Virus record (IMG/VR): IMGVR_UViG_3300030108_003057
Span: 1 to 64,000 of that record
Length of the DNA stretch: 64,000 nucleotides
Origin: a virus
Direction: 5' to 3' (one strand)
Part shown: positions 1 through 64,000 of the stretch, piece after piece
Position numbering within the stretch: position 1 is the stretch's first letter
Layout of the letters: each line of letters opens with the position of its first letter
Notes under the pieces: generated by a model
Databases searched by the model: none
Told to the model about the DNA's origin: nothing
Seen by the model: the letters and a program-made list of their open reading frames with translations, nothing else
Program-made: the position numbers and the translations under genes

Positions 1-1
1 T

Positions 2-3000
2 GCTTCTAAACCTCATTTTACTCGTTATAATACCACAACAGTAGAAACATATACCAACGACCAAACAACATGGGATAATTGTTTTAGAAATTCAAGCAGG
101 GGTGTTTATACCGCTACTGCACCCGGAGCAGTTAGTACTCCTGAAAGGTCCGGACCATCAACTCATTTAAGATTTGTTGAGTCTCCAGAAATTACTAAAA
201 TTTTAGAAAATGTAGATTCTGTAAATGTTTCTAAAACTATTACTGTTGCTGGTAATTATACAGAATTACGAATTCATGATTTTGAAAAGATTTTAGATGA
301 AAAAATAAAAATGAATGATGACCTAAAAGTTAGGTCAGTATTATATCAACAAAAATTATCTAATGAGTATAATGTTAATTTGCCCGGCAAAGTATCTACG
401 AATAGTACTACTGGTCAATTAGAGTTTGCTGAGTTAGGTGATGAACAAGACCTTAGTAGGCTTCTTGATGATGGAGAAACTATTCGTATAGGTAATTATA
501 TTTATGTAGTAGCATCTGTTGCTTCTAAATCTGCTGGGGTTCAAATTGTAACTATTGATGCTTTTAAAACTTTAGATGCAAAAACATTTACTTCAAGTAG
601 TACCATTCCAGAAACTATTAGTTCTCTTAAAGCACTTAGGAGAGCATGGTCTAGTAAGAAAGATAATCTTATGACTAATGCTCAAATCGATACAGAACTA
701 GATGGTTCGGGTAATATTACAAGAAACGGAATTGCTTTAACTTCTGCTGAATTAGATTATAAAAATTTAGATGTAGTTTCTAGTGCTGGAGACCTTAGAA
801 ATTATAGAATTAATGTAGACAAAGGAGATAAAAACAATCAATACTTTGAATTAAATTATACTGCTTTTAATATTTATCAATACGGTACAGAAAATAGGGG
901 AAACAATATAGTTACTACAAATAGCGCAAAATATATTGCTTCAATTATTAATTATATCGACGGTTCATCATTTATTGATAATACTATATTTGATGGGACT
1001 ATTGAATATATTAAAAGTGAAACTAATGATAGACAAATAAAATATACTATTAGTGGTAGGGACGACTTAGGTAAATTACTATCAAAGGTAAATAATAAAA
1101 AATATTTATATTCTGATGAATTTGTATATACGACTCAACCTCCAACAAGTACTCCAACATATGTTGGGCTTACAATAGATACTAGTGCTAGTGTGGCTAT
1201 GAGTAGAACTTCTTTTGTAGTAAATGATGATGGTTCAGTAGATGGTAGTGGTACAATATATAAAGGTGATTTAGTATTTTATAATGATAATTCTAGTGGT
1301 TCTGATAATTATTTATTTTTAGGTATTGCTAGTGCTGATAGAGTTGGTGATGGAACATTAAGTTTATTGTATGAAACACCTATTGATATTAATACAAGTG
1401 CTACTATAAGTGCTATAACAAATTACGGTTCTGCTAAACATACTAGTGATTTTGCCGGTGGAGAGATTAAATTATATGTGATAAGAGGAACTATTTCGGC
1501 AGGCAAAAGTCTTGCTAGTGATATTACAAAAACAAGCACTCCTACTACATTAAAGGGAAGTGCTGATAAAGGTATAAATTTTTTATCTGGTAATAAAATA
1601 GATATGGCTGATGGTAGTGATGTTTCTGCCTTAACTGGTAGTAAGGCTACTGGCTTTGTTGGTAAAGATGCGGATAACTCTCTAGGTTACAGTATTTCTT
1701 CTACTCATCAAATAGAAACCGATAAAACATCTCCAGAAGCATTTAAGGTATATCAATCTGATGAAACAACATTAGAGAGATTACATACTGTTTCATCTAT
1801 GAGCGAATATGAAATATTAAATATGGAAGACGTTGATGGAGGATTAAATAGAATTACTATTGCTCCAATAATGCCTGTTGTTTTAGGTAGAATAGATACT
1901 AATTCATCGAATAATAAATCAGTTACAAACTCTCAAGGAATTTATTTAGTTAATACTAATGGTTTACCCAAAGGTGGATTTATTCATTTACTTAATTCTG
2001 AAACAGATGGTGGACTACCTATATCCTTTATGGGTAAATTATTAGGGGATGATGTAGATAGTGCTACTGTATATGCTAATTATATTCATAGATTTGGAAC
2101 ACCTATATGGAGATATATAGATTTAGAAACTGGTGAACCCGGCGCAATATTCTATAATGACGAAATAGCAAATAGAATTACTGGTGCTAGTAAAACAGAA
2201 ATTTTTGGTGTAGATGGTTTAGATTTATATAAGGGTGATTTAGGTAGAGTAATGGCTCACGCTACTATTATTAGAATAGAACCAAGTGGAACATACACAG
2301 TGGGTTTTGATAATAACATTACTAATACATATCTAAAAGAAGGTTCACATGAAACAAGAGGACCAATGCCAGCAGTAGGTAGTAACTTTAATGATATGAC
2401 CATAGTTCCTACTGAATTAACTGCTGCTAGAGATGCGACTACTGGTGCTAAAGTATACGAAAGACATTGGGGGTTAAGAACTAGACCAAGAACTGATGAC
2501 TCTTATGAAGTATATGAAATAGATAAATTTTTCTTTGAAGCAAATGACCCTAAAATTCCTAATTTATTTTTGTTTAGTGTGGGTGATATATTACCTGATA
2601 GTAAGAAAAGATTAAATCATATCGGTGGAGTGGCTAATAGAGATTTTGCAGATTATTCTATTATACTTAGAAATTCTGGAGAAAGTATTGCGGGACAGAC
2701 GCATTCAAAGTATAAAGGGTCTTTACAGGCTAAAGAACTAACAGATGATAATTACGCAGCGCAACCTATTAATTCTGCTTCAATTGCTCCAGATGCAATT
2801 AATAGATTTGGATTAATAAGGTTAGTAGAACTAACAATGGACTGGCATTATAATGCAGTAGATATAGAAAATATTACACCGAATGATAAATACCAAAAAA
2901 TACAAACTACACATGGGAAAAAATATAGAAAGAATTCTTTATTATATAGAGCACATGATGTAGATACATTAAAATTAGTTGGAGCAAATACTTACGGTAC

Positions 3001-6000
3001 TCCTGCTATTAGTGCTAAACATCTTATACATAGTTCTTCGGTACATAAAACTAGTGGGGACGGACAACCAGATTTTGTTATTACAGCAAGTACTAACTTA
3101 AGACTACCCAGTAATTATGATGGTGTAACTTATACTTCTAGTGCTATTAATTCTGATGATTATATAATAACTACTACCGCTACTACCGCTTATACTGAAT
3201 TTACATCTGATACTACTAATTCTCATGCTTGTGGTCTATATATTGAATGTGTCGAAACAGGTGATGTTGCTAAAGTGTATAAAGTATTTAATACAGGTGG
3301 GGCGGGTACTGCCCTAAACTTTGAAGTTACTGAGGGAAGTTTCTTAAGTGATATTTCTGCGGGAATGACTTTTAAATTATTACCTGTTGAAGTATGGACA
3401 AGTCCATATAATGCTAATGGTACAAAATTCATAGGTGTTATTTCATCATTTAATAGTGGTACTAATACTATAACTCTTAAAGCCAATGCTAATACAAGTA
3501 ATTTTAGTGAATTAGATGAACTATTCTTTTGTTTCCGAGCAAGAGATTATGAATTTAATAATAATACTGTTAATTTAAATAAGCATCTAATTTCAGGAAA
3601 TATGTTAAAACCATATAATATGGCTAGTTATGACGGTTTACTTGGTGCTACTGGTACTTATAATAATAATCAAATTTATAGATATAATTCTGAACTATTA
3701 CCTAATCAAATTGTTAGTCCACTTAATGTTACTCCCAATACTACTTTTGCTCATCAAGAATTAGAATTTTTAAAAGATACTAATTCCATATTTACTGACC
3801 CATATTTCGATATGGCTAGGAATACTTCTAGAGTTATTAATGACCAATTATTAGATATTAAGAAGTTTCAGACTTTTGCTGTTGAAGTAAATGATGGTAG
3901 TGTAGGAGTACCACAAAGAAGGGTTGCTAACTCCGGTTCTGAGTTTTATTATGGTAGTGCTAGTAATAATGGTACTTCTAGTCATGGTGATTCTACCGGT
4001 TCTAAAATAAGAAATAATTTAATAGGTGTAATTACTAGAGATTATGAACCATTTAAATATGGTAGTGGAGATGTAGGTAAATTAATTGACGCAGTTGCAG
4101 CAGCAGAAATTGATAATTCTTTCTTAAGTGTTAACCCAAATATAGATTATACGGATTATGCGAGCGAGCAATCTAGTTTAAGTTTCGATGGTAATGCTGG
4201 TTTATCAGATTCTATAACTGTATGGGGAGCATTAGAAAGACAAGTAATACTTTCTGGTGATGGTATATATTCTTTATTTCCAGTAAGTAGTCGTGGTGTT
4301 GGAGCACATGAAGTTAGTTATTTATCAGAAGATTTAGGTAAAGGTGCTGCTGCTACTAGTATGACCGCTACAAATAATGATACAGATGGAACTGCTGGAC
4401 TACAATTAGATTATATAGACACTAGTGGTAGTGGTGGACAAGATAGAAGATTACCATTAGCCATAAGTTTTGCTTATGGTATTATGACTAGAGCAAGAAA
4501 TCAAAAGGTAACAAATGGAATGACCTTTCCCGTAGTTGGAAATACATACCCAAGAGGCACTTTAAATTCTATGTTCTTTGCAGCGTATTATGGTGGTGCT
4601 TATACTTCATCTAAATCGGCTACAACTCCACCTGTAATATATTTTGACCACTCCTTTTGTAATGTAAAACATGAATACGATACGCATATTGGATTAACTA
4701 ATGGTGAAGCAGATTCGATGTTTCATGTTACTAATAATATAATAGAAAGAAATGTAAATAGAACAAATATTAGGGGTGCAGAAGTATTCTATAAACCTGT
4801 ATTAAATTTTACTTCTGATGATATAAACACTGGTAAAATATATGCTTCAGTAGATGGAACTAAAAGAGCAAGATTTTCAGTTAAAATTTTAAATACAAAA
4901 GGAGACACATATTTAGGTGATGATACAGATAACTCTCAGACTACGGCTACTCAACATAATCGATGGGTTCACTTTGCACCAAATCTTACTGGTTATTATT
5001 TAGTAAGCGAAGCAGGAACAAATATACATACTAATGCAGCAGTATCTGGTAGAGTAATAAATGATTCTACACCTACTAATATATACAAAGTTATTTCACA
5101 TACTATAAAGAAAGGAATAAGTTCAGTAACAGAAAGTAGTGTAGAATATGAATTTTTTGAACATATTATAGATATTGATAATGTAAGCGGTACTGTGGGT
5201 AATACAGTAAGTCTATCAGGCTACTTTAGAGTTATGCGTCCATCACAAGATACTTTCTATGACTTCTCACCTAAAAATATTGATTTGTTAACTTTATCTA
5301 ATAGATATAGTAAAAAATCTTATGAAGATGCATGTTTTGTAGATGTTAATAGATTTAATAAATATAATGATGATTATGATACTACGGAGTCAATATACAA
5401 TGAAGGTCTTCTATCTATGTATGTTCCGATAGAGGTAGATGCTAGATTAGATAATAACTATGTTGATATTAGAACTTCTAATGAATTCTTCACTTCTGAT
5501 GCTAACTTTAATATGTTAGTAACAGACGGACATAATAAATTTGAATCTAATGTAATTATTGATGTTAAAAGTAGTCCAACTAGAATAACTATGTCTTTAT
5601 CTGATATGAAAAAGATGCATGGTTGTGTATCTTTTGGTGAAACATTTACCATTGATATATTTAATAAACCTAAGATACGAACTAATAGATGTTACTTGGG
5701 AACTAACTTTCATATTGTAGATGAGGCAGAAAAAGTAATTAACGATATTATAGAAAATACTGATATTACATATAATATAACCAGCGATAATGCAAAATAT
5801 TATGAGGCATTTAACGTACAAGGTTTAGATTCATTTACGGCTGCAAATTTTGTTGCATCTCTTAAAAATAGAAAATTAGTTGTTGACGGTAAATTAATTT
5901 CATTAGTTAAAGATATTGAAGATAAAGATTATACAAATATAGAATTTAATGAATTTAGTCCAGATAATAGAGTTGGTGAAATATCTAGAGATAATAACTT

Positions 6001-6625
6001 ATTTGACTTCTATAATCAAATAACAGTATATGGTGATGGTGTTAAGTCAACAGTTAGAGACTCCGCATCCATTAAAAAAGATGGTCTAAAGGAATTGGAA
6101 GAAGTGGATTTAACAATAGTTACAAATGAGGCTTGTAGGCGTAGAGCACTTAATTTATTAAAAATTCATTCCGAAGCAAGTGTCGCAATATCTTTTAAGG
6201 TATTATATGACCAATGCCCATATTTAACACCGGGACAAATTATTAATATTAATTACCCGTCAGAAAAAATACCTAGGGGCGACTATATTGTATTAGAAAT
6301 TAATTATGAAATTGCAGGGTATATGGATATTAAAGTAGGAAAGTATGCTAAAAATCTTACAAATCGAATTGCAGAATTAATAGTGCAAGGTAAAAGAGTA
6401 GATGCGGCATTGAGAGGTGACCGATATAATGTGGTAACACCAACTAATTTATTACAAGAAGATATTGCTTTGAGAGCAGTTAAACTTAAAGTACAGTATA
6501 CTACTGCTAGTAGTGTAGCAGCAAATGTGTTTGGGTTTACTCCTGTATTTGGATTTGATTCAACACTAGGAATAATGCTCCCAACAGGAGAATCAACACA
6601 AACTTTGGAGTATGATTTACTATGA
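2..6625 (+). CDS. Very large virion tail/baseplate-hub-like protein, 5'-truncated (>2200 aa)
   Basis: The frame is open from position 2 to the ATG at 311, so the gene starts outside the window. S/T/G/N-rich composition. The C-terminal 'NQITVYGDG...RDSASIKKDGLKELEEVD...RRRALNLL...LTPGQII...YIVLEINY' resembles phage tail hub/baseplate proteins. Confidence 0.65.
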   Translation, partial: ASKPHFTRYNTTTVETYTNDQTTWDNCFRNSSRGVYTATAPGAVSTPERSGPSTHLRFVESPEITKILENVDSVNVSKTITVAGNYTELRIHDFEKILDEKIKMNDDLKVRSVLYQQKLSNEYNVNLPGKVSTNSTTGQLEFAELGDEQDLSRLLDDGETIRIGNYIYVVASVASKSAGVQIVTIDAFKTLDAKTFTSSSTIPETISSLKALRRAWSSKKDNLMTNAQIDTELDGSGNITRNGIALTSAELDYKNLDVVSSAGDLRNYRINVDKGDKNNQYFELNYTAFNIYQYGTENRGNNIVTTNSAKYIASIINYIDGSSFIDNTIFDGTIEYIKSETNDRQIKYTISGRDDLGKLLSKVNNKKYLYSDEFVYTTQPPTSTPTYVGLTIDTSASVAMSRTSFVVNDDGSVDGSGTIYKGDLVFYNDNSSGSDNYLFLGIASADRVGDGTLSLLYETPIDINTSATISAITNYGSAKHTSDFAGGEIKLYVIRGTISAGKSLASDITKTSTPTTLKGSADKGINFLSGNKIDMADGSDVSALTGSKATGFVGKDADNSLGYSISSTHQIETDKTSPEAFKVYQSDETTLERLHTVSSMSEYEILNMEDVDGGLNRITIAPIMPVVLGRIDTNSSNNKSVTNSQGIYLVNTNGLPKGGFIHLLNSETDGGLPISFMGKLLGDDVDSATVYANYIHRFGTPIWRYIDLETGEPGAIFYNDEIANRITGASKTEIFGVDGLDLYKGDLGRVMAHATIIRIEPSGTYTVGFDNNITNTYLKEGSHETRGPMPAVGSNFNDMTIVPTELTAARDATTGAKVYERHWGLRTRPRTDDSYEVYEIDKFFFEANDPKIPNLFLFSVGDILPDSKKRLNHIGGVANRDFADYSIILRNSGESIAGQTHSKYKGSLQAKELTDDNYAAQPINSASIAPDAINRFGLIRLVELTMDWHYNAVDIENITPNDKYQKIQTTHGKKYRKNSLLYRAHDVDTLKLVGANTYGTPAISAKHLIHSSSVHKTSGDGQPDFVITASTNLRLPSNYDGVTYTSSAINSDDYIITTTATTAYTEFTSDTTNSHACGLYIECVETGDVAKVYKVFNTGGAGTALNFEVTEGSFLSDISAGMTFKLLPVEVWTSPYNANGTKFIGVISSFNSGTNTITLKANANTSNFSELDELFFCFRARDYEFNNNTVNLNKHLISGNMLKPYNMASYDGLLGATGTYNNNQIYRYNSELLPNQIVSPLNVTPNTTFAHQELEFLKDTNSIFTDPYFDMARNTSRVINDQLLDIKKFQTFAVEVNDGSVGVPQRRVANSGSEFYYGSASNNGTSSHGDSTGSKIRNNLIGVITRDYEPFKYGSGDVGKLIDAVAAAEIDNSFLSVNPNIDYTDYASEQSSLSFDGNAGLSDSITVWGALERQVILSGDGIYSLFPVSSRGVGAHEVSYLSEDLGKGAAATSMTATNNDTDGTAGLQLDYIDTSGSGGQDRRLPLAISFAYGIMTRARNQKVTNGMTFPVVGNTYPRGTLNSMFFAAYYGGAYTSSKSATTPPVIYFDHSFCNVKHEYDTHIGLTNGEADSMFHVTNNIIERNVNRTNIRGAEVFYKPVLNFTSDDINTGKIYASVDGTKRARFSVKILNTKGDTYLGDDTDNSQTTATQHNRWVHFAPNLTGYYLVSEAGTNIHTNAAVSGRVINDSTPTNIYKVISHTIKKGISSVTESSVEYEFFEHIIDIDNVSGTVGNTVSLSGYFRVMRPSQDTFYDFSPKNIDLLTLSNRYSKKSYEDACFVDVNRFNKYNDDYDTTESIYNEGLLSMYVPIEVDARLDNNYVDIRTSNEFFTSDANFNMLVTDGHNKFESNVIIDVKSSPTRITMSLSDMKKMHGCVSFGETFTIDIFNKPKIRTNRCYLGTNFHIVDEAEKVINDIIENTDITYNITSDNAKYYEAFNVQGLDSFTAANFVASLKNRKLVVDGKLISLVKDIEDKDYTNIEFNEFSPDNRVGEISRDNNLFDFYNQITVYGDGVKSTVRDSASIKKDGLKELEEVDLTIVTNEACRRRALNLLKIHSEASVAISFKVLYDQCPYLTPGQIININYPSEKIPRGDYIVLEINYEIAGYMDIKVGKYAKNLTNRIAELIVQGKRVDAALRGDRYNVVTPTNLLQEDIALRAVKLKVQYTTASSVAANVFGFTPVFGFDSTLGIMLPTGESTQTLEYDLL

Positions 6626-7008
6626 TAACAGAACTAGCAAGACAAGCACTTAAGGATTTTGTAGAGGATAATTTTGTCGCATATAATGTAGGTACGGGTG
6701 GTGATAGTTCTAACCCAAATGCTACTACATTAGATGCTCCTATTAATGCAGTAAATACAACAAGTACTGGTTTATCAATAACAACTTCTGGAGTATCATC
6801 AATTGATTTCACAATAACTTTAAATCCTAGTACATATTTAGGAGAAGTAATAAGAGAGGTTGGTATCTTTAATTCCGCGAGTATCGTAATTGGTGGTACA
6901 ACCTATGCGGCTGGTAGTATAATGTTAGTAAGAGTTCCTTTCGATGGTATTGGTCCAATTACTTCTAGTGATGATATTGAGTTAGTAGTTTCAGTGGACG
7001 TGGTATAA
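6622..7008 (+). CDS. Putative tail-fibre/baseplate-associated protein
   Basis: 'VGTGG...TTL...GEVIREVGIFN...MLVRVPF' resembles N-terminal domains of tail-fibre/collar proteins; translationally coupled (ATGA) to the upstream gene. Confidence 0.55.
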   Translation: MITELARQALKDFVEDNFVAYNVGTGGDSSNPNATTLDAPINAVNTTSTGLSITTSGVSSIDFTITLNPSTYLGEVIREVGIFNSASIVIGGTTYAAGSIMLVRVPFDGIGPITSSDDIELVVSVDVV

Positions 7009-9437
7009 TGGTAAATTACACAAAGCATCAACATATTTCTACATCAAGTTCTACTAGTAGTACATCAGGTTTAGTAGATGGAACAGATAAAATTCATACT
7101 GGTATTGTTAAGGCTTTAGAATTAGCGGCGGCTGGAACTGCTGTATTAGAATATGGTAGTTCTGTATTTCAACAAACTGCTGGAAGTACTAGAACACAAT
7201 TTGGTGTTAGTGGTGCAATAAAATATATGCGAGAAGGATTAGTTCTTTCTTCTACTCCTACGGCAGTAGAATTAACTGCTGACCCAGATACAACTAATGA
7301 TAGATATGATATGATAGTTATACAATCTTCTGATAATAATTTTGCAGTAAGAGTTGGAACTGCTGCTTCTGTTCCTAGAGTAGCAGATAATTTAACTGCT
7401 GGTGATATTCCGGTAGCGTTAATAAAAGTTTCAGCAGGTGCAAGTTCTACTAAAAATGCAACAACTCGTGAAGTTCAATTATTTGGTTTTGATAAAACAA
7501 GTAATAGCCTAAGTGTAGGTTATTCTGATAGTGGTGTTTATACAGAAACTTTATCTGTTGTAGGGGATGCAGGACATACTGATATTACTGCTAAAATAGC
7601 AGATAAAGATATTAGATTTAAAGGAACTGATGATTCTAGTGCTATTACTGCTTTAACATTAGATATGAGTGAAGCAGGTCTTGCTACATTTAATGGTAAT
7701 ATTAAGGTTGGTGGAAATATAATACAGGCTTCTGATGGTGGAAGCACTATTACTATGGACACTAGTGATAATGTAACAGTTGCAGGTAATGTAACAGTTA
7801 GTGGTGGAACTTTATTTGGCCCTACTGATACTGACCTACTTATTTCATCTGATGGTAATTTATCTTTTAGATTAGATGAAGACGCAGATGAAACATCTCA
7901 ATTATTCCAATTCCAAAATCATGATACTACAATTGTTGCACAAATTACAGAAGGTGGGGAATTGACCACTACTGGAGGGATTGTAGATAATAGTGGAAGT
8001 ATTGGATTTAATAATGGGCAAAACGCATCACTATCAGTTGCAGCCACTACTTCTACTACTGCTGGTAGAGATTTAACAATAGAAGCAGGTTCAACTTCAA
8101 CTAATGGGAATAATATTGATGGTGGAGATTTAATTCTTAAATCAGGTGGTGGTGATGGAACCGGAACTTCTACTATGTCTTTTCATACTAAAGTAAGTGG
8201 TTCAGATACTGCCGCAGAAAGAATGAAGATTAATACAACAGGTGATGTTGAACTTACTGGAGATATTACAGTTGGTGGTGGAGATATAATTGGTCCTACT
8301 GATGGAGCATTAACAATTAAAGCAGATACAGATTTAATATTTAAAATTGATTCAGACAATGATGGAACAGAATCATTTCAATTTCAAAATGGTGGTGGAA
8401 CAGAAATAGCCAGTCTTAGTGAAGCCGGACTACTACAAATAGATGGAGATTTAGATGTAGACGGAACAGGAACTTCTGCAATTGCTGGTAGTTTAAGTGT
8501 TGCTGGAAGTATAAGTGGTGCTGGTGTTGTTACTACTGCTCAACTTGCTATATCCGGTGGCGGTACTGAAACATTAGATATTCATACTGCTGGTAAAACA
8601 ATATCTCAATCAAAATCATGCCATTATTTATTTAGTAGTGGTGGAGGAACTAGCACTGTTACTTTAGAAGCACCAATAGTAGGAACTTTACATTATATTA
8701 AAAATATTAGTAGTGTAAATGTAGCAATAGTACGACATGGTAGTATGCACATTGACGATGGTTCAACTGCACATTCTAAAATTACTGTTGCTCACCAAAT
8801 TGATTTAGGACCGAATGAATCGATTTTATTAAAAGCAGAAGCAGATGATAGTCCACTAAATCAAGGACATTATACTTTTGATTTAGATACTTCTGGAACA
8901 AGTAATGCACCAATAGAACAAGGATTACATTCTATTTGGGTTCCAGCAGAAGCAATTTCACCTAGAAGTAATGCTGGTTGTGCAGATTTAGCAACAACAG
9001 CGGCAGCAACTAGTGGTAGACCAGATATTCGTTCTCTTGCTTTTGATACTTCAACTGATGAACACGCACAATTTACTATTGCTATGCCTAAAATGTGGAA
9101 TGAAGGAACTATTACTGCACAGTTTTATTGGACTAATGCTTCAGCAACATCAGGAACAGTAGCATGGGGATTACAAGGTGTATCTTTATCTAATGACGAC
9201 GCAATAGATACTGCATTTGGTACTGCAATAGTAACTACTGATACTCAAACTGGTACTGCAAAAGATGTTCATATTAGTGCTGCTAGTAGTGCAATAACTA
9301 TTGGAGGGTCTCCAGCCGCAGGTGACTTAACTTGTTTTCAAGTTTATCGTGATGTTTCTGCTGATAACTTAGCGGAAGATGCTTTGTTACTCGGTATTAA
9401 AATATTCTACACAATTAATGCAGCAAATGATGCGTGA
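7008..9437 (+). CDS. Tail fibre / receptor-binding-like protein
   Basis: G/T/S/D-rich with an 'RYDMIV...GDIPVALIKV' anchor region, an internal duplication (GPTD..L.I..D..L.F..D.D.D....FQFQN twice), 'ERMKINTTG' fibre motif and a C-terminal beta-sandwich-like domain. Confidence 0.65.
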   Translation: MVNYTKHQHISTSSSTSSTSGLVDGTDKIHTGIVKALELAAAGTAVLEYGSSVFQQTAGSTRTQFGVSGAIKYMREGLVLSSTPTAVELTADPDTTNDRYDMIVIQSSDNNFAVRVGTAASVPRVADNLTAGDIPVALIKVSAGASSTKNATTREVQLFGFDKTSNSLSVGYSDSGVYTETLSVVGDAGHTDITAKIADKDIRFKGTDDSSAITALTLDMSEAGLATFNGNIKVGGNIIQASDGGSTITMDTSDNVTVAGNVTVSGGTLFGPTDTDLLISSDGNLSFRLDEDADETSQLFQFQNHDTTIVAQITEGGELTTTGGIVDNSGSIGFNNGQNASLSVAATTSTTAGRDLTIEAGSTSTNGNNIDGGDLILKSGGGDGTGTSTMSFHTKVSGSDTAAERMKINTTGDVELTGDITVGGGDIIGPTDGALTIKADTDLIFKIDSDNDGTESFQFQNGGGTEIASLSEAGLLQIDGDLDVDGTGTSAIAGSLSVAGSISGAGVVTTAQLAISGGGTETLDIHTAGKTISQSKSCHYLFSSGGGTSTVTLEAPIVGTLHYIKNISSVNVAIVRHGSMHIDDGSTAHSKITVAHQIDLGPNESILLKAEADDSPLNQGHYTFDLDTSGTSNAPIEQGLHSIWVPAEAISPRSNAGCADLATTAAATSGRPDIRSLAFDTSTDEHAQFTIAMPKMWNEGTITAQFYWTNASATSGTVAWGLQGVSLSNDDAIDTAFGTAIVTTDTQTGTAKDVHISAASSAITIGGSPAAGDLTCFQVYRDVSADNLAEDALLLGIKIFYTINAANDA

Positions 9438-9441
9438 TAAA

Positions 9442-10431
9442 ATGTTTGGTAGAACTGTTTCTGGATTTGGTTCAAGAGCAAAAAGAGCAGCATCTTCACC
9501 TTATGTTTCATTATCTGCTGTTAATGCTTTAACAATAGATAGTGATTTTGCTACATTACAAATTGATGGTTCTAACTTTTCATTTCCTACTGCCCTAGCG
9601 GTAGGTACTGATAAATTAATAGTTGGTACTGCTGGTGTATTAAATTTAGGTGGAGATACAAATTTATTATCATATAACTTCAATACTTCTACAAGTCTTT
9701 CAACAGGAACTGCTTCTCCAACTGCCGGAGATATGGCCGATGATGGAAGTGGTAATGAACAAACTACAATAAGAGGTATGTGTTTTTCATTCGATGGTTC
9801 TTATTTATATGTTGCAGGACAGGCTGATAGTAATAGAGTAATTAGATTTGACTTAGGTACTCCTTATGATATAACTAGTGTAACTTCACAATCTAATACT
9901 GCACAATTGGGAAGTGCTATGAATTCTTTACAAGGTATTGCTATTATTGGTGACGGAACTAAGTTTTATGCTGTACGTTCAACATCGGGTGCAGTTGGAC
10001 AAGTTATTGAATATGCTATGTCTACTCCTTATGATTTAACTACACTTTCTACTACTAGAACAGTTACTGCTGCATATACAGGTAACTTTAGTGGAGGGTT
10101 TGTTGTTGATATGGCAATAGCCCCTGATGGTAGTAGTATTATTATTGGTAGTTTAGGTGGTTCAGCATCAGCAGGTTATCAAACAATATTAGACCAATGG
10201 CCTTTAACTAATGGTGATATAACTCCTATATCTGGAACAAGTGGTAGAGTTTCTGGTAATTTTAGTAAAAACTTAGGTAATACATATGATTCTGTTGGTG
10301 ACGATAGCGCAGTATATTCTCAAGGATTTAATTTTAATCCGGGTGGAGATGCATTACTTGTTTGTAGCGTTCATATGGATGATGGTCCTTCAGGTAGTTC
10401 TAATCAATGGCATGTAACTAGATGGACATGA
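9442..10431 (+). CDS. Beta-propeller tail-associated/adhesin protein
   Basis: Repeated propeller-like blades (FSFDGSYLYV, DGTKFYAV, APDGSSII, FNPGGDALLV) and 'L.TPYD(I/L)T' repeats. Start at MFGRTVSGFG chosen over the 9379 start. Confidence 0.55.
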   Translation: MFGRTVSGFGSRAKRAASSPYVSLSAVNALTIDSDFATLQIDGSNFSFPTALAVGTDKLIVGTAGVLNLGGDTNLLSYNFNTSTSLSTGTASPTAGDMADDGSGNEQTTIRGMCFSFDGSYLYVAGQADSNRVIRFDLGTPYDITSVTSQSNTAQLGSAMNSLQGIAIIGDGTKFYAVRSTSGAVGQVIEYAMSTPYDLTTLSTTRTVTAAYTGNFSGGFVVDMAIAPDGSSIIIGSLGGSASAGYQTILDQWPLTNGDITPISGTSGRVSGNFSKNLGNTYDSVGDDSAVYSQGFNFNPGGDALLVCSVHMDDGPSGSSNQWHVTRWT

Positions 10432-10461
10432 TTTATATAACACTAAAAGGATGATTTAAAT

Positions 10462-10671
10462 ATGTCGCTAGAAGATGCACTTAATGGTGACTTAGAAGAA
10501 AAAGTTAATTGGTTAATTAATTCTCAAGTTGAAACCACTAAGGATATAGAAAGCATAAAGGATAATCACTTATCTCATATAGAAACAGATATGGCTTTAA
10601 TTAAACAGCGTATTTGGTGGATGACGGCATTTATTATTTCAGTAGTTACAGGGCAGAATGTGATGTTATGA
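10462..10671 (+). CDS. Small coiled-coil protein with C-terminal hydrophobic segment (XhlA/holin-like)
   Basis: Coiled coil 'IKDNHLSHIETDMALIK' followed by hydrophobic WWMTAFIISVV; lies after the tail genes. Confidence 0.4.
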   Translation: MSLEDALNGDLEEKVNWLINSQVETTKDIESIKDNHLSHIETDMALIKQRIWWMTAFIISVVTGQNVML

Positions 10672-10823
10672 GTTGGGAAAATATATTAAAAGATGTAGAA
10701 TTTTATGCAACAAGAAGAGTAGAAGAGTTAGAACGAGAGTTAAGTGGAATTAAAGATGAAGAGTTACAACAAATAATTAGACAACAAATAAAGTATTGGA
10801 AAGGTATATTAGCAAAGAAGTGA
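10668..10823 (+). CDS. Small protein with N-terminal MSWENILK tag
   Basis: ATG at 10668 overlaps the upstream stop; carries the shared N-terminal motif. Confidence 0.6.
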   Translation: MSWENILKDVEFYATRRVEELERELSGIKDEELQQIIRQQIKYWKGILAKK

Positions 10824-10827
10824 TGCT

Positions 10828-11304
10828 ATGAGTTGGGAAAAAGTTATTAAGAATGCCACTAGAGAAGGCGAACAATATTATAAAGAATATTTGGCTTCTA
10901 TGTACGATTGGTTTGAAACTTGTATGGGTATAATAAGAGAAGAGTTAGATAGATTAGAAACAGTTTTAGCAGACATTAATTCTAGGGCTGCCGACGCTGA
11001 AAGGTTAGGTTTTATAAATATAATAGAAGAGGCCAGAAGAAAAGGTGCTGTTGTTAGACAATTAATATATAAAGCATTAGATGATGTAAAAGATACAGAA
11101 AAGGTAGTAAGAGATTTAGAAGAAGTGTCTAAAGGTAGACCTATTCATATAGTATTAAGAATTCTTTCTGAACATATGAGTGAATCATTTGAATTAACTA
11201 GTAACGACATGTTTCCTGCAAGCCCGGCATTAGACCAAAAAAAGGTAGATGATATATTACATAGGTTAGATTTTGAAGGTAGTGGTAGGAGAGACTTTAC
11301 ATGA
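10828..11304 (+). CDS. Helical hypothetical protein with MSWEKVIK tag
   Basis: ORF track; shared N-terminal motif. Confidence 0.65.
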   Translation: MSWEKVIKNATREGEQYYKEYLASMYDWFETCMGIIREELDRLETVLADINSRAADAERLGFINIIEEARRKGAVVRQLIYKALDDVKDTEKVVRDLEEVSKGRPIHIVLRILSEHMSESFELTSNDMFPASPALDQKKVDDILHRLDFEGSGRRDFT

Positions 11305-11981
11305 ACTGGGAAGATATAGTTAAAGCCCCACCTAGACCTTATAATAAGGGAAAATTTAGAGAATTTGAGAGAACACAACCTATATCTGAGTATGGTATGC
11401 CTAGAGCATTAGGTCAATTTAATATAAAAAAAGATGAGATGAATTTAACAAAAGAATTTGAACCATTAATTACTTATAATCCATATATGGATAAATCATT
11501 AGAAGACACTAGTGTATTAACAGAATTAAGGGGAGGTACAAAACTTACATTAAGAGAAATACAACAAGAGTTATCTGAGGAAGGATTATTAGATGCGGGA
11601 CTTTCTGAAGATGAATATATGAATACCGATAGTGTTTTATTACAAGAATTAGATAAAATAACAAAATCATTTTTTGATATATATGAACAGATGTTAGATG
11701 ATTTATACGACCATTTTGAAGCATGGAAAGCATGGGTTGGTTGGAATAAATTTACTAAAACTTATCATAGTCAGGAAGTTGATGGGGTTGAATCTTATAA
11801 ATATAATGATATACATAAATTATCTTATATAAAACGCGAATTAGATGAATTATCTAAACATGTAAAATTAGCAAAAACTAATAAATATTATAATGATAGT
11901 GAATTTGTTAACGACATGGTTAATAATGTTGAAAAGGGAATCAATGATGTTCGTGGTTTAATTGATAAATATGAACAATAA
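11301..11981 (+). CDS. Hypothetical protein with MNWEDIVK tag
   Basis: ORF track; ATGA coupling; shared N-terminal motif. Confidence 0.65.
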   Translation: MNWEDIVKAPPRPYNKGKFREFERTQPISEYGMPRALGQFNIKKDEMNLTKEFEPLITYNPYMDKSLEDTSVLTELRGGTKLTLREIQQELSEEGLLDAGLSEDEYMNTDSVLLQELDKITKSFFDIYEQMLDDLYDHFEAWKAWVGWNKFTKTYHSQEVDGVESYKYNDIHKLSYIKRELDELSKHVKLAKTNKYYNDSEFVNDMVNNVEKGINDVRGLIDKYEQ

Positions 11982-12222
11982 GAGAAAATTAAAGATAAGA
12001 AAGTGGTTTAGAGACCTAAAAAATAAATCTGCTTGTGAAATATGCGGAGAAAGTCACCCTTCTTGTTTAGAATTTCACCATTTAAAGAAAAAAGACAATA
12101 TTATTTCAAAAATGGTAGCATCTGGCTATGCAATTGATACAATTCAGAAAGAAATGGCTAAATGCCAGATAGTTTGTGCTAATTGCCATAGAAAAATACA
12201 TTATTTAGACGAAAAAAAATGA
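11962..12222 (+). CDS. HNH endonuclease
   Basis: CEICG...LEFHH...KCQIVCANCHRKIH zinc-binding HNH motif. Confidence 0.85.
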   Translation: MINMNNKRKLKIRKWFRDLKNKSACEICGESHPSCLEFHHLKKKDNIISKMVASGYAIDTIQKEMAKCQIVCANCHRKIHYLDEKK

Positions 12223-12225
12223 CTT

Positions 12226-12289
12226 TAGAAAAAAAATAAAAAAAAGGTGGACCCGACCCCCGATTTGGGGGCCGAATCCGTATTTTTTA
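12226..12289. terminator. Bidirectional terminator-like element between convergent blocks
   Basis: A-tract, then a GC-rich imperfect hairpin (ggacccgacccc...gggggccgaatcc), then a T-tract, between convergent genes. Confidence 0.6.
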
Positions 12290-12895
12290 CCATTCGACTT
12301 GTAATTCTTCAATTTTATCTTCTATTTCGTCATAAAACTTAACAATTCCATTATCTTGACCATAGCGCCAAAGGTCATAAGTTAATTTAGTGTCGCTAAT
12401 GCAATATTTTAGAACTTCTTCAAATTCTCCTGCTCTCCACTTAACTACTGCATCAGTTCCAGCCATTAACTTACCTGTATCTAATGTACACTTAACTGTA
12501 TTGTCTAAATGTATTCTTTTACCAGATAATTTACTTAAAATAGCAGATGTATCTATACATCTTTCTTCTTTTTCTTGTAAATATTTTCTAACAATATAAA
12601 TATCCATCGAGTCACGCAATACAGGTAAATCAAAGACATTAATATTATGTCCTAATAATTTACCGCCCTTCTGAAAGTGGTCATCTAAGTCATACTTTAG
12701 TTGTTTTAGGGGTTTCCACTCAACCTCTTCGCTTTTACATAGTTCTGAATTTCCACCACTATCTGAATAAATAGTAGCGTTATCTCCATCCCATGTTGCT
12801 ACACAGGCTACCTTAAATAAATGAGGATTTCCCCAACCCCCAATCTCGTGACTTAAATTTTGTGTTTCTATATCTATTGATAATACATTATTCAT
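12287..12895 (-). CDS. DEDD/RNase H-like 3'-5' exonuclease
   Basis: SIDIET (ExoI), GHNINVFD (ExoII), YCISD (ExoIII). Confidence 0.8.
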   Translation of the reverse strand: MNNVLSIDIETQNLSHEIGGWGNPHLFKVACVATWDGDNATIYSDSGGNSELCKSEEVEWKPLKQLKYDLDDHFQKGGKLLGHNINVFDLPVLRDSMDIYIVRKYLQEKEERCIDTSAILSKLSGKRIHLDNTVKCTLDTGKLMAGTDAVVKWRAGEFEEVLKYCISDTKLTYDLWRYGQDNGIVKFYDEIEDKIEELQVEW

Positions 12896-14414
12896 TTTGT
12901 TCCCTCAGTTTTACATATGATTTTTTGTTTCTCTTTTCATCAAATAAGTGTTTTACATCAGGCCAAGTTCTGTAAAACTTACTTGTAGCGCAACCTAAAT
13001 GTTTAGCATAAGAATGCACCAAAGTAGTTTTTAGAACCCAACCATTCTCTCCATCAATTCTAACCTTTTTACAAGAATTGTAAACTGTTCTATAAATACT
13101 TTCTGTTTGATTAGAAATTCTTCTTTTAGGTGATGCTTTAAGTTTATCTGAAAACCATGTAGTTATTGAATCAAAACTGGCATCAGTTAACTGTCTACCC
13201 ATATCAATGTGTCTAGGTTGTATAATATGTGTTCTTTCAGATATTGCACACAAAGCAGCAGCAATAGAAATATTGTTAATAATATTCATTAAGAAAGTAT
13301 TTAGTGCTTCAAACACTTGGTCTTCAATGCCTTCCATATACTTCCGCATCCCACGATGTACTACCATTAGTTTCTTTTGTGCATCAGGACTCCATACTAC
13401 TACTTTTCTTCTATCACCATCAACTTGTTCTAATCTATTTTGAACCCATCTATAAGTTCCGTAAATCATTTCTGAAAATTCTTCCGTGTATTGACTATTA
13501 GCATTTTCATCACCATCGATAATCATACCTATATTAGAGATATATTCCTCTTCCATTTTCTGTTTTAGGGATTCTGGAACCTCTCTAACATATAACCACA
13601 TACGTTGAAATACACCTTTAGTTAAGATAACTCTTTCTAATCCTTCTGGTGGTAAAGTTGTAGCCCACAAAGACCTTTGTGAATCTACTATCAAATCCTT
13701 TCCCCATTCTGTTAGACGTTTCTTAATTAAGTGTGTATCAGAATCCAAACGATTCATGAACTTCTGAAATAACATTACTGTTTCAGACTTATGTTGTGAT
13801 TCTTTAAATATACCAGAATGTTCAAATTCATCGAATGCAATTATTCCGCTACCGTATAGACTACCATAAATAGGAATATCTGTAAGTTCAGGTATGTTAT
13901 AATCTTCTTCATTCGCTTGTGCTCTATCATAGTCTGGATTAGGTTGATTAATTTTTAATGTTCCTAGTAGGGCTTGGTCTGTAAAACTATCTGGATTTTG
14001 TAAATTAAACTCTTTAACGCCCCTTAGAGGTAGTCTAGGCTCTCTTAATCTAGTGGGGTGAGTATTTGTTAATTCAAATAATTTATTCCATACGGGCATA
14101 AGAAAATCAAACATAGTTGTTTTTCCTGACCTTGCTGATTGAATCCAACAAAAGTGGATTCTTGGGTCAAGGGCTAATCGCCCTATTGGGATTCTAACGG
14201 AATCTTTTAGAATCTGACCCAATGTTACAAAATAACCCATAGTGGCTGGATATTCATTGTGTAATGAATATTGTCCCACTACATCTACCCAACGTTTTAC
14301 ATCATCAGGTAAGGTTACTGATTCACTTCTTAATGTAGTATAGACTTCATCTTTTCTGATTGCATCTAATTTATCGTAAATTTCCCACGCATCTATATCA
14401 TAGTCTTGTCCCAT
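12888..14414 (-). CDS. MCM-like AAA+ ATPase, putative replicative helicase
   Basis: Walker A-like SARSGKT, Walker B IIAFDEFE, arginine-finger-like FQRM, possible C-terminal winged helix; lies in the replication cluster. Confidence 0.65.
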   Translation of the reverse strand: MGQDYDIDAWEIYDKLDAIRKDEVYTTLRSESVTLPDDVKRWVDVVGQYSLHNEYPATMGYFVTLGQILKDSVRIPIGRLALDPRIHFCWIQSARSGKTTMFDFLMPVWNKLFELTNTHPTRLREPRLPLRGVKEFNLQNPDSFTDQALLGTLKINQPNPDYDRAQANEEDYNIPELTDIPIYGSLYGSGIIAFDEFEHSGIFKESQHKSETVMLFQKFMNRLDSDTHLIKKRLTEWGKDLIVDSQRSLWATTLPPEGLERVILTKGVFQRMWLYVREVPESLKQKMEEEYISNIGMIIDGDENANSQYTEEFSEMIYGTYRWVQNRLEQVDGDRRKVVVWSPDAQKKLMVVHRGMRKYMEGIEDQVFEALNTFLMNIINNISIAAALCAISERTHIIQPRHIDMGRQLTDASFDSITTWFSDKLKASPKRRISNQTESIYRTVYNSCKKVRIDGENGWVLKTTLVHSYAKHLGCATSKFYRTWPDVKHLFDEKRNKKSYVKLREQNE

Positions 14415-15109
14415 TATTCTCTTACCTCCTTTTCTTCATTTAATGTTTTTAATATTCTATTTGCTATAACTGTACCAAAACCATCTAATTCGGTAATTTC
14501 TTTTACCGAAGCAGAAGATAGTTCTGCTATACTTCCCCATTTATTTAGTAGTGTTTTTGCTTTTATTACTGATATTCCTTTAATTTGTGTTAACATATCT
14601 ATTCTTAAATCATCTGTTCTTTGTTTTTTAGGTAATGCTTTAGTTAATTCAAAATTACCATCTAAGTGTGAATACATTGCTAATATACAATGGGATGCAA
14701 CTGTTACATCAGGAACCCATAATACCTTAGTATTAGTATTAATTTGTAGTGCGCCCACTGCACCGACAAACATTCTTTTTAATCTATTTCTCCAATGTAT
14801 AGAATCAAATTGTCTATTATTAACTCTATCAAGATACTGCATGGCTTCTTCAAAAGTTCCATATATTAATACTACAGATATATCGTAGTTATCTAACATA
14901 TTAGATGCTTGATTAAATACACGTTGGTTTCTAACAGATGCTAAAAAATCACCCGATGATTTTGCTTCTATTGCTACCGTTTTACTAGCAGACATAACAT
15001 AGTCACCTATTTCTAACCACTGTTTTTTATATTCAACCTTTTGTTCTGCACACAGTTTAATTACTGCTCCGCTTAATATTGAATCTTCTCTACTATCTAT
15101 TAATATCAT
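14414..15109 (-). CDS. ERCC4/XPF-family nuclease with helix-hairpin-helix domain
   Basis: ILIDSRE, LEIGDYV, IEAKSSGDF (ERKxxxD variant), HhH motifs IKGIS..KA and LDGFG..IA. Confidence 0.85.
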   Translation of the reverse strand: MILIDSREDSILSGAVIKLCAEQKVEYKKQWLEIGDYVMSASKTVAIEAKSSGDFLASVRNQRVFNQASNMLDNYDISVVLIYGTFEEAMQYLDRVNNRQFDSIHWRNRLKRMFVGAVGALQINTNTKVLWVPDVTVASHCILAMYSHLDGNFELTKALPKKQRTDDLRIDMLTQIKGISVIKAKTLLNKWGSIAELSSASVKEITELDGFGTVIANRILKTLNEEKEVRE

Positions 15110-16137
15110 TCACCGTACCTCCAACATTTACCTACACAAAACCCTTCATTGATTAATGTATTGCATGAAGCGGACATGTATCTTTTGTCTACTATAAATG
15201 AAATATGTTTCATTGTTTCTTGTTCATTGTAATCAATCCATACATCATTATTATCTGCTATTGTAGATATTTCTTTAGCAATTGTTTGTTTAATAGTTCT
15301 CAAAGCGTCACCTCTCAGGTTTCTAGGTGAACCAGTTTGGCCTGATTCAATCATAGCCAATTCTGATACAAATTCATTATACCATTGAGTTAATAATACT
15401 CTTGCTCTATGATTAGGATTTTCTACCATTACCGCATTCTTTAAACAAGGTAAAATAGGTAGTTCTCCCGGAGATTCTACACTATCAATTTCTATCGGTA
15501 ATGCTTCAAACTCTTTTACTTCGGGCCATTGAACTAATTTATCCCCTACATATCTATCTTCAGGAGGCAAATTTCTTTTACCTTTAGATAGGCTTAATAT
15601 ATATGGTAAATGGTTTAACCTATCTGATGGAATTAAAGGAATACAATATCTATCCCCTAACATATTCCAAGTATTTAATACTCTTCTTAATCTAGCGGTA
15701 TTAATTACAGAAGCATCTAAAGTATTAGATTGCGCTACATCGACACATAAATTAAAAAAAGATTTAATCTGTCTAATATTATCTGCTACTTCACCATAGA
15801 CAAAAATGTAGAATCCTCGCCCACTAAAAGCCATAGAGTGTTTATAATTTTTTGACTGTAGCCATCTAGCAACTTTCAAGAAAGCCTCGTGTGCTTCTTC
15901 TATATTACCATCATGGGCATCGAAGTCTAGAAATATACGGTCAAGTATTATCGAGTGTTCTAAACCTCTATTATGGGAAAATTCTCGAAAGTCATATACA
16001 GAAGTATATACATTCATTTTGCCGTTATATGTTCTAACAAAATTATTATATTCTTCTTTATTCTCAACCACTACCCTTGACGGATTTATCGCTCCTTTTA
16101 TATGACTACCTGCCCACATTTCCCTAGGATATTTCAA
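15106..16137 (-). CDS. Archaeo-eukaryotic primase, PriS catalytic domain fused to a PriL C-terminal Fe-S-like domain
   Basis: FLDFD, FSGRGFYIFV, D.......R..R...T.N; C-terminal LPC...NHRAR...SCNTL...FCVGKC. Confidence 0.8.
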   Translation of the reverse strand: MKYPREMWAGSHIKGAINPSRVVVENKEEYNNFVRTYNGKMNVYTSVYDFREFSHNRGLEHSIILDRIFLDFDAHDGNIEEAHEAFLKVARWLQSKNYKHSMAFSGRGFYIFVYGEVADNIRQIKSFFNLCVDVAQSNTLDASVINTARLRRVLNTWNMLGDRYCIPLIPSDRLNHLPYILSLSKGKRNLPPEDRYVGDKLVQWPEVKEFEALPIEIDSVESPGELPILPCLKNAVMVENPNHRARVLLTQWYNEFVSELAMIESGQTGSPRNLRGDALRTIKQTIAKEISTIADNNDVWIDYNEQETMKHISFIVDKRYMSASCNTLINEGFCVGKCWRYGE

Positions 16138-16583
16138 TCAATCATCCCCTGTTCTCTCATTTCATCACCTGTTAATAATTTAGCATCTGCTCTAATTCTA
16201 TCTTTAAGAGAAGTTATTGCTGGAATTTCTTCTTCCTCCTCAATTACTTCCTCAATTACTTCTTCTGTTTTAACTAAGGCTTCTGGTGAATATCTCATTG
16301 AAGAACTAATATCAACTTCTGCATCTTCTAAGAATACAGCCATAGTAGTTCTAACAAACTTAGATGCCTTAGTTAAGAATTGGTCCTTAATAAATTCTTG
16401 TGCTGATTTATCTAAAAATACAAAAACATCTTCAAAATTTAATTCTTCAAATGTTTCATCAGCAACCACTTTAGCAGTTTGTTCTAAATTAATTATATCT
16501 CTAACTGCCCATTTTTTGTCTGAAATTTTTCCCATTATAAATTGTTCTACTTTATCACCAGAATTCATATGAATTACCTCCAC
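16134..16583 (-). CDS. Hypothetical acidic protein
   Basis: ORF coupled between the primase and Cas4-like genes. Confidence 0.6.
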   Translation of the reverse strand: MEVIHMNSGDKVEQFIMGKISDKKWAVRDIINLEQTAKVVADETFEELNFEDVFVFLDKSAQEFIKDQFLTKASKFVRTTMAVFLEDAEVDISSSMRYSPEALVKTEEVIEEVIEEEEEIPAITSLKDRIRADAKLLTGDEMREQGMID

Positions 16584-17418
16584 TTACTGCTTCACAATGG
16601 TCATAGTGACCACAGTGTACACATTTTTTAATAAAGAAATCAGCCGGAAAGTCATTGTTTTTATAATGACTAATTAACTTATCAATTGATTTAATCACAG
16701 AAGTTGTAGTTCTCTTAGAAACCTTTTCTCCATAAACATAATTTGATGCTGGATAAAACCAACCCCAATGTGTTATGTTAATATCAGGGTCTAACCCAAC
16801 CTTTTTCTTTTGTTCATCATCTGCACATTCATATAATAATTTATAAAATGCCATTTCTTTTCTCATCATTGTTTTCTTTGAATCTTTCCAAGTACCAGTC
16901 TTTAATTCAAAGGGTAAATATCCCCCATCTTCTAAAAACATTCTATCAATAATACCTTGTAGATGTACAGTTACTCCGTCATCATTAGTATATCTACCAT
17001 CTAACATAACTTCATTACCTACTGGTATATAATTACCTAGAGTGTTTTCTTCCATAGATTCCATAAACCTTTCAACATCATATGCTGCCATAGCAGTATA
17101 TATTGATTCATATGAATCATCTTTAGCATCACCATAGAGACCACGAAAATAATTAACTACTTCCATTGGACTTTCTATGAGTGACTCAGCCTTCTTAATA
17201 TCCATATCATCCCAAAACTTTTCTCGCGCATCGTGAATAATAGTTCCTTTTAACATGGCTTCTGATGTTTTTTGTTTTATATTATCAATATATGAATATT
17301 TATAATTTAGTCTACAAAAACCAAAAGAACCTAGGGATGATTTTGTTATCTTAAGCATTGGACCGTCCTCATCATACGGGTTCCAACTATATGTATATAT
17401 TCCATTTTCTGTTCTCAT
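16555..17418 (-). CDS. Cas4/RecB-like PD-(D/E)xK exonuclease with Fe-S cysteines
   Basis: N-terminal FC, GTIIH, GIIDR, ELKTG, C-terminal CVHCGHYDHC. Confidence 0.85.
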   Translation of the reverse strand: MRTENGIYTYSWNPYDEDGPMLKITKSSLGSFGFCRLNYKYSYIDNIKQKTSEAMLKGTIIHDAREKFWDDMDIKKAESLIESPMEVVNYFRGLYGDAKDDSYESIYTAMAAYDVERFMESMEENTLGNYIPVGNEVMLDGRYTNDDGVTVHLQGIIDRMFLEDGGYLPFELKTGTWKDSKKTMMRKEMAFYKLLYECADDEQKKKVGLDPDINITHWGWFYPASNYVYGEKVSKRTTTSVIKSIDKLISHYKNNDFPADFFIKKCVHCGHYDHCEAVSGGNSYEFW

Positions 17419-17453
17419 TCTATATTCCTTCTTATAATTTAATTGTGGAAGTC

Positions 17454-17954
17454 TTAGTATCGTACTTCCGTCATTTCTTTTACTCGCTGTAGCGCGTTCA
17501 CTTTTTTTAGTTCGTCAATAAGTTGACTTGCCTCCCTTCGCGTTAAACCGATTGGAACTTCCCCACCTAATTTCTTAATATATTTGATTTGTTTTTCTGT
17601 TGGTTCTAATTCTGCATTATCCATCGCTACTTCTTTAGCATCTAATTTCTTTCTAATCATAGAAGCAGTAGTCAAATCGTGGCATTGTTTACACAATTCA
17701 ATTACATTACCTCTAAGTTTAATATAATGATGTAGTCCCTCTTCTTTACATCTATGTTGTGAGATAATATGATGCCATTCGGTATATCCTTCTGCACCGC
17801 ATATCTGGCATTCACCTGTTTTATCCCATAATTCTCCTTCTTGTGCAAGGAGATTATCTAACGTTTCTTGTCGAGCGATAACTGTTTGCTCGGCTTTCTT
17901 TAAGGCTTCTACGGCCTTCATAATACTTTTTCTATATGTTTTTGTTTTACTCAT
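17454..17954 (-). CDS. HNH endonuclease with C-terminal helical domain
   Basis: CQICG...EWHHII...NVIELCKQCH; C-terminal PTEKQIKYIKKLG...TRREASQLID. Confidence 0.75.
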   Translation of the reverse strand: MSKTKTYRKSIMKAVEALKKAEQTVIARQETLDNLLAQEGELWDKTGECQICGAEGYTEWHHIISQHRCKEEGLHHYIKLRGNVIELCKQCHDLTTASMIRKKLDAKEVAMDNAELEPTEKQIKYIKKLGGEVPIGLTRREASQLIDELKKVNALQRVKEMTEVRY

Positions 17955-17955
17955 T

Positions 17956-20406
17956 TTACCACCAATCTTCTATATGAGATTGAATCCCTCTCATTGAGAT
18001 ATTCTGTAAATCCCATCCTAGACTATCATAAATTAAAGTTACTTTCTTTATTACTTCGGACTCGGCTAATGACTCCCAATCTGGAGGATAGTCGTCAATA
18101 ACCTCATCAACCTTTTTATAGGCGATATAGTCCACAGGTCTTGTTCGTTCTTTAACCATAAAAGTTCGCGCCTTTTTAACCTTGCTGTTATTACATCTAT
18201 AATAGAAATAACTATCACCAAGATTAATAGTGCCTATTTCATTGTTGTATACCATAACACCGGCTACGCCTCCTGATATTGCTTTGTATTTACTTAGCGG
18301 AGTTCTTAATCGACTACGCTTTGCTATCAAGTTAATATCTACCTTTCCATCTTTCATTTCATTATAGGCGGTTTTACAATATGTAGTTATGTTTGTTTCA
18401 TTTTTATTTTGTGCTACCATTTCTAATACTGTTAATTGTAAATTTTTTGCGAATTCTGTTTCGTTACTTTTCTTTGCCTCAAATCCCATCATAAAGAATT
18501 TATCTTCTTCTAAATATTTACCATCTTTCCATGATAAATACCCACAGTATCTATTCTTCTTTTGTGATAGGAAGAATGATTTAGCAAATTTTTCAAATTC
18601 TAATGTTACATAATCATTAAATATATTATTCTTTAGATGAACATTTAACTGATTACATAGTTTTTGACTTTCTTCAGGATTATCTACTAATACAAATATT
18701 GAATCCGTATGACCATAAATTACTTTATAGCCTAACTCTTGTGCTTTAAATGCAGCACTTCTCATAGCGTGTCTAGCGGATGCAGTAATAGCAGCGGCCA
18801 TTTTCATATTGCCCCAACCAAATCCATCATATGCTAAAACCCCATATAGAGCATTAACTACTCTTTTAGTTGCTAATTGTGCTGAATCCCATTTGCGTTT
18901 TTCTTCATCTGTACTAGCCTCCTTAAGATTCTTTTTGTAACTATCTCTCATTTCCATTAATTTAATAACAGTTTGAGGTAGTACACCTAGAGGTTTCTTT
19001 GTAAAGGAGATAGAAGGTAATACCTTTTCTCTATCAAAGGCTCCTAGGTTTTTAGGCGTCTGAAAATATATATGATTAGCATTATCTTCTTGTGTTATAG
19101 ATTCCCAACTAATATTGTTCGCCGCCATCATTGATGGGTACAAAGATTTAAAGTCAAATACTGCAACATTTTTGTGTAAACCATATGTAGTTTCTAATAA
19201 TGGGTCCATAACGAATGCTGCTTCATATTTTTCTTTATTACCTTTGATACCAGTTGGTGCTTTCCAATCTGCATTACGCATAAAGTATGATGCTCCCATT
19301 TGACTATTATAAAATACACATTCAAATGGACAAATTAGTAACCTTTGTAGTGCTAAATCGTTTTCACTAATACGCATCTTATCATCCATCTCGACCATAA
19401 GTTTAACGTCAACATAGTTATATTCAAGAAATACTTCTGTATCTTCAAGCCATGCTCTACGGAAAAATTCATCTCCTTCAAACTTAGACTTCTTAACTTT
19501 ACCACCAGCATCTTCACCTAGTAATGCTTTAGAACAATACTCAAGAGATAAAGATGGTAACGTTCCTCTTTGGGAATCTAACCACAATCTTTCAAATCTA
19601 GTCATTAGACAATAAGTAATTCTACCCTTAATTGGTTGAGCAGTATTATTATAGTCTACTCTAGGCATTTTAGATAAATCTGTATATACTCCGCGTACTT
19701 CATTATACGGACTTAATCTTTTTGCATTGATACCATGAGAACACATATTTTTAATTATAGTAGGAATATCAAAACCTAATATATACCAACCGATTATCAT
19801 ATCTGGGTCTTGTGTATCTAAGTCCGTAATAAATCTAAATAATAGGTCTCTTTCATTATCACATATAATCAAATCTATATTATCTTGTAACCATTTGTTT
19901 TCTAATTCCATTGATTCAGGAAACCATGTATAAACCATATATCTCTCAGTAAAATTATCATAGACAGTAATCGCGTTAATCTTTTTATCGTATCTTCCAC
20001 CTACAACAGTTTCAATATCAACATACCATTTTCTTAGATTATATTCCTGTATATTATCTAATCTGTCTACGCAATACTTTCTGGCTAATGAAATATCCGC
20101 TTCATATGTTTTAATCTGTTTACTATGAAATATATCTTTTAACCAATAAGTTTCCATATTGCTACCCAAACTAACCTTAATTAGTTCTTCTCTATCTATG
20201 CTATATTCCTTAGTAACATCGTAGGTAGGTCTTAGTGTTTTCCTATTACCAAAATGGGTGTATGAATACCTTTGTTCTGTTTTATGAAAATCATTTGCAC
20301 TAATATAAAAATAGTGACTATAATCTTCTATTGTTCTTGCCAGACGCTCATTCTTCTTCCCGCGCCATCTTAACCTTACTTTGTCTCTTACTTCTGTAAT
20401 TATCAT
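17956..20406 (-). CDS. polB: Family B DNA polymerase
   Basis: Exonuclease motifs DIET, GWYILGFD, YNYVD; polymerase motifs DFKSLYPS, KRVVNALYG, YGHTDS, KNRY; C-terminal PIP box QSHIEDWW. Confidence 0.95.
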   Translation of the reverse strand: MIITEVRDKVRLRWRGKKNERLARTIEDYSHYFYISANDFHKTEQRYSYTHFGNRKTLRPTYDVTKEYSIDREELIKVSLGSNMETYWLKDIFHSKQIKTYEADISLARKYCVDRLDNIQEYNLRKWYVDIETVVGGRYDKKINAITVYDNFTERYMVYTWFPESMELENKWLQDNIDLIICDNERDLLFRFITDLDTQDPDMIIGWYILGFDIPTIIKNMCSHGINAKRLSPYNEVRGVYTDLSKMPRVDYNNTAQPIKGRITYCLMTRFERLWLDSQRGTLPSLSLEYCSKALLGEDAGGKVKKSKFEGDEFFRRAWLEDTEVFLEYNYVDVKLMVEMDDKMRISENDLALQRLLICPFECVFYNSQMGASYFMRNADWKAPTGIKGNKEKYEAAFVMDPLLETTYGLHKNVAVFDFKSLYPSMMAANNISWESITQEDNANHIYFQTPKNLGAFDREKVLPSISFTKKPLGVLPQTVIKLMEMRDSYKKNLKEASTDEEKRKWDSAQLATKRVVNALYGVLAYDGFGWGNMKMAAAITASARHAMRSAAFKAQELGYKVIYGHTDSIFVLVDNPEESQKLCNQLNVHLKNNIFNDYVTLEFEKFAKSFFLSQKKNRYCGYLSWKDGKYLEEDKFFMMGFEAKKSNETEFAKNLQLTVLEMVAQNKNETNITTYCKTAYNEMKDGKVDINLIAKRSRLRTPLSKYKAISGGVAGVMVYNNEIGTINLGDSYFYYRCNNSKVKKARTFMVKERTRPVDYIAYKKVDEVIDDYPPDWESLAESEVIKKVTLIYDSLGWDLQNISMRGIQSHIEDWW

Positions 20407-20659
20407 ATATATCTTCTTCCTTTATAGTGTCGGGATTATATACTTGCATAACAGGAGAGGAAATCCCAATACCCCAACTGTCGTATGTTTCTACTACCCT
20501 AATAGTAGGAAAGGTTTTACCCTTCGCTGCTTTATTTCTTAATATAATATGATGTGCTTTTTCTTTGGATAGATAACTACCCATGTATAAACATTCATAA
20601 TCTTTACCGTCGTATCTAAAAAATATAGGTTGTGATAAATCGATAGGTACTCTTACCAT
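20348..20659 (-). CDS. Hypothetical protein
   Basis: ORF track, same-strand operon. Confidence 0.55.
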   Translation of the reverse strand: MVRVPIDLSQPIFFRYDGKDYECLYMGSYLSKEKAHHIILRNKAAKGKTFPTIRVVETYDSWGIGISSPVMQVYNPDTIKEEDIYDNYRSKRQSKVKMAREEE

Positions 20660-20883
20660 AGTGGGTCTTCAACTCCCGGTAATTCAATTACCCATTGTAA
20701 AGATTTAACAACGCCTCTTAATGCATTAAAGTTTCTAACTGCTTCTGCAATGTCTGACCTAGGATAACGATTATCTGGATTAGTACTATTATAATCTTTC
20801 ATTTCTAATAGATATGTTTCCCATTCATCTCTTAGTCGTTTTGCTTCTTGCATCATTTCTCTTACTTCTTTATTATCTCTCAT
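20653..20883 (-). CDS. Hypothetical protein
   Basis: ORF track, RBS GAGGGAG upstream. Confidence 0.6.
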   Translation of the reverse strand: MRDNKEVREMMQEAKRLRDEWETYLLEMKDYNSTNPDNRYPRSDIAEAVRNFNALRGVVKSLQWVIELPGVEDPLW

Positions 20884-20884
20884 A

Positions 20885-21139
20885 TTACTCCCTCATTATA
20901 TACAAATATTCATTATAAGGTATATCCTTATCTTCTGCTAACATATCATTTCTTAACATATCGCAATATGTAATTAGTTCAGAAAACGTTATGTAGTCTT
21001 CTAATTTATCTGTACCTAATATTTCTATTAATTTACGCTCTAATTTCTTACAGTCACCGCATATAGGTATTTCCTGTATTGCGGATTTATTCAGTAGTTT
21101 AGTTTTTCTTTCTGCACATGTATTACAATATTCTGCCAT
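20885..21139 (-). CDS. Small zinc-finger protein
   Basis: CNTC...CGDC. Confidence 0.55.
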   Translation of the reverse strand: MAEYCNTCAERKTKLLNKSAIQEIPICGDCKKLERKLIEILGTDKLEDYITFSELITYCDMLRNDMLAEDKDIPYNEYLYIMRE

Positions 21140-21369
21140 TATTCTTCCTCTCCCACTAATAACTCTTCATTCCCTTCTTCTAAAATTAGTGTTTGTAGTA
21201 TGCTTTCAATTATAGCCATCTGGCCTAATATAAATGCAATCTTTTCTTCATTCGTTTCTACCTTAAGTTCTTTCATGGACATATATTCTTCAATTGAATT
21301 ATATCCTTCCATGTTCAATATCTGTCTCAATTCATTCTGTAACGGTTTTATAAAATCTAATAAATTCAT
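21139..21369 (-). CDS. Hypothetical protein
   Basis: Coupled ORF in the operon. Confidence 0.55.
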   Translation of the reverse strand: MNLLDFIKPLQNELRQILNMEGYNSIEEYMSMKELKVETNEEKIAFILGQMAIIESILQTLILEEGNEELLVGEEE

Positions 21370-22136
21370 GTTTCCAACCTCGGTGCTCTTAATACTACAA
21401 TATTACTTGTTTTAAATAATATTGGGTTGTTGTTGTTTGTTGCTATCTTAAGTGTTCCTTTAAAAAATTTGTGAAATGGTCCAGTGTACTGTGTAGTAGC
21501 AAAATTAGATTGTTTATCTTCTGCTACTGTAATTGCTTCACTGTATACTTCTCTATCTTTTTCTGAACTAATTGTTAGTTTGTTTTCTCCTATATCTAAT
21601 TTATAAATACCACTACCAACACTTTCGCATAGTTTTGTTGCCTCTAAGAATTTCTTAGAGTCTAATTCTATAATAGAACTTAGTGTTGTTTTATCACTAA
21701 TAACCATGCCATCCTTTGTTTCAAAATTACCATGTAGTGTTTTGCTAACTCTTAATATAGCATCTACATGAGGATGACGGTCTAATGTTGGTATTGTAGC
21801 CGATGCCCCTGTATCGCGGGTAATAGTTAATAGATTAGTTTCTTCTGAATAATCTAATGAAATAACTGCTCCATTAAGAATATACTTTAGAAGTTTATCT
21901 GCTTCAACTGTTACTCTAGGAATAGTATCTCCAGTTGCGGCCATCTTATACCAAACAAAGGTTCCGCTGTTAGCATTATTTATATTTAAATTATTATTGC
22001 TACAACTTAATAAAATCTCATTACCTAAAGAATGATTTTTTATTCCCTGTCCAATCGCCCATTTTCCTTTACATAAAACGGTATTAATACCTTTTTTTAA
22101 ATCACTTGCTTTCACTCTTACCATTATATCACCCAA
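21366..22136 (-). CDS. PCNA-like DNA sliding clamp
   Basis: About 250 aa with two similar halves; 'IELDSKKFLEATK...IGENKLTISS...NPILFK...VLRAPR' matches the PCNA C-terminal pattern (yLAPk); PolB nearby has a PIP box. Confidence 0.7.
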   Translation of the reverse strand: MGDIMVRVKASDLKKGINTVLCKGKWAIGQGIKNHSLGNEILLSCSNNNLNINNANSGTFVWYKMAATGDTIPRVTVEADKLLKYILNGAVISLDYSEETNLLTITRDTGASATIPTLDRHPHVDAILRVSKTLHGNFETKDGMVISDKTTLSSIIELDSKKFLEATKLCESVGSGIYKLDIGENKLTISSEKDREVYSEAITVAEDKQSNFATTQYTGPFHKFFKGTLKIATNNNNPILFKTSNIVVLRAPRLET

Positions 22137-22176
22137 AGGGTTAAGCAGTTTTGTGACTTGCTTAGGTCTTTACAAA

Positions 22177-23091
22177 TTAAAGAGTTCCGTCTTTAACTTG
22201 TGGGAGTCCATGCCATGTAACATTTCCTCCATCATTTTCCATAACTAAGAATTTTTGTCCTACATTTTCTGCATTTGTTTTAGACTTCTTTACAGTAGCC
22301 CATAGTTTCAAAGATTTACCGCGTTCTTCACGGCTCATTTGAACATATTGATATAACTTTGCAGTTGTAGATTTTTCCCAATCCGGCTTTGTACCAACAA
22401 TCTCAAACCCATCATGAACTTCTTTCATGTGTGTAATAAAGAATTTATGGCATCTAAGTTGTAAAGCCGCATTAAATAATCTTTTATATTCTTCATTTCT
22501 TGCATACCACTGAGTAGGAACCATTTTAACTTTATCAGCCTGTCTTGGGTCACCACCCTTAATATGATTAAGTCTAGCAATCATATTTGTTGTATCTAAC
22601 CATGAATCAAGTCCATCAAAGATAATAGCCTTAACTGCTTCTACCTCAACAACCTCATCTTCATATTCGATTTTACCTGTTTCAATTGCTTCATTAACCA
22701 TAGCCATAAAGTATCGGGACATATCTGCGGTCTTTAGATAATCAATAGTCATATCCTCATTATATACATAAGGATTAAAAATAACTACCTTTTCATCACT
22801 AGACCAATGTTGCCTCCATGTTGGTTCAGCACCTTCATCGTAATCTAATACAAATATCCAGTGTGTATCAAGTTCTTCATCAGTTCTACAATCAAGACAT
22901 AAACCTGTTTTACCATCACCGGGATTCCCACTAACTCCACAAATTAAATGTGCTTGTTCTTGTTCTAATAAATTTCTACGTTGATTCATGGCTCGCATTT
23001 TTGCTGCCTTGAACGCACTTTCATTTAAATTATTATTGGCTTGTTGTAAAACAGAACCTGCTGCTTTACCACTTTTAGAACCAATACCCAT
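22177..23091 (-). CDS. RecA/RadA-like (Sak4/AAA_24-type) ATPase
   Basis: Walker A GNPGDGKT, LDYDEG, Walker B IIFDG, FITH. Confidence 0.75.
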   Translation of the reverse strand: MGIGSKSGKAAGSVLQQANNNLNESAFKAAKMRAMNQRRNLLEQEQAHLICGVSGNPGDGKTGLCLDCRTDEELDTHWIFVLDYDEGAEPTWRQHWSSDEKVVIFNPYVYNEDMTIDYLKTADMSRYFMAMVNEAIETGKIEYEDEVVEVEAVKAIIFDGLDSWLDTTNMIARLNHIKGGDPRQADKVKMVPTQWYARNEEYKRLFNAALQLRCHKFFITHMKEVHDGFEIVGTKPDWEKSTTAKLYQYVQMSREERGKSLKLWATVKKSKTNAENVGQKFLVMENDGGNVTWHGLPQVKDGTL

Positions 23092-23318
23092 TATTCCACC
23101 AACCTATGATGTTGAGCATATTGTTCCTTGATACTTTCTAAGTCTACTTTACTGACTTGACGAGTATACATTTTACCACTTGCTGTATGTAGTCGAAGCG
23201 AGAATTGACCTTTTTCATCATCTAACTCCTTCCATTCTAAACTTTCTACCTTTCCAAAATCAACTACTAACTGATTTAATTTTACTATCATTTTTTTCAC
23301 CTTGTTTATTATCACCAA
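23091..23318 (-). CDS. Small hypothetical protein
   Basis: Coupled ORF. Confidence 0.55.
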   Translation of the reverse strand: MVIINKVKKMIVKLNQLVVDFGKVESLEWKELDDEKGQFSLRLHTASGKMYTRQVSKVDLESIKEQYAQHHRLVE

Positions 23319-24571
23319 TAATCAATATCGTTTTCTTCGCTACTAATTTCTGGCACTTCCGCATTACCTAAAGCAACACGAGGATATACACCATAAAGAT
23401 TAATTGAAACTGGGTTCCATTCATCTTCTAGTACATTTCCATTTTCATCCTTTCTTTGTGTTTGGTTAGTTCTACCAACAATAATTACGTCGGAACCAAC
23501 ACCAAAGTCAATGGATAGATAAGATGGAATCCAAACTGGTGTAGAGTCTGGAACATCTTCACTTTCAAATCCGTAATTTGCATCAGCAGGTTCTACCCAC
23601 ATTGTTCTATTACCAGTCTTTTCATTAGCAGTTAGATTCATGCTACTAACAATACCATCTGTAACTACTAATTTCATTCCCGGTTCATTTCTAATTGAAT
23701 CATGGTAATTTTCAATTTCAAACAAATCTGCAATATATCCGCCCATATGTTCTACCAATAAGTCTTCCATTGATAGTCCTGCAACATCTACAAATTCGTC
23801 CCCGCTAGGGTCCATTACATCATTATAAGTTAAACCATCTAAAGTTTTACTACGAATACCATATATTGCATCTCTATCTTCATTAAATAATCCGAATAGG
23901 TGAACCCATCGGAATGTTTCACATGAAAAATTCTTTGCATCATCGTTCTTTAATCCAAGAGTCCAATACTGAAACTCTCCATCTTCTTTACGTCCAATAA
24001 AGTGTGCGCGTAATCTGTATTCTTCTGCTGGTAAAGGTTTACCATATCTTTTATTTACGTCACCGCTACCGAATGATTTAACATTATCTAGCGGTACAAT
24101 CCATGTATTTACATCATCTCCCTTTATTACTTCCATAGCAGAATTTGGTACTGATGGAATGTTCTTTGTTTGAACTTCACCATTTATCATCTGAGACTTT
24201 TCATATACGTCATCAGCAACTTCTCTAATTTCAGCAATATCACCATTGTTAAATACATCATTTGAATCAGCATTATATCGAGACATGATATTACGCCTTC
24301 TCCATTCTTGCACATCTCTAGCCTGTTCAATTCCTACAAAGAAACCGAACCCACTATTACCAAATGTGCTCTTATTTGTTGATGATTTGCCACGAATAGC
24401 ACCACGTACAAAATTACGCGTTAATGTTAGCGCAATCATACTAGAACGTGGTTGCTCCATGTCTAATCCGTTCTGTGTAGCAATTTCATTATATTTTGCT
24501 ACAATTTCTTCTTCGTTCATACTAACTCTATTTCCTAATGCTTTTAGTTCTTCTAAAATTCTTTCCTGCAT
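23312..24571 (-). CDS. RPA-like single-stranded DNA-binding protein (OB fold)
   Basis: Helical N-terminus typical of archaeal RPA (EEEIVAKYNEI), C-terminal OB-like 'VTDGIVS...DFGVGSDVIIVGRT...SINLYGVY', acidic tail ending in aromatic residues. Confidence 0.65.
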   Translation of the reverse strand: MQERILEELKALGNRVSMNEEEIVAKYNEIATQNGLDMEQPRSSMIALTLTRNFVRGAIRGKSSTNKSTFGNSGFGFFVGIEQARDVQEWRRRNIMSRYNADSNDVFNNGDIAEIREVADDVYEKSQMINGEVQTKNIPSVPNSAMEVIKGDDVNTWIVPLDNVKSFGSGDVNKRYGKPLPAEEYRLRAHFIGRKEDGEFQYWTLGLKNDDAKNFSCETFRWVHLFGLFNEDRDAIYGIRSKTLDGLTYNDVMDPSGDEFVDVAGLSMEDLLVEHMGGYIADLFEIENYHDSIRNEPGMKLVVTDGIVSSMNLTANEKTGNRTMWVEPADANYGFESEDVPDSTPVWIPSYLSIDFGVGSDVIIVGRTNQTQRKDENGNVLEDEWNPVSINLYGVYPRVALGNAEVPEISSEENDIDYW

Positions 24572-24721
24572 TTTTTCACTCCCTTATATTTAGGACGAGG
24601 TGGACTCGTCACTTGTTTTTACTAAGAAGCGGAGGCACTTAAACTGCACCGCCTATATCTTAGTGGTAATCTATAACATATTGTTATAGACTATTCTGTA
24701 TTTACTTACAGTTTGTTATAC

Positions 24722-24967
24722 TTATTCTTCTTCACCAACTGATAGTCTATACACTATACCATAACGACTCTTACGAATCGCTATATATTTTTTGTTCGCT
24801 TTCAAATAATGGCATATCTTTCTATGTTCTGGAACATAGATAGTTGACCTATTACCTGAATCGAACCATTTATTCATAATTGCGTCAAGCACTTGTCTTG
24901 CTGTTCTTTCTTCACCGTCTTCCATAATTAAATCTATATATCTTTCTGAGTGTTGTCTTCTACCCAT
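24722..24967 (-). CDS. Small winged-helix DNA-binding protein
   Basis: 'ERTARQVLD...YVPEHRKICHYLK...IVYRL' wHTH pattern. Confidence 0.55.
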   Translation of the reverse strand: MGRRQHSERYIDLIMEDGEERTARQVLDAIMNKWFDSGNRSTIYVPEHRKICHYLKANKKYIAIRKSRYGIVYRLSVGEEE

Positions 24968-25247
24968 TTAATCCCTTCTTTTATACAGGCTTCGTATGGT
25001 GTTAAATTATCATTATAATAATCTCTCCAAACTTTATATCTTATTGTTTTGAATGCTTGACTAGGTATATAACCCACCCATCTATTAAAATCAAATCCTT
25101 TATTTTTAGTTACATTAATTTTAATAAAATCAACTCCTTAAAATAAAGGTGGGTAGGAGGCTTGGTGCGATAGCCTGTATTTTTTTACCTTTATCCTCAC
25201 TACCCATTATTATTTTTAATACCATACTTATTATACTTTTTGGATTA

Positions 25248-25646
25248 TTACTCTTTAGCATTTCTAATCATCCACTTTAATTCTTCAATTCCGTCTTCGC
25301 TCTTATGAATATCCTTTCTAACTTCATCTAGAAAATCCTTTAATAATTTCCAGTGATGTTGATTACCTTTAGGGAAAATATCTGGTATTGTTTCCCATAA
25401 ATCTAACAAATTATAGAGAGACTCTCTTTTAGTTATCGCTAATACATTATATCCTTGATTTGTCTTCTGGATATTTGACTCGACTTTATGTTGAGTTAAA
25501 GTTGTTACTAACGCTTCTAAAAAATCTAACTTACCTCTAACTATAATTTGCGTCCTAATTATTGTTTTTCCTTCTCCACCATAAATGGCAGTAAATGGTT
25601 TTCCTAAACACATTAAAATTCCTTTCAATTCATCTTTTGTATACAT
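25248..25646 (-). CDS. Degenerate LAGLIDADG-like protein
   Basis: 'ELKGILMCLG' in place of the LAGLIDADG helix, 'DFLEAL', and C-terminal 'HKSEDGIEEL' like single-motif LAGLIDADG enzymes; the catalytic acidic residue appears absent. Confidence 0.45.
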   Translation of the reverse strand: MYTKDELKGILMCLGKPFTAIYGGEGKTIIRTQIIVRGKLDFLEALVTTLTQHKVESNIQKTNQGYNVLAITKRESLYNLLDLWETIPDIFPKGNQHHWKLLKDFLDEVRKDIHKSEDGIEELKWMIRNAKE

Positions 25647-25871
25647 TTATACACCGCCGTAATTTTCGGCTTGTTCTTCTACATGTTCATGATACTTTTC
25701 ATGACCTAGTAAAAATAGTCCTGCTTCTTTTTTATTACCTATAAAGGATTCTAAGCAGATAGGGCAGGTAACTTTAACCATTTCTGCTTCTAAAAATATA
25801 CCTATATCAGTAGCATAGGTAATTATGTCTCCTTCTTTGAAAATATTATCTGGCACTAAGTCATCCCACAT
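25647..25871 (-). CDS. C2H2-like zinc-finger protein
   Basis: CPIC...HEKYH. Confidence 0.55.
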   Translation of the reverse strand: MWDDLVPDNIFKEGDIITYATDIGIFLEAEMVKVTCPICLESFIGNKKEAGLFLLGHEKYHEHVEEQAENYGGV

Positions 25872-25897
25872 AGTATTTAAAAGATAGTTATAGTTAA

Positions 25898-26065
25898 TTA
25901 TAAATCCTCTCCTTTAATACTTATGTGGAACATATAATATTTTAATGCTATATCTATACAATCATAACAATAAGATTTTCCATCACCATGCATATTATGA
26001 AACATTGTTTCTTTAACTTCTTTACAAACAAAACATTGTCCTGAGTGCATTTGTGGTAACTTCAT
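25898..26065 (-). CDS. Small zinc-finger protein (not in ORF track, 55 aa)
   Basis: Hand translation MKLPQMHSGQCFVC...YCYDCID...; start overlaps the upstream stop. Confidence 0.5.
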   Translation of the reverse strand: MKLPQMHSGQCFVCKEVKETMFHNMHGDGKSYCYDCIDIALKYYMFHISIKGEDL

Positions 26066-26247
26066 TCTTCTTCACCCACAACAGCCCAATTTTTATAATG
26101 TCTGCTATTAATATTCATTATTTTACCATTTTCCCATCGAACTTTTGCTATTTCCATAGGCTGTCCTCTCATGTATATCCAAGTAACATCTACTACTGTT
26201 GCTAGTTTCCCTGTCTTATTATGTTTAATTCTATCTCCGACTATCAT
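26062..26247 (-). CDS. Small SH3/KOW-like protein
   Basis: VGDRIKH..TGKLATVVDV...KVRWENG. Confidence 0.5.
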   Translation of the reverse strand: MIVGDRIKHNKTGKLATVVDVTWIYMRGQPMEIAKVRWENGKIMNINSRHYKNWAVVGEEE

Positions 26248-26438
26248 TCCTCATCACCATCATTTGTTTCTTTATCAGATAACTTCCAATACTTTTTTAA
26301 CATTTCTCCTGTTCTAGTACCCCACCAACCGGGGTGGGTATTATACCATTCTAGGTTATGTTGTCTTAAAATTTCAACTTCCTCTTTTTGTCTACTTAAT
26401 ATTCTTTCGGGCGTTTTAATCTTCTTTTTCTTCACCAT
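26244..26438 (-). CDS. Hypothetical protein
   Basis: Coupled ORF. Confidence 0.5.
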   Translation of the reverse strand: MVKKKKIKTPERILSRQKEEVEILRQHNLEWYNTHPGWWGTRTGEMLKKYWKLSDKETNDGDEE

Positions 26439-26643
26439 TTAATTTTGCCTCCATATTTACTATTATAGTTTGCCATTGATACCAATTTATTTTATTATTA
26501 GGTGGTCCACCAAAGTAATCTGAGTTGAACCACATAAAATATGCTTCTTTTGTGCTACATTCACTACAAATGTTTGTAGAGTTATCAAATCTACTAAGAC
26601 CGTAGGTACTTTTTACTTCTTCATTACACAATGGACAAATCAA
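26416..26643 (-). CDS. Small zinc-finger protein
   Basis: CPLC...LSRFDNSTNICSEC. Confidence 0.6.
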   Translation of the reverse strand: MICPLCNEEVKSTYGLSRFDNSTNICSECSTKEAYFMWFNSDYFGGPPNNKINWYQWQTIIVNMEAKLNGEEKED

Positions 26644-28160
26644 TTAAGCATCTCCTTAACCGACTTAAACTCCGTCGGCGTTTCCTTATCAGTACGGAGT
26701 CTTATGAATCTTGGGAATCTAAGTCCAATATTACCATCCTTATCTGAGGTAATAATATCTGCATGTATTTCCATTATAGTATTATCATTATTATCATAAT
26801 ACTCATGAACTATATCTAAGTCTGTATCTGTAAATCCTGTACCAACAGAACCTATGCTGACTATTTCATTTTCTATCATTACTCCCAGTTCATATGAACC
26901 ATAAACTCCTGCTCTTTTACCTGTACCCATTGTTGCATCTAATACTATACAGTCTAAATCAACTAATGCGGGTTTATGCTTTAACCATGAACGCTTTCCG
27001 GGTTCATATATTTGGTTTGCCTTCTTTAGTACTAAACCTTCATAGCCTGCTTTAATAGCATTAGTATATTCTTTACGAATTGCTTCTTCCCCACTAACTA
27101 ACTTAGTTTCAGTAATATTAACATTAGGAAAATGCATTTGTAATGTTTCTAATCTAGTTCCATACCCAAACGAATAGGTATCTTGCCCGTTATATGTAAG
27201 AATATCAAAAACGATGGCTTTAATCGCTACACGATTTCTTACTGCTTCTGTCTTACCATGAATACGTGGCATTATTTCTTTAAATTCTAGAACATTACCT
27301 TCTTCATCTACTGGGACAATTTCCCCATCAAGAATAAACCAATCAAATTCATCGCCCCAAGATTCTACATTAAGGTCTGCAAACTTATCAGTTATATTAT
27401 CACCTTTTCTATTAAAAATCATTACAGAGCCATCTTGTGTTCTGTGAAACTGAGCGCGAATACCATCATACTTTACGTCAGCATAATATTCACCTTTCAA
27501 ACTTTTAGCAGTTTTTGCTAACTGAGGCTTAATATAACTTCCGGGTGTAGGTACTAGTAAATCTCCAACACCCCATCCGTCTGTAACTTTATCAATTATT
27601 GTGTCTAACTTATTAAACTTAATAGCAGTATTAAAGTCAGATGTTTTGATGCCATATTTTTTAGGTAAAGACTTCTTAGTTACATTTTCACCTGCACCGT
27701 TTCTAGTTTGATTTACAATAATCGCCGTAAACCACTTTCTTTCTAAGCCATTCATTCGTTGAAAATAGTCCATGAATACGCTTCTAGCATTTACTATGTC
27801 TGGTTGTGATAATACATCATTAAATATAGTAATGTCTAATCCTTCACTTTCGCTATTAATGGACCATTCATAAACAAATTCTGGAAATCCTCCGCAATCG
27901 TCCACTAGGTCATTCAAGCCAAAATCGTCCAATCCGTAGTAATTTGCTACATGATTTAATAGATTCTTTGGTCCTAAACCAGTTGAACTAAAGTGTCCAG
28001 TTAATGCTAAAAAGAAATTCTTCCAATCTTTTCCTATATCTTCATCAGCAACAATATTATTTATCATTTCTGTTGGGGTCATATTACAATATGATTCCAT
28101 TTTTTGAGCAAAATCACTCATCTTCATCTTCATCACCGCCCAAAGGTGGGTATGTATCAA
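26640..28160 (-). CDS. lig: ATP-dependent DNA ligase
   Basis: KYDGIRAQ (motif I), ILDGEI, FDIL, EGLVLK, WLKHK, LRFPRF. The true start may be slightly downstream (MKMKMSDF). Confidence 0.92.
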   Translation of the reverse strand: MIHTHLWAVMKMKMSDFAQKMESYCNMTPTEMINNIVADEDIGKDWKNFFLALTGHFSSTGLGPKNLLNHVANYYGLDDFGLNDLVDDCGGFPEFVYEWSINSESEGLDITIFNDVLSQPDIVNARSVFMDYFQRMNGLERKWFTAIIVNQTRNGAGENVTKKSLPKKYGIKTSDFNTAIKFNKLDTIIDKVTDGWGVGDLLVPTPGSYIKPQLAKTAKSLKGEYYADVKYDGIRAQFHRTQDGSVMIFNRKGDNITDKFADLNVESWGDEFDWFILDGEIVPVDEEGNVLEFKEIMPRIHGKTEAVRNRVAIKAIVFDILTYNGQDTYSFGYGTRLETLQMHFPNVNITETKLVSGEEAIRKEYTNAIKAGYEGLVLKKANQIYEPGKRSWLKHKPALVDLDCIVLDATMGTGKRAGVYGSYELGVMIENEIVSIGSVGTGFTDTDLDIVHEYYDNNDNTIMEIHADIITSDKDGNIGLRFPRFIRLRTDKETPTEFKSVKEMLN

Positions 28161-28359
28161 TAATAGTTAAGTATGCTAAATCAACATGACTTACATCTAT
28201 TCTTTCAAAATCTGTCTTAGAATATTCGACAGTCTTACTAATCAATAAACCCATCAGGTCCATTGTTCTATTTGCTATTCTTTCCCTAGCACTAGCCTTA
28301 ACTTGTCTATTAGGGATAACTTTCTTAATCATTCTTTTTACTTCTCTTTCGCTAACCAT
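28114..28359 (-). CDS. Archaeal histone-fold protein with acidic tail
   Basis: 'VKRMIK...RQVKASARERIA....L.....VEYSK...RIDVSHVDLA' parallels HMf-type 'RIIK..GAERVS..A...LA...A...GRKTIKAEDIELA'. Confidence 0.65.
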   Translation of the reverse strand: MVSEREVKRMIKKVIPNRQVKASARERIANRTMDLMGLLISKTVEYSKTDFERIDVSHVDLAYLTIIDTYPPLGGDEDEDE

Positions 28360-28724
28360 TTTTCCATCTCCTTTTTATTATAAAAATATTTTATTATTTT
28401 ATTACTTAAGTCAGTAATAATAAATACAACTCCCATTATACAATTTATTGATATTACCTGATACTTGCCAGACACTTTATATGTTTCAACTGAAGGACTT
28501 ATTCCTTTCAACCTACTACTTTCAAAAGATACTCTTTGAGCATTTTGTGTTATCCATTGTATAATATGTGGTTCTTGTACTTCAACCCATACATATCCAT
28601 CTAGTTCCAATTCTCCAGTTCGATTGCATACATTACATTCTTTACCATCACAGATTGGACATTTTATATACTGAACATTTACGGGAAATCTAACAGTATT
28701 TACTCTTCCTCCGATGTTAGACAT
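28338..28724 (-). CDS. Zinc-finger protein
   Basis: CPICDG.ECNVCNRTG. Confidence 0.55.
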   Translation of the reverse strand: MSNIGGRVNTVRFPVNVQYIKCPICDGKECNVCNRTGELELDGYVWVEVQEPHIIQWITQNAQRVSFESSRLKGISPSVETYKVSGKYQVISINCIMGVVFIITDLSNKIIKYFYNKKEMEKWLAKEK

Positions 28725-29173
28725 ATATCCTCAGTCCTCGATAAATACTCTTCACCTTCTTGTATATACCAACGCATTCTTTGGTTTTTACCAAGTACAA
28801 TTGCTTCATTAAGAATTGGTTTTTGAGTATTAATTGTCTTCCAATCAGTCCCACTAAAATAAGCATGACCAAATGGATGAGTATGAATCCAACACCTAAG
28901 AGGTAGTTTCATACCCTTTACTTTTTCATTTTTGTAGTCTACGAAACTTCCTGTCCCTTTACTAATAAATAAATTAAAGTCAGCGTCAACAATTACACTT
29001 ACCTCTAGTTCGGTAAGATATTCCGTTGATACTTCCCAAATCATATCTAAAAAGTACGGGTCATAAAAACTCGCGTCGCATAAATCAAAGGCTTCATTTA
29101 TTAAAGCCTTACACATATCCCAATCACAATTAGGGTGTACTATACCCCTATCCTTATATTCTAATTCTTCCAT
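28700..29173 (-). CDS. JAB/JAMM/MPN+ metalloprotease
   Basis: Upstream Glu (LEVSV) plus WIHTHP-x5-FS-x2-D, the JAMM ExnHxHx7Sx2D signature. Confidence 0.85.
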   Translation of the reverse strand: MEELEYKDRGIVHPNCDWDMCKALINEAFDLCDASFYDPYFLDMIWEVSTEYLTELEVSVIVDADFNLFISKGTGSFVDYKNEKVKGMKLPLRCWIHTHPFGHAYFSGTDWKTINTQKPILNEAIVLGKNQRMRWYIQEGEEYLSRTEDICLTSEEE

Positions 29174-29242
29174 TTATTCTTCCTCCTTATTATTTTCATA
29201 AAACTTAAACCCAAATTCTTCTAATGTTGTTTGTCTATACAT
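29174..29242 (-). CDS. 22-aa micro-ORF consisting of a PIP-box-like motif
   Basis: MYRQTTLEEFGFKFYENNKEEE; AGGTGG RBS upstream; stop abuts the JAB start codon. Confidence 0.55.
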   Translation of the reverse strand: MYRQTTLEEFGFKFYENNKEEE

Positions 29243-29243
29243 T

Positions 29244-29333
29244 CTACCACCTACATTGACTACATTCATGTTTACTTGATGTTAAATCTAAATGTAGATA
29301 AAATGCACATACTCCACATAGTCTTTCTTCCAT
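29244..29333 (-). CDS. 29-aa zinc-ribbon micro-protein
   Basis: MEERLCGVCAFYLHLDLTSSKHECSQCRW; GGGTGA RBS; fills the gap after the E1 gene. Confidence 0.55.
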   Translation of the reverse strand: MEERLCGVCAFYLHLDLTSSKHECSQCRW

Positions 29334-29337
29334 TTAA

Positions 29338-29910
29338 TCACCCATTATAAGTTGCGTGTTTCTTTACGTCTTCACCATTAAACCATCTTTGAGTCCATTG
29401 TGCTCCATATCCGGCTGCTACTACTTGCATAAAGTGAACACCAGAACTATCTCCTTCCCATGCGTTACCTTGGCAACTAAAAGAACCTTCTGGTCCAGCA
29501 GTAAATGATGAATATAATTCTGCTCTTTCTAATGAAGAAATCATAGCGGCATTTCTACCTTGTGCTCTTAAATCTAACCACTTTATTTTATCAGAACTAT
29601 ATAGTGTTCTTCTAATTGCTAGATTATCAGCACAACATATAACTAAATCATATCCTTTAACCTGCTTACTTGTTAATACCTTGTATGGTTGTGCCTTTAC
29701 TGAACTATATCTATCAGCCATAACATCAACCTTTAACTTTTCAATATCACCTTCATCAAAATTTTGATAGGTTATATTTTTAATCTCTACTACATCAGGG
29801 TCGTATACTGTAATATTATAGAGACCTGTCTTATCTAAAAGTGGAATAAGAAAACTTCCAATTCCACCTGCTCCAATTATCATAATCTTTCTTTTACTTT
29901 TCTTTCCCAT
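29338..29910 (-). CDS. E1/ThiF-family adenylyltransferase
   Basis: IIGAGGIGS, YDPDVVEIKNITYQ, DLVICCADN..IRR, WLDLR, candidate catalytic Cys in SFSCQ. Confidence 0.88.
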   Translation of the reverse strand: MGKKSKRKIMIIGAGGIGSFLIPLLDKTGLYNITVYDPDVVEIKNITYQNFDEGDIEKLKVDVMADRYSSVKAQPYKVLTSKQVKGYDLVICCADNLAIRRTLYSSDKIKWLDLRAQGRNAAMISSLERAELYSSFTAGPEGSFSCQGNAWEGDSSGVHFMQVVAAGYGAQWTQRWFNGEDVKKHATYNG

Positions 29911-30544
29911 TTCTAATCACCTTTAAATGTCTTTTCAAGCGAGGGAGACTAACTCCCATTTTTTCACAGACTTGTGCTTGAGTCAAATCTGAATACTCAT
30001 AAAGTATCGCTGCCATGATACTTCTTGTAATAGTATAATTACTACCTAAACTATCTAAGAATAACTTACCTTCCTCAGATAATTCTGTAATATCCGGCAA
30101 ACCAATACGGTAATTTTCTCTTCCAAAAATACCGACCTTATGATAATGTTGTTTAATTCTTTTATTTATTTTAAACATTTTATTTTTATTTACTCCCATA
30201 AATGCACATATCTTATGTATATTATATTCAGCATTTGATTGTGATAAGGTATAGTAAGTTACCGCGCAAAAAGCAGTAATTTCATCTACTCTATTAAATA
30301 CTAATGCAACTTTTAATGTATTATAATTTCTAATAATATCATTACGATAATTACGTAAATTAAATTCATTTAATAATATATCGAGAGGTGCAAAATCACG
30401 ATTTGCCGCAACTTGGTTTTCGTTCTTTTCCCCACGTATAGTTAATATTCGTGATACTGCAAGCAACCCACAATCCTCACATTCATGTAAGTTAATTTCA
30501 TGTATATATTTTAGATTAGTACTATTACAATTTTCGCATGGCAT
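29894..30544 (-). CDS. Transcription factor B (TFB/TFIIB) homolog
   Basis: N-terminal zinc ribbon CENC...ECEDCG, cyclin-like helices, C-terminal HTH 'LTQAQVCEKMGVS...LKR'. Confidence 0.72.
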   Translation of the reverse strand: MPCENCNSTNLKYIHEINLHECEDCGLLAVSRILTIRGEKNENQVAANRDFAPLDILLNEFNLRNYRNDIIRNYNTLKVALVFNRVDEITAFCAVTYYTLSQSNAEYNIHKICAFMGVNKNKMFKINKRIKQHYHKVGIFGRENYRIGLPDITELSEEGKLFLDSLGSNYTITRSIMAAILYEYSDLTQAQVCEKMGVSLPRLKRHLKVIRNGKEK

Positions 30545-30545
30545 T

Positions 30546-31721
30546 TTATATCAACACTCTACCTGCATTTATGTTACCTGTATCTTTAGTAATGTGTTCT
30601 AGGTGCGTTCTTACAGTAGAAACATATGTCCCTAATACATGGTCATTCATTACTGCCATAGCGCGAGCAGCATATTGGTCACCTTTAGAAGCACCACTCA
30701 TCATATTATCAATACAAATTGGTCCTCTTAGTTGTAGGTTAGTCTTTTCTGCACTCTTTAGTTTATTTAACTTTACTAAATCATGATTTCCACCACTGTT
30801 CCCACCAGAATAAACCATATATGTAGATACATCTTGATAGCCTCGCTTCATACCATTATCAGCAATAATCCAATCTGTTAATTTACCCTTAACAAGTAGA
30901 GCATCTTGTTCCTTATCTTCCTTTTTAGTCTTAAACTTAATAACTGATATTTGTTCATAGTTATCGGATAAGCCTTTCAACAATTGCATGGCTCTTTTCT
31001 CGACGGCATCAGATTGCCTATTTTGAGTCATGAATGCTTTCATTACTTTTGCTTGGGAATCAGTAACTCTAGTTTCATTTAGAACGAATACTAATTCTTC
31101 AGGACTGATAGCATAAAATTTACCTCTACGATTGTCTTTTAGATAACTATTAGTAAAGTGTCTTAAGTCCTTTAGGGATATATCATACCAATAAGCATCA
31201 TTAAGTTCTAAGGCAAAATCTTCTGGACCAATCTGAGCAACATTTAATCTACAAGTCTTGAGTTTATTATCATCGTCTATAAACTTATAAGGTACTCTAT
31301 TTTCTAACACGTAAGATAATTCTGCTGGCATCTTAACACATCTATGAAAATAATCCCATAATTGTTTGTGACCTTCGGCATCATTATTAATATATATTGA
31401 CCGAAGTAATACCCTTGTAATATTATTTAATATATCATTTATTGTTAAAGTAATATTATTTAATTCATATCTTCTACTGTTTCTAGAAATCAACATACCA
31501 AACCCCTTTACAAAAAATAATAATTGACCGTCACCTTGATTTTTTGCTGGCATTAATATTCTTCTATTTACGACTTCTCTAAGTGCTACAAAGGTAGAAT
31601 CAAGTCCAGTGCTAGTACTTCTTCTATTAGCATAAACAGTAAAAGTTCCATCTAGCCCTTCGATTTCAATATTAACATGACTCATACTATCACTAGCATG
31701 TCTAATTCTTATCGTCATCAT
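30546..31721 (-). CDS. Hypothetical protein with C-terminal 'GPICID...GDQYAARAMAVMND' cysteine motif (possible E2-like)
   Basis: ORF track; the functional call is speculative and rests on the motif and the neighbouring E1/JAB genes. Confidence 0.5.
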   Translation of the reverse strand: MMTIRIRHASDSMSHVNIEIEGLDGTFTVYANRRSTSTGLDSTFVALREVVNRRILMPAKNQGDGQLLFFVKGFGMLISRNSRRYELNNITLTINDILNNITRVLLRSIYINNDAEGHKQLWDYFHRCVKMPAELSYVLENRVPYKFIDDDNKLKTCRLNVAQIGPEDFALELNDAYWYDISLKDLRHFTNSYLKDNRRGKFYAISPEELVFVLNETRVTDSQAKVMKAFMTQNRQSDAVEKRAMQLLKGLSDNYEQISVIKFKTKKEDKEQDALLVKGKLTDWIIADNGMKRGYQDVSTYMVYSGGNSGGNHDLVKLNKLKSAEKTNLQLRGPICIDNMMSGASKGDQYAARAMAVMNDHVLGTYVSTVRTHLEHITKDTGNINAGRVLI

Positions 31722-31972
31722 TATATATTTTCCTCCATAGTTATCTGCTCCATTAGAACACCGTCACATAAATCATTTAACTTCTCAGCCAAACTCTCAC
31801 ATATTCCGGGAATAGTTTTTCTTTGTAGACCTAACCAAACTTTATGTTGTACATTTAACACTACAACAGGATTAAGTCCTTCACCCTCATCATACTTGAT
31901 AATTATAGGTGGTAGTTCTTCATCATTTACCATTCTGAATTCTACCATCTTTTTAGTTCTTGGAGACATCAT
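31721..31972 (-). CDS. Hypothetical protein
   Basis: Coupled ORF. Confidence 0.6.
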   Translation of the reverse strand: MMSPRTKKMVEFRMVNDEELPPIIIKYDEGEGLNPVVVLNVQHKVWLGLQRKTIPGICESLAEKLNDLCDGVLMEQITMEENI

Positions 31973-32256
31973 TCTTTCACTTCCGGCTTTGGACCCATTT
32001 TGATAACTTGTCTACTAACAATAACATGAGGAAACTTCTCAATCAACAAAGGCATAATCTCATTCCAATTAATATCTCCTTCGTATTGTTTAGTCCACAC
32101 ACTACCGTTTGTCTTTAGAGAAGTCATACGAACTACAACTTTTTCATCAGTTACTGTTCCTACGTCTTTCAATACCGCCAAACTATCTGCGTCTATATTC
32201 AATCCACCGTTCTGCATTTTCATCATTTCTTCTATATTCATTTTTTTCACTTCCAA
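31969..32256 (-). CDS. Hypothetical protein
   Basis: Coupled ORF. Confidence 0.55.
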   Translation of the reverse strand: MEVKKMNIEEMMKMQNGGLNIDADSLAVLKDVGTVTDEKVVVRMTSLKTNGSVWTKQYEGDINWNEIMPLLIEKFPHVIVSRQVIKMGPKPEVKE

Positions 32257-32271
32257 TTTTTTTGCAGGTTA

Positions 32272-34131
32272 TTATATTTCACAAGCCCCACCTGCACAAG
32301 CGATTTCACCGCTTAGGTCTGTGTTGTCCTTTTGTTCGACTACATTTCTTAAGTCTACCGATTTTAATGACTCCATCATCTCACGAAATTTAAGGACATT
32401 CGTGGACTCAAAAGGAGCCTGTATATATGTTCCACCATCATAAGGTAAAACTGAAAGACCGTTATACGACTTTCTATTATTCCACATCCATTCACCAACA
32501 TCCTCCCATTCATTTTCACGAATAGAAACTGTTGCTGAAACATTATGAGTATTCATACCATCTCGGTGTCCAGTATTAACCCAATTTTCTGCGAACCATT
32601 TTACTCTTTCTAATAAAGAAATAGCAGGTTCAGTTCTTAGTGTTGCACCATCTGGTGCGCGTTGAGGAATACTAATAACTGCTTCAAGATGTGGCTTGAA
32701 GTGGTCATCCTCAATTAATTCTTTATGGTTTCTAGCCAAATAATCATAAATGGCTTCACTCTTTCCTACTCTAACTCTTCTAATATAGTGTTTATCATGC
32801 CATGCGTGAATACCGCTACTTGTACCTAATACAAGTGAAGTAGTTCCCGCAGGTTTAACACAAGTTAGTCTGGCGGCTTTATTAATTCCTATTTCTTCTG
32901 CAACTCTTATATTTACTGCTTTAACATGTTTTGCCGCCATTTTTACATCTAAACTCTTTAATTTATTAGATGCAATCCCCGTCATTGATACGCCAACTAA
33001 CGCATCCTTTTCTGTTGTTTGCTTCCATACATCTCTAAGATAATGGAAATCTGTATACCCTGCTTGTAATGTTCCAACAAATGCTGCCGCTTTAACTCTA
33101 TTGTTTAGGTCATGTTGACTTTCTACATTTGAAACATTTACTTCTGTTAGATTACAGAACTGATAAGGTCTTAACGCAATCTCGCAACATGGGTTAGTTC
33201 CCCAATCCTTATCATTTGAAAAGTATAATCCCGGTTCACCCGAACCTGAATCTTGTATTTTTTGCCATAGTTCTTTAAAAAATGCCTTTCTAACTCTACT
33301 ACGAATTAGAACTGCACTATTATTTGCTCGGCCTCTTTGTGGGTTTTGTTCCCACCATGCTCCACTCTTACATGAAATCATATCATCATCATCAGCACTA
33401 AATAAACTAATTAATGCTGCTCTACGAATTCCACCTGCTAATACTGAATCAGCAATGAGACACATAATATCATGTGCTTCAATGGTGGATAATTTACTAC
33501 CATGTTCCTTTTCAGATAAAATGTTCTCTATTTTTACAAGACATTCTCTTAAAGGAGTTGGACCGGGTGCTCGACCACCAGATGTTTTAAGTAATTCACC
33601 CTTTGGTCTAATATCTGAATAATCAAACACTGGAGTTGTTTTATATCCTCCAAAATATGACTTCATCAATGCTTTAATTGAATCAGCCCAACCTTCTATA
33701 CTATCACCAATTAAATATCTTCTAGTTCTTTTAGAAGGTTTTGATATTTCAGGTAATTGTGCTACATGATGTTTTTGTACTGAATAACCGACTCCGGTTC
33801 CTCCTAACAATAAAAACATAGCCTCCCAAAAAGAATCAATACAATCAATCGGCATATATGCACAATTGTAAACTCTATTTGGACTAACTTCAATTGGTTT
33901 ACCTGCAAATTGCATACTTCGCATTGAAGGTAATACTTTCTTAGTTAATACAAACTGAGTGTATACATCTTTTATCTCATCTTTCAATTGAGGATATTTT
34001 TTCATATGCATTTCACAATTTCTATTACAAATCTCCTCCCATGTTTCTCTCCTAAACTTATCTGGCTTAAACTTGGCATATTTCATATGCACAATTATAT
34101 CACTTAATATTTCTTGACTTATTTCCATCAT
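32272..34131 (-). CDS. nrdJ: Class II (B12-dependent) ribonucleotide reductase
   Basis: RRETWEE, LPSMR, NCAY, GGIRRAALI, TNPCCEI, FCNL, VKPAGT, C-terminal CAGGAC; no small-subunit gene present. Confidence 0.92.
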   Translation of the reverse strand: MMEISQEILSDIIVHMKYAKFKPDKFRRETWEEICNRNCEMHMKKYPQLKDEIKDVYTQFVLTKKVLPSMRSMQFAGKPIEVSPNRVYNCAYMPIDCIDSFWEAMFLLLGGTGVGYSVQKHHVAQLPEISKPSKRTRRYLIGDSIEGWADSIKALMKSYFGGYKTTPVFDYSDIRPKGELLKTSGGRAPGPTPLRECLVKIENILSEKEHGSKLSTIEAHDIMCLIADSVLAGGIRRAALISLFSADDDDMISCKSGAWWEQNPQRGRANNSAVLIRSRVRKAFFKELWQKIQDSGSGEPGLYFSNDKDWGTNPCCEIALRPYQFCNLTEVNVSNVESQHDLNNRVKAAAFVGTLQAGYTDFHYLRDVWKQTTEKDALVGVSMTGIASNKLKSLDVKMAAKHVKAVNIRVAEEIGINKAARLTCVKPAGTTSLVLGTSSGIHAWHDKHYIRRVRVGKSEAIYDYLARNHKELIEDDHFKPHLEAVISIPQRAPDGATLRTEPAISLLERVKWFAENWVNTGHRDGMNTHNVSATVSIRENEWEDVGEWMWNNRKSYNGLSVLPYDGGTYIQAPFESTNVLKFREMMESLKSVDLRNVVEQKDNTDLSGEIACAGGACEI

Positions 34132-34550
34132 AATTCCCCCATCAGGTTATCAATCTCTTTAATAAGATTGCCATTTTGTACTAATATCCAAGACCTTACT
34201 TCAATCCATTCAAAATCTTTCCAGTCTTTTAGTATTTCCCATCCATTTTTATTTATACAATTCCAAATACTATTATATTCTACCTTCTTGTAGGTAAAAA
34301 CTAAGTCTCCACAACTTACCAATTCTTTGTTTTTAGTACCGCGACCTATTATTATTCCCTCGTCATAAAAGTTAGGGTCAAGGGTTACTAGGTCGGTACC
34401 ATTAAAATGATTATGAAACTCATAAAGTTTTCTATAACCAACTGGTCTAAGTTTATAAAGTTTGATTAGTTCATCTGCTACATAATCAGTAGTAATATAA
34501 TTTTTTAGGTGTTCCAAATCATTTTCTTTAAGATATTCACTTATTAACAT
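34128..34550 (-). CDS. Hypothetical protein
   Basis: Likely start MLISEYLK at 34550. Confidence 0.55.
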   Translation of the reverse strand: MLISEYLKENDLEHLKNYITTDYVADELIKLYKLRPVGYRKLYEFHNHFNGTDLVTLDPNFYDEGIIIGRGTKNKELVSCGDLVFTYKKVEYNSIWNCINKNGWEILKDWKDFEWIEVRSWILVQNGNLIKEIDNLMGEL

Positions 34551-35097
34551 ATATTTTCTCCGTAAATAGTTGATGTGTTGTTGGCATCCAATCCGGTCTA
34601 CCGTCATTTCTCCACGTTGCGAATTTCCATTTATCAATTCTATAATATTCTTTGTATGCTTCTATCGTACAGGGAAATAATTCCTCGTCTAATAGATGCG
34701 GATATATATTTTTCTTGATTGCTCTAACAAATGGTGTTAGACCTTGCTTTGGAAAGTCTGCTTCTTCTAACCAATCAAACACATCTTTTGATAATTCAGT
34801 CATTAGTCTTTCGACCTTGTGTTGTTTTTTGTATCTATCTGTATATTCCTCACAAATTGTCCAAGTATTTTTCCATGTCCAAATAAAATTGTCTTTGGAT
34901 TCTCTAGCCCAAATAGTGGAAGGGTGTTTAGCCATACCTCTACTCATTCTTTTCCAAGGAATATTTTTTTGATAATTTAACTCATGCAAATTGTGGCAGA
35001 TAATTTGTAATCCCTCAGTTGGCATCTTAACTACGTGTTTATCACATAGTTGTCTAGCCGCTAATACTGGGTCTTCATGTAAAAAGAATATATTCAT
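34537..35097 (-). CDS. Pyrimidine-dimer DNA glycosylase-like (DenV-related) protein
   Basis: MNIFFL..DP..AA...CDKHVVKM..E..Q, HPSTIW, EEY..RY.K.H, AY..YY...K. Confidence 0.75.
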   Translation of the reverse strand: MNIFFLHEDPVLAARQLCDKHVVKMPTEGLQIICHNLHELNYQKNIPWKRMSRGMAKHPSTIWARESKDNFIWTWKNTWTICEEYTDRYKKQHKVERLMTELSKDVFDWLEEADFPKQGLTPFVRAIKKNIYPHLLDEELFPCTIEAYKEYYRIDKWKFATWRNDGRPDWMPTTHQLFTEKIYVNK

Positions 35098-35174
35098 TCT
35101 TCACACCTCTTACAATTACCAATTCTATACCAGTGTCCGCATTTTTCGCATTGACTAGGTATTGCTCCACACAT
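35094..35174 (-). CDS. 26-aa cysteine-rich micro-protein (not in ORF track)
   Basis: MCGAIPSQCEKCGHWYRIGNCKRCEE; AGGAGG RBS; stop overlaps the next start. Confidence 0.45.
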   Translation of the reverse strand: MCGAIPSQCEKCGHWYRIGNCKRCEE

Positions 35175-35250
35175 TTAACCCATCCTCCTTGAACAAGTTA
35201 TACAGTAATCACTGTAAGTACTAAATCTTGGGTTCATACAGTTTTTTCTT

Positions 35251-35436
35251 CTACAAATCTTCATCTGTAAAACCATCCTTTGTAAATCCACTAATCATTT
35301 CTTCGCTTGCCTCCTTAACTTTAGTATTTCGCTCTACTTGTTTCATCCATAAAACAAATGCTCTTGAGTGAAATCGCCAAATAAAGAATAATAATACTTT
35401 ATATAATAATTTATAATCCATAAGTATCATCCTCAC
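35251..35436 (-). CDS. Small hypothetical protein
   Basis: ORF track. Confidence 0.45.
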   Translation of the reverse strand: MRMILMDYKLLYKVLLFFIWRFHSRAFVLWMKQVERNTKVKEASEEMISGFTKDGFTDEDL

Positions 35437-35698
35437 ATGATTTATCTCTCCATTCTTGAAGTATGTCTAGTAACTGCTCAGAAGTTAAACAATAATCATC
35501 TAATAGTTCTTCAGTTCCAAACCTTCCAGTGTTGGAGTAAAATTCTAACCACAATTTATTATCATCACGAGATATTTCACAAACAATCTCTTCTTTTTCT
35601 GAATGTGGGAAATTACAATCAGAGTTAGTGCATTCAACACCATCATCTTCTGCTCTAACTAATTTCCATTCACATCTAGGACATTCCATGTATGCCAT
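35411..35698 (-). CDS. Zinc-ribbon protein
   Basis: CPRC...CTNSDC. Confidence 0.55.
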   Translation of the reverse strand: MAYMECPRCEWKLVRAEDDGVECTNSDCNFPHSEKEEIVCEISRDDNKLWLEFYSNTGRFGTEELLDDYCLTSEQLLDILQEWRDKSCEDDTYGL

Positions 35699-35844
35699 TT
35701 ACTTTTCCTCCTGTATTTTACTAATTACGAATCCACATTTAGGACACGCAATTCCTCTTTCTGCTGCTTCTTGACTATGTTTAACAGTGCAAGCCAGCCA
35801 TTTTGTATAGTTTTCATATAAATTATTCCATCGTTCTTCTGCAT

Positions 35845-36153
35845 TCATTCTATTTTCCTCCACATTAATTGTCTTGAGCCACTATCAACTCTTGATACCC
35901 AACCGCCATCTTTCTTTAAGGCTCTTGAGATAAATTGACTCATGGCTAAAGTGTTTCCTCTATATTTAGCAACGTGTCTATTTACCGCAGCGGTTCTTGT
36001 TGTTTTACAAAGTAGTTTGTAATATTCATCTAATACTTCATCCATTATTAAATTAGTACATACTTCTTCGTGTCTATTTGATACTGTAAGTACTGCTTCT
36101 ACCATTACTTTCCAGTCTGCACTTGTTCTTCTTTTTTGTTTTCTTTTTCTCAT
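35845..36153 (-). CDS. Putative winged-helix DNA-binding protein
   Basis: Basic; helix-helix-wing pattern ending 'WVSRVD...LMWRK'. Confidence 0.5.
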   Translation of the reverse strand: MRKRKQKRRTSADWKVMVEAVLTVSNRHEEVCTNLIMDEVLDEYYKLLCKTTRTAAVNRHVAKYRGNTLAMSQFISRALKKDGGWVSRVDSGSRQLMWRKIE

Positions 36154-36356
36154 TACAGAATCCTCCTACTTACACTATCTGCTTTTTCATAAGAATATCC
36201 CTGTTCTCGCAAACTTTTAAATAATTTTATTCGGGATAATTCTTTTCCGACAGTTCTATCTAAGTATACTTTAGTATAAACTCTTAAATCATTAGCAGTA
36301 GCATGTTTTCTAATAGTATCTGTTTTTGGTAATTTTTTAAGTTTTTCTAAATTCAT
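36153..36356 (-). CDS. Small basic hypothetical protein
   Basis: Coupled ORF. Confidence 0.5.
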   Translation of the reverse strand: MNLEKLKKLPKTDTIRKHATANDLRVYTKVYLDRTVGKELSRIKLFKSLREQGYSYEKADSVSRRIL

Positions 36357-36688
36357 CTATCATCACCTTCACCTTTCAGTGTATTGTTTTCCATTCTTTT
36401 CTGAATCTTCTCTATGTTTAACCTAGCCACTTTATCTAACTTAACATTAAGTTCGTTTGCTAGATTAGCAAGATACCATAATACATCACCTAATTCACGA
36501 ATCAACGCTTCTTTATAATGTATTGGGTATGTATTCTGTAATGACCCAGAATCCCTTATGTGCTTCTTTATCTTTTCAGCAACTTCTCCTGCTTCGCCAC
36601 ATAAACCTAAAGTAAGATACAATAGGCTATTATCAGTGGGGAATATAGCAGTTTTGCTTGCTGTTCTTTGATAATGGTTCATATCCAT
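36353..36688 (-). CDS. MazG-like NTP pyrophosphohydrolase
   Basis: GLCGEAGEVAEKIKK..RD, ELGDVLWY, NIEK...R, GEGDDR; start moved to MDMNHYQ. Confidence 0.88.
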   Translation of the reverse strand: MDMNHYQRTASKTAIFPTDNSLLYLTLGLCGEAGEVAEKIKKHIRDSGSLQNTYPIHYKEALIRELGDVLWYLANLANELNVKLDKVARLNIEKIQKRMENNTLKGEGDDR

Positions 36689-36981
36689 TATTCTTCCTCC
36701 GATAAATATACTAAGTCCGCCAATGCCAACGCCGCACTTATTGGCATACAATCTGGGTCACTAAGATATAAATTCATAGAAAATGTTCTTTCTACATATT
36801 CACATATAGAACCAGTTTGCATATCGGTATATTGTATTGTATTTTCATAGTAATATCTACCGTTTCTATACTTAATATAGAATTGACTACCATCAACTAG
36901 ATTTCCTTCAATCTGAGTTGGTGCTGCTTCACTTGTTACTTTAAAACTTTTTATTTTTATTTCTTTCTTCATTTTTTTCAC
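36688..36981 (-). CDS. Hypothetical protein
   Basis: ORF track. Confidence 0.55.
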   Translation of the reverse strand: MKKMKKEIKIKSFKVTSEAAPTQIEGNLVDGSQFYIKYRNGRYYYENTIQYTDMQTGSICEYVERTFSMNLYLSDPDCMPISAALALADLVYLSEEE

Positions 36982-37026
36982 TTCCTTTTGAGTTTTTTAC
37001 AGAGAACTCTAACTCTATTTAATAGG

Positions 37027-37108
37027 TGCAGGTAGTAGGATTTGAACCTACGAAACATTATGTAATGGGACTTAAGCCCATCGCCTTTGACCACTCGGCT
37101 ATACCTGC
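37027..37108 (-). tRNA. tRNA-Leu(UAA)
   Basis: Reverse complement GCAGGTATAGCCGAGTGGTCAAAGGCGATGGGCTTAAGTCCCAT...GTAGGTTCAAATCCTACTACCTGCA: acceptor stem, D loop, anticodon TAA, long variable arm, TTC loop; no encoded CCA. Confidence 0.93.
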
Positions 37109-37301
37109 TTATTTTTTTAATTCTTTTTTTATCCAGACAACTATTCTATGTCCGATAACAAATATAACAAAATATACCGCTAATTCTACTGCTAAAGCCG
37201 CCAATAAATATTTATCTGAAACACATTCGGTATTACCCAAAACTGTCGTACAGACTTCAATGGTAGCCACACAGTAGATTAACTATGCGTTATATTTTAA
37301 G

Positions 37302-37679
37302 TTATTCTTTTTGGGAATCCCAGACAACATTGTAATGTTCACAATAGTTAACTAAGGTTTGCCAATCTTCATCCATATCGATTCTATATTCATATCTCAA
37401 TATTGGTAATGCGCCATTTACAAAATCATCTAGTATGTATCTAGCACCTTCATCAGAAATATTATTAGCGATTGCTGATTCAAACTGATACACAAACGCA
37501 CCCAATAATCCATATTTATTTACTAAATCATCAGTATATTTCTCTATTTTACGCACAAATCTTCTTTCCTTGAAACCTTTCGATGCGTCAACGGTAATTG
37601 CTTTTAATATGTCTAATATAAGTTTAAACATATTATTCACCTTTAAATTCTTTAAATCGCTTTCTATATAAAAAAGCAA
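37302..37679 (-). CDS. Hypothetical protein
   Basis: ORF track; probable start MFKLILD near 37631. Confidence 0.55.
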   Translation of the reverse strand: MLFYIESDLKNLKVNNMFKLILDILKAITVDASKGFKERRFVRKIEKYTDDLVNKYGLLGAFVYQFESAIANNISDEGARYILDDFVNGALPILRYEYRIDMDEDWQTLVNYCEHYNVVWDSQKE

Positions 37680-38040
37680 ACATGTGTTTTTTAAACTTAG
37701 TCGTTGGTGCGTGCATTTGTTGTTTAATCCAAGAATTCATTTTTGCTACTTTAGTTTCGTCATTTATTAATGCCAACTTAGGGATAGCCTCACCTCTTTT
37801 ATTTAATATAATAGTTCCATCCTTTTCCTTATGAACAATTAAACGACCATCTTCACCATATTGTCTATCAACACCATTTTCTAATTCGGTAATCTTATCT
37901 TTAATTCTTTGTGGTGAATCTGCTCCACCTACATATCTTCTTAATCTATAATCATATCTTTGCTGGCATTCTTCATGAATGTCGCTTAATAATAAAAATT
38001 CTTTATATCCATTCCAATCTTGTTTTTTTCTCCAAGTCAT
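37633..38040 (-). CDS. Hypothetical basic protein
   Basis: ORF track, RBS GGAGAG. Confidence 0.6.
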   Translation of the reverse strand: MTWRKKQDWNGYKEFLLLSDIHEECQQRYDYRLRRYVGGADSPQRIKDKITELENGVDRQYGEDGRLIVHKEKDGTIILNKRGEAIPKLALINDETKVAKMNSWIKQQMHAPTTKFKKHMFAFLYRKRFKEFKGE

Positions 38041-38170
38041 TTTATCTCTCCATTTAAAATAATTAAATCTTATGTGTAAAACCCGGTTCTTGCCGCTTGG
38101 TTCTACATGAATTTCCAGTTTTGTTCACCCAGACTGGAAACTGGGCCAAAATGTTAACTTAATTTTAGTC

Positions 38171-38383
38171 CTAACAACCGCCAACGATGGCTTGCGTTAG
38201 AACTACTTCATTTACATCATTAAAGTTGATGTTCGCAATTTCTTCACGGGAAACAAGTTCACCGTCAATGTATGCCCAATGAGTAGGATGCTCAATAATT
38301 TGCTCCAATGCCCCTTCAGCACTCATTGATAGTTCGGTATGACCTGTTTCATTTAGTATTGTTACCTTTACCATTTTACTCAC
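38171..38383 (-). CDS. Ubiquitin-like (beta-grasp) protein ending GG-C
   Basis: 70 aa; beta-hairpin, helix, 'AYIDGELV', final strand 'EVVLTQAIVGG' plus one extra Cys (codons GGC GGT TGT TAG). Confidence 0.72.
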   Translation of the reverse strand: MSKMVKVTILNETGHTELSMSAEGALEQIIEHPTHWAYIDGELVSREEIANINFNDVNEVVLTQAIVGGC

Positions 38384-38547
38384 TCTCCATAATCTCTACT
38401 TTTCCTAATTGTACTCTTAGTTCTGATATATTCATCTTCTTCACTTCCTTTTTTACGTAAGCCCGTCGGCAATATTAACAACGACTATGTTCTATATAAC
38501 CGTTGTTGGATTAGTTTTTCATTAACATTTTGGGTATGTTATTTGAG

Positions 38548-38787
38548 TCATATTGGGTCATTTCTTTTACTTCGCCAATGCCAAGTCTCCCGACCCCTCA
38601 ATATAAAAATATCATCGAATTTTACTTCATTTTTCTTATAATTATATTGTGCTTCGCCTACTTCGTAAGCCCAGTCATCCCAATCTTTAATTAATCGCTT
38701 TACAATAGCAAGTCTTTTCCGATTGTGGATATTTTCGATTATCTCCCCTTTTTTAAATTTAGGTTCTTTCATTTGTATCTCTCCCAA
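38548..38787 (-). CDS. Small SH3-like hypothetical protein
   Basis: PKFKKGEII motif. Confidence 0.5.
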   Translation of the reverse strand: MGEIQMKEPKFKKGEIIENIHNRKRLAIVKRLIKDWDDWAYEVGEAQYNYKKNEVKFDDIFILRGRETWHWRSKRNDPI

Positions 38788-39011
38788 CGTCTTTTCTGTA
38801 TTTCCTTCTGTAAATTATCAGAAGTTGCGAGTAGCACCAATGCGAAGGGTAGTCCCAACATTGCGAACAATAATAGATTCGTATTAAAAGATACCCCTAA
38901 AAGTAGCCCTGCAAAACCTAATATTATACATATTCTATGCAATAATCGCAAATATTCGTATGTTTCCTTTAATTCGCCGTCACTTAATTTTTCTACATTA
39001 ATTTTCATCAT
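38769..39011 (-). CDS. Small two-TM membrane protein
   Basis: Two hydrophobic segments. Confidence 0.55.
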   Translation of the reverse strand: MMKINVEKLSDGELKETYEYLRLLHRICIILGFAGLLLGVSFNTNLLLFAMLGLPFALVLLATSDNLQKEIQKRRWERYK

Positions 39012-39280
39012 TCTTCATCCCTATGTGCTACCAACCATAATACACAATATCCTGCCAAGTCCAAATATATATCTTCATCACTTTCAATTGTTTCATTACC
39101 TGTTGCTAATCTTGAAATCTTATCATCCATTCTAACAGCAATCAATTCCTTCGCGCTCCCATTCGCAAATATCCCAATTGGGTTCAACGCTGAGTCTCCA
39201 TACTGTTCATTCTTCATTAATAACATTTCGGTTAATTCTTTCATAATATCTTTTATTTTCTTTGCTGTATTTTTGGTCAT
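39008..39280 (-). CDS. DUF1599/Nmad1-like nucleotide-modification-associated protein
   Basis: KNEQYGDSALNP...VRMDDKISRL...DLAGYCVL. Confidence 0.75.
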   Translation of the reverse strand: MTKNTAKKIKDIMKELTEMLLMKNEQYGDSALNPIGIFANGSAKELIAVRMDDKISRLATGNETIESDEDIYLDLAGYCVLWLVAHRDEE

Positions 39281-39393
39281 TTTATCACCTTTTATATTTC
39301 TTTTACAAAATGTACTAGAAAAAGAGTTTCCTACACATTTTGTTCACTATTCCTATTTAGGAAATCATTTTGCATTAGATAATGCTATTTTCT

Positions 39394-39545
39394 CATACAA
39401 AATGACGTTTTACTACTTTTACTACTTTTACTACCCCCTCTCATATAATAATAATAATATAAATTAAGAATCATATACAAAATGATATATATAATCTATC
39501 TTATAGATATATAGTATATAGTAAAAGTAGTAAAAGTAGAAATAG
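39394..39545. repeat. Inverted tandem repeats around an AT-rich palindrome (origin-like)
   Basis: (TTTTACTAC)x3 at about 39408-39434 and its reverse complement GTAAAAGTAGTAAAAGTAG at 39521-39539, flanking ATACAAAATGA x2 and ATATAATCTATCTTATAGATATAT. Confidence 0.65.
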
Positions 39546-41024
39546 TTACAATATGTAACTGATATTCCAATTTTCTTGGACATAATGATTTACTACGAAT
39601 AGTAAATGTGAGAAGGTGTTACATAATGCTTGAGAAAATGTGCTTTAGAAAAGTAAGCCTCATTATGTAACCGAAAATAGTAATTAGTTATTCAAAATAA
39701 CTATAATAATATTGTTAGTTTGAAAGTTATAGTTTATATAATAACTAGGTCAAACTTACAAATGTAATCTGATTATCATGTGCGAACCAAAATCATGATG
39801 ATTCACATACAATAGGAGAACCCCGAATCAGTATATAAAGCCCTGAAGTCCAAAAAGTCATTATGTATAGGTTATTTCAAATACCTTATTTGTAATACCT
39901 TATCAATAATACCTTATTAAAATACTTACCATATGGTCCTTAACTGTGATTAAGGTAATCCCCAAAATGTAAGGTAGCGGCTAAAGTAAATTTAACTACC
40001 CTAAAGGCGTTTTTTTAAATAAAAACGGTTAAAGTTTACTTTTTTGCAACCATATGGTAATAAATTCTTTTATACCTCGCTGCGGTATTGCGACAAGCCA
40101 CAAGGGTTCATTAAACCGTCTTCGCTATTTAAAATTCTACTTTTACCTGATTAAGAGAGAAGATAGATTAATAAAGATAGAATTTATAAATTTTAATAAA
40201 TCGCAAACCATATGGTCCGGTTTACGTGATACGGATGTATATGGTTTCTGCTGAGAGCAGATACTACTAAATATACTCCGTATTCGATAAACCAATAGAC
40301 CGCAGCGTGCTGTCCTCTCTCCGGGGACCGCATATAAAGTAATTATAATTGCTTTTCCTCTTCAATAGTTTTATTCAATCCAATAAAACAATTTCATCGT
40401 TACCATATGGTCCATGCGTTAGCATACTATGGACCGCGAGGGGGTGAACAGGAATGCTTAGTGTACATTATGATTATGATGATGAAATCATTGAAGATGT
40501 TTGTGAATAAGCATTCTACATCTGTTACCATATGGAACATTATAATATGTCCTCAAAAATAATGGGGTATCCCTCAAGTCCCAAAAAGTCTGCGCCTCCT
40601 AGGAAACACCACTTGCGTTATTTTAAAATTTCTCACTATAAAGAATTTATTAGCAGCGAACCATTTCATTATTTTAAAATCGTTTCCTTGAGCCACACAC
40701 TGTTCAGTTTAGTTATCGGGTACCATATGGTTTGAATTTGCATAATTTGTAAAGCAAATGCGTTTTGAATACTTGGAAAAACCAAACCCCAAAAAATAAA
40801 AAATAAAAAAACAACAGTTTTTGATAACGGAGAACTATTAAAAACTCCGGTAATTAAAGCCGTTTCGACTTGTAAATACTAACTTTTTGGAATACAATCG
40901 TTTTTATTCCAAAGGATGCACCAAAAGCACCTACTTTTGCAGGCACTTTTACCGTCCAATATTTTCTCTAACCATTCTTGATTAATTAGAGGGTCATCCC
41001 TTAATTCTTGAATCAAATCTTTAC

Positions 41025-41234
41025 TCATTCATTCATCTCCTTAAGTCGTTCTTGGATGATTTCTGTAATGCGTTTCATTGATACTACTAATTCCTGTTCA
41101 GAACTAGCAGGTATTCTCAACGATTCCAGAACCCAATTTTGATAACGGTCCTGTTTGAACTTTACGACATATTCAGCCTTCTTAAAAAATTTAAACATGT
41201 CCAACACCCACACAATTATCACACTTATAATCAT
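41025..41234 (-). CDS. Small hypothetical protein
   Basis: ORF track; probable start MFKFFKK. Confidence 0.45.
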   Translation of the reverse strand: MIISVIIVWVLDMFKFFKKAEYVVKFKQDRYQNWVLESLRIPASSEQELVVSMKRITEIIQERLKEMNE

Positions 41235-41264
41235 AACTTAACTCCATATCACAAATTTCACATT

Positions 41265-41486
41265 TCATCTTTTAACACCCACTGAATCATACCTTTTTTG
41301 TGCATCTGTACGCCAATCCCAATTAGGATAACGTTCTTGAAGCCAATTAGGGTTTTCTTGAACCATTTCTCGTCTTTCATGTCTGGCACGTAATTGCTTA
41401 ATTCTGTATCTACGCCATAATGGATTAGACCAACTATAATTACCACCAAATCTTCTTTCATATCTTTGATTAAAACTACTACTCAT
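41265..41486 (-). CDS. Small Arg/Trp-rich hypothetical protein
   Basis: AAGGAAG upstream; preferred over the overlapping 41258..41461 frame. Confidence 0.45.
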   Translation of the reverse strand: MSSSFNQRYERRFGGNYSWSNPLWRRYRIKQLRARHERREMVQENPNWLQERYPNWDWRTDAQKRYDSVGVKR

Positions 41487-41732
41487 CTTTTTCTACTTCC
41501 TTAATTACATTGATTTGACTTTTTTGATGTCGTAGAAAGTCATAACTACGCCTGTTTCTAAATTCACGATTTTTACAGGTTTATTTTGTTCGTACTATGC
41601 CCGAACATTGGCGGGTTGGGTTTTTTTGATGCGGGAAGTTGCCCATTAACTCCCGGCGAATTAGCATAATTATGCTTCTTCGTCTAAACGGAAAGAACTA
41701 CCTTCCGCCTCATCAATGTAATGGACACTCAT

Positions 41733-42335
41733 TTAAGCATCCACTCCATCTTGAGTTTCGACCTTTGTTTCTCCTGAATCAACAGTAAAAGTTAGGTCTG
41801 CATTACCGTCCCATGCACCGGAACGGTGTTTCGACATAAGATTCTGCTTTTCAGCATTCACTTTTGTTGAAATAAAACTATCCCTGTCTTCTATTACTGC
41901 ATAAGGTGACTCTGTATCTCTACCAGATAGTCTCAAAATTGATAGGCGATTAGCACCTTCAATTTCTTGGGCTGAATCGAATACTTGTCCCCAAAAAGTA
42001 GTGGCTACTTCTAGGTGGTTATCCAATACTGCCTGTACTGCTGGAGCAAGGTTACTACCTTTTCCTCTAGTAAAGGGCCAGTTCCCAATAGGGAAGTTTC
42101 TACCGATTCTTTGGATTAATTGCTTTAGTTCTAGTTCAGCACTATCAGCCATTTGTCCAAGGTAATTACCAATAACCATCATATTAAACTCAGCAACGTT
42201 GCGTTGCTTTTTGTCTTCTATGCTGGATATTAGAGGGGTAGTTTCCTCTATCCATTCGTTCACTTTATGCTGATAAACAGCATAGTCTTCTGCGTTCATT
42301 ATTTTTGTGTTTTCTTCTGCACTCATTTTTCTCAC
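41733..42335 (-). CDS. Hypothetical protein, apparent paralog of 42461..42985
   Basis: Shares V..W...EDKK...FNM..I.NY...I...(G/A)R with the divergent neighbour. Confidence 0.7.
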   Translation of the reverse strand: MRKMSAEENTKIMNAEDYAVYQHKVNEWIEETTPLISSIEDKKQRNVAEFNMMVIGNYLGQMADSAELELKQLIQRIGRNFPIGNWPFTRGKGSNLAPAVQAVLDNHLEVATTFWGQVFDSAQEIEGANRLSILRLSGRDTESPYAVIEDRDSFISTKVNAEKQNLMSKHRSGAWDGNADLTFTVDSGETKVETQDGVDA

Positions 42336-42370
42336 TTTCTGCCTGTTAAGGCAATAGTTAGAACAGATTT

Positions 42371-42413
42371 GAGTATATAAGGTACTAGGAGCAAAGCGCC
42401 CGTACCATATGGT
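42371..42413. promoter_or_regulatory. TATA-box plus CCATATGG module, copy 1
   Basis: GAGTATATAAGGTACT...CAAAG...CGTACCATATGGT between divergent genes; near-identical module at 44236. Confidence 0.6.
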
Positions 42414-42460
42414 AGTTAATTTACGAACACTTTGTAATAGTAATTTAAGTACCTCAAAAT

Positions 42461-42985
42461 ATGCAATATATCATGACGCAAGACGCTGATAACACCATAA
42501 CTGAAAAGTGGAACAATTTGGTAGTTAGAGTAACCGCATGGTTATTACTACCTTTTTGGTCCGAGAACGCCGAGGATAAGAAACATGCCTTTAACATGGG
42601 TACAATCCGTAACTATGTAGATTGGGGTAATGAGGGAACCGATGAAGATAAGAAATCTTACATGAGTTCTATCAATGCTCTAGCACGTAGATACAAAGAT
42701 TTGTGTGCTTTACCTTCTTCATCCAAACCAAAAGACCCAACAGTAGGTCAAATTTGGGAGGGAATGATGGAGAACCCAAATAGACTATTGGCTCTATTTA
42801 CTCTAAGAGAAGGTAACATCAAAACGTACAGTGACGCTTCTAAGATTGGACATAGGAGAATTAAGGCTCTTTTGAAAGATGAAGAAGGTCCGATTGATGT
42901 ATCAGAATTTATCAATAATTTTGATGCTTCTTTAGTAGCATATCCAGCAATGAAGGAGGAATCATCAATGGATGAAGAGGCATAA
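42461..42985 (+). CDS. Hypothetical protein, apparent paralog of 41733..42335
   Basis: See the paralog; followed by a terminator-like element. Confidence 0.7.
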   Translation: MQYIMTQDADNTITEKWNNLVVRVTAWLLLPFWSENAEDKKHAFNMGTIRNYVDWGNEGTDEDKKSYMSSINALARRYKDLCALPSSSKPKDPTVGQIWEGMMENPNRLLALFTLREGNIKTYSDASKIGHRRIKALLKDEEGPIDVSEFINNFDASLVAYPAMKEESSMDEEA

Positions 42986-42994
42986 TCTTCATTC

Positions 42995-43041
42995 GGGGTA
43001 GGGGGTAAAACCCCTATCCCACCCCTTCGGGGTTCTTTTTT
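42995..43041 (+). terminator. Double hairpin with T-tract
   Basis: GGGTAGGGG-gtaaaa-CCCCTATCC, then CCCC-TTCG-GGG, then TTCTTTTTT. Confidence 0.7.
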
Positions 43042-44235
43042 ACTTGTTTAGTATAACACTAAAACTCAGAAAGTTCTATTTTAGACATTACATTTGTTAC
43101 ACCAAACTGCGTATAACAAAAGAACCATATGGGTCTACTTCTTCCAGAAGTTAAATTATTCTTGCTCGTCAAACACTATAATCACCCCCGATGCGGCTTG
43201 CTTCTTCCCACTTCGGAGAAGCAATCCATATGGTACGAATAATATATAAGATTTAATATTTAATATAAAAGGAGTAATATTTGTCTTCGATTAGAATGAG
43301 GCAAATATGTACGACTGTTCTTTCTGTATAAATCTTATAAATTAAGAGTCCCCAGACGCTACGCGCGGCAGCCACGCGAGGACTTTCGGTAAAACTTTAG
43401 TAAATATTCATTCAATAAAACATATTTATTAACATAAATATTTCACTAGGATTTATGTGAATGTAATGGTAAACCATTCCATTTCACTAAACCCACAGTT
43501 TTACCACCGTACCATATGGAACATCGTGATATGTCCCCGACGGGGTTTCTCAGCATTAAGATAACATTTCTTAAGTCTTATTAATTATATCACTCGTCGT
43601 ACGGGAAGACGCACTCTGTTGCCATTGGTACGTCATATAATAATAATTATACTTACTAAAAATGTTCCATTTTTCCCTACTGGCAACAAGTCGCGTCCTT
43701 CCCTTCACTCCTCGTTCATCCTGAAAAAGCCTTAAGAACTTTTAAATAAAAGAGCATCGAACCATATGGTAATAATTTGTATTACCTCAAAAATTAAAAA
43801 AAATAAAAAAAAGGCGGGGGAAAGAACAGGTTTTCACCATTTACATCTTTATTAATTTCCAAAACCCCATATTTTTTAGGTGTGCAGTAAGATTATCGCT
43901 GTTACGAGACACTTACAAATTTAATCGTGATACAGTACGTTTGGTTGCGCTTTGTACTTGACGACTACTTTTACTTATCCATAAAGGGCTTGTACTCCCA
44001 ATATTTACCATCTGATTCCGCTAAGAATTGCGCTATTAAATCGCCCACAAACCAACCTTTGATTATTACGTTGTCTTCTCATCGGTGGAGAAACAAATTG
44101 CATTTAAGTCACTATAACTAAACTCAGTAGATAATGCATTATTACTTCACAGTAATTATTCTGCCATGCACTATATCATTTAAGTCCCTATTGGGACACC
44201 CAGCGACTGGCTGATACAGTTTATAGCACAAAATA

Positions 44236-44275
44236 GAGTATATAAGGTACTTACCAAAGTGTCGTACCATATGGT
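44236..44275. promoter_or_regulatory. TATA-box plus CCATATGG module, copy 2
   Basis: GAGTATATAAGGTACT...CAAAG..TCGTACCATATGGT; no adjacent ORF. Confidence 0.55.
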
Positions 44276-44678
44276 GACGAAGGAACCTTAAATTAAGGTA
44301 TTCACTACGTCAGAACATGCGGATATTAACTTGACTCTTTTCCAGCGTTGTAAATTAATTACTAACAGCAACAAAAAAGAGCCGGCGTTAATACCGTTTC
44401 TGTACCATATGGAGTGCTCATTATGAGCAAGAGAAACGTATTTAATTTATTTAAATGAATGTTGAACGTCTCCTCGCGGGCTACTTCATAAAACACATTT
44501 TTCATTAACTTCGTACCATAAATAATCTATTTTATTCGTACCATATGGTTCCGCTTTGCGTGAACTTGTTTTGTTATTTAAATAACGAAATCAAATAACC
44601 TATTTAATATAGTATATTTCAAATAACCATATCTTTATAGGTAACCCGAAACTTTTCTTTACTTGGAGGGAAATTATA

Positions 44679-45035
44679 ATGTACACATTTAATTTTAACT
44701 TAGGCGGCGGGCAAAATACCCCTGCAAATCATGATTTTGAACCAATAGTAACAGCAATAAAACACTTAGTTGAGGACTGGCATTCTTTTTATAACTTATA
44801 CAAAAAATTTGCGCCGCCTCCATTGGAGAACCAAATACAAATACAAGAATGGTTTAATGAAATTAAAAATAAGTTAGATGAACTCATAGAACTATACAAT
44901 GAAATACCAGATTCGCCGGAATTAGCAGATATACGTACTGATAATGACGCTGAAGAGTTATTAAAACACTTTGCCGAGTTAAATAATTTGTTTAATATAC
45001 CGAAAAAAGATACAGATGAACTGATGTACAATTAA
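44679..45035 (+). CDS. Hypothetical helical protein
   Basis: GGAGGG RBS; ORF track. Confidence 0.6.
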   Translation: MYTFNFNLGGGQNTPANHDFEPIVTAIKHLVEDWHSFYNLYKKFAPPPLENQIQIQEWFNEIKNKLDELIELYNEIPDSPELADIRTDNDAEELLKHFAELNNLFNIPKKDTDELMYN

Positions 45036-45230
45036 ATACTCTATTTTATTCACGCTATTTAGAATATTTTAAGTAAACCTTGGAAATGTAATGAAAAAAA
45101 TAAAAAAAATTTTGCTAGTGGCAAAAAAATTTCCGGCCATTTTTTGAAAAAGTAATTTAAATGAAAACATTGTGGTCGCGGGTAATAATAAACTTTATAT
45201 GTATCATAACTGGTGATGCAAATGAAAAAT

Positions 45231-47615
45231 ATGTCTTGGCGTAATATTTTAAAGGATGAAGCAGTAGAAAATTTTGGTTCATCCAGTAGTAATATTATAG
45301 AAGATGTAGATAAAATTCTATATGATATTCTTGATGAACAAGTAAAAGAAATTAAAGATAAGTCTAAAGATTTTGAAAAACAATGGGATTCTGCTACTGC
45401 AAAGATACCCGGAGTCAAAGGAAATGTCGGTGGAAAATTTATATCAGAAATATATGAACAGACACTAATGAATTCGATGAATTATTTTATAAATAAAAGA
45501 AGGTCAGACGTTTATATGGGTATATATAACGCTATAAAAAGTAATACTGCTATTCCACTAGTTAATGATTTCGATAATGAAACATTTAAAGCAAATGTAA
45601 GTGTTTCACCGTTAGATTATTTTAGTGCTTTAATGCTTAAACCAGAATCTGACGATGATAGTGGGTTAGGTAACCTATTCGATAGGATGAAAGTAGATAG
45701 TTCGTCTTGGGATAGTACAAGAAGTATATTTAGGAGTAGATTAATAAAAATTATAGATAAAAATACAGCGAATCATAAAATGAAAATATTTGAACCCAGT
45801 GAAAAAGGACCGTCAGAAAGCACACTTTTACCAAACGCCTCTATGTTTATGAATTTAGAAGGTAGAGATAGAAATATACTCTATGCTAAAGTTCCAATTG
45901 ACGGCGCCCCTCCCGCTACTTTTAAAATATCCTTACGAGAATTCTTAGTAATGCTAATAAATGTAAATAAAAACGAGATTGTTGAAACATATCGACTCTT
46001 TCTAAATTTAGTTAGTAGGGTTAATGAAAAACTTAAGTCTTTTTGGGGAGTAGATAAAGATTATATGCTAAGTGGTGGAAGAGATATAGAATATGAAGAA
46101 GCGAACACTTTCTTTGGATTTTCTCCAGAAGAATTAGGTGAAGGTATTGAAAGAACATTGGTAAGCGGAGTAGTAAGGGCGCAAAAAAATATTAATGATA
46201 CTGTTAAAAATCTAAAGCAGATAGAAGTTGTTGGTGAATCCACCGCAAAATATGATAAAAGATTATACACATATGGGGAACTTGGGGCAACTCCACCAGA
46301 AGGTAAAACTGCAAAAGATATTGTTGAAACATTTACTGATAAGACTAAAAAATTAACACAGCGAGAAATAAAACAACGAGATGACGTTGATTTAACAGGT
46401 TTAAATATAATGCAGGGCGACAAGAAAATAGGAATATTACTTTATAAAATAGTAATTCCAGTTAAAAGAGGGGAAGATATATCAAAGTTCTTATCGAGTA
46501 AGGAAAGGCAAATGATAGATTATCCTAGTCTATATGCGAGTGCATTCATGGAGCGAGTGTCGGGTCTACGTGGCGGTAGAGCAGGTCGAGTAATGCCTGT
46601 TATATTTATTGGTACCGTGGCAGAAGACAGCAACAAACGTAATAGAACTATAGAGTCTTATGTTGAAGCACCTTCTATTAAAACAATTGGTAGAATTTTT
46701 ACAGAACCAGAATCCTATAATTATCCTACTCCATCAGAATTAGTCGCTACGGGTTTTGCATCAGATACTGTAACAGATTTCTTACCTAGCGTAACGTCCA
46801 GTGAATTTGCTAGATTAGTATATCATGAACCTTCTGAAAGAAACTTTATAGAATATAAATTTACTATACCGTTGATAGAGTTTGGAAATGCAAAGATTAA
46901 TTATAGAACCCTAGAAGATACGATGGAAGATGGTCTTATATCATTTAAAAATTATTTAATCCAAAATAATTTACTAAAACAAGAAAATGCCTTCAGAATA
47001 ACTGAGGATATAACGGTGGATTTTATGAGATACTATAGAGGAACAATTAACAATTTATCAGGTGTCGGTACCATTTATAATCATGTAAACCACTATCTAG
47101 GGTGGCAAAATCGTAGTTTTGAAGGAACAGAAACTTTATTTCAGATGGGTGATAAGTATAATATAGACATTGTAAAATTACTTACCTTATCAGGACTCAA
47201 AGTAAAGAAATTTGAATGTAAAATTTTCTTAGATGTGTTTGGTGCTATGAGGTCAAGGGGAGAAAAAGGACAACGTACTAGGAGTTCACAATATGGTGAT
47301 TATACAGTATCTTTAGGTCAACCACATCTTTGTTTTTATAGCGACTTAAAAAGTGGTAAGATTTATCCAGAAACAGGCGGCGGAGATGTATGTATAGTTT
47401 TATCGTCTAATGTACCTGTTGCTGATGCAGTAGGCCCCATAAGTTTACAATTATTACAGTTAGTTAATATATTAGAAGATTTTTCAAAAGAATTTGATAT
47501 TAGAAAATTTACACAATTAAAACCGATGGGTATACAAAGTGACTTGTCTGGAAAATTTGCTAGTATAATAGGTAATTCTGAAGTGAAACCAGTTGGTGAC
47601 GTTAAGGTGGTTTAA
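45231..47615 (+). CDS. Large hypothetical protein with MSWRNILK tag
   Basis: Tag starts at the ATG at 45231; C-terminal 'GDVCIV...PVAD' cysteine motif. Confidence 0.7.
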   Translation: MSWRNILKDEAVENFGSSSSNIIEDVDKILYDILDEQVKEIKDKSKDFEKQWDSATAKIPGVKGNVGGKFISEIYEQTLMNSMNYFINKRRSDVYMGIYNAIKSNTAIPLVNDFDNETFKANVSVSPLDYFSALMLKPESDDDSGLGNLFDRMKVDSSSWDSTRSIFRSRLIKIIDKNTANHKMKIFEPSEKGPSESTLLPNASMFMNLEGRDRNILYAKVPIDGAPPATFKISLREFLVMLINVNKNEIVETYRLFLNLVSRVNEKLKSFWGVDKDYMLSGGRDIEYEEANTFFGFSPEELGEGIERTLVSGVVRAQKNINDTVKNLKQIEVVGESTAKYDKRLYTYGELGATPPEGKTAKDIVETFTDKTKKLTQREIKQRDDVDLTGLNIMQGDKKIGILLYKIVIPVKRGEDISKFLSSKERQMIDYPSLYASAFMERVSGLRGGRAGRVMPVIFIGTVAEDSNKRNRTIESYVEAPSIKTIGRIFTEPESYNYPTPSELVATGFASDTVTDFLPSVTSSEFARLVYHEPSERNFIEYKFTIPLIEFGNAKINYRTLEDTMEDGLISFKNYLIQNNLLKQENAFRITEDITVDFMRYYRGTINNLSGVGTIYNHVNHYLGWQNRSFEGTETLFQMGDKYNIDIVKLLTLSGLKVKKFECKIFLDVFGAMRSRGEKGQRTRSSQYGDYTVSLGQPHLCFYSDLKSGKIYPETGGGDVCIVLSSNVPVADAVGPISLQLLQLVNILEDFSKEFDIRKFTQLKPMGIQSDLSGKFASIIGNSEVKPVGDVKVV

Positions 47616-47616
47616 T

Positions 47617-48168
47617 ATGTGGTGGGATATAATTAAGTCGGATGACCTGCATAAAGATTTTAAATTTAGACAAGGTAAACCTTGGAGAGTAAGATTTTTA
47701 ATGTGGGCGGGTAATAAAATTAATCATCTTCTTGGTGGTCCACCTAAACAATTTCTTATGTTAGGTGGTTATCAACCAAAAACCGGAGAGGCAGATGCAT
47801 ATTTAGATGATATAAAAGAGTATCGTAAAAGATATGGTGGGACATATACAGAAATAATAACAGACATATTAACTCACGAATATGTTCATAAAGTATTAAC
47901 CGAAGACCCCGAAATAAATAAACTATTAAAACCATATAGAAAACATAGATTTGACCCTTTGGCTGTTTCTGCTCAAGAATGGGCAGCAAACCAAATGTCT
48001 ACTACTAGTGAATTACAAGCATTATATAATTTATTACAACACCCAGCAGTTCCACAATCTACAAAAATCAGGGCTGAAGAAAAAATAGACAGGGTATATA
48101 CAATTAAAGAAAAAGTAGAAGATGAGGTAGAGACATTCCTACAAGAAAACCCAGTGGAGGAACAATAA
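47617..48168 (+). CDS. HExxH zincin-like protein with MWWDIIK tag
   Basis: 'DILTHEYVH' followed by a downstream Glu (AQEWAA). Confidence 0.6.
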   Translation: MWWDIIKSDDLHKDFKFRQGKPWRVRFLMWAGNKINHLLGGPPKQFLMLGGYQPKTGEADAYLDDIKEYRKRYGGTYTEIITDILTHEYVHKVLTEDPEINKLLKPYRKHRFDPLAVSAQEWAANQMSTTSELQALYNLLQHPAVPQSTKIRAEEKIDRVYTIKEKVEDEVETFLQENPVEEQ

Positions 48169-49007
48169 TGTGGTGGGATATAATTAAATCAAAATGGGTA
48201 GATAATCTATCCGAGAAAAAGAAAAAGATATTAGAACATAAACCATCTTTTGAAGTAGATGTTCCTAAAATGTCTTACCCTGATGATGAAAAGGAAATAA
48301 AGGAAGTCATTAAAATTATGAAAGATAAACCAGTCCCTAAAAAAATAATGGATAAAAATGATAAGGATGCCGATACATTGATGTATGGTATTGTAGGTGC
48401 GAAAGCCGCAGACTATAAAGATTTTAAAATGGATTTAGACTCTTATGTTATGCAAGAGAAAATGAAATATGAAAGACCTAGACCAAATGAAAGTTCTAAG
48501 TTAAGTGAAACTAAAACCAAAACAGATGATACTCCGGCTTTTCCGTCGGGTCATGCTACTTTAGTATATGCTTTAGAAAAAATATTGGGTGCAAAACATC
48601 CTAATAAATCTGATGAATTAAGTAAGATGGCGGAAATGTTAGCATTGGCTAGAGTTCAAATGGGTTCTCATTATCCTTCTGATATTGAGGCAGGTAAAAA
48701 ATTAGGTTATCTTATTGCTAAAGAATATTTAAAAATTAATAAGGCTAAAATAAAAGCACATATGCCCACACTAAGACAGGCTCTAAAAGAAATAGACCTA
48801 CCTGAAAGATTTACCTTAGCGGAAATTAAACAACCGTTAAGAGAAAAATATATTGAGTTAAGACAAGATGAGGTAGACGGCTATCAATTAAGAAGAGAAT
48901 TAGCAAAATTAGATAGAAGTCATGTTTCTATTGTTCCTAGAATTCTAAATAGTATGCGTATTTATTCTAATGAAACTCGTGGCGGTCTTGCATTATTTAG
49001 AAGGTGA
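48168..49007 (+). CDS. PAP2/acid phosphatase-haloperoxidase family protein with C-terminal wHTH-like domain and MWWDIIK tag
   Basis: KMKYERPRP, PAFPSGHA, ARVQMGSHYPSD. Confidence 0.85.
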   Translation: MWWDIIKSKWVDNLSEKKKKILEHKPSFEVDVPKMSYPDDEKEIKEVIKIMKDKPVPKKIMDKNDKDADTLMYGIVGAKAADYKDFKMDLDSYVMQEKMKYERPRPNESSKLSETKTKTDDTPAFPSGHATLVYALEKILGAKHPNKSDELSKMAEMLALARVQMGSHYPSDIEAGKKLGYLIAKEYLKINKAKIKAHMPTLRQALKEIDLPERFTLAEIKQPLREKYIELRQDEVDGYQLRRELAKLDRSHVSIVPRILNSMRIYSNETRGGLALFRR

Positions 49008-49011
49008 AGTA

Positions 49012-50241
49012 ATGAATTGGAAAAATATTATATCTAAGGACGAGGACACAGAAGTTTTAGATGAAGGGTTGGTTAATAAAATAAAAACTGAAATACTACC
49101 TAACTTAAAAGAAATGATTGACGTCCTAGGTATATCAAAAGATTTAATAACATTACATAGGATTATTAATTCTGCCGAGGCTACAATTAGTAATATTCAA
49201 GGTAAAACTGAACAGGAAATTGATGAAATGTCTAAAAGCGGATATTTTCAGTTTTTAAAAACTTTACCAACTAATTATATGTATAATACATTTGTAAACG
49301 CAGATGCTGTAATAACTAATGCTTTACTTCAATATGAAGAACTACGGCCAAATTCTATTGATAGAATAGCAAATGCGTTAGAAAGAAATATAGATATGGC
49401 TAAAAAATTTATAAATTTAGCGGCTGCTATGCAAATTAAAGTTGATTGGGTGGATAATCAATTTAGACTATCGGTAGGTGATTATTTTAAGGACGTGAGT
49501 ATAGAAACAATATTTGATGAATCAGGGCCAGAATTTGTATACGAATGTAATCTTATTCGTGTTCGTGATAGACCAAGAGACGTAATCTGTTTACAGCAAG
49601 GTTCGGAAAGTAGAGCAACCGGTTTTGATATGGAGTTAAGTTCGATGGCAACAATCTCAGCAGCACTTAAAACAAACTTGGGTAATACTTTAGGTGATAT
49701 TGGACACTGGATAGATTACTGGATTTATTTAACCAGTAAAGGATTTCAAGTAGATGCTTGGGAACAAGAAGATAATCCGGATATTACAAGACTAATTTTT
49801 GATAAGTCAATTGATGCAGAAAGATTTAGAAGATGGAAAATGGAACCCTTTCATAAAAAATATGATAAATCATCTAGACCTTTTAATAGAAGAAGAGGCC
49901 AAACAAATGACGTAATATTTCCTAAAGCAATAGAATATTATGATGATAAAATGTATATTCCATATGCGCGAGATTATAATGAAATAGATGTAAGTAATTG
50001 GGGTCTAAGTGTTAAAGAACATGTTGCTAAATTTGGAGACATAGATAGTAATGAATATAAAGATTTTAGTAATTTTAAACTTTGGAGAGAACCAGAGCCT
50101 GAACCAGAAATAGTAGACGCAGAAATAGTAGACGAAGACGATGAAAGAATTAATCAAGAAGTAGATGAATTAATAGATGTCTATAATAGACGAAGAGATG
50201 ATGATGATAATGATTTTAACCCAGCAGCGGCAAACGCATAA
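49012..50241 (+). CDS. Hypothetical protein with MNWKNIISK tag
   Basis: Tag at the ATG at 49012; acidic tail; 'DVICLQ' motif. Confidence 0.65.
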   Translation: MNWKNIISKDEDTEVLDEGLVNKIKTEILPNLKEMIDVLGISKDLITLHRIINSAEATISNIQGKTEQEIDEMSKSGYFQFLKTLPTNYMYNTFVNADAVITNALLQYEELRPNSIDRIANALERNIDMAKKFINLAAAMQIKVDWVDNQFRLSVGDYFKDVSIETIFDESGPEFVYECNLIRVRDRPRDVICLQQGSESRATGFDMELSSMATISAALKTNLGNTLGDIGHWIDYWIYLTSKGFQVDAWEQEDNPDITRLIFDKSIDAERFRRWKMEPFHKKYDKSSRPFNRRRGQTNDVIFPKAIEYYDDKMYIPYARDYNEIDVSNWGLSVKEHVAKFGDIDSNEYKDFSNFKLWREPEPEPEIVDAEIVDEDDERINQEVDELIDVYNRRRDDDDNDFNPAAANA

Positions 50242-50307
50242 TTAGAAATGTTTATTAATAAATAAGCATTACATTAGTAATGTTAATAAGACTATGAAGT
50301 GTTTAAC

Positions 50308-51957
50308 ATGGCTAAGAAAAAAGATGATTTAGATGACCTTGTAGAAAAAGCAAAGGTTTTAGCAGAAGCAACCGGTAGAGAGGAAGCAGATATATTAGCC
50401 GATTTAATGGATGATGGCGTATTAAATGATTCACATAAAGAAACTGAAAAAACAGATTTAGTAACACAACTAAAAGAAGCAGCAGAATTAATTAATACAG
50501 TTCAAGCAATTAATCAAGAAGTTTCTGAAAATAAAGTGCTTAACGGTAATGGTAATAGTACTAAGGTTGAAGTAGATACAACTCTTGAAGGAGATATTGT
50601 AGATAGAGCAATTGAATCCGTACAACGTAAAGCAGAAAATATTAAAAAGATTATTATTCTTGTTGCTCCTTTATTCTTATTAGTAGGTGGCGGCGGTTCT
50701 TTAGAAATGTTTGGAATTACTGACTTTGTTGGTGATGATGAACCTGATGATTATTACCCTGATGATACTTTTTATGAGATTTGGGGATGCACCGATTATA
50801 ATGCAGATAATTACGACGAATATGCTAACATGGATGACGGTTCTTGTTCTTATCCTGTATATGGTTGTATGAATAATGCTGCCCCAAATTATAATCCCAA
50901 TGCAACAGTAGAAGATGGTTCATGTACTCGCGGTGGTTGTACTGACCCCGAAGCAGAAAACTATGATAATAATGCTAATGAAGATGATGGAAGTTGCGAA
51001 TATTATGTAGAACCTATTTATGGTTGTACTGATTCAGAAGCAAATAATTATCAAAGTGAAGCAGAAGAAGATGACGGTTCATGTACTTATGACCCAGAAC
51101 CAGTTTATGGTTGTACTGATGATTCTGCTAATAACTATAATCCCGAAGCAACAGAAGATGATAATACTTGTGATTACGACCCTGAACCTATTTATGGTTG
51201 TATGGATGATAGCGCAAATAATTATAATTCAGATGCTACCGTAGATGATGAGTCATGTGAATATGACCCAGAACTAGAATGCGAAGTAGAAATTACTAAT
51301 CATTATAGAGGTCATGTTCAATCAGATGCAGAACAAGATGCAATATTAATTGCTTTTAGAATTGTTCCAACAAATTGTGAAGAAGAAATTTTAGAAATAG
51401 ATATAGATATGCACCCACCCGGAGAAGATGACGAAGTAGATTATACTCACTTTGTACAAGTTAATGGTAGTGAACCAACAGATGTTTCTCATACTTTTGA
51501 TAACGTAGCAGTAGGTGTTTGGGTTCCTAGAATTACTGCGGCAATTGATGATGAACAAATAGAAAGAATTTGGATGTGGTCAATAGAGGTAGTGGAGCAG
51601 GTTTGTGAAATTAATTTATATGGTATTAATTTTGGAACAAACAATACTTCGGCAGTTGTGTTTTATGACCTTGATTGTGGAACAGAAGAAAATGACTTAG
51701 ACGGGTATAACGTATCTGTGCAGTTTCTTGTGTATTCTGTAAACTCAACAAATAATACTAACCCTCCTATTGAATTTAATACCACAACACATTATATTCA
51801 GGGTTATGCAGATGACCCACGTATGCTTAGGTTAAGTAATTTTACTGACGGGAATACTACTATATACGACTTTTATTGGTATGTTACTTGGGAAGATGCT
51901 GATGGCGAAGTACAATATATTGAACGTACTTGGTTAAATAGGGAATTAGTTGCGTGA
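50308..51957 (+). CDS. Membrane-anchored surface protein with GC(T/M)D..A.NY...A..DD.SC repeats
   Basis: Single TM segment (IIILVAPLFLLVGG) followed by six cysteine-bracketed acidic repeats at about 50781-51270. Confidence 0.75.
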   Translation: MAKKKDDLDDLVEKAKVLAEATGREEADILADLMDDGVLNDSHKETEKTDLVTQLKEAAELINTVQAINQEVSENKVLNGNGNSTKVEVDTTLEGDIVDRAIESVQRKAENIKKIIILVAPLFLLVGGGGSLEMFGITDFVGDDEPDDYYPDDTFYEIWGCTDYNADNYDEYANMDDGSCSYPVYGCMNNAAPNYNPNATVEDGSCTRGGCTDPEAENYDNNANEDDGSCEYYVEPIYGCTDSEANNYQSEAEEDDGSCTYDPEPVYGCTDDSANNYNPEATEDDNTCDYDPEPIYGCMDDSANNYNSDATVDDESCEYDPELECEVEITNHYRGHVQSDAEQDAILIAFRIVPTNCEEEILEIDIDMHPPGEDDEVDYTHFVQVNGSEPTDVSHTFDNVAVGVWVPRITAAIDDEQIERIWMWSIEVVEQVCEINLYGINFGTNNTSAVVFYDLDCGTEENDLDGYNVSVQFLVYSVNSTNNTNPPIEFNTTTHYIQGYADDPRMLRLSNFTDGNTTIYDFYWYVTWEDADGEVQYIERTWLNRELVA

Positions 51958-51962
51958 TTAAT

Positions 51963-52511
51963 ATGGGATGGTTTGATATATTAAAGAAATTAACTCGTGA
52001 TGAAATGGGTCAAGTTAGACCATATATTAAGGATGAGTTAGAAGAAGGTAAAAAGAGAATAAGAAGTGTCCGTAATCGGTATCGCTATAAATTAGGTAGG
52101 GAGCCAACAGAAGAGGAATTACGAGAAGAATTATCTAAACCTCCTAAAGTTAAAAGACCGAGAGGCGGGCAGCGTAAAATGCGACCTAAGATTAGGGACC
52201 ACCCCGCATATAGAAGATTAATAGCACGGTTTAGACGAGAGGGCCAAAACAGAGTACCCACCGAAGAAGAATTACGACAAGAAATATCTAATCCAACAAA
52301 ACTTTTAGCAGGAAGACAAAAAAGAGTGCCGCCACAACGAGCAGAAAGATTTGAATTATTTGATAATATTAAATTATATTTAGAATCTCAAAATATAACC
52401 CCTACTGTTATGAACATTTTAGAAGAACTTAGTGATTCCGATAAAACTAATCGTGAAAAAGATATAAATGATATTGGTGAATATTTAAGAACACAGAGGA
52501 TGAGTGATTAA
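51963..52511 (+). CDS. Basic protein with MGWFDILK tag and an internal 'R.PTEEELR.E.S.P' repeat
   Basis: The repeat occurs twice, with a degenerate third copy. Confidence 0.65.
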   Translation: MGWFDILKKLTRDEMGQVRPYIKDELEEGKKRIRSVRNRYRYKLGREPTEEELREELSKPPKVKRPRGGQRKMRPKIRDHPAYRRLIARFRREGQNRVPTEEELRQEISNPTKLLAGRQKRVPPQRAERFELFDNIKLYLESQNITPTVMNILEELSDSDKTNREKDINDIGEYLRTQRMSD

Positions 52512-52512
52512 T

Positions 52513-52809
52513 ATGCCAATAAGAAAAGTTAAAGGTGGATATAAGTGGGGCAAATCTGGTAAAGTTTATCCTACTCGCAAACAAGCAGAAAAACAAGCAG
52601 CCGCTGCCTATGCTTCTGGTTATAAAAAATCAGAAGAACGTGGTGAATGGTTTAATACTCTTAAAGCAAAAAAGAAGAAAACAAAAAAGGATGCTTGTTA
52701 TCATAAAGTAAGAAGTAGATATGATGTTTGGCCTTCTGCTTATGCTTCTGGTGCTTTAGTTCAATGTCGAAAAGTCGGCGCAAAAAACTGGGGGAAGAAT
52801 AAGAAATGA
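52513..52809 (+). CDS. Small basic two-module protein with an internal WFNTLK tag
   Basis: MPIRKVKGGYKWGKSG module plus the ACYHKVRSRYDVWPSAYASGALVQCRK module typical of marine phage small basic proteins. Confidence 0.65.
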   Translation: MPIRKVKGGYKWGKSGKVYPTRKQAEKQAAAAYASGYKKSEERGEWFNTLKAKKKKTKKDACYHKVRSRYDVWPSAYASGALVQCRKVGAKNWGKNKK

Positions 52810-53003
52810 GTTGGCGCGATGAAATTAAAAGGTACGAAGGTGATAATGAACTAGTTACTATTTTAGGACAGTTTGCTTTTAATATAGAAGAAGTAATCAA
52901 AGAACTAAAGAAACCTAAACCAAATGTTAGAGAACTAATTAATAAATTAGAGTACGATTTAGATATTACTGTAACAGAACTAAGGTCTGAAATGGAGAAA
53001 TAA
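52806..53003 (+). CDS. Small protein with MSWRDEIK tag
   Basis: Coupled ORF with the tag. Confidence 0.6.
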   Translation: MSWRDEIKRYEGDNELVTILGQFAFNIEEVIKELKKPKPNVRELINKLEYDLDITVTELRSEMEK

Positions 53004-53005
53004 AT

Positions 53006-53260
53006 ATGACTTGGGAAGATATTTTAATTAAAGATTGGGTATCTTGTGCTTCATGTACTGATGATAAACCCGGAACAGAACCTTGTGGGAGAAAAGATGC
53101 TTCTAAAGGAACTAAACGTAGATGCCGACCAACTTGTTCTGCTTGTAAAGATTATAAACGTAGAGCAGGTAAAAGAGGTAAATCAAAAAGAAGAAAAGCC
53201 GGAACGTTTAAATTAGAACAAGACCAAGGGTTACACGGTTGGTTTAAGAGGAGAGGATAA
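53006..53260 (+). CDS. Small Cys/Lys-rich protein with MTWEDILIK tag
   Basis: WV...PCGR...CRP; GLHGWFK. Confidence 0.6.
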   Translation: MTWEDILIKDWVSCASCTDDKPGTEPCGRKDASKGTKRRCRPTCSACKDYKRRAGKRGKSKRRKAGTFKLEQDQGLHGWFKRRG

Positions 53261-53261
53261 T

Positions 53262-53462
53262 ATGAGTTGGTTCGACGTTATTAAATCTGATAAAGTAATT
53301 GAAGATAAAATTATTGCTGAGTTCAAAAAAGAAGGAGGTGCTTTAGGTATGAAAAATCTCAAAGCAATTGCACCACCTAAAGAACTTAATAGAGTATTAG
53401 ATGCTATGAAGCGCAGAAAATTAATTTATGTACATGAGCATGGCGACTTAATTATGAGGTGA
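53262..53462 (+). CDS. Small wHTH-like protein with MSWFDVIK tag
   Basis: Helix-turn-helix-wing pattern. Confidence 0.55.
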   Translation: MSWFDVIKSDKVIEDKIIAEFKKEGGALGMKNLKAIAPPKELNRVLDAMKRRKLIYVHEHGDLIMR

Positions 53463-53466
53463 ATAA

Positions 53467-53754
53467 ATGAGTTGGTTTACTGTTCTTAAAAAGGACAAAA
53501 AAGATATGCGTGTAGGTCGCGTATATCCCAGTGATAGAGCAGGTAAAAAAATTATGATGTTAACTCATGAAGGTAAAAAGATTCACGCCGGAGCAAAAGG
53601 TTATGGTAACTATAAACGTTCTGGTAAAAATAGAGGCGGTGGAACTCATCGTAGTAAAAAACGACGTAAGAGTTTTAGAGCAAGACATAAATGCCATGAG
53701 TGTAAAGGACGCATTACTACACCACGTTGTTTAGCCTGTAAAAAGTTGTGGTGA
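53467..53754 (+). CDS. Small basic protein with MSWFTVLK tag
   Basis: KIHAGAKGY...RRKSFRARHKC...CKKLW. Confidence 0.65.
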   Translation: MSWFTVLKKDKKDMRVGRVYPSDRAGKKIMMLTHEGKKIHAGAKGYGNYKRSGKNRGGGTHRSKKRRKSFRARHKCHECKGRITTPRCLACKKLW

Positions 53755-53758
53755 TAAT

Positions 53759-54097
53759 TTGTGGAAAAATATTCTTAAGGCAGAACCGGCAAAAGGTACG
53801 GGTAAAAAACCAAAAGGTTCTAGCAGAAGATTATACACTGATGAAAACCCAAAAGATACAGTACCTGTAAAATTTAGAACTGCTGAAGATGTTAGAAATA
53901 CTTTTGCCAGTGCAGCGTTTAAATCTAAACCACATAAAAGACAATCACAAATAATTAATTTAGTTGAACAACGCGCAAGAGTTGCGGCGAGAAGGGCTAA
54001 AGACCCAGAAGCAAAAAAACGTTTACGTTCAGCACACAAAGTCGCATTGGCTAGAAAAGAATCAAGTAAAAGAAAAACTGAGAGGATGAATAAATGA
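53759..54097 (+). CDS. Small basic protein with MWKNILK tag (TTG start)
   Basis: GTGKKPKGSSRRLYTDENPKDTV motif; GGTGA RBS. Confidence 0.65.
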   Translation: MWKNILKAEPAKGTGKKPKGSSRRLYTDENPKDTVPVKFRTAEDVRNTFASAAFKSKPHKRQSQIINLVEQRARVAARRAKDPEAKKRLRSAHKVALARKESSKRKTERMNK

Positions 54098-54567
54098 CTT
54101 GGCAAAATATTATTAAACAATCTTTTATTGTTAAGATAAATTTTCCAGAAGCAGACTTTTGGCTACAGACAAGAGGTACAGAAGATAATGTCGGCAAACC
54201 TTTAAAACAATTTTCTCCAGTTCAAGGTAAATATAATTTTGGAATTAAAGTTCCAGAAGGAATGAATAAAGCCTATGTGTATAAACAATTAGCGGACTTA
54301 TATAGAAACGGTTATTGGAAAATTAATTCTTATGGTACTTTAAATTTACAACACATACGTAAGAATGATATTATTAAAGTATTAGATAATATGGAAGATA
54401 AAAAAGATTATAAAGATGAAACATCTGATAAATTTCAAGACCTATATAACAATTGGTTAAATCAATCAAAAAATATAGGTATGTTATTAGAAGGTCACAG
54501 TTCAGAATTAGTTCGTGAAGGTAGAGAGATAAGAAGATTTATTAAAAAATTGGAGGACATGAGATGA
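54094..54567 (+). CDS. Hypothetical protein with MTWQNIIK tag
   Basis: ADFWLQTRG...VGKP...GIKV...GTLNLQHIR. Confidence 0.6.
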   Translation: MTWQNIIKQSFIVKINFPEADFWLQTRGTEDNVGKPLKQFSPVQGKYNFGIKVPEGMNKAYVYKQLADLYRNGYWKINSYGTLNLQHIRKNDIIKVLDNMEDKKDYKDETSDKFQDLYNNWLNQSKNIGMLLEGHSSELVREGREIRRFIKKLEDMR

Positions 54568-55373
54568 GTTGGTTTTACGGTATTATTAGAAAGGCTGAAG
54601 AAGTTGTATTGGCAACAAGATTAGCACAATTACCAGATGAATTACAACAAATGATAAGAACTAGAGAAGGTGAAGGTTATCATCTTGGGGCTTATGTTCC
54701 AGCAGAAGATACAACATACATATATTTACCTGATTTTAAACGCGCGATTGATGAGAAAAGAGAGGGAGTTATGCGAGGAAGACTAGGTGAAGATGCGAGT
54801 TTCGCTCAGATGTCTGATGAAAGATTTGAGAGAATATTTATGAATAAATTTCTTGATACATTAGAGCACGAAAGTCTACACAGTGCTATGGATAAAGAAA
54901 TTAAAGAATGGGTTAAAGGAGAGGTAGACAGTTTTAACGAACAAATAACGATGAGAGTTTTACGCAGATTCGTAGAAAGAAGTGATAACCCAGATAGTTT
55001 ATTTAATAGAACAAATTTACGAAATATAGCAATACCTAGACTAACAGAAATATTAACGGTGTCTGCAACAAACTTAGTACACGAAATATTAGTTAGGATG
55101 CTATTACAAAGAGATTCTGCGCTAAGTTCAAATCAATTAAAAGAATATGTTATGATGTATTCTAAAGTTATAGTAAATGAAATAAGAGATATGGTTACGA
55201 ACTTACCGGCAAATGCTTCAATAGAAGATGATGTAAACCAATTTTATCAAATGGTATTATCACTAATGAGTGGATTTTGGTCGGAATATATGAAAGTATA
55301 TTATGATTTTAGTTTAGACTATACTTCAGGGGTTATAGTAGAGACTATAAACGAAGCGTTAGATGAACTATAA
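54564..55373 (+). CDS. HExxH zincin-like protein with MSWFYGIIRK tag
   Basis: GAY...IYL...TLEHESLH. Confidence 0.6.
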   Translation: MSWFYGIIRKAEEVVLATRLAQLPDELQQMIRTREGEGYHLGAYVPAEDTTYIYLPDFKRAIDEKREGVMRGRLGEDASFAQMSDERFERIFMNKFLDTLEHESLHSAMDKEIKEWVKGEVDSFNEQITMRVLRRFVERSDNPDSLFNRTNLRNIAIPRLTEILTVSATNLVHEILVRMLLQRDSALSSNQLKEYVMMYSKVIVNEIRDMVTNLPANASIEDDVNQFYQMVLSLMSGFWSEYMKVYYDFSLDYTSGVIVETINEALDEL

Positions 55374-55818
55374 GAGGAAGACAATGAACTTTAACATATT
55401 AAATGAATACGAAATACGCGCTATCTTATCTGATTTTACAAGTTCGACAGACAAAGGTTATCCTGAATTAGTTACACCTCTAACATATTATACTAGAGTG
55501 GATGGTGAACAAATTCTAGCCTATTCGTCTTTTTCTGATATGGGTAATTTTTATTTCGTAGGCAATACATATGTTATGCCAAATAGTAGAGGTAAAGGAG
55601 TGTATACTAACTTACTAACTAATAGAAATAATCATCTAAAGGATAAACCTAAGATAACATTAGTTAACCCAATAGAGGGTACAGATATTTCTCAATTACT
55701 GTATCAAGTAGCAAAACAAGGCGGAAAGGTAGTAAATAGTTATGAAGAAGTGGCAGATATTATGTCGGAAGATATTTATACCTCTTTATCGAAACTACCC
55801 ATGTACATATACAGGTGA
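55363..55818 (+). CDS. GNAT-family acetyltransferase
   Basis: YVMPNSRGKGVYTNLL acetyl-CoA binding motif A. Confidence 0.7.
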   Translation: MNYKRKTMNFNILNEYEIRAILSDFTSSTDKGYPELVTPLTYYTRVDGEQILAYSSFSDMGNFYFVGNTYVMPNSRGKGVYTNLLTNRNNHLKDKPKITLVNPIEGTDISQLLYQVAKQGGKVVNSYEEVADIMSEDIYTSLSKLPMYIYR

Positions 55819-56009
55819 TAAGAATGCCCCGCACTGAATGGTTTAATCGTTGGTTAGATGAAAACTTCCCAGATGAAGAAGTAGAAGATGTTTTTGAAAA
55901 GACTTTAGAATATATTGATAATAGTGAAAATGATACTAGAACACTACAAAAAATTAAGGCTTATATATTACAGGCTTTTAGTATGTCTAAGGGAGATGAA
56001 GAGGAATGA
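55815..56009 (+). CDS. Small acidic hypothetical protein
   Basis: Coupled ORF. Confidence 0.5.
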   Translation: MIRMPRTEWFNRWLDENFPDEEVEDVFEKTLEYIDNSENDTRTLQKIKAYILQAFSMSKGDEEE

Positions 56010-56263
56010 GTTGGGAACTCTACCTTAAATCCATTGACCAAAAAGAAATTGATAGTTGGACAGAAGCATTAAAGGCTTTTATTAAACAAGGTAGAGAACT
56101 AGGAATTCCATTAGATATAATGTCTGAATTAGAAAATGCAAATAAAGCAGTTGGCGCAACAGTTACTACTTCGCCGGGATTTACTCCCTCAATTCATAAT
56201 ATAGTTTATGGTTCATGCCCCAAGTGTAAAGATAAAAAATCTCCTTGTGGGTGTGATAAATAA
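56006..56263 (+). CDS. Small protein with MSWELYLK tag
   Basis: Tag; C-terminal CPKC...CGC. Confidence 0.6.
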   Translation: MSWELYLKSIDQKEIDSWTEALKAFIKQGRELGIPLDIMSELENANKAVGATVTTSPGFTPSIHNIVYGSCPKCKDKKSPCGCDK

Positions 56264-57666
56264 TGAGTGAATATAAAGCATTAGAAAATATTTCTGATGA
56301 TATTCAGGAAATAATTAAAAACGCAACAACAAGATGTATTAGGGCAATTGAAGCAAGAGTGCCTAACACTGGTGTAGCGGGTGAAGGTAATAGACCTAAA
56401 AAAATTATAGAAATAATGAGAAGACACGGTGAAGGCCAATTTGCTAGAAGTACAGTAAATCTGTTCGATGGAATGGGTAGAGCCTTAGATTTAATAGAGA
56501 TATTACAAAATAAAGATGAAATACTAGTAGAAGATATACAAAATCTAAGAGAAGCACAAGAAATATTAAAAACAATATTAGCAGATAAAACTCATAAAAA
56601 GAAAGCAGGAGGCACAAACCCTAGAAATATTAGATTTAGAGTAGTTACTAAATTTAAATTAGAAGATGGTAAACCAGTTGTTGTCGATAGAGGTGATGTT
56701 TTTGGTCACTATAAAACACCAACTGTAATAAGATATTTAGATGCTAGAAAGGAGTATGCTAGACAACAAGGTGAAGAATATACTGGGCCGAACTATAAAG
56801 AAAGTTCAGAAGATGTTAGGTTTTGGGCTAGTGATAAACCAAATACTAGCAAACCACCATTGTTTGTTGCTCTCCAAACATTTGAAGCAGAATTAAGAAA
56901 AATCCTTAAAGAAATAAAAACGCCACCAGAACCAGCAGACCCAATAGTAATAAATATAGATAAAGGTGTTAAGTTAGAACCGTTTTCTAAATTAGCATCA
57001 TTAAAGGAAGGATTTCGTGAGATAGTAAGTAATCCAGAAATATATCCCAAAATACCAACACGTAGAGATGGTAAAAAGGTATTAGGTTCAAATAAACCAA
57101 TAATTGTAAGTTATGATAAAAGTCAAAGAGCAGGTCAAAAAACCTTTACATCTGAAGTAACTGAATATATTTTTAGAATAACAAGTAACGCTGATAGAAA
57201 AATATTAGATGAGGCAGTTCCGGGTTGGGGAGAAGAAGGTAAAGATTTGGCTCAAACAAGTTCTTTAGAAGAATTTAGACTTAAAGTTAATAGCACAAGA
57301 CGCACAAAGACATTAGTTAGATTAACATTGGGTGGAGAACTATCAACCATTAGAATACCGGATAGAACACCGGGAGTAGTATTGAAAGCACAAGAATTTT
57401 TAGAAGAAATAAATAAAAGTAGATATAGCGATAAAAATAGACAATCAAAAAAATTAGAAATAATAGATAAAATATTGACTAACTCTTCTGAGCCTTTAAC
57501 TGTTAGAGAAATTTTAGAGCGTTGGAGAGGTTTAACAAATTATGCTGGTAGACCATATAAAAATATTCCAACTACTAATGAATTAAGTATGATACTAAAA
57601 CGACACGGTTATAAGATAGTTAACACAGTAAGAAAAATATCATATTGGGGACCGAGGAAGGAATAA
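56263..57666 (+). CDS. Hypothetical protein with C-terminal wHTH-like domain
   Basis: 'PLTVREILERW...IPTTNELSMILK' after an 'EINKS' junction. Confidence 0.65.
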   Translation: MSEYKALENISDDIQEIIKNATTRCIRAIEARVPNTGVAGEGNRPKKIIEIMRRHGEGQFARSTVNLFDGMGRALDLIEILQNKDEILVEDIQNLREAQEILKTILADKTHKKKAGGTNPRNIRFRVVTKFKLEDGKPVVVDRGDVFGHYKTPTVIRYLDARKEYARQQGEEYTGPNYKESSEDVRFWASDKPNTSKPPLFVALQTFEAELRKILKEIKTPPEPADPIVINIDKGVKLEPFSKLASLKEGFREIVSNPEIYPKIPTRRDGKKVLGSNKPIIVSYDKSQRAGQKTFTSEVTEYIFRITSNADRKILDEAVPGWGEEGKDLAQTSSLEEFRLKVNSTRRTKTLVRLTLGGELSTIRIPDRTPGVVLKAQEFLEEINKSRYSDKNRQSKKLEIIDKILTNSSEPLTVREILERWRGLTNYAGRPYKNIPTTNELSMILKRHGYKIVNTVRKISYWGPRKE

Positions 57667-57668
57667 TT

Positions 57669-57950
57669 ATGTCTTGGGAAAATATTGTTAAAAGAAAAAA
57701 GATGAAACCTTTGTATAAAAAATTAATTGATGATGTAGTAGAAGAATTATATAGCCCTGCATCTGCTCAAGAAATATATTCGCTGATGCGTGATAAATTT
57801 GAAAAAGAAATACAATTCTCCGGTCGTAAAGTTTTAACTGGAAGATATTTCCCAGATATAGGTGCTGTTAGACAGTATCTTAAAGTTAATCACAAATCTA
57901 CGGGTATGTTTAAACAAAGAAAATTATACGGTGGTAATCAGAATGACTAG
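57669..57950 (+). CDS. wHTH-like protein with MSWENIVK tag
   Basis: 'PASAQEIYSLM...FPDIGAVRQYLK'. Confidence 0.6.
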   Translation: MSWENIVKRKKMKPLYKKLIDDVVEELYSPASAQEIYSLMRDKFEKEIQFSGRKVLTGRYFPDIGAVRQYLKVNHKSTGMFKQRKLYGGNQND

Positions 57951-58605
57951 AGTAACCCGTAAAACCTGCCCAGTATGTAATCACGAAGAACGTGATATAA
58001 TAGAACAAGGAGTTCTTGACGGAAGTATTGACCCATCAGTATTAGATAAAGATAATGGTTGGTGGAATGGAACTACCCGTAAACATATGCAAAACCACAC
58101 AGACAATTATGTTTCACATTCAAACGACAATTGTAAGTTATGTACACATCAGTCAAGGGCTGATATTGAAGCAGGTCTTTCAGATGGCCGCACCAAAGTT
58201 AGCGAAATAGCAGAACAATTAGAAATGTCTGAGGATGCCGTACAATTACATTTAAGAAAGCATCTAAAACCTATGATACAAAAGAGCGCGGCTATGGAAT
58301 TAGCACGTATTGATTTTAATGAAATGGACGTGCTTTCTAACAATATTGCTATACTACAAAATAAAGTAAATGGTTTAGCGGATAACGAAAACCTTAACTT
58401 TAAGGAAATAGATTCTTTAACTAGATTAGCAAAGGAAATAAGGGAATCCCTTAAATATATGTTAGAATTTAAAGGACAATTAGTACACAAGAGAGAAGAA
58501 ACTATTGTGGTCCAGCAGGTTGAGGTTATTCAAAGAGTATTAATTGAAAAATACCCCGAAGTATGGACAGACATAAGAGATGCAGTTGCGGAGAAATTAC
58601 AATGA
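57943..58605 (+). CDS. Zinc-finger/HTH protein, possible terminase small subunit
   Basis: Two C-x2-C-x-H...H-x3-H modules with an HTH (VSEIAEQLEMSEDAVQLH) and a coiled coil. Confidence 0.55.
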   Translation: MTRVTRKTCPVCNHEERDIIEQGVLDGSIDPSVLDKDNGWWNGTTRKHMQNHTDNYVSHSNDNCKLCTHQSRADIEAGLSDGRTKVSEIAEQLEMSEDAVQLHLRKHLKPMIQKSAAMELARIDFNEMDVLSNNIAILQNKVNGLADNENLNFKEIDSLTRLAKEIRESLKYMLEFKGQLVHKREETIVVQQVEVIQRVLIEKYPEVWTDIRDAVAEKLQ

Positions 58606-58799
58606 GTTGGGAAAATATATTCAAAAAAGAACCCGTTAGGATTGATTTTACGAGCAGTAAGAAACTAATGGCTTGGGTAAGTGATGAATACGGTACTGGG
58701 AGAGGCCCATTTACAATAGAATCTATTTATGCTCAGTTAAAGAAAGATGGGACTTTTGAAGATAGAATGGAATTTATTGATGATAAAAGAATTAGGTGA
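58602..58799 (+). CDS. Small protein with MSWENIFK tag
   Basis: ATGA-coupled; carries the tag. Confidence 0.6.
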   Translation: MSWENIFKKEPVRIDFTSSKKLMAWVSDEYGTGRGPFTIESIYAQLKKDGTFEDRMEFIDDKRIR

Positions 58800-58804
58800 T
58801 TAAA

Positions 58805-59008
58805 ATGAGTTGGTATGAAGTAATAAAAGTAAAACTTGCAGGTTTACCGGCTTATTCTGGTACATGTCCTAGATGTAAAAAATTTATTAGAACTGGTGAC
58901 CCTTGCCCATTAAATTTACCGGCTCCTAGTGCTGAAGATTCTCCAGAAGATATTATGTTAGAATCATGCCCTATGAAAGTAGATGATGACGCAATACATC
59001 TGGAGTAA
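58805..59008 (+). CDS. Small cysteine-containing protein with MSWYEVIK tag
   Basis: CPRC...CP...CP. Confidence 0.6.
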   Translation: MSWYEVIKVKLAGLPAYSGTCPRCKKFIRTGDPCPLNLPAPSAEDSPEDIMLESCPMKVDDDAIHLE

Positions 59009-59013
59009 TTCAT

Positions 59014-59214
59014 ATGACCTTACAGGGTATTATTAATACCATAAATAATTCTATACGTAGTTTAGAGGAATATAAAAAAACCTCACCACGAAATATAGAA
59101 ACTACCATAAATAAAACAATAAGTTTATTAAAGACATTGAGAAGTCAGTATACGGAGTACCTAACTACTCAAACTAAATTGGGGGATTACGATGGGCAAG
59201 CATCCAAAAGATAA
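59014..59214 (+). CDS. Small helical protein with PIP-like C-terminus
   Basis: ...TQTKLGDY. Confidence 0.5.
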   Translation: MTLQGIINTINNSIRSLEEYKKTSPRNIETTINKTISLLKTLRSQYTEYLTTQTKLGDYDGQASKR

Positions 59215-59545
59215 AAGTTTTAATGATAAACTTATGATTTTGATGGGAGTGCCTATTGTACTAACATGGTTAGGTTTAGCCGCATATGTTATTTATATGG
59301 CTACTAAAGACCCTGACGTAGTTCTACAAAACTTAGATGGGTTTACTGCTGTATTAGGATTAATTGGTGGTCCCGCTTTACTAATTATTACTAGTATGTT
59401 AGACCTATGGAAGAACGAACAGGCTAACGAAATTAATGAGATTCCTTCTGAATTAGCGCATCGTCGCACTCTTCAAGAAATGGAGCAAAAACACGCTCTA
59501 TCTATGGATGCCTTTTTAACAAAAACGGAGGGTAAAAAAGAATGA
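59192..59545 (+). CDS. Two-TM membrane protein
   Basis: Two hydrophobic helices and a coiled tail. Confidence 0.6.
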   Translation: MGKHPKDKSFNDKLMILMGVPIVLTWLGLAAYVIYMATKDPDVVLQNLDGFTAVLGLIGGPALLIITSMLDLWKNEQANEINEIPSELAHRRTLQEMEQKHALSMDAFLTKTEGKKE

Positions 59546-59667
59546 GTTGGTTTAATATTATTAAGAAGTTAAGTGGTAAACAATATAAGATTGATGCTAA
59601 TAAAGATGGAAAAATTACGGAAGAAGATTTTAAACAGTTAAGAGAGAAAAAAGCAAAAGAGGAATAA
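59542..59667 (+). CDS. 41-aa EF-hand-like protein with MSWFNIIK tag (not in ORF track)
   Basis: MSWFNIIKKLSGKQYKIDANKDGKITEEDFKQLREKKAKEE; ATGA coupling. Confidence 0.7.
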   Translation: MSWFNIIKKLSGKQYKIDANKDGKITEEDFKQLREKKAKEE

Positions 59668-59669
59668 AT

Positions 59670-59873
59670 ATGACGACAGAAAAAGAAGTTACAGATAAGG
59701 TTGAAAAGGCCGAAGATTTAGTTGAAGAAGTTTTAGAAGAATTAGAAGATTTAGGATTAGTTGATGAGGCTACCACGAATAAAATTTTAGCGAAGGTGGC
59801 TTTATATAAACGCTATATTCTAATAGCAGTTCCTGTTGTTATTGCTCTTGTAGCCGCTATTAGCGCGCTATAA
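59670..59873 (+). CDS. Small protein with C-terminal membrane anchor
   Basis: Acidic N-terminus, ILIAVPVVIALVAAISAL. Confidence 0.6.
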   Translation: MTTEKEVTDKVEKAEDLVEEVLEELEDLGLVDEATTNKILAKVALYKRYILIAVPVVIALVAAISAL

Positions 59874-59883
59874 GGGTGATAAT

Positions 59884-61686
59884 TTGATAGACTGGAAAGA
59901 CCTGTTGATTAGAGAAAATGCTACACCCGGCAGTATTGCTAGACAAAGTATAAAGACACCAAGGGAAGCAAGCGCCGTTAAGTCATTTATAGATGATTTT
60001 GAAAGTGCTGAAAAAGATGTCGCTGCTAATAATGAAATTACTAATCCAAATGTATCGAGACTAGTAAGATATGGTAGTATTGATTTAGAAAACATTTCTA
60101 GAATATTACAAGCCCTAAAAGATAAATACGAAGAATCTCCATTGATAGTTCTTAGTAAACAATTTAATAATTTACTAGACGCATTTACACAAGACCCCGA
60201 CCAGTATGATAGATTGTCTAAATTCGTAACTGAGACATTATATCCTGATGATAGTTATGAACCAGTTATTACTAATTTAGCGGAGTTTAGAGATAGAATA
60301 GTATATAGTGATAAAGAAGAATTATTAGATTCCTTAGAGGCAGTAATGTTAAATGAAGAGATTCGTAGTGAACCATTCGATAAATTAATTAAACTATTAC
60401 CCAATATCACTCGCACACTAATTCTTAGCGATAGAGAAAATAGAGCAGATATTAAAACTGAGTATACATATACAGTTGCTCCACTAGTAAGATTTACAGA
60501 TGTTCTTAAAGGTAATAAAACTACTCTAGAAAAGTTCAATGATTTATTTAGATATTTAGTTAATGAAAACTGGTTAAAGGATAATATCTACAAATTTTAT
60601 ACTGGTGGGGTTCGTCAAGGAGAATTTGATGTTAGGTCACCTATGTATACTTTATTTAAAATATTAAAATTTACAGAAAGAGAAGATATATTTTCTGACC
60701 CCGCTATGGGTGCAGTAATGGGTAGAAGAGAACAATTGACCAGCCGTAGACCAACACTATTTAGATTATTTATTACTGAATATTTATCTGGAAAAATTTC
60801 AGGTGTTACTAAAGAAGAGGCAGACGAGTATAACAGATTAAGTTATGAAGATAAAACTACAAGAGAAGATGAAGAAATAGAAAGAATAACATTACCCAAA
60901 ACAGCAGCAAATTCATTAAAACCCAACTACGACGAGTGGTTAGTGAATCATAGAGCGTTTATGGGAGAGTATGCTAAAACCGAAAAGTCATTTGAGCAAT
61001 TATATCGAAATACATTTCAAGGTGATATAGATAAGGGTAGTATATTTAGCCTATGCATTCCGAGAAAGGAAAATGAAGGTACAGTAGAACTTACTAATTT
61101 CTTAACTGATGATAGTTGGCCCTCCAATATATCGGAAGCCGACGCTAAAATTATCCTAAAGGCATACTTACGCATAATTGGAGATTTTAGTAAACTAGGA
61201 TTTAGCAATATAGATACTAATAAATTATTACAAAATCTAAGAAACATTACTAGTGATATAAGAGAACTAGAGTATACAGTGACTCGTCGTGGTGAAACTG
61301 AAACTAGAAAATTATTTACATATAATAAAGATACTGGTAACTTAAATCCCCCAACGGCACGTAGTCTTGATAATATTAAAGGCATGGAAAATATAAATAA
61401 GTTAATAGAAGCCTTTATTACTGATTTCAAACAAGCACTCGATGAAACTAGCGAAGCCATATGCAAAAGCATACATTCGGCAGTTGTTGATAACATTGAT
61501 AAAAGGTCAATAAAAAGATATAATATTTTAGTTAGAAGAGAAAAGAAGTTAGATAAGAGAGGTAAACAAATGAAAGATACGTCTGGTAATGTAGAATATA
61601 TATCTAGAAAGGAAGGAACAATCCAAGAATGGATTCAAGACTTCGGCGGCAAAGATGAACCGTTAATAACTGCAAGGAGGGAGTAA
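59884..61686 (+). CDS. Large helical hypothetical protein (divergent tag MIDWKDLLIR)
   Basis: TTG start with GGGTGA RBS. Confidence 0.65.
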   Translation: MIDWKDLLIRENATPGSIARQSIKTPREASAVKSFIDDFESAEKDVAANNEITNPNVSRLVRYGSIDLENISRILQALKDKYEESPLIVLSKQFNNLLDAFTQDPDQYDRLSKFVTETLYPDDSYEPVITNLAEFRDRIVYSDKEELLDSLEAVMLNEEIRSEPFDKLIKLLPNITRTLILSDRENRADIKTEYTYTVAPLVRFTDVLKGNKTTLEKFNDLFRYLVNENWLKDNIYKFYTGGVRQGEFDVRSPMYTLFKILKFTEREDIFSDPAMGAVMGRREQLTSRRPTLFRLFITEYLSGKISGVTKEEADEYNRLSYEDKTTREDEEIERITLPKTAANSLKPNYDEWLVNHRAFMGEYAKTEKSFEQLYRNTFQGDIDKGSIFSLCIPRKENEGTVELTNFLTDDSWPSNISEADAKIILKAYLRIIGDFSKLGFSNIDTNKLLQNLRNITSDIRELEYTVTRRGETETRKLFTYNKDTGNLNPPTARSLDNIKGMENINKLIEAFITDFKQALDETSEAICKSIHSAVVDNIDKRSIKRYNILVRREKKLDKRGKQMKDTSGNVEYISRKEGTIQEWIQDFGGKDEPLITARRE

Positions 61687-61687
61687 A

Positions 61688-64000
61688 ATGGATGAAAAAA
61701 TTAAACAAATAGTTAGCGGAATTTTAGAGGACCTTACTTTAGAATTAGATATTACTAAAGATATTGAATATCTTATTAGACAAATTTCTGGAGAGAAATT
61801 AGACGAAGTAGCAGTAGGCAACGAGTATGATACTTATGATGGTCTATTAAGAAATATATTTGAAATAAGAAATACATTTTTTGAAAACTTTTCCAATAGA
61901 ATAATTTATAATAATGCTCCCCTAAATCATTTAGGTAGCGAAATAGAATATGATTGGTATGAAAGATTAGAGAAAAATATTGATGAATACGACTTATCTA
62001 ATCCTGAGTTACGACAAGTGGTACAAGAACAAAGACAGGTCTTATATAGAAACAGCGATTTAATAGTAGCAGATATACCAATTCTTACTTTTACAGAAGA
62101 CGAAATACAATTTTTTGGTAACTTGTTAGACGCAGTATCTTCTGTATCTCCCGCTAAAGTAATGGATGCTTTTGATTTTGTTGAGGATATTACAACAACT
62201 TCCGCTACTAATCTTAAAGCCAGAGAAAAAACATATAAGTTCTGGGAACAGGTCGATAACCAATTTATTAACTTAGTAAATGAATTAAATAATAGTATTG
62301 AACTAATTGAATCATTAAAGGTTGAAGGCGAAGGTGGAGAAACTGTTTATAGAAATATCGAAGTACCAAGTTATATTGTAAAGATGGGAAGAATTAAATT
62401 AAAGAGGGGCATAAAACCAAATCATCCTGTTGTTGTTGATATTTTAGAAGCAAAATATATTAAAGAAGAAATAGATGATGCTTTAGATAGAGAACAAGTA
62501 GCAGAATATCGGGGAGACCAGATAGTGGGCTACTCGGCAGGTATTGGTAGAGAAGATAAAGATTACATAAGTTCTTTAGACGATGTAAGACAAAAACTAG
62601 ACGATGTAGAAGATGATAGTTTTATTAGCGAAAATATAATTATAGACCCATTACTATCTATTATAATACAACAGGAAGAATTTCCAGTTATGTTAAATGA
62701 AGAAGAAATTAAACAAAATATAGAGAAAGTAATTTCTAAACAAAGAAAAAATATTCCTAAAGAAAATTTAGAATTTAATATCGATTCACTAGAAGCAGCA
62801 GAAAAACATATGCAAGAAAATCTAAGGTTGTATAAACCAATAATACAAAATGAATATAAATTTGCTATTATGGATGGGCCAGAAATATCATTAGAACAAG
62901 TAAAGTTTGATGATGTGGCGCAACCACAATTTACTATACAGGTAGCAAAGTTTGATAGTGGTGAATTTAAAATAAAAGATATGAATTTTAGTAACTATTC
63001 AGAATTAGTATCTTACATAAACGATAACACTAATGAATTTTTTAATCTATTAGTCGATAAAATATATAATGTAGAATCATGGTTAAAGACAGGAGATGAT
63101 GAAAAAGCATTTAAAGTCCCACAGCCTAAAAGAACTGGTGGAGGAACGCGTGGAGAATTTTTAGGAAGAATAACAGGTGAAGGGGTTGCTACTATACCTT
63201 ATAAAAGAGTAGAAGCAACTGAGGTTCCTAAAAATCTCAGTAGATTATCGGATGCTATTGAATCATTTTATTATAAAGTATTAAAAACACAAAGAGTTAT
63301 GTTCAAAGACCAACCTAATTTTGTTAAGACTGAAAGATATAGAGCACTACAAAGAAAAATTGATAGTGATGAAGTACTGGGAGTAGCAAGAGAAATAGCA
63401 TCAGGTCGCTCAAAACCACAATTTACTAAAGAATTATTTTTAGATATTAATTCATTTGTAAAACAACTAAATAGAGCAAATTTTAGTAAATATAAATCAT
63501 CATTAAAAGATGAATCCACAGACTTTATTACAGGAGTAACTAGTTTATTTAAGCCGTTAGGTAGAAGAAAACAAAAACAAATTCAAAGAAATCTTTCAGC
63601 CAAGTTAGGAACAATCTTGTATGGTTTGTGGTTGGATTCTCAAACAGATAAAGAATCAAAGCCACCAAGATTTATGTATAGAAATTTAGATTACTGGGCT
63701 AAATTATCAGAGCGAATAAGAGAAGAGGGCGAAGAAGAAAAGTTATCTTTAGTAAATTTAGCAAGATTTTTTGAAGACCCAGATATTAAAGAATACTTAC
63801 AAAGCGATGAAATAATAGGTGAACCCAAAATTACTACTGATAAAAGGGGAGAAAAAACAATAAATGTTAACACTGCTAAAGATAAAAGAGAAATAAATAC
63901 TATAATCTATGGTGATAATGGAATTACTGGTAACTTGGTTAGAGCAGAGACACAACTTAAACCACTAGCGAAAGCAATATTAGATTCCGTTGATTTATTA
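61688..64000 (+). CDS. Large hypothetical protein, 3'-truncated (not in ORF track)
   Basis: ATG at 61688 after AGGAGGG; reads MDEKIKQIVSGILEDL... and appears open to the window end, which explains its absence from the track. Confidence 0.65.
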   Translation, partial: MDEKIKQIVSGILEDLTLELDITKDIEYLIRQISGEKLDEVAVGNEYDTYDGLLRNIFEIRNTFFENFSNRIIYNNAPLNHLGSEIEYDWYERLEKNIDEYDLSNPELRQVVQEQRQVLYRNSDLIVADIPILTFTEDEIQFFGNLLDAVSSVSPAKVMDAFDFVEDITTTSATNLKAREKTYKFWEQVDNQFINLVNELNNSIELIESLKVEGEGGETVYRNIEVPSYIVKMGRIKLKRGIKPNHPVVVDILEAKYIKEEIDDALDREQVAEYRGDQIVGYSAGIGREDKDYISSLDDVRQKLDDVEDDSFISENIIIDPLLSIIIQQEEFPVMLNEEEIKQNIEKVISKQRKNIPKENLEFNIDSLEAAEKHMQENLRLYKPIIQNEYKFAIMDGPEISLEQVKFDDVAQPQFTIQVAKFDSGEFKIKDMNFSNYSELVSYINDNTNEFFNLLVDKIYNVESWLKTGDDEKAFKVPQPKRTGGGTRGEFLGRITGEGVATIPYKRVEATEVPKNLSRLSDAIESFYYKVLKTQRVMFKDQPNFVKTERYRALQRKIDSDEVLGVAREIASGRSKPQFTKELFLDINSFVKQLNRANFSKYKSSLKDESTDFITGVTSLFKPLGRRKQKQIQRNLSAKLGTILYGLWLDSQTDKESKPPRFMYRNLDYWAKLSERIREEGEEEKLSLVNLARFFEDPDIKEYLQSDEIIGEPKITTDKRGEKTINVNTAKDKREINTIIYGDNGITGNLVRAETQLKPLAKAILDSVDLL

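What the first reader, a model, noticed from the sequence alone, without database searches (positions are those of the whole stretch)
28700..38383. Virus-encoded ubiquitin-like conjugation toolkit: E1/ThiF, JAB protease and a Ubl with a masked GG
Seen: a ThiF/E1 (29338-29910) with a GxGGxG nucleotide loop and an 'SFSCQ' candidate thioester Cys but no CxxC zinc pairs; a JAMM protease (28700-29173) three genes downstream; and a 70-aa beta-grasp-like ORF (38171-38383) ending IVGG-C. Established: Ubls with residues after GG must be trimmed by a JAB/DUB before E1 adenylation; archaeal SAMP/UbaA/JAMM and bacterial E1-E2-JAB operons conjugate Ubls to proteins. No sulfur-acceptor enzymes (ThiG, MoaE, thiouridylase) were recognised in the window, which favours protein conjugation over sulfur transfer. 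Inference: an archaeal virus brings its own modifier system to tag host or viral proteins for takeover, degradation or counter-defence. I cannot confirm from here that it is undescribed.
Basis: partly seen in the sequence, partly recalled or inferred. Interest (0 to 1): 0.88.

Follow-up and report, generated by a model that had tools for sequence, protein, structure and literature searches.

The report
Magrovirus ubiquitin-like tagging gene set
An ocean virus of Marine Group II archaea carries its own small ubiquitin-like protein, a very small activating enzyme, a trimming protease and a probable carrier enzyme, and its host cells carry a diverged copy of the same kit, so virus and host probably each run their own protein-tagging system.

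Summary
The window, from a magrovirus-like archaeal tailed virus, encodes a 190-aa ThiF/E1 (Pfam 6e-18), a JAMM protease directly downstream (not three genes away) and a 67-70-aa beta-grasp protein ending IVGG-C. In 80 related viral loci, JAB follows E1 in 78 of 78 with downstream flank. The Ubl is present in all 53 with enough upstream flank. All 44 distinct Ubls keep (I/V)VGG followed by 0-10 variable residues, as in a trimmed precursor. A complex model puts the GG tail in the E1 nucleotide site (0.64; best control 0.01). The conserved 391-aa neighbour has a C-terminal domain with an E2/UEV-like fold (Z 4-6) and an invariant Cys; this support is moderate.

New here: the host order Poseidoniales carries a homologous chromosomal system. 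The short E1 is in 86 of 151 genomes beside JAB. There are Ubl-Ubl-E1 fusions, one E1-JAB fusion and 2-3-unit poly-Ubl genes. Viral and host E1s split on one 100/100 branch. No sulfur-acceptor genes were found.

Protein conjugation is the best reading (about 0.6) but is untested. This scan had already noted the same system in other magrovirus genomes. I found it in no paper searched.

The parts
38171..38383 (-). Ubiquitin-like precursor (pro-Ubl) of 67-70 aa. The likely start is the ATG at 38374. It ends AIVGG followed by one Cys that would have to be removed. Invariant NETGHT and HPTHW motifs.
   Evidence: Model pLDDT 86.9 with beta-grasp order. Foldseek top 50 are all Ub/ISG15/SUMO/NEDD8-type. 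VIA ranks MoaD at Z 5.7, with ThiS, SAMP1 and BilA also listed. 44 of 44 distinct orthologs keep (I/V)VGG plus a 0-10-aa variable tail. Start codon context.
30546..31721 (-). Conserved 391-aa protein (p391). The N-terminal about 235 aa are of unknown function. The C-terminal domain (residues about 235-391, nt 30546-31019) is E2/UEV/RWD-like, with invariant Cys336 (codon 30714-30716) in GPICIDN. Candidate carrier (E2) enzyme.
   Evidence: Homolog found in 70 of 80 loci between the Ubl and E1. C336 and the motif are invariant. Model pLDDT 79. About 30 of the 50 VIA rows are E2, UEV or RWD chains aligned to residues 235-391, Z 4-6.0. No Pfam, PDB-sequence or PADLOC hit.
29338..29910 (-). Minimal 190-aa E1-like adenylating enzyme. 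GAGGIGS nucleotide loop, CADN Asp95, LDLRAQGRN block and invariant Cys146 (codon 29473-29475) in SFSCQ. No zinc CxxC pairs, no CYS domain, no rhodanese domain.
   Evidence: Pfam ThiF 6.4e-18. More than 770 clusters, all about 185 aa. Invariant columns. The PDB profile matches only the first 100 residues. Complex model with the Ubl scores 0.64 against 0.01.
28700..29173 (-). JAMM/MPN+ metalloprotease (JAB) of 157 aa. Predicted to trim the residue(s) after GG and possibly to remove the Ubl from targets.
   Evidence: E57, H97, H99, S107 and D110 are invariant in 30 orthologs. Profile against AMSH-LP 3.1e-4. Lies downstream of E1 in 78 of 78 loci with flank, and beside or fused to the short E1 in host chromosomes.
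29894..30544 (-). 216-aa zinc-ribbon plus HTH protein (TFB-like according to another first-reader note), lying between p391 and E1. Position recorded only; not shown to belong to the system.
   Evidence: Only weak HTH Pfam hits. A homolog was detected in only 26 of 80 loci.

Best explanation
This is a virus-encoded, minimal ubiquitin-like protein-conjugation module.

Proposed steps:
1. The small beta-grasp protein is made as a precursor (AIVGG-Cys here).
2. The JAMM protease cuts after GG.
3. The 190-aa E1, probably a homodimer like MoeB/ThiF, binds the Ubl and adenylates its terminal Gly with ATP.
4. The invariant Cys146 next to the active site takes the Ubl as a thioester.
5. The Ubl probably passes to Cys336 of the E2-like C-terminal domain of the 391-aa neighbour, and from there to lysines of unknown viral or host proteins.
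6. The JAB may also reverse the tagging.

Shown here: the presence and conservation of the parts and their catalytic residues, gene co-occurrence, gene fusions in the host lineage, and predicted folds and E1-Ubl docking. Inferred: every chemical step, the E2 role, the targets and the purpose.

The module is an old, separately evolving sister of a chromosomal Ubl/E1/JAB system in the host order Poseidoniales.
For: - E1: Pfam ThiF 6.4e-18. It is a family of more than 770 clusters, all about 185 aa, so the short length is native. The nucleotide loop, Asp95 and Cys146 are invariant.
- JAB: the catalytic set is invariant.
- Ubl: beta-grasp model with pLDDT 86.9.
- GG signature: 44 of 44 distinct orthologs keep (I/V)VGG followed by 0-10 non-conserved residues, and 8 end exactly at GG. 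The same pattern is described for BilA, which BilC trims (PMC10557695).
- Synteny: JAB downstream of E1 in 78 of 78 loci, Ubl upstream in 53 of 53 loci with enough flank.
- Complex model of the E1 dimer plus Ubl residues 1-69: score 0.64, best of 3 controls 0.01. That mark was reached by 58 of 80 solved complexes and 2 of 110 mismatched pairs. The runs agree in at least 96% of contacts and the partner pLDDT is at least 83. G68/G69 touch E1 residues 13-18, 93-97, 114-122 and 142-146. Similar E1-Ubl complexes have been solved, so part of this pass may reflect likeness.
- Fusions and poly-Ubl: Ubl-Ubl-E1 and Ubl-E1 fusions (P0133, P0167), an E1-JAB fusion (L108), and poly-Ubl genes with 2-3 head-to-tail units each ending VGG.
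- p391: the C-terminal domain aligns to E2, UEV and RWD chains at Z 4-6.0 in about 30 of 50 rows, including the E2-like parts of Cap2 and BubCD. The invariant Cys lies between the beta-meander and the following helix.
- No sulfur-acceptor family in 40 scanned ORFs. Host genomes hold a separate full-length ThiF/MoeB-type E1.
Against: - No biochemical step has been observed.
- The E1 lacks the C-terminal third of MoeB/ThiF and both CxxC pairs, and the Arg of the conserved SNLxRQ motif is Tyr48. Whether activity is full is therefore open.
- The E2-like call rests on middling Z scores and a model that is weak (pLDDT 52-69) around Cys336. No sequence method sees an E2, and no HPN motif is present.
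- The best structural neighbours of the Ubl include the sulfur carriers MoaD, ThiS and CysO.
- Synteny within one virus group is weak evidence of functional linkage by itself.
- The host E1-JAB loci examined have no p391 homolog nearby.
- Targets are unknown.
Confidence: 0.62

Rival explanations
1. Sulfur-carrier system. The E1 adenylates the Ubl so that it becomes a C-terminal thiocarboxylate, which donates sulfur to a cofactor, a thiolated tRNA base or a modified nucleotide. JAB only matures the carrier, as in QbsE/QbsD or CysO/Mec+.
For: The Ubl's best structural neighbours include MoaD (Z 5.7), ThiS and CysO. The E1 is ThiF family by Pfam. JGI names some host di-Ubl homologs 'sulfur carrier protein ThiS'. 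A Cys after GG recalls the CysO-Cys adduct (my own knowledge, not tested).
Against: No ThiG, MoaE, Ncs6/TtuA, rhodanese or desulfurase family was found in 40 scanned ORFs. The residue after GG is not conserved: C, SE, NY, QY, SL or none. Head-to-tail poly-Ubl genes fit a consumed modifier better than a recycled carrier. Host genomes keep a separate canonical ThiF/MoeB-type E1. The neighbouring p391 has an E2-like fold. Host enzymes could still act as acceptors.
Confidence: 0.12
2. Interference with the host's homologous system is the main purpose. The viral JAB strips host Ubl from proteins, or the viral E1 and Ubl compete with or poison the cellular Poseidoniales Ubl/E1/JAB pathway, and no specific targets of the virus's own are tagged.
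For: The host order carries the homologous short E1 with JAB in 86 of 151 genomes, and Ubl genes in 42 of 101. Borg elements multiply JAMM 'deSAMPylases' (PMC12660748). Bacterial Bil systems tag phage parts (cited).
Against: The virus keeps every part with intact catalytic residues across the whole group. Viral and host E1s are separated by one long 100/100 branch, which suggests separate specificities. The host cassette and poly-Ubl lie among housekeeping genes (glycosyltransferases, TYW1, RFC), not in a recognisable defence island. The viral Ubl's invariant motifs lie in the predicted interface with the viral E1.
Confidence: 0.15
3. The short E1 adenylates something other than the 70-aa protein, such as a peptide or an RNA base as in MccB, PaaA or TcdA, and the GG protein is functionally unrelated.
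For: The E1 lacks the C-terminal region present in MoeB/ThiF. MccB and TcdA are among its best PDB sequence matches. The Ubl gene lies 8 kb from the E1 in this window.
Against: Ubl-E1 fusion proteins exist in the same E1 family. In many viral loci the Ubl lies only 2.7-3.6 kb upstream of the E1. The complex model scores 0.64 against a best control of 0.01, with the GG in the nucleotide site.
Confidence: 0.03

Closest known systems
Bacterial BilABCD systems (Ubl BilA, E2 BilB, JAB BilC, E1 BilD; PMC10557695)
   Same: The same four roles: Ubl, E1, JAB and an E2-fold protein. The Ubl has a conserved Gly followed by up to nine non-conserved residues that the JAB trims. The E2 has a long loop between strand beta4 and the Cys, as the p391 model does. 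The bacterial Ubl chain 8tyz_B is among the fold matches (Z 4.7).
   Different: BilD is a large IAD+AAD+CYS-domain E1 with a zinc site, whereas this E1 is a single 190-aa domain with neither. The gene order differs. The carrier here is a 391-aa two-domain protein with no sequence similarity to BilB. No PADLOC model matches any part except the E1's N-terminal half, which hits Cap2-type E1-E2 models. This system is encoded by a virus of archaea (with a host paralog), not a bacterial defence operon.
Archaeal SAMP / UbaA / HvJAMM1 system (Haloferax; PMC2948915, PMC4443979)
   Same: An archaeal setting, a small beta-grasp modifier ending GG, an E1 of the MoeB/ThiF type and a JAMM protease. SAMP1 (2l52) is among the fold matches at Z 4.6.
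   Different: UbaA is a full-length MoeB-like E1, works without an E2, and also serves sulfur transfer. Here the E1 is truncated and lacks CxxC pairs, an E2-like protein is a conserved neighbour, and host genomes carry a separate full-length ThiF-type E1.
Bub pathways and CBASS Cap2/Cap3 (PMC11601596; PDB 7to3, 9eav)
   Same: Diverged prokaryotic E1/E2/peptidase sets. Cap2-type E1-E2 models are the best PADLOC hits for the E1 (2e-10). The E2-like parts of Cap2 and BubCD are among the p391 fold matches (Z 4.4). Bub Ubls occur as multi-domain precursors.
   Different: Bub works through oxyesters and lacks a catalytic Cys, whereas this family has invariant Cys residues in both E1 and p391. Cap2 fuses E2 and E1 and conjugates a cGAS-like enzyme, not a free Ubl.
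Borg 'deSAMPylases' (PMC12660748)
   Same: An archaeal mobile element that encodes JAMM proteases aimed at ubiquitin-like modification.
   Different: According to that paper, Borgs multiply the protease, only one Borg has a SAMP, and the E1 is host-encoded. Magroviruses carry the Ubl, E1, protease and a probable E2 together.
MoeB-MoaD and ThiF-ThiS sulfur-carrier pairs
   Same: The E1 nucleotide loop and Asp, and a Ubl with a GG tail entering the adenylation site. MoaD is the best fold match for the Ubl.
   Different: No partner synthase (MoaE or ThiG) was found, there are no zinc CxxC pairs, the E1 is about 60 residues shorter, and the host lineage has poly-Ubl forms and JAB fusions.

Membership tests
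ThiF/MoeB/E1 adenylating superfamily (PF00899) | Rossmann-type GxGxxG nucleotide loop and a whole-protein Pfam score above the curated cut-off | tested here: met
   GAGGIGS at residues 13-19. 65.2 bits against a cut-off of 28.1, E 6.4e-18. Invariant in 22 of 22 members.
ThiF/MoeB/E1 adenylating superfamily (PF00899) | Conserved Asp of the 'DN' motif that binds Mg-ATP | tested here: met
   D95-N96 in CCADN aligns with the DCTDN of MoeB and is invariant. It lies in the predicted contact with the Ubl GG.
ThiF/MoeB/E1 adenylating superfamily (PF00899) | Arg of the SNLxRQ motif | tested here: not met
   Tyr48 aligns with this Arg in MoeB and in 9egc. Y48 is invariant in the viral family. The host fusions have His at this position.
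ThiF/MoeB/E1 adenylating superfamily (PF00899) | Full-length domain of about 240 residues with two zinc-binding CxxC pairs, as in MoeB, ThiF and UbaA | tested here: not met
   Only profile positions 20-128 of 238 match. The PDB profile matches stop near residue 100. The protein has 190 aa and its only cysteines are C92, C93 and C146.
Thioester-forming E1 (conjugating type) | Conserved Cys in or near the crossover loop, close to the adenylation site | tested here: inconclusive
   C146 is invariant in viruses and conserved as T-S-C-Q in host fusions. Residues 142-146 touch the Ubl tail in the complex model. Thioester chemistry cannot be tested here.
JAMM/MPN+ metalloproteases | E ... HxH-x7-S-xx-D catalytic motif | tested here: met
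   E57, H97, H99, S107 and D110 are invariant in 30 orthologs. The motif aligns to AMSH-LP.
JAMM/MPN+ metalloproteases | Pfam Prok-JAB score above the curated cut-off | tested here: not met
   18 bits against a cut-off of 25, E 0.0028. The family profile against PDB gives 3.1e-4 over the motif region only.
Ubiquitin-like beta-grasp modifiers | Beta-grasp fold | tested here: met
   Model pLDDT 86.9 with bbabb(a)b order. Foldseek PDB top 50 are all Ubl-type, E from 3e-3, TM about 0.45. VIA Z up to 5.7. BFVD returns giant-virus and baculovirus ubiquitins. The scores are modest, as expected for 70 residues.
Ubiquitin-like beta-grasp modifiers | Conserved C-terminal Gly-Gly that is exposed, or exposable by trimming | tested here: met
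   44 of 44 distinct orthologs keep (I/V)VGG with a 0-10-residue variable tail. Each unit of the host poly-Ubls ends VGG.
UBC/E2-fold carrier enzymes | UBC fold: helix, four-strand meander, active-site loop, C-terminal helices | tested here: inconclusive
   p391 residues 235-391 align to Tsg101 UEV (Z 6.0), E2S (Z 5.6), UBC9, Ubc13, Cap2, BubCD and others, about 30 of 50 rows. Z is below 8 and pLDDT is 52-69 near the Cys. Foldseek on the whole model gave noise.
UBC/E2-fold carrier enzymes | Conserved catalytic Cys between the meander and helix 2, usually preceded by an HPN motif | tested here: inconclusive
   C336 in GPICIDN is invariant and lies just before helix 346-358. No HPN motif appears in the consensus. 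No Pfam UQ_con or Prok-E2 hit in 30 members.
BilABCD | BilD-type E1 with IAD, AAD, an inserted CYS domain and a zinc site; bilA-B-C-D gene order | tested here: not met
   The E1 is a single 190-aa domain without CxxC pairs. The order here is Ubl ... p391, (TFB-like), E1, JAB. Defining features taken from PMC10557695.
SAMP/UbaA system | Full-length MoeB-like UbaA acting without an E2 | tested here: not met
   The E1 is truncated. Host genomes carry a separate full-length ThiF-type gene with E about 1e-75 over profile positions 1-235.

The most novel reading that the evidence does not exclude
Magroviruses and their Poseidoniales hosts run two separate (orthogonal) versions of one minimal ubiquitin-like system, built on the smallest E1 known (about 185 aa) and a new type of E2. 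The virus would use its version to tag defined proteins during infection. Candidate targets are the 17 late-module proteins that share an N-terminal MxWxx(I/L/V)(I/L/V)K tag with a fixed Lys, or host replication or transcription factors. The host version, with polyubiquitin-like precursor genes, would be an undescribed archaeal protein-modification pathway.
Probability: 0.12. Interest if true: 0.9.

Novelty: new variant of a known kind. Interest (0 to 1): 0.72.

Why it matters
Magroviruses are among the most abundant viruses of the most abundant surface-ocean archaea, and neither virus nor host is cultured. A complete virus-encoded ubiquitin-like tagging kit would be a new way for an archaeal virus to take control of a cell. 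So far such kits are known as bacterial anti-phage defences, as cellular archaeal systems, or as a protease-only strategy in Borgs.

The 190-aa E1 would show how little of the enzyme is needed to activate a Ubl. The host counterpart, with its poly-Ubl genes, Ubl-E1 fusions and E1-JAB fusion, points to an unstudied modification pathway in Poseidoniales and bears on how polyubiquitin-style precursors arose. All the parts are small and could be tested by co-expression in E. coli.

Tried and rejected
Context for the fusion and poly-Ubl proteins came from the search for related loci, the genome search and the fetch from genomes instead.
- Single-protein scans of IMG/VR with P0133 and P0122 found no loci.
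- No whole genome is held for the window.
- p391: the protein Atlas gave no usable hit. The profile against PDB sequences gave nothing. Pfam on 30 members showed no E2 family. PADLOC gave nothing. Foldseek on the whole two-domain model gave only noise.
- I thought by eye that the partners in the Ubl-X fusions (P0132/P0177 and P0152/P0170) shared p391's Cys motif. hhalign does not support this (E 0.43 and 0.042), so I dropped the idea.
- The conserved 513-aa gene near the host poly-Ubl is unrelated to p391 and to the host protein of about 490 aa.
- JGI's 'FlaG' label on the poly-Ubl is not supported: its neighbours are RFC, a flavoprotein, HIT and an acyltransferase.
- Literature: no paper in the library combines magroviruses with ThiF or ubiquitin. 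Three magrovirus papers do not mention ThiF, JAB or ubiquitin in their main text. The one paper combining Poseidoniales and 'ubiquitin-like' is about an AP endonuclease. The jumbo-phage overview has no such system. PDB entries 9egb/9egc/9egd, the best sequence match for the E1, could not be traced to a paper.
- Supplementary tables of the magrovirus papers were not read.

Full report
**What the window is.** The window has about 32% GC. Genes on the minus strand from 12 to 39 kb encode DNA metabolism: family B polymerase, ATP-dependent ligase, class II ribonucleotide reductase, MazG, a DenV-like glycosylase, ERCC4, and PD-(D/E)XK and HNH nucleases. Genes on the plus strand from 45 kb onward look like the late module. 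The polymerase's nearest annotated relatives are tailed haloarchaeal viruses at about 24% identity. Relatives of the E1 lie on metagenomic contigs of about 90 kb, one of them named 'putative ThiF family protein [Prokaryotic dsDNA virus sp.]'. This fits a magrovirus, a virus of Marine Group II archaea (Poseidoniales).

**The observation.**
- The E1 (29338-29910, minus strand) scores 65 bits on Pfam ThiF, but only its first 104 residues match. Profile searches against PDB sequences also stop near residue 100. The best match is an uncharacterised ThiF-type protein (9egb/9egc), followed by MccB, UBA5, Uba1, Cap2, Uba4, MoeB and ThiF.
- The short length is native. More than 770 clusters are all about 185 aa. 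GxGGIGS, DPDxVExKNxxYQN, CCxDN..R, LDLRAQGRN and GSFSCQG are invariant.
- Two canonical features are missing: the zinc CxxC pairs, and the Arg of the SNLxRQ motif, which is Tyr48 here.
- The JAB (28700-29173) fails Pfam's cut-off. It keeps E57, HxH, S107 and D110 in all 30 orthologs aligned, and its profile reaches AMSH-type deubiquitinases at 3e-4.
- JAB is the gene directly after E1, not three genes away.
- The 70-aa ORF ends IVGG-Cys. Its likely start is the ATG at 38374.

**Is the small ORF a Ubl?** With 37 orthologs as the alignment, the model has pLDDT 86.9 and the beta-grasp order of elements. All 50 best Foldseek matches in the PDB are ubiquitin-type proteins: ISG15, Caldiarchaeum ubiquitin bound to its Rpn11 homolog, SUMO, NEDD8 and Mth1743. 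The scores are modest, E from 3e-3 and TM about 0.45. An aligner that does not depend on Foldseek ranks MoaD first (Z 5.7) and also lists ThiS, SAMP1, CysO and the bacterial BilA. Against viral models the matches are giant-virus and baculovirus ubiquitins and the Ubl domain of phage tail-tip proteins.

The sequences give the strongest evidence. All 44 distinct orthologs from 53 loci keep (I/V)VGG. What follows is 0 to 10 unconserved residues, and 8 sequences end exactly at GG. A fixed GG with a disposable tail is the signature of a precursor cut by a protease, as shown experimentally for BilA and BilC (PMC10557695).

**Do the genes belong together?**
- In 80 IMG/VR loci found through the E1, JAB lies downstream in all 78 that have downstream sequence.
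- The Ubl lies upstream in all 53 whose flank reaches far enough. The 27 loci without a hit are cut short of the position seen in their nearest relatives.
- The common order is Ubl, (RNR), p391, (TFB-like), E1, JAB. In many genomes the Ubl is only 2.7-3.6 kb from the E1.
- Synteny inside one virus group is weak evidence on its own, so I looked outside it.

A profile of the Ubl searched against 1.84 billion representatives found 162 relatives. Among them are proteins with two or three head-to-tail Ubl units, each ending VGG. There are also fusions of one or two Ubl units to a short E1 of this same family, which keeps GAGGIGS, WLDLRCRG, the same S-C-Q Cys motif (PTSCQ) and AAGAQW. These come from Poseidoniales genomes, the presumed hosts.

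**The host system.**
- In three Poseidoniales loci, the Ubl-Ubl-E1 gene is followed at once by a JAB that the viral JAB profile hits at 1e-21 to 1e-23. The neighbours are plainly cellular: ABC transporters, glycosyltransferases, GDP-mannose dehydratase, TYW1 and a phosphate transporter.
- The short E1 is found in 86 of 151 sampled genomes of the order.
- In eight regions taken from contigs of 0.17-2.06 Mb, E1 and JAB lie in the same neighbourhood in all eight. They are adjacent or overlapping in six. They are fused in one, with a Ubl gene next door. In the last the order is Ubl, JAB, a gap, E1.
- Ubl genes of one to three units occur in 42 of 101 genomes. In the eight neighbourhoods examined, these genes (two or three units each) sit in a conserved housekeeping setting next to replication factor C.
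- These genomes also hold a separate full-length ThiF/MoeB-type E1.

The three parts are therefore tied together by two kinds of gene fusion and by operon structure in a second genomic setting.

**Virus versus host.** In a maximum-likelihood tree, 20 viral and 14 host E1 domains fall on either side of one long branch with 100/100 support. The JAB tree agrees except for one long-branched host sequence (L109) that nests among the viral ones. The viral module is an old lineage of its own, not a recent pick-up.

**Docking.** The one complex job went to the most open question: can an E1 without the usual C-terminal region still hold the Ubl? An E1 dimer with Ubl residues 1-69 scored 0.64, against a best control of 0.01. 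That mark was reached by 58 of 80 solved complexes and 2 of 110 mismatched pairs. The runs agree in at least 96% of contacts and the partner pLDDT is at least 83. G68 and G69 touch the nucleotide loop (13-18), the CADN segment (93-97), the LRAQGRN block (114-122) and residues 142-146, which end at Cys146. The Ubl's invariant NETGHT and HPTHW motifs are in the interface. Complexes such as MoeB-MoaD have been solved, so this result shows likeness to them and does not prove binding.

**An E2?** Another first-reader note (e1-5979892) proposed the 391-aa neighbour as an E2.
- It is conserved in 70 of 80 loci between the Ubl and E1.
- It ends in an invariant GPICIDN...GDQ..R...ND block.
- No sequence method recognises it.
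- Its model has pLDDT 79, lower around the Cys.
- Residues 235-391 form a helix, a beta-meander, a long loop carrying Cys336 and three helices.
- The Foldseek-independent aligner places that domain on Tsg101 UEV (Z 6.0), E2S (Z 5.6), UBC9, Ubc13, UbcH5b, Atg10, UFC1, the ASFV E2, and the E2-like parts of Cap2 and BubCD. These make up about 30 of 50 rows.
- Z values of 4-6 are middling, so I treat the E2 role as probable, not shown.
- The long, poorly modelled stretch before the Cys has a counterpart in BilB.
- The domain is not confined to viruses. Host ORFs of about 490 aa share the Cys motif and the helix after it (hmmsearch 1e-5; hhalign probability 73%, E 3e-5). That differs from an earlier follow-up's description of a 'virus-only family' (e1-5887222).

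**Conjugation or sulfur transfer?**
- For sulfur transfer: MoaD, ThiS and CysO are among the best structural neighbours, and the E1 is ThiF-like.
- Against it: no acceptor or sulfurtransferase family was found among the 40 ORFs scanned. The residue after GG is not conserved. The host keeps a separate canonical E1. An E2-fold protein is a conserved neighbour.
- I put protein conjugation at about 0.6, sulfur transfer at 0.12, interference with the host's system as the main purpose at 0.15, and an unrelated substrate at 0.03.

**Comparison with known systems.** The module works most like bacterial BilABCD: Ubl precursor, JAB trimming, E1, then E2. It fails the membership test, because BilD is a large IAD+AAD+CYS enzyme with zinc and the gene order differs. 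It also differs from SAMP/UbaA, which uses a full-length E1 and no E2. It differs from Bub, which uses oxyesters and no Cys (PMC11601596). It differs from Cap2/Cap3, which is an E2-E1 fusion with no free Ubl. And it differs from Borgs, which have many JAMM proteases but rely on a host E1.

I found no description of this system in three magrovirus papers or elsewhere in the library. Their supplementary tables were not read, and GenBank already labels the E1 'ThiF family'. This scan had already flagged the same system in other magrovirus genomes, with two follow-ups reaching the same reading. New here are the host counterpart with its fusions and poly-Ubl genes, the virus-host split in the trees, and the host relatives of p391.

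**Verdict.** This is a real, conserved module and a new variant of the known Ubl-E1-E2-JAB kind. It is built on an unusually small E1 and is present in both an abundant archaeal virus group and its hosts. Its chemistry, targets and purpose remain to be tested.

Noticed in passing
window 10668-11301 and 45231-59542, plus strand: Seventeen plus-strand ORFs begin with MxWxx(I/L/V/F)(I/L/V/F)xK, for example MSWRNILK, MWWDIIK and MSWENIVK. The same pattern gives one spurious 10-codon hit on the minus strand. The fixed Lys makes these proteins conceivable Ubl acceptors, but a signal at the nucleotide level or a targeting peptide is equally possible.
   Followed up: partly
window 26062-39280, minus strand: Many replication-block ORFs end in a short acidic tail, for example ...TSEEE (JAB), ...GGDEDEDE, ...LSEEE, ...HRDEE, ...VGEEE and ...DGDEE. 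This probably arises because the purine-rich ribosome-binding site of the next, overlapping gene is read as Glu/Asp codons.
   Followed up: no
L110-L117 (Poseidoniales chromosomes), about position 8100-9000 in each: Host genes with 2-3 tandem Ubl units, each unit ending VGG, lie in a conserved housekeeping neighbourhood directly upstream of a replication factor C small-subunit gene. JGI labels some of them 'archaellum component FlaG' or 'ThiS', and the neighbours do not support the FlaG label.
   Followed up: partly
L109 (G106:C1:165500-184500), 9026-11501: One host chromosome has the order Ubl, JAB, gap, E1. Its JAB scores 2e-40 with the viral profile and nests inside the viral group in the tree, on a long branch. 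The same contig has a second short E1 about 22 kb away. This may be virus-derived DNA or a transfer.
   Followed up: no
proteins P0132, P0177, P0139, P0152, P0170: One or two Ubl units are fused to C-terminal domains of about 240-300 aa that have no Pfam family. Cluster members occur on contigs of up to 2 Mb. hhalign found no relation to p391. These domains could be built-in targets or further enzymes of the host pathway.
   Followed up: partly
L092, L093, L094, L095 (host genomes G001 and G003): Two paralogous ORFs of about 490 aa per host genome share p391's C-terminal Cys motif and the helix after it ((I/V)C(I/L)...LGDQxAAxALxLxxD). They have no Pfam family and are not next to the E1-JAB or Ubl genes.
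   Followed up: partly
window 29894-30544, minus strand: A 216-aa zinc-ribbon plus HTH protein sits between p391 and E1 and overlaps E1 by 17 nt. tblastn detects a homolog in only 26 of 80 related loci, so it is not a fixed part of the module.
   Followed up: no
window 28338-28724, minus strand: A 128-aa protein with a CPxC...CxxC zinc knuckle overlaps the end of JAB here and is conserved in 72 of 80 loci. In most genomes it lies 3-5 kb further on, near the ligase gene. No family match.
   Followed up: no
window 29338-29910 (E1), residue 48: The Arg of the SNLxRQ motif, conserved in E1 enzymes, is an invariant Tyr in viral E1s and His in host Ubl-E1 fusions. The closest PDB sequence match (9egb/9egc/9egd, 'THIF-type NAD/FAD binding fold domain-containing protein') keeps the Arg, and I could not trace it to a paper.
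   Followed up: partly

Follow-up and report, generated by a model that had tools for sequence, protein, structure and literature searches.

The 8-nt palindrome CCATATGG was present in 14 exact copies in the window (the whole 64,000-nt stretch of DNA analysed), which belongs to a magrovirus, a tailed virus of the Marine Group II archaea of the ocean. All copies were located within positions 39929-44548, with starts at 39929, 40050, 40208, 40403, 40528, 40723, 42405, 43125, 43226, 43512, 43762, 44267, 44405, and 44541, while dinucleotide shuffles gave a mean of 0.66 copies and a maximum of 4. The count and the confinement to the strand-switch region given in an earlier note on this DNA are confirmed, no copy being found elsewhere in the 64 kb. 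Most copies (9 of 14) were extended to the 10-letter palindrome ACCATATGGT (A-CCATATGG-T), and no one-mismatch variant of CCATATGG was found inside the region. The earlier note had also described about 4 kb of non-coding DNA, which cannot be sustained, given that five ORFs conserved in relatives lie at 40879-42985 together with two micro-ORFs with ribosome-binding sites nearby.

The array adjoins an AT-rich element (39410-39542) with 24-nt inverted repeats at its flanks, and the related contig L021 has a similar stretch of AT-rich repeats beside its array. Three tandem 14-nt repeats with ATACC-TTAT (39867-39918, plus strand) present the ACC plus TATA-like arrangement found after the hairpins described below, and are candidate rightward promoters feeding the left array. 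This starts with three short cassettes devoid of ORFs, of 129 nt (39929-40057, plus strand; folding z -2.0/-3.3), 166 nt (40050-40215; z -2.4/-2.6), and 203 nt (40208-40410), the last of them strongly folded (MFE -65.9 kcal/mol, z -8.2; none of 200 shuffles was as good). They are followed by a micro-ORF cassette (40403-40535, plus strand) consisting of palindrome, hairpin (40409-40435), GAGGGGG ribosome-binding site and an ORF of 18 codons (40454-40510; MLSVHYDYDDEIIEDVCE). The stem of its hairpin showed a compensatory change with respect to position 8613 of contig L022 (GGTCCAT/ATGGACC to GGTTCAT/ATGAACC). The next short cassette (40528-40730, 203 nt) has its first hairpin in common with position 683 of contig L001.

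Two gene cassettes diverge from the palindrome at 42405. The first one (40723-42412, minus strand) opens with this palindrome, a hairpin with a GCTTTG loop (42381-42406) and a TATA box (42373-42380), and carries four genes encoding proteins of 197 aa (41733-42326; family 1), 73 aa (41265-41486), 57-69 aa (41025-41198/41234; family 2), and 49 aa (40879-41028). At its 3' end there are a hairpin (40826-40848), T-runs (about 40780-40806), a further hairpin (about 40735-40759) and the palindrome at 40723. The second one (42405-43132, plus strand) has a hairpin whose loop includes ACTTTG (42411-42453), a TATA-like TAATTTAAG (42441-42449) and a single gene of 170 aa (42473-42985), a distant relative of family 1, together with GC-rich hairpins and a T-run (about 43036-43041).

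Beyond them, the second micro-ORF cassette (43125-43233, minus strand; z -4.5/-3.7) comprises the palindrome at 43226-43233, a hairpin, GGGGGTGA and the ORF GTG-TTT-GAC-GAG-CAA-GAA-TAA (43156-43176), which would encode (M)FDEQE. Two strongly folded cassettes occupy 43226-43769 (43226-43519, 294 nt, z -7.7; and 43512-43769, 258 nt, z -4.9/-4.2). The cassette at 43762-44274 (minus strand) resembles a transcription unit without an ORF: it starts with the palindrome at 44267, a hairpin with an ACTTTG loop (44246-44268) and a TATA box (44238-44245), continues with about 420 nt in which no ORF exceeds 64 codons on either strand, and ends with three T-runs (43789-43812), a hairpin (43768-43786) and the palindrome at 43762. 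It is a candidate non-coding RNA. Two short folded cassettes (44267-44412, 146 nt, z -4.7/-5.9; and 44405-44548, 144 nt, z -1.8/-3.1) complete the array. The last palindrome and its GCTTTG-loop hairpin (44547-44565) precede the gene that opens the plus-strand block (gene 44679-45035, 118 aa; whole unit 44541-45035, plus strand); this gene is conserved behind the last palindrome of contigs L020 and L022.

In eight related contigs (47-103 kb) all palindromes were confined to a single stretch of 3-6 kb, with the sole exception of one copy at the end of contig G004, and this stretch was at a strand switch in the five regions out of five in which ORFs were mapped. The form of the site with twin hairpins was found in 82 stretches of about 70 IMG/VR contigs. 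The PolB of the window was 59-60% identical to those of G001 and G003, which are unsplit, and 43% identical to those of G002 and G004, which are split, a trait of group B magroviruses (PMC5434244). These comparisons demonstrate that the cassette architecture is conserved across at least two magrovirus groups. Among 537 copies in relatives, 89% had the A-CCATATGG-T form. Inside the arrays there were 516 perfect copies and 116 with one mismatch, the latter not in excess of the 102.7 expected from the flanks. The palindrome is thus all-or-none, either perfect or absent, and this conservation leans towards its specific recognition.

The site reads ACC-ATAT-GGT, in which ATAT is a hinge between two hairpins that start with GGT and finish with ACC; ACC closes the hairpin on one side of the joint and GGT opens that on the other. 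The hairpin loops read CTTTG outward from the palindrome, with absolute polarity (ACTTTG 30 times outward of the motif, CAAAGT never). At variable stem positions, 1017 of 2048 pairs were Watson-Crick versus 567 +/- 19 when the arms were permuted, and in a set of nine loci the figures were 83 of 128 versus 41 +/- 5; the stems therefore covary across related genomes. The distance between palindrome and loop motif was variable, by 3-7 nt. The earlier note had many palindromes followed by a stem-loop, which is correct insofar as two hairpin families recur strongly, but not as a universal rule, because under strict criteria a GG-anchored stem-loop was found on 34 of 196 sides, against 9% of control GGT positions.

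Gene units follow a common order: palindrome, hairpin, YYATATA box, gene, terminator hairpin or T-run, inverted hairpin and palindrome. Among 80 family-1 genes, 70 had a palindrome at most 260 nt upstream, accompanied in 61 of them by the CTTTG hairpin, and 77 had one at most 400 nt downstream, preceded in 70 cases by the inverted CAAAG hairpin. The YYATATA box comes after the hairpin and lies 62-81 nt from the start codon in family 1, while for small genes the start codon is modally 28 nt on, a leaderless geometry. The element is thus inverted at the two ends of the unit, promoter and terminator. Cassettes carrying their own promoter-like elements lie in both orientations, and a gene cassette with its own signals and inverted ends would work in either of them. 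The micro-ORF units are different in that no TATA box separates hairpin and ribosome-binding site; in the window and in three relatives a co-oriented promoter-like element or gene lies upstream of them, so that their palindrome and hairpin are probably transcribed.

We compared the window with L001 and with L002, and L020 with L022, and in all three pairs homology breakpoints were found 0-2 nt from a palindrome. The unit at 39929-40057 is a clean one-unit inversion in L001 (328-451), both breakpoints being at palindromes (window 39928-40057 matches L001 451-328 with 83% identity, ends 0-1 nt from the motifs). The first 28 nt of the 40050-40215 unit are found again in L001 at 3224-3253, behind the right-hand palindrome, which places this unit in the other array there. 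Homology of window 41031-43132 with L001 and L002 stops exactly at the palindrome 43125-43132, and that between L020 and L022 starts at the palindrome in both (10241 and 9713, respectively); in the latter pair a gene cassette of 1 kb and two cassettes with micro-ORFs have opposite orientations. From these alignments it is clear that whole cassettes have been inverted, relocated, gained and lost among relatives, the breaks falling at the palindrome, whose copy number and order vary freely among close relatives. It must be noted that the palindrome is the only sequence common to different cassettes, so breakpoints map there in any case, and their position is by itself no proof that exchange is catalysed by the site.

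We consider it rather probable that, in the divergent strand-switch region, the palindromes join expression cassettes that are each self-contained. At sequence level the cassette architecture itself is well established, and the proposal of the earlier note that the palindrome delimits discrete units, many of them strongly folded, has held, the site being in addition tied to the promoters of the region's genes. Cassettes would be exchanged by crossing over at the joint, either through excision with re-insertion or through inversion between any pair of copies; as the site is a palindrome, every such pair is a direct and an inverted repeat at the same time. The flanking hairpins would insulate neighbouring units. 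Exchange could take place by general recombination, by template switching at hairpins or through a sequence-specific enzyme. Ten bp is short for homologous recombination, which counts against the first route. Against an enzyme-driven one, neither tyrosine recombinase (PF00589), serine recombinase (PF00239) nor Hjc resolvase was detected by Pfam, whose sensitivity is limited on such divergent proteins, in five related contigs, one of which is a complete genome of 96 kb; in the window itself, part of the ORFs were scanned. It also counts against the cassette-joint reading that the products of the short cassettes are putative and that 9 of the 14 window sites lack the canonical CTTTG hairpin.

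As an unlikely alternative, ACCATATGGT could be an operator or boundary at which a small dimeric viral or host protein co-regulates early and accessory promoters through activation, repression or insulation, the rearrangements being a by-product of repeated sequence. The perfect palindrome is consistent with this, as are the fixed module formed from the hairpin end upstream of the TATA box in 61 of 80 family-1 genes, the palindrome between the divergent 197-aa and 170-aa genes, and the small family-2 protein (41025-41234 and its relatives), whose gene lies within the array at 42 of 75 loci. However, operator sets usually show graded matches, and degenerate sites were not in excess here (116 vs. 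103 with one mismatch, beside 516 perfect). The element is also found at cassette terminator ends and between ORF-less units, and neither stem covariation nor a palindrome-loop distance variable by 3-7 nt is needed for recognition of double-stranded DNA. As for the family-2 protein, the predicted model of its conserved 57-aa form is a beta-beta-helix without match to a DNA-binding fold, and its sequence had no Pfam match. The operator sites suggested in the earlier note are, in consequence, a poor fit.

The same note had suggested an RNA-processing motif, which we regard as improbable. Long array precursors would be processed at CCAUAUGG, or at the duplex of two neighbouring copies, to release folded small RNAs and micro-ORF messages, as at the RNase III sites that separate early genes of T7 and at the processing stems of archaeal rRNA. 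In agreement with the inverted repeats described in that note, inter-motif units did fold far better than shuffles (z about -2 to -8.5, versus a mean of -0.3 in coding controls), with flanking palindromes closing each unit in the predicted folds, and the micro-ORF palindromes and hairpins are probably transcribed. Nevertheless, the closing stem is a trivial consequence of the palindrome itself, and palindrome and hairpin lie outside the predicted transcript of most genes, on the upstream side of the TATA box. The perfect duplex is devoid of the bulge-helix-bulge motif of the archaeal splicing endonuclease, and wobble pairs in the stems had no strand bias (G.U 20 vs. A.C 12, p 0.22). Known structured RNA families and a tRNA array were rejected, since 39300-44750 gave no tRNA match and no Rfam match at E up to 1, the only such match in the whole window being a tRNA-Leu at 37025-37108.

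That the palindromes are sites for an initiator, a centromere-binding protein or a terminase is very improbable: the two sub-arrays do sit at the strand switch, close to the minimum of the cumulative GC skew and beside the AT-rich element with its 24-nt inverted repeats, but the skew switch coincides with the coding-strand switch, the copies are scattered between genes, where they mark cassette ends, across 3-6 kb at irregular intervals (median 470 nt), their number and order vary freely among close relatives, and the element at 39410-39542, which has its similar AT-rich stretch in L021, is a better candidate for origin or packaging.

Returning to the cassette joints, their closest known counterparts appear to be the PeSLs, promoter-early stem-loop cassettes from hyperplastic parts of T4-type phage genomes (Arbiol et al., 2010, PMC2839356; Comeau et al., 2014, PMC4122927). 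In both cases a short conserved stem-loop with a promoter element flanks small, mostly orphan genes in one plastic region, the flanked units have been inserted, deleted or replaced among relatives, with crossovers that fall within the element, and each unit brings its own promoter and terminator, here inferred from TATA geometry, T-runs and hairpins. In contrast, the T4-type promoter is of sigma-70 type, while these archaeal viruses have a TATA-type box instead of the sigma-70 consensus expected of a homologous element; the resemblance is of kind, not of descent. Moreover, the magrovirus joint is an invariant 10-bp palindrome absent from PeSLs, its twinned hairpins, symmetric about the palindrome, have stems that covary and a CTTTG tip of fixed polarity, inversions are common, and many units are ORF-less or encode peptides of 6-18 residues. 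For PeSLs the activities of promoter and terminator and the formation of mini-circles have been measured, while the promoters and terminators of the magrovirus units are predicted from sequence. Another archaeal tailed virus, the haloarchaeal myovirus HGTV-1, is described as having a TATA-like box and an inverted repeat before most ORFs, many of them small, of its left arm (Sencilo et al., 2013, via PMC3950731), a motif that its authors likened to PeSLs; compared by description only, the summary in PMC3950731 differs in presenting no invariant palindrome, twin hairpins or cassette inversion.

Integron attC sites also share several traits with these arrays: unrelated small units are bounded by a short conserved core and a structure-conserved hairpin, and whole units are gained, lost and reordered exactly at the site. 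The invariant core and the covarying stems agree with an integron-type site. However, integron cassettes are promoterless and uni-directional and are inserted next to attI by the IntI tyrosine recombinase, while magrovirus units have their own promoters, both orientations and a perfect-palindrome core, and no PF00589 was found in five related contigs; an integron was thus rejected. Shufflons and other multiple-inversion systems (R64 Rci/sfx, Min, Hin/Gin) likewise repeat a short site in a small region and invert the segments between copies. They depend on a dedicated recombinase, have sites that are asymmetric and alternate the 3' ends of a single gene, whereas in magroviruses whole expression units move; PF00239 and PF00589 were absent from the five related contigs, within the limited sensitivity of Pfam, and this candidate was discarded too.

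A dedicated, structure-guided insertion system mobilising the cassettes is a possibility that we put forward tentatively, as it is less than probable. Units with GGT...ACC hairpin ends would be excised and inserted into the ATAT hinge of whichever joint is present, in either orientation, each insertion regenerating two perfect ACC-ATAT-GGT joints, and the enzyme could be one of two protein families present in nearly every array or a host factor. Such a system would account for joints that are either perfect or absent, for the polarity of the CTTTG tips, for gene cassettes with inverted ends and for the exactness of the breakpoints. The published magrovirus literature examined makes no mention of palindrome-joined cassettes. 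If such an insertion system exists, it would be an integron- or transposon-like gene-capture device in archaeal viruses, driven by a new kind of enzyme.

The 64-kb window has 14 copies of the palindrome CCATATGG, whereas dinucleotide shuffles give an expectation of 0.66 (maximum 4). All copies are located at 39929-44548, with a minus-strand block ending near 39.3 kb on one side and, on the other, a plus-strand block that begins at 44679. The earlier note had described this stretch as a non-coding strand switch; the confinement of the copies stands, but the region holds five ORFs, four on the minus strand (40879-42335) and one on the plus strand (42461/42473-42985), all five conserved in relatives. 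The inner hexamer of the palindrome, CATATG, is common (39 copies elsewhere in the window), while one-mismatch variants of CCATATGG numbered 0 inside the region and 18 outside, roughly the chance level. In a pooled set of 537 copies from 87 loci the site extends to A-CCATATGG-T, with A at position -1 and T at position +1 in 89% of the copies each. Inside the arrays there were 516 perfect palindromes and 116 one-mismatch variants, the latter against 102.7 expected from the flanks; therefore, the copies are either perfect or absent, as they also are in a nine-locus set. Outside the region one palindrome was seen against about 4-5 expected, numbers with too little power to judge avoidance. To the left of the array, at 39410-39542, 24-nt inverted repeats TTACTACTTTTACTACTTTTACTA (96% complementary) surround a very AT-rich core of 85 nt, an element that is a candidate replication origin. 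The relative L021 has a comparable AT-rich stretch next to its array (8730-9030), made of TATAGTATA repeats plus a run of (CT)n. At the start of the window, a giant plus-strand ORF of >2200 aa (2-6625), open at the window start, matched no Pfam family at E below 0.01.

Protein searches in IMG/VR, a phage collection and GTDB genomes gave no relatives for the proteins of the region; the 800-aa, 174-aa and 200-aa proteins had no matches. A metagenome scan yielded two short contigs, L001 (9 palindromes in 3.3 kb) and L002 (2 palindromes), and a DNA pattern of three spaced palindromes recovered six IMG/VR contigs with irregular arrays, together with periodic coding repeats that are unrelated to them. 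The array is conserved in related viruses: when eight related contigs of 47-103 kb (four of them rated complete by CheckV) were scanned over their whole length, all palindromes but one fell within one 3-6 kb stretch, the exception being at the very end of contig G004, and a reversed control word occurred 0-2 times. This stretch is a divergent strand switch in the five regions with mapped ORFs. The twin-hairpin pattern CAAAGT-N3-7-CCATATGG-N3-7-ACTTTG matched 82 stretches, which belong to about 70 IMG/VR contigs. In prokaryote genomes the three-copy pattern gave 99 matches; the loci listed were tandem repeats of a periodic kind, for the most part from bacteria, and among them there was no magrovirus-like locus and no Poseidoniales genome. 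The nearest matches of the window PolB in the phage collection were halovirus polymerases, and the PolB of the relatives was either unsplit, with 59-60% identity to that of the window, or split, with 43%. A split PolB is a trait of magrovirus group B (PMC5434244). These comparisons fit a magrovirus as the source of the window. No mention of palindromes, promoters, hairpins or cassettes was found in the magrovirus literature searched.

Flanking hairpins of the form GGT...ACC take their last and first pairs from the CC and GG of the palindrome, and ATAT is the hinge. The commonest hairpin measures 19-32 nt and has a tip of the ACTTTG type; at 516 unique sites it was present on both sides in 198, on one side in 185 and on neither in 133. 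Stem-loops had been proposed to follow many palindromes, and they are indeed frequent but not universal: in the first nine loci, strict criteria gave an anchored hairpin on 34 of 196 sides (control GGT positions give 9%), and the canonical hairpin is absent from most palindrome sites of the window. Covariation among the copies was observed, as the stems vary from copy to copy yet remain complementary. Watson-Crick pairs made up 1017 of 2048 at the variable stem positions 4-7, against 567 +/- 19 with arms permuted, 652 of 1536 at positions 5-7 (402 +/- 16 permuted) and 83 of 128 in the nine-locus set (41 +/- 5). The polarity of the loop is absolute, since outward of the palindrome, within 16 nt, ACTTTG was found 30 times and CAAAGT never. 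The all-or-none state of the palindrome, despite polymerases only 43% identical, suggests specific recognition or a site-regenerating mechanism, and we hypothesize that insertion into the ATAT hinge could be one such mechanism.

Directly after the hairpin ACC there is a YYATATA motif (A3 81%, T4 74%, A5 71%), and small genes have their start codon at a modal distance of 28 nt past the hairpin, as in leaderless archaeal messages. Family 1, the most frequent cargo gene (about 175 aa), starts 62-81 nt past the hairpin. A palindrome lies within 260 nt upstream in 70 of 80 family-1 genes, 61 of those with the CTTTG hairpin, and within 400 nt downstream in 77 of 80, preceded in 70 by the inverted CAAAG hairpin; the stop codon is usually followed by a GC-rich hairpin, with a T-run of five or more in 19. 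From this upstream and downstream geometry, a gene cassette consists of palindrome, hairpin, TATA box, gene, terminator hairpin, inverted hairpin and palindrome, and its ends are symmetric. This layout is present in the window at 40723-42412 (minus strand, four genes), at 42405-43132 (plus strand, one gene) and at 43762-44274 (minus strand, ORF-less; TATA box at 44238-44245, three T-runs at 43789-43812). A TATA box GTATATAAGGTAC (42373 and 44238) firing towards the palindrome was dropped as the main reading, the genes being on the other side of the hairpin. A main start at the palindrome was likewise abandoned because the TATA box comes directly after the hairpin, towards the gene, and the distance to the ATG of small genes has its mode at 28 nt; a second transcription start may nevertheless exist at the palindrome. 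A-rich plus-strand runs AAAAAATAAAAAATAAAAAAA were noted at 40786-40806, 43788-43810 and 45096-45112; the first two are minus-strand T-run terminators of cassettes and the third comes after the plus-strand gene at 44679-45035.

Units were compared between relatives by BLAST. Window positions 39928-40057 correspond to L001 451-328 in inverted orientation, with ends 0-1 nt from palindromes, the start of the left-array unit at 40050 is found again in the right array of L001, and the L001 unit at 443 is found again in the right array of L002. Both contigs align with the 2-kb gene block of the window, and the alignment stops exactly at the palindrome at 43125-43132. Between the arrays L020 and L022, whose flanks are about 85% identical, a 1-kb gene cassette and two micro-ORF cassettes are inverted, and collinear homology restarts exactly at a palindrome. 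We consider that the array is probably a series of expression cassettes that are independent of orientation and meet at the invariant palindrome, and cassette exchange would take place at this joint.

Two protein families reside in most arrays and are candidates for recognising the palindrome: family 1, in 57 of 75 loci and often as two paralogs, includes the minus-strand gene at 41733-42326, and family 2, in 42 of 75 loci, is represented by that at 41025-41234 (minus strand; 57-69 aa). An enzyme was rejected for family 1, whose model is all-alpha (pLDDT 83.5), and a ribbon-helix-helix protein for family 2, whose AlphaFold model is beta-beta-helix (pLDDT 76); neither had a PDB, Pfam or Atlas match. 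BLASTP alone gave no support for a 197-aa/170-aa paralog pair. The 170-aa protein (42473-42985, plus strand) scores 15-24 bits against family 1 by HMM, with an hhalign probability of 58%, which weakly supports the pair and a distant relationship of this protein to family 1. The two larger array proteins of the window (41733-42326 and 42473-42985) face each other across the palindrome at 42405. No integrase, serine recombinase or Hjc was detectable in five related contigs. The palindrome copies had alternatively been read as repeated operator sites for a dimeric protein, an explanation that we regard as unlikely.

Cassettes joined at the palindrome also include many short units, since intervals below 300 nt account for 10 of the 13 in the window and for 28% in relatives. 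Nearly all short units fold better than their shuffles (z about -2 to -8.5, against an average of -0.3 for coding controls); in the predicted folds the two palindromes of a unit pair with each other and close it, a trivial consequence of palindromy. A tRNA or known RNA array was rejected, given that ARAGORN and Rfam at the gathering cut-off returned only tRNA-Leu at 37025-37108. That the CCAUAUGG palindrome is an RNA-processing site delimiting these units is slightly less likely still than operators. No Rfam family matches the short units (0 matches in the palindrome region at E up to 1), and the G.U versus A.C wobble bias in the stems, a test for the RNA strand, was not significant.

Among the cassettes, a family of micro-ORFs of 6-18 codons was recognized, each preceded by a palindrome, a hairpin and a ribosome-binding site of the GGAGG type. 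Their peptides have an aromatic residue and, after it, a run of acidic ones. In the window they are found in the cassette at 40403 (ORF 40454-40510, plus strand; hairpin, GAGGGGG, 18 codons) and in that at 43233 (ORF 43156-43176, minus strand; hairpin, GGGGGTGA, GTG-FDEQE-stop), and in relatives at L020 9554-9849, L022 8518-8720, L021 5126-5355 and about 6889-6909, and L024 6640-6751 and 7975-8072. The peptides of relatives are MFDDDE, MFFDDDE, MFDCDD, MFDDCE, MFDEED, MFDDEEN, MKYTSDEDDE and MIYNSDEDDE, and the family also takes in (M)FDEQE and MLSVHYDYDDEIIEDVCE. Synonymous differences between copies in the acidic codons suggest selection on the micro-peptide. In three relatives micro-ORFs come after a gene that is read in the same direction, and in one case the micro-ORF overlaps the stop codon of that gene. 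For the micro-ORF leaders aligned with MAFFT, which is not a structure-aware alignment, RNAalifold predicted no pairs. Other units have different contents. A minus-strand promoter-to-terminator unit of about 420 nt (43789-44245) has no long ORF, and L021 carries a similar ORF-less stretch after a TATA box (about 7340-7650, plus strand); both are candidate long non-coding RNAs. L024 (5219-8200) has eight or nine short cassettes with a G-rich GGGAGGGNGGG about 40-50 nt past the palindrome and no start codon behind it. Many short cassettes of L023 (4986-10931, on the split-PolB contig G004) and L005 (4586-7010) begin with GGTAGTGT(A/T)AAG and, about 15-25 nt short of the following palindrome, end in a small hairpin whose loop reads CTTAATG or CTAAGCG; they form a lineage-specific paralogous family.

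The nearest described counterpart of the palindrome cassettes is the promoter-early stem-loop (PeSL) element of T4-type phages, for which modular shuffling of promoter-carrying cassettes has been described (PMC2839356, PMC4122927). Unlike PeSL, the present arrays have an invariant palindrome, twin symmetric hairpins with a polar tip, frequent inversions and many ORF-less or micro-ORF units. A TATA-plus-inverted-repeat motif is among the features reported for halovirus HGTV-1 (PMC3950731). The addition of an invariant palindrome and twin hairpins would point to specific recognition.

In the surface ocean, magroviruses rank among the most abundant viruses. To our knowledge, nothing is known about the regulation and diversification of their accessory genes. 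In this regard, a single 20-base pattern, which finds about 70 contigs, is a precise and searchable signature of the magrovirus plastic region, and in uncultured archaeal viruses the element marks the promoters and the limits of units by sequence alone. Shuffling of promoter-carrying cassettes like that of T4-type phages would thereby extend to archaeal viruses, and a dedicated enzyme, if one exists, would represent a gene-capture system of a new kind. As candidates for early effectors that act in host takeover, we point to the short folded cassettes and to the conserved acidic micro-peptides.

What the first reader, a model, noticed from the sequence alone, without database searches (positions are those of the whole stretch)
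45231..59900. A shared N-terminal M-x-W-x-x-[ILV]-[ILV]-K tag on about 20 unrelated proteins: candidate capsid-targeting/cargo-loading system
Seen in the sequence: MSWRNILK (45231), MWWDIIK (47617, 48168), MNWKNIISK (49012), MGWFDILK (51963), MSWRDEIK (52806), MTWEDILIK (53006), MSWFDVIK (53262), MSWFTVLK (53467), MWKNILK (53759), MTWQNIIK (54094), MSWFYGIIRK (54564), MSWELYLK (56006), MSWENIVK (57669), MSWENIFK (58602), MSWYEVIK (58805), MSWFNIIK (59542) and the divergent MIDWKDLLIR (59884), plus three more at 10668-11301. After the Lys the proteins are unrelated (PAP2 phosphatase, two zincins, wHTH, EF-hand, basic Cys proteins, 40-800 aa). Codons differ between copies (agt/tct/act/aat), so conservation is at the peptide level. 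The tag is absent from the - strand replication genes. Established: T4 internal proteins share a 10-aa N-terminal capsid-targeting sequence that the prohead protease removes, and the HK97 protease cleaves after a Lys. Inference: this is an amphipathic addressing peptide that loads a modular arsenal of effectors into the head of an archaeal virus for injection, with cleavage after K.
Basis: partly seen in the sequence, partly recalled or inferred. Interest (0 to 1): 0.9.

Follow-up and report, generated by a model that had tools for sequence, protein, structure and literature searches.

The report
Shared head-docking tag in archaeal virus
About a fifth of the genes of this marine archaeal virus and its relatives start with the same eight amino acids, which closely match the tail end of the virus's own head-scaffold proteins, so the tag most likely loads many unrelated proteins into the virus head, although no experiment has tested this.

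Summary
Twenty-one + strand ORFs in the window start M-[STN]-W-x-[DN]-[IV]-[LI]-K; none of 52 - strand (replication) ORFs does. The same tag heads 474 of 1735 ORFs in 123 related IMG/VR loci (283 unrelated clusters) and 23 and 11 genes of two complete 92-96 kb genomes, always on the structural-gene strand. Conservation stops abruptly after Lys8. Codons at positions 6-8 follow background usage, so selection is on the peptide. Cellular genomes show only chance-level single hits.

New here:
- In relatives, the HK97-type (S78) prohead protease-scaffold and a small scaffold-like protein end with M-[SD]-W-x-[DE]-I-[HN]-x-[MLI]-V, which is the tag including its Met.
- Viral class A acid phosphatases carry the tag where cellular homologues carry a Sec signal peptide.
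- Tagged proteins almost never have membrane segments.

Best reading (about 0.5): a docking peptide copied from the scaffold's capsid-binding end that co-assembles cargo into the procapsid. Cleavage after Lys and injection remain inference. A co-fold gave no verdict. No held paper on magroviruses mentions the tag. This scan has noted analogous tags before on other DNA (T4-like jumbo phages), so it is a new variant of a known kind.

The parts
10668..10823 (+). tagged ORF, 51 aa, MSWENILK
10828..11304 (+). tagged ORF, 158 aa, MSWEKVIK
   Evidence: no Pfam family
11301..11981 (+). tagged ORF, 226 aa, MNWEDIVK
   Evidence: no Pfam family
45231..47615 (+). tagged ORF, 794 aa, MSWRNILK; first tagged gene after the strand-switch region
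   Evidence: no Pfam/PHROG family
47617..48168 (+). tagged ORF, 183 aa, MWWDIIK, conserved HEYxH. In the model the tag is an unstructured extension (residues 1-12, pLDDT below 50).
48168..49007 (+). tagged ORF, 279 aa, MWWDIIK, soluble PAP2 / class A acid phosphatase-like. Cellular homologues have Sec signal peptides in place of the tag.
49012..50241 (+). tagged ORF, 409 aa, MNWKNIISK (one-residue insertion before K)
51963..52511 (+). tagged ORF, 182 aa, MGWFDILK; weak sigma-70 region 3 hit below cut-off
52806..53003 (+). tagged ORF, 65 aa, MSWRDEIK (degenerate, E at position 6)
53006..53260 (+). tagged ORF, 84 aa, MTWEDILIK, basic, 6 Cys
53262..53462 (+). tagged ORF, 66 aa, MSWFDVIK
53467..53754 (+). 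tagged ORF, 95 aa, MSWFTVLK, very basic, 4 Cys
53759..54097 (+). tagged ORF, 112 aa, TTG start, (M)WKNILK without residue 2
54094..54567 (+). tagged ORF, 157 aa, MTWQNIIK
54564..55373 (+). tagged ORF, 269 aa, MSWFYGIIRK (degenerate), HESLH motif
56006..56263 (+). tagged ORF, 85 aa, MSWELYLK (Y at position 6; the family keeps W-x-x-Y-L-K). It abuts the c5 gene. In relative L068 a tag is fused directly to the c5 body.
56263..57666 (+). untagged conserved gene 'c5', 467 aa, unknown N-terminal fold with a C-terminal winged helix. Many relatives of this family end with a tag-like K-K-S-W-x-x-[IM]-L-[WKR].
57669..57950 (+). tagged ORF, 93 aa, MSWENIVK
57943..58605 (+). untagged conserved Zn-ribbon/HTH protein, 220 aa. 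It is a fixed neighbour of the tagged block in relatives.
58602..58799 (+). tagged ORF, 65 aa, MSWENIFK
58805..59008 (+). tagged ORF, 67 aa, MSWYEVIK, 4 Cys
59542..59667 (+). tagged ORF, 41 aa, MSWFNIIK
59884..61686 (+). ORF of 600 aa if the TTG start is used, divergent (M)IDWKDLLIR. It occupies the position of the tagged ~750-aa gene that precedes c6 in relatives.
61688..64000 (+). untagged conserved gene 'c6' (about 820 aa, cut by the window end). In relatives it is followed by TerL, an HNH-containing gene, the portal, small tagged genes, an 880-aa ligase-domain protein, the S78 protease-scaffold and the MCP.

Best explanation
The octapeptide M-[STN]-W-x-[DN]-[IV]-[LI]-K is a short docking peptide. 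It is a variant of the peptide M-[SD]-W-x-[DE]-I-[HN]-x-[MLI]-V that ends the prohead protease-scaffold fusion and a small scaffold-like protein in this virus lineage (magrovirus-like tailed viruses of marine archaea).

How it would work, by analogy with scaffold and protease C-termini of other HK97-fold viruses: this peptide binds the inner face of the major capsid protein during procapsid assembly. Any soluble protein carrying it at a free end is then co-assembled into the procapsid. The virus thereby packs a large, fast-evolving set of mostly small proteins: about 20 in this window, and 11 and 23 in two complete genomes.

What is shown and what is inferred:
- Shown: the tag's distribution, its sharp boundary, peptide-level selection, modularity (it replaces a Sec signal peptide) and its sequence match to the scaffold ends.
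- Inferred: binding to the capsid protein, presence in virions, removal of the tag after Lys8 by the S78 protease, and delivery into the next host.
For: - Extent: 21 tagged starts in the window, all on the + strand. 474 of 1735 ORFs are tagged in 123 related loci, falling in 283 clusters of which 213 are singletons. Within each locus all 456 tagged genes share one strand, and 264 of 281 share it with the morphogenetic genes.
- Complete genomes: G004 has 23 tagged of 130 ORFs and G006 has 11 of 135, none on the replication strand.
- Boundary: information drops to about 0 after K8.
- Level of selection: synonymous codons at I6/L7/K8 match background usage.
- Solubility: 0.6% of tagged ORFs have a membrane segment, against 11% of untagged ORFs.
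- Match to scaffold ends: relatives encode an S78 prohead protease-scaffold directly upstream of the MCP. Its C-terminus and that of a 75-85 aa head-module protein carry M-[SD]-W-x-[DE]-I-.... All 120 closest database homologues (73-100% identical overall) end MDWSDIH[KR][MF]V.
- Age of the C-terminal motif: more distant lineages without N-terminal tags still end their protease-scaffold with W-T-K-V-H-D-V or KMTWREVEDYV. The C-terminal motif is therefore older and the N-terminal tags derived.
- Function off the N-terminus: a tag profile finds 29 non-N-terminal matches against 0-1 in shuffles, including conserved internal and C-terminal copies. This speaks for a linear binding motif and against a start-codon effect.
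- Modularity: viral PAP2 homologues start with the tag, while cellular class A acid phosphatases start with Sec signal peptides.
- Accessibility: in the one model made of a tagged protein, the tag is an unstructured extension.
- Precedents: phage 80alpha scaffold and SaPI1 CpmB share a C-terminal RIIK 'helix-and-hook' that inserts into the HK97-fold capsid protein (PMC5644958). T4 has an N-terminal capsid-targeting sequence (PMC9958956). P1 DarB has an N-terminal signal (PMC9024508).
Against: - No virion proteome, binding assay or structure exists for any of these uncultured viruses.
- The head module (TerL, portal, protease-scaffold, MCP) lies outside the window, and I could not retrieve it for this exact genome. 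The scaffold-end match therefore rests on relatives that share genes c5, c6 and HTH220 with the window.
- The match between the N-terminal tag and the scaffold end was found post hoc, in one or two related families. I estimate the chance probability at roughly 0.004 for about ten core head proteins.
- The tagged block lies directly downstream of the strand-switch region. That is also where early host-takeover genes would sit, so 'late, structural' timing is not shown.
- Lys/Arg8 is also common in the C-terminal motif, which weakens the cleavage argument.
- The strong AGT preference at codon 2 shows that a nucleotide or initiation constraint is superimposed.
- Most tagged proteins have no recognisable function, so 'effector' is a guess.
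Confidence: 0.5

Rival explanations
1. The tag is a recognition peptide for some other viral or host machine rather than the capsid. Candidates are a chaperone or chaperonin, a protease that times the turnover or activation of early host-takeover proteins, or the virus's own E1/JAB/ubiquitin-like genes with Lys8 as acceptor or W-x-x-[ILV] as a ubiquitin-like-protein-binding motif.
For: - The tagged block sits just after the strand-switch region, where early genes are expected.
- Tagged genes are small, fast-evolving ORFans like typical host-takeover genes.
- Conserved genes of unknown function (c5, c6) always accompany the block.
- Earlier notes on this window report E1/JAB/Ubl-like genes on the - strand (not checked here).
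- Another tag in this scan turned out to be linked to an enzyme rather than to the capsid.
Against: - The closest match to the tag in the whole data set is the C-terminus of the prohead protease-scaffold and of a small scaffold-like protein, which act inside procapsids.
- Conserved tagged families (c2, c39 with a variant tag) lie between the portal and the MCP.
- No enzyme family was found that tracks the tag.
Confidence: 0.22
2. The tag is an unconventional export or secretion signal that sends soluble proteins out of the infected archaeal cell.
For: - In the PAP2 family it takes the place of a Sec signal peptide.
- Tagged proteins are soluble, often small, and some are basic and Cys-rich.
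Against: - It has no hydrophobic core or twin-arginine motif.
- The motif also works at C-termini and internally.
- It is shared with the protease-scaffold, which is not exported.
- No host genome shows use of the motif.
Confidence: 0.07
3. The conservation mainly serves translation initiation or mRNA structure: an optimal start context reused by many genes.
For: - Codon 2 is AGT in 86% of cases and never AGC. Residues 2 (S/T/N/K) all use A-starting codons, and codons 2-5 are A/T-biased.
- Each start has its own SD.
Against: - I6, L7 and K8 use all synonymous codons at background frequencies, including six Leu codons.
- The untagged genes of the same operons are translated without the tag.
- The motif is conserved at C-terminal and internal positions, far from any start.
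- W3 is invariant, although Trp is a rare and costly residue.
Confidence: 0.05
4. The shared 24-nt start is a recombination linker that lets gene cassettes be exchanged between viruses. The peptide itself is a passenger.
For: - The tagged block is hyperplastic: 213 singleton clusters, and neighbours differ between close relatives.
- The SD plus ATGAGTTGG gives a run of shared bases.
Against: - Nucleotide identity beyond the first nine bases is low because synonymous sites vary.
- A linker does not explain the sharp amino-acid boundary, the absence of membrane proteins, or the C-terminal copies.
- At most it explains how tags spread, not why they are kept.
Confidence: 0.04

Closest known systems
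Capsid-targeting sequence (CTS) of phage T4 internal proteins IPII/IPIII (Mullaney and Black 1996; reviewed in PMC9958956)
   Same: A roughly 10-residue N-terminal peptide shared by otherwise unrelated, non-essential proteins. The peptide places them in the scaffolding core of the procapsid. The cargo genes are variable and some counter host defences.
   Different: There is no sequence similarity (the T4 consensus MKTYQEFIAE is quoted from memory). T4 uses a gp21-type protease cutting after [LI]-x-E, whereas this lineage has an HK97-type S78 protease-scaffold. T4 tags a handful of proteins; here 11 to 23 per genome are tagged. The viruses here infect archaea, and targeting is untested.
RIIK 'helix-and-hook' shared by the phage 80alpha scaffolding protein and SaPI1 CpmB (PMC5644958)
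   Same: Different proteins carry one short terminal motif, an amphipathic helix followed by an [RK]-I-I-K-like hook. The motif docks into the HK97-fold capsid protein next to its N-arm. Here the tag ends [DN]-I-[LI]-K and matches the scaffold's own end.
   Different: In 80alpha the motif is C-terminal on two scaffolds only. Here a variant has moved to the N-terminus of hundreds of non-scaffold proteins. Binding is not shown here.
C-terminal encapsidation domain of the HK97 maturation protease gp4 (Duda, Oh and Hendrix 2013, J Mol Biol 425:2765; paper not held, content from memory)
   Same: An S78 protease is carried into the procapsid by its C-terminal end, and that end can carry foreign proteins in. 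The relatives of this virus have an S78 protease whose C-terminal decapeptide is nearly invariant.
   Different: HK97 has no family of tagged cargo proteins, and its MCP carries the scaffold as a delta domain.
N-terminal packaging signal of phage P1 DarB (PMC9024508)
   Same: An N-terminal signal (residues within the first 30) is sufficient to send a reporter into the capsid. The cargo is an anti-restriction protein delivered to the host.
   Different: It is a single protein, added stepwise with helper Dar proteins, with no shared consensus across many genes.
Encapsulin cargo-loading peptides
   Same: A short terminal peptide on diverse cargo binds the interior of an HK97-fold shell.
   Different: Encapsulins are not viruses. 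Here terminase, portal and tail genes are present.
Shared N-terminal tags noted earlier in this scan on T4-like jumbo phages (e1-5757282, e1-5408298, e1-5633592, e1-370441)
   Same: Many unrelated proteins share one short N-terminal peptide. In two of those cases the peptide also resembles the phage's scaffold.
   Different: Those are bacterial jumbo phages with T4-type proteases and different consensus sequences. This is an archaeal virus lineage with an S78 protease-scaffold.

Membership tests
T4-type CTS / gp21-processed internal proteins | Short N-terminal peptide shared by otherwise unrelated proteins of one virus | tested here: met
T4-type CTS / gp21-processed internal proteins | Consensus ending in the gp21 cleavage motif [LI]-x-E, with a T4-type prohead protease | tested here: not met
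   The tag ends I-L-K with no [LI]-x-E. The protease of relatives is Pfam Peptidase_S78, HK97 type.
T4-type CTS / gp21-processed internal proteins | Tag sufficient to carry a foreign protein into the procapsid; tagged proteins present in virions | not testable with these tools
   The viruses are uncultured and no proteome is available.
Scaffold/protease terminal capsid-binding peptide (80alpha SP/CpmB type, HK97 gp4 type) | Conserved short motif at the extreme C-terminus of the scaffold or protease | tested here: met
   Seen in relatives, not in the window.
Scaffold/protease terminal capsid-binding peptide (80alpha SP/CpmB type, HK97 gp4 type) | The same motif shared by other proteins that enter the same procapsid | tested here: met
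   Met at sequence level only. The tag matches the scaffold end at M1, [SD]2, W3, [DEN]5 and I6, and often at K8.
Scaffold/protease terminal capsid-binding peptide (80alpha SP/CpmB type, HK97 gp4 type) | Physical binding of the motif to the HK97-fold capsid protein | not testable with these tools
   It needs a binding assay or a procapsid structure.
Sec or Tat signal peptide | Hydrophobic h-region of 7-15 residues (and RR for Tat) after a basic n-region | tested here: not met
   The tag is 8 residues with only 3 hydrophobic positions and is followed by a polar region. Cellular PAP2 homologues do have such signal peptides.
Encapsulin cargo system | HK97-fold shell without terminase, portal or tail | tested here: not met
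   TerL, portal and S78 protease are present in relatives.
Magrovirales (magroviruses; e.g. Aoguangviridae) | A 90-100 kb genome of about 32% G+C, with a large archaeal-type replication module opposed to a caudoviral structural module, and an MCP nearest to Druskaviridae haloviruses | tested here: inconclusive
   The window has G+C 0.30-0.37 and opposed blocks. PolB, ATP-dependent ligase, RNR and a PD-(D/E)XK nuclease are present. The MCP of relatives is nearest to HVTV-1/HCTV-1, and complete relatives are 92-96 kb. All of this fits PMC5434244 and PMC10768690. The reference genome ON649702 is not held, so no direct comparison was made.

The most novel reading that the evidence does not exclude
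Magrovirus-like archaeal viruses have turned the capsid-binding peptide of their own scaffold into a portable N-terminal address. With it they pre-load 10-25 different, rapidly exchanged proteins per virion, including phosphatases, HExxH proteins, a pentapeptide-repeat protein, a GNAT, a 2H phosphoesterase and many ORFans. These proteins are trimmed after Lys8 by the HK97-type protease and injected with the DNA as a first-strike arsenal against Poseidoniales hosts. This would be the largest virion-delivered effector set known for an archaeal virus, and a ready-made tag for protein packaging.
Probability: 0.25. Interest if true: 0.85.

Novelty: new variant of a known kind. Interest (0 to 1): 0.72.

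Why it matters
Magroviruses are among the most abundant archaeal viruses in the surface ocean, but none is cultured and most of their genes have no known function. A single octapeptide now groups about a fifth of their genes into one functional class and gives a concrete, testable hypothesis for them: docking to the procapsid through the scaffold's binding site.

If true, this would show:
- how a virus can evolve a cargo-loading system by copying its scaffold's capsid-binding end;
- that protein delivery with the genome extends to archaeal viruses on a large scale;
- a minimal tag for loading proteins into HK97-fold shells.

If the partner turns out not to be the capsid, the tag still marks an undescribed sorting or recognition system used by hundreds of protein families.

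Tried and rejected
- **Co-fold.** MCP (alignment A4) was folded with the conserved tagged protein c2 (A5). The score was 0.00, which the tool reports as 'no answer'. It counts neither for nor against binding.
- **Family searches on the large + strand ORFs and on conserved neighbours c5, c6, c9, c39.** Pfam and PHROGs gave nothing useful, apart from an HNH-like C-terminus in c9. Profile searches against PDB sequences for c5 and c6 gave nothing. The ESM Atlas gave no usable hit for c6.
- **c5 model (pLDDT 77.6).** Foldseek found no match. VIA-align found only a generic winged helix at residues 388-465.
- **HExxH protein 47617.** The model has pLDDT 63 and the best matches have Z of 4.7 or less, among them minimal zincins and YbeY. 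This is inconclusive.
- **The window's own head module.** No relative of the window's c6 was found in viral or metagenome contigs. No whole genome is held for the window.
- **F-x-I-L-K-[SA] near the protease N-terminus as a second cleavage site.** Rejected. It lies at the very start of the S78 domain match and looks like the canonical first strand of that fold (from memory), so it is not counted.
- **An apparent in-frame 'DILRKRR' upstream of some c5 genes.** It is the translated ribosome-binding region overlapping the preceding gene, not a tag. Joining the small tagged ORF to c5 would need a +1 shift, and no slippery site fits, so a programmed frameshift is not supported.
- **Cultured relative HVTV-1.** None of the 25 structural-module genes inspected has an N-terminal tag, and its protease end does not match clearly.
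- **Co-variation between tag variants and scaffold-end variants across loci.** Nothing usable was found.
- **Host-level protein search in Poseidoniales genomes.** This was not possible because no handle was available. The DNA-pattern scan of 185,579 species genomes is biased to A/T-rich codons.

Full report
**1. The observation**

- Each start has a Shine-Dalgarno-like GGTG/GAGG/GGAGG 5-10 nt upstream.
- Two starts use TTG (53759, 59884). Six are degenerate (49012, 52806, 53006, 54564, 56006, 59884).
- With a strict pattern, 16 of 45 + strand ORFs and 0 of 52 - strand ORFs carry the tag (P = 8e-7).
- The - strand block encodes PolB, an ATP-dependent ligase, a ribonucleotide reductase and a PD-(D/E)XK nuclease.
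- G+C is 0.30-0.37, and the skew flips at about 12 kb and 44 kb.

**2. How widespread the tag is**

- In these 123 loci (1.08 Mb), 474 of 1735 called ORFs start with the tag.
- W-x-x-[ILV]-[ILV]-K occurs 503 times. Of these, 397 are at residue 2-3 and 49 more follow an internal Met directly.
- The consensus is M-S-W-[EKQF]-[DN]-I-L-K. Information content falls from 2-6 bits at positions 1-8 to below 0.3 bits from position 9 on.
- After masking the tag, the tagged proteins fall into 283 BLAST clusters, of which 213 are singletons.
- They are short (median 108 aa).
- The same pattern found only 88 single, scattered hits in 596 Gb of prokaryotic genomes. Fifty-nine of these are not even at an ORF start. 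The one locus with four tags is an 8-kb contig binned as Maricaulis, probably a viral fragment.
- Two complete, terminally redundant relatives were fetched whole. G004 (95.6 kb) has 23 tagged of 130 ORFs and G006 (92.2 kb) has 11 of 135. All tagged genes are on the strand of the structural genes.
- TerL, portal and MCP of the tag-bearing loci are at least 55%, 57% and 44% identical to each other, which is roughly one virus family.

**3. Peptide or nucleotide?**

- Evidence for peptide-level selection: Ile6 uses ATA/ATT/ATC, Leu7 uses all six codons and Lys8 uses AAA/AAG at about background frequencies.
- A second constraint lies on top of it. Ser2 is AGT in 86% of cases (background 26%) and never AGC, and codons 2-5 prefer A/T endings. 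This is the usual signature of an unstructured, A-rich initiation region.
- A profile built from the eight tag positions finds 29 matches away from N-termini, against 0-1 in shuffled proteomes. Some are conserved between orthologues without any Met, for example ...KKSWKDILKK... and ...KKGWKTILKK... at residue 40 of a 151-aa family.
- The motif therefore functions as a linear peptide motif, not only as a start context.

**4. What the tagged proteins are**

- Of 150 diverse tagged representatives of at least 110 aa, only about ten match Pfam: six PAP2, one pentapeptide repeat, one GNAT, one 2H/CPD phosphoesterase and one DUF6782 metallopeptidase. PHROGs adds nothing with a known function.
- Membrane segments are almost absent: 3 of 474, against 142 of 1261 untagged ORFs.
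- The PAP2 case is instructive. About 75 viral homologues of window 48168-49007 nearly all start with the tag. The distant cellular homologues, named class A acid phosphatases by JGI, start with classical Sec signal peptides. The tag has therefore taken the place of another address.
- In the AlphaFold model of the HExxH protein 47617-48168, residues 1-12 are unstructured with pLDDT below 50 and do not pack on the domain. Its fold is only weakly zincin-like.

**5. Genomic context**

- The window stops inside a conserved 820-aa gene (c6).
- In relatives the order is: tagged block, c5, Zn-ribbon/HTH protein, a tagged gene of about 750 aa, c6, TerL, a gene with an HNH-like C-terminus, portal, small tagged genes including the conserved families c2 and c39, a 75-85 aa protein, c10, an 880-aa protein with an ATP-dependent ligase domain, an S78 prohead protease fused to a scaffold-like acidic/coiled region, and the MCP.
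- The MCP's nearest cultured relatives are the haloarchaeal siphoviruses HVTV-1 and HCTV-1. This is how magroviruses were originally recognised (PMC5434244).
The reference genome is not held, so the assignment remains probable rather than shown.
- TerL, portal, MCP, c6 and c9 are never tagged.

**6. The key new link**

- The protease-scaffold proteins and the small 75-85 aa head-module protein both end with M-[SD]-W-x-[DE]-I-[HNR]-x-[MLI]-[VA], followed by 3-6 residues. This is the tag, Met included, at a C-terminal position.
- Among the 120 closest database homologues of the protease-scaffold (73-100% identical overall), every one ends MDWSDIH[KR][MF]V.
- More distant relatives of the MCP lineage (G+C 40-48%) have no N-terminal tags. 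Their S78 protease-scaffolds still end ...W-T-K-V-H-D-V..., and a small scaffold ends ...KMTWREVEDYV. The C-terminal motif is therefore older and the N-terminal tags look derived from it.
- The conserved c5 family often ends ...K-K-S-W-x-x-[IM]-L-[WKR]. The c39 family starts with an F-for-W variant, (MS)FMDILRK.
- For a five-position match of this kind I estimate a chance probability of about 1e-6 per position, or roughly 0.004 over ten core head proteins. The comparison was made post hoc.

**7. Mechanism**

- Scaffold and protease C-termini are where capsid-binding determinants sit in HK97-fold viruses.
[quoted passage not shown] The satellite protein CpmB carries the same motif and binds the same site (PMC5644958).
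- The HK97 protease is carried in by its C-terminal end (Duda et al. 2013; from memory, paper not held).
- T4 and P1 use N-terminal signals to load non-structural proteins (PMC9958956; PMC9024508).
- The tag here has W3, I6 and L7 on one helical face and ends [DN]-I-[LI]-K.
- My best reading is that it docks to the same site as the scaffold's own end, so tagged proteins are co-assembled into the procapsid.

**8. Cleavage after Lys8**

- In favour: the sharp boundary at K8; the HK97-type protease (HK97 cuts its MCP after a Lys; from memory); and a conserved [ND]-x-[LI]-L-K-[SAG] at about residue 25-30 of the MCP, in one case D-I-L-K-S.
- Against: Lys/Arg8 is also the rule in the C-terminal motif of the closest protease homologues, so it may be a binding residue.
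- I give cleavage about 0.3 and the docking reading about 0.5.

**9. Caveats and rivals**

- The head module is not in the window and could not be retrieved for this exact genome.
- The tagged block lies directly after the strand-switch region, in the window and in the complete genomes. That position would also suit early host-takeover genes.
- No partner is shown, and the co-fold gave no verdict.
- An export signal is unlikely: there is no hydrophobic core and the motif is shared with the protease-scaffold.
- A pure initiation or recombination signal is contradicted by the codon data and by the C-terminal copies.

**10. Novelty**

- None of the motif strings occurs in the 8.4 million papers searched.
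- The three magrovirus papers held do not mention an N-terminal motif, internal proteins or targeting.
- This scan has noted analogous shared N-terminal tags before on other DNA, mostly T4-like jumbo phages. Two of those also resemble the phage's scaffold, and one tag proved to be linked to an enzyme instead.
- The principle, a capsid-targeting peptide, is known. The sequence, the origin from an S78 protease-scaffold end, the archaeal virus lineage and the scale are new. I therefore class it as a new variant of a known kind.

Noticed in passing
relatives: L047:4902-7544 (-), G004 20624-22990, G006 68059-70557: An 800-880 aa protein with an ATP-dependent DNA ligase domain (Pfam PF01068, E 8e-28) sits inside the head module, between the portal and the protease-scaffold. 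It is separate from the replicative ligase (window 26640-28133), with which it clusters. Near residue 44 it has a partly conserved tag-like W-K-K-[IT]-[IV]-K. It may be a packaged 'polyvalent' head protein.
   Followed up: partly
window 56006-56263 and 56263-57666; L068:5103-6398; L100, L057, L073, L065: A small tagged ORF ending ...S-P-A-(L/M)-F-x-x-S-Y-(G/S)-K-K overlaps the start of the c5 gene in most genomes. In L068 the tag, this peptide and the c5 body form one ORF. The family therefore exists in split and fused forms. No convincing frameshift site was found.
   Followed up: partly
L033:97-3268, L067:3457-8351, L084:7106-12367: Giant proteins of 1057-1753 aa, possibly tape-measure-like, contain internal ...F-G-S-M-S-W-G-D-I-I-K-G-L... 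segments. L084 has three repeats. These are tag-like motifs followed by Gly/hydrophobic stretches.
   Followed up: no
L170 (NZMJ01000167.1, 8051 bp, labelled MAG Maricaulis sp.): It is the only cellular-genome contig with several tags: four tagged ORFs within 2.4 kb. It is most likely a magrovirus-like fragment mis-binned into a bacterial MAG.
   Followed up: partly
G004 82722-89600 (= L048 1103-7969): A run of nine tagged paralogues shares a longer N-terminus (tag followed by N-I-Q-I-S-[SG]) and ranges from 113 to 806 aa. This is a locally expanded tagged family.
   Followed up: no
It lies between the two divergent gene blocks and is the likely promoter/origin region that drives the tagged genes.
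   Followed up: no
relatives: MCP family, e.g. L047:2287-3654 (-): The MCPs of tag-bearing viruses are about 450 aa, while most of the 362 database representatives are 370-400 aa and align only from about residue 55 onward. The extra N-terminal part holds the conserved D-L-E-A-x-T-Y-G ... N-x-L-L-K-[SA]-x-G. It could be a small scaffold-contact or propeptide region.
   Followed up: partly
window 311-6625: A 2104-aa + strand ORF has no Pfam or PHROG match. Homologues of 2022-2515 aa occur in the complete relatives, downstream of the head genes, so it is presumably a tail or fibre component.
   Followed up: no
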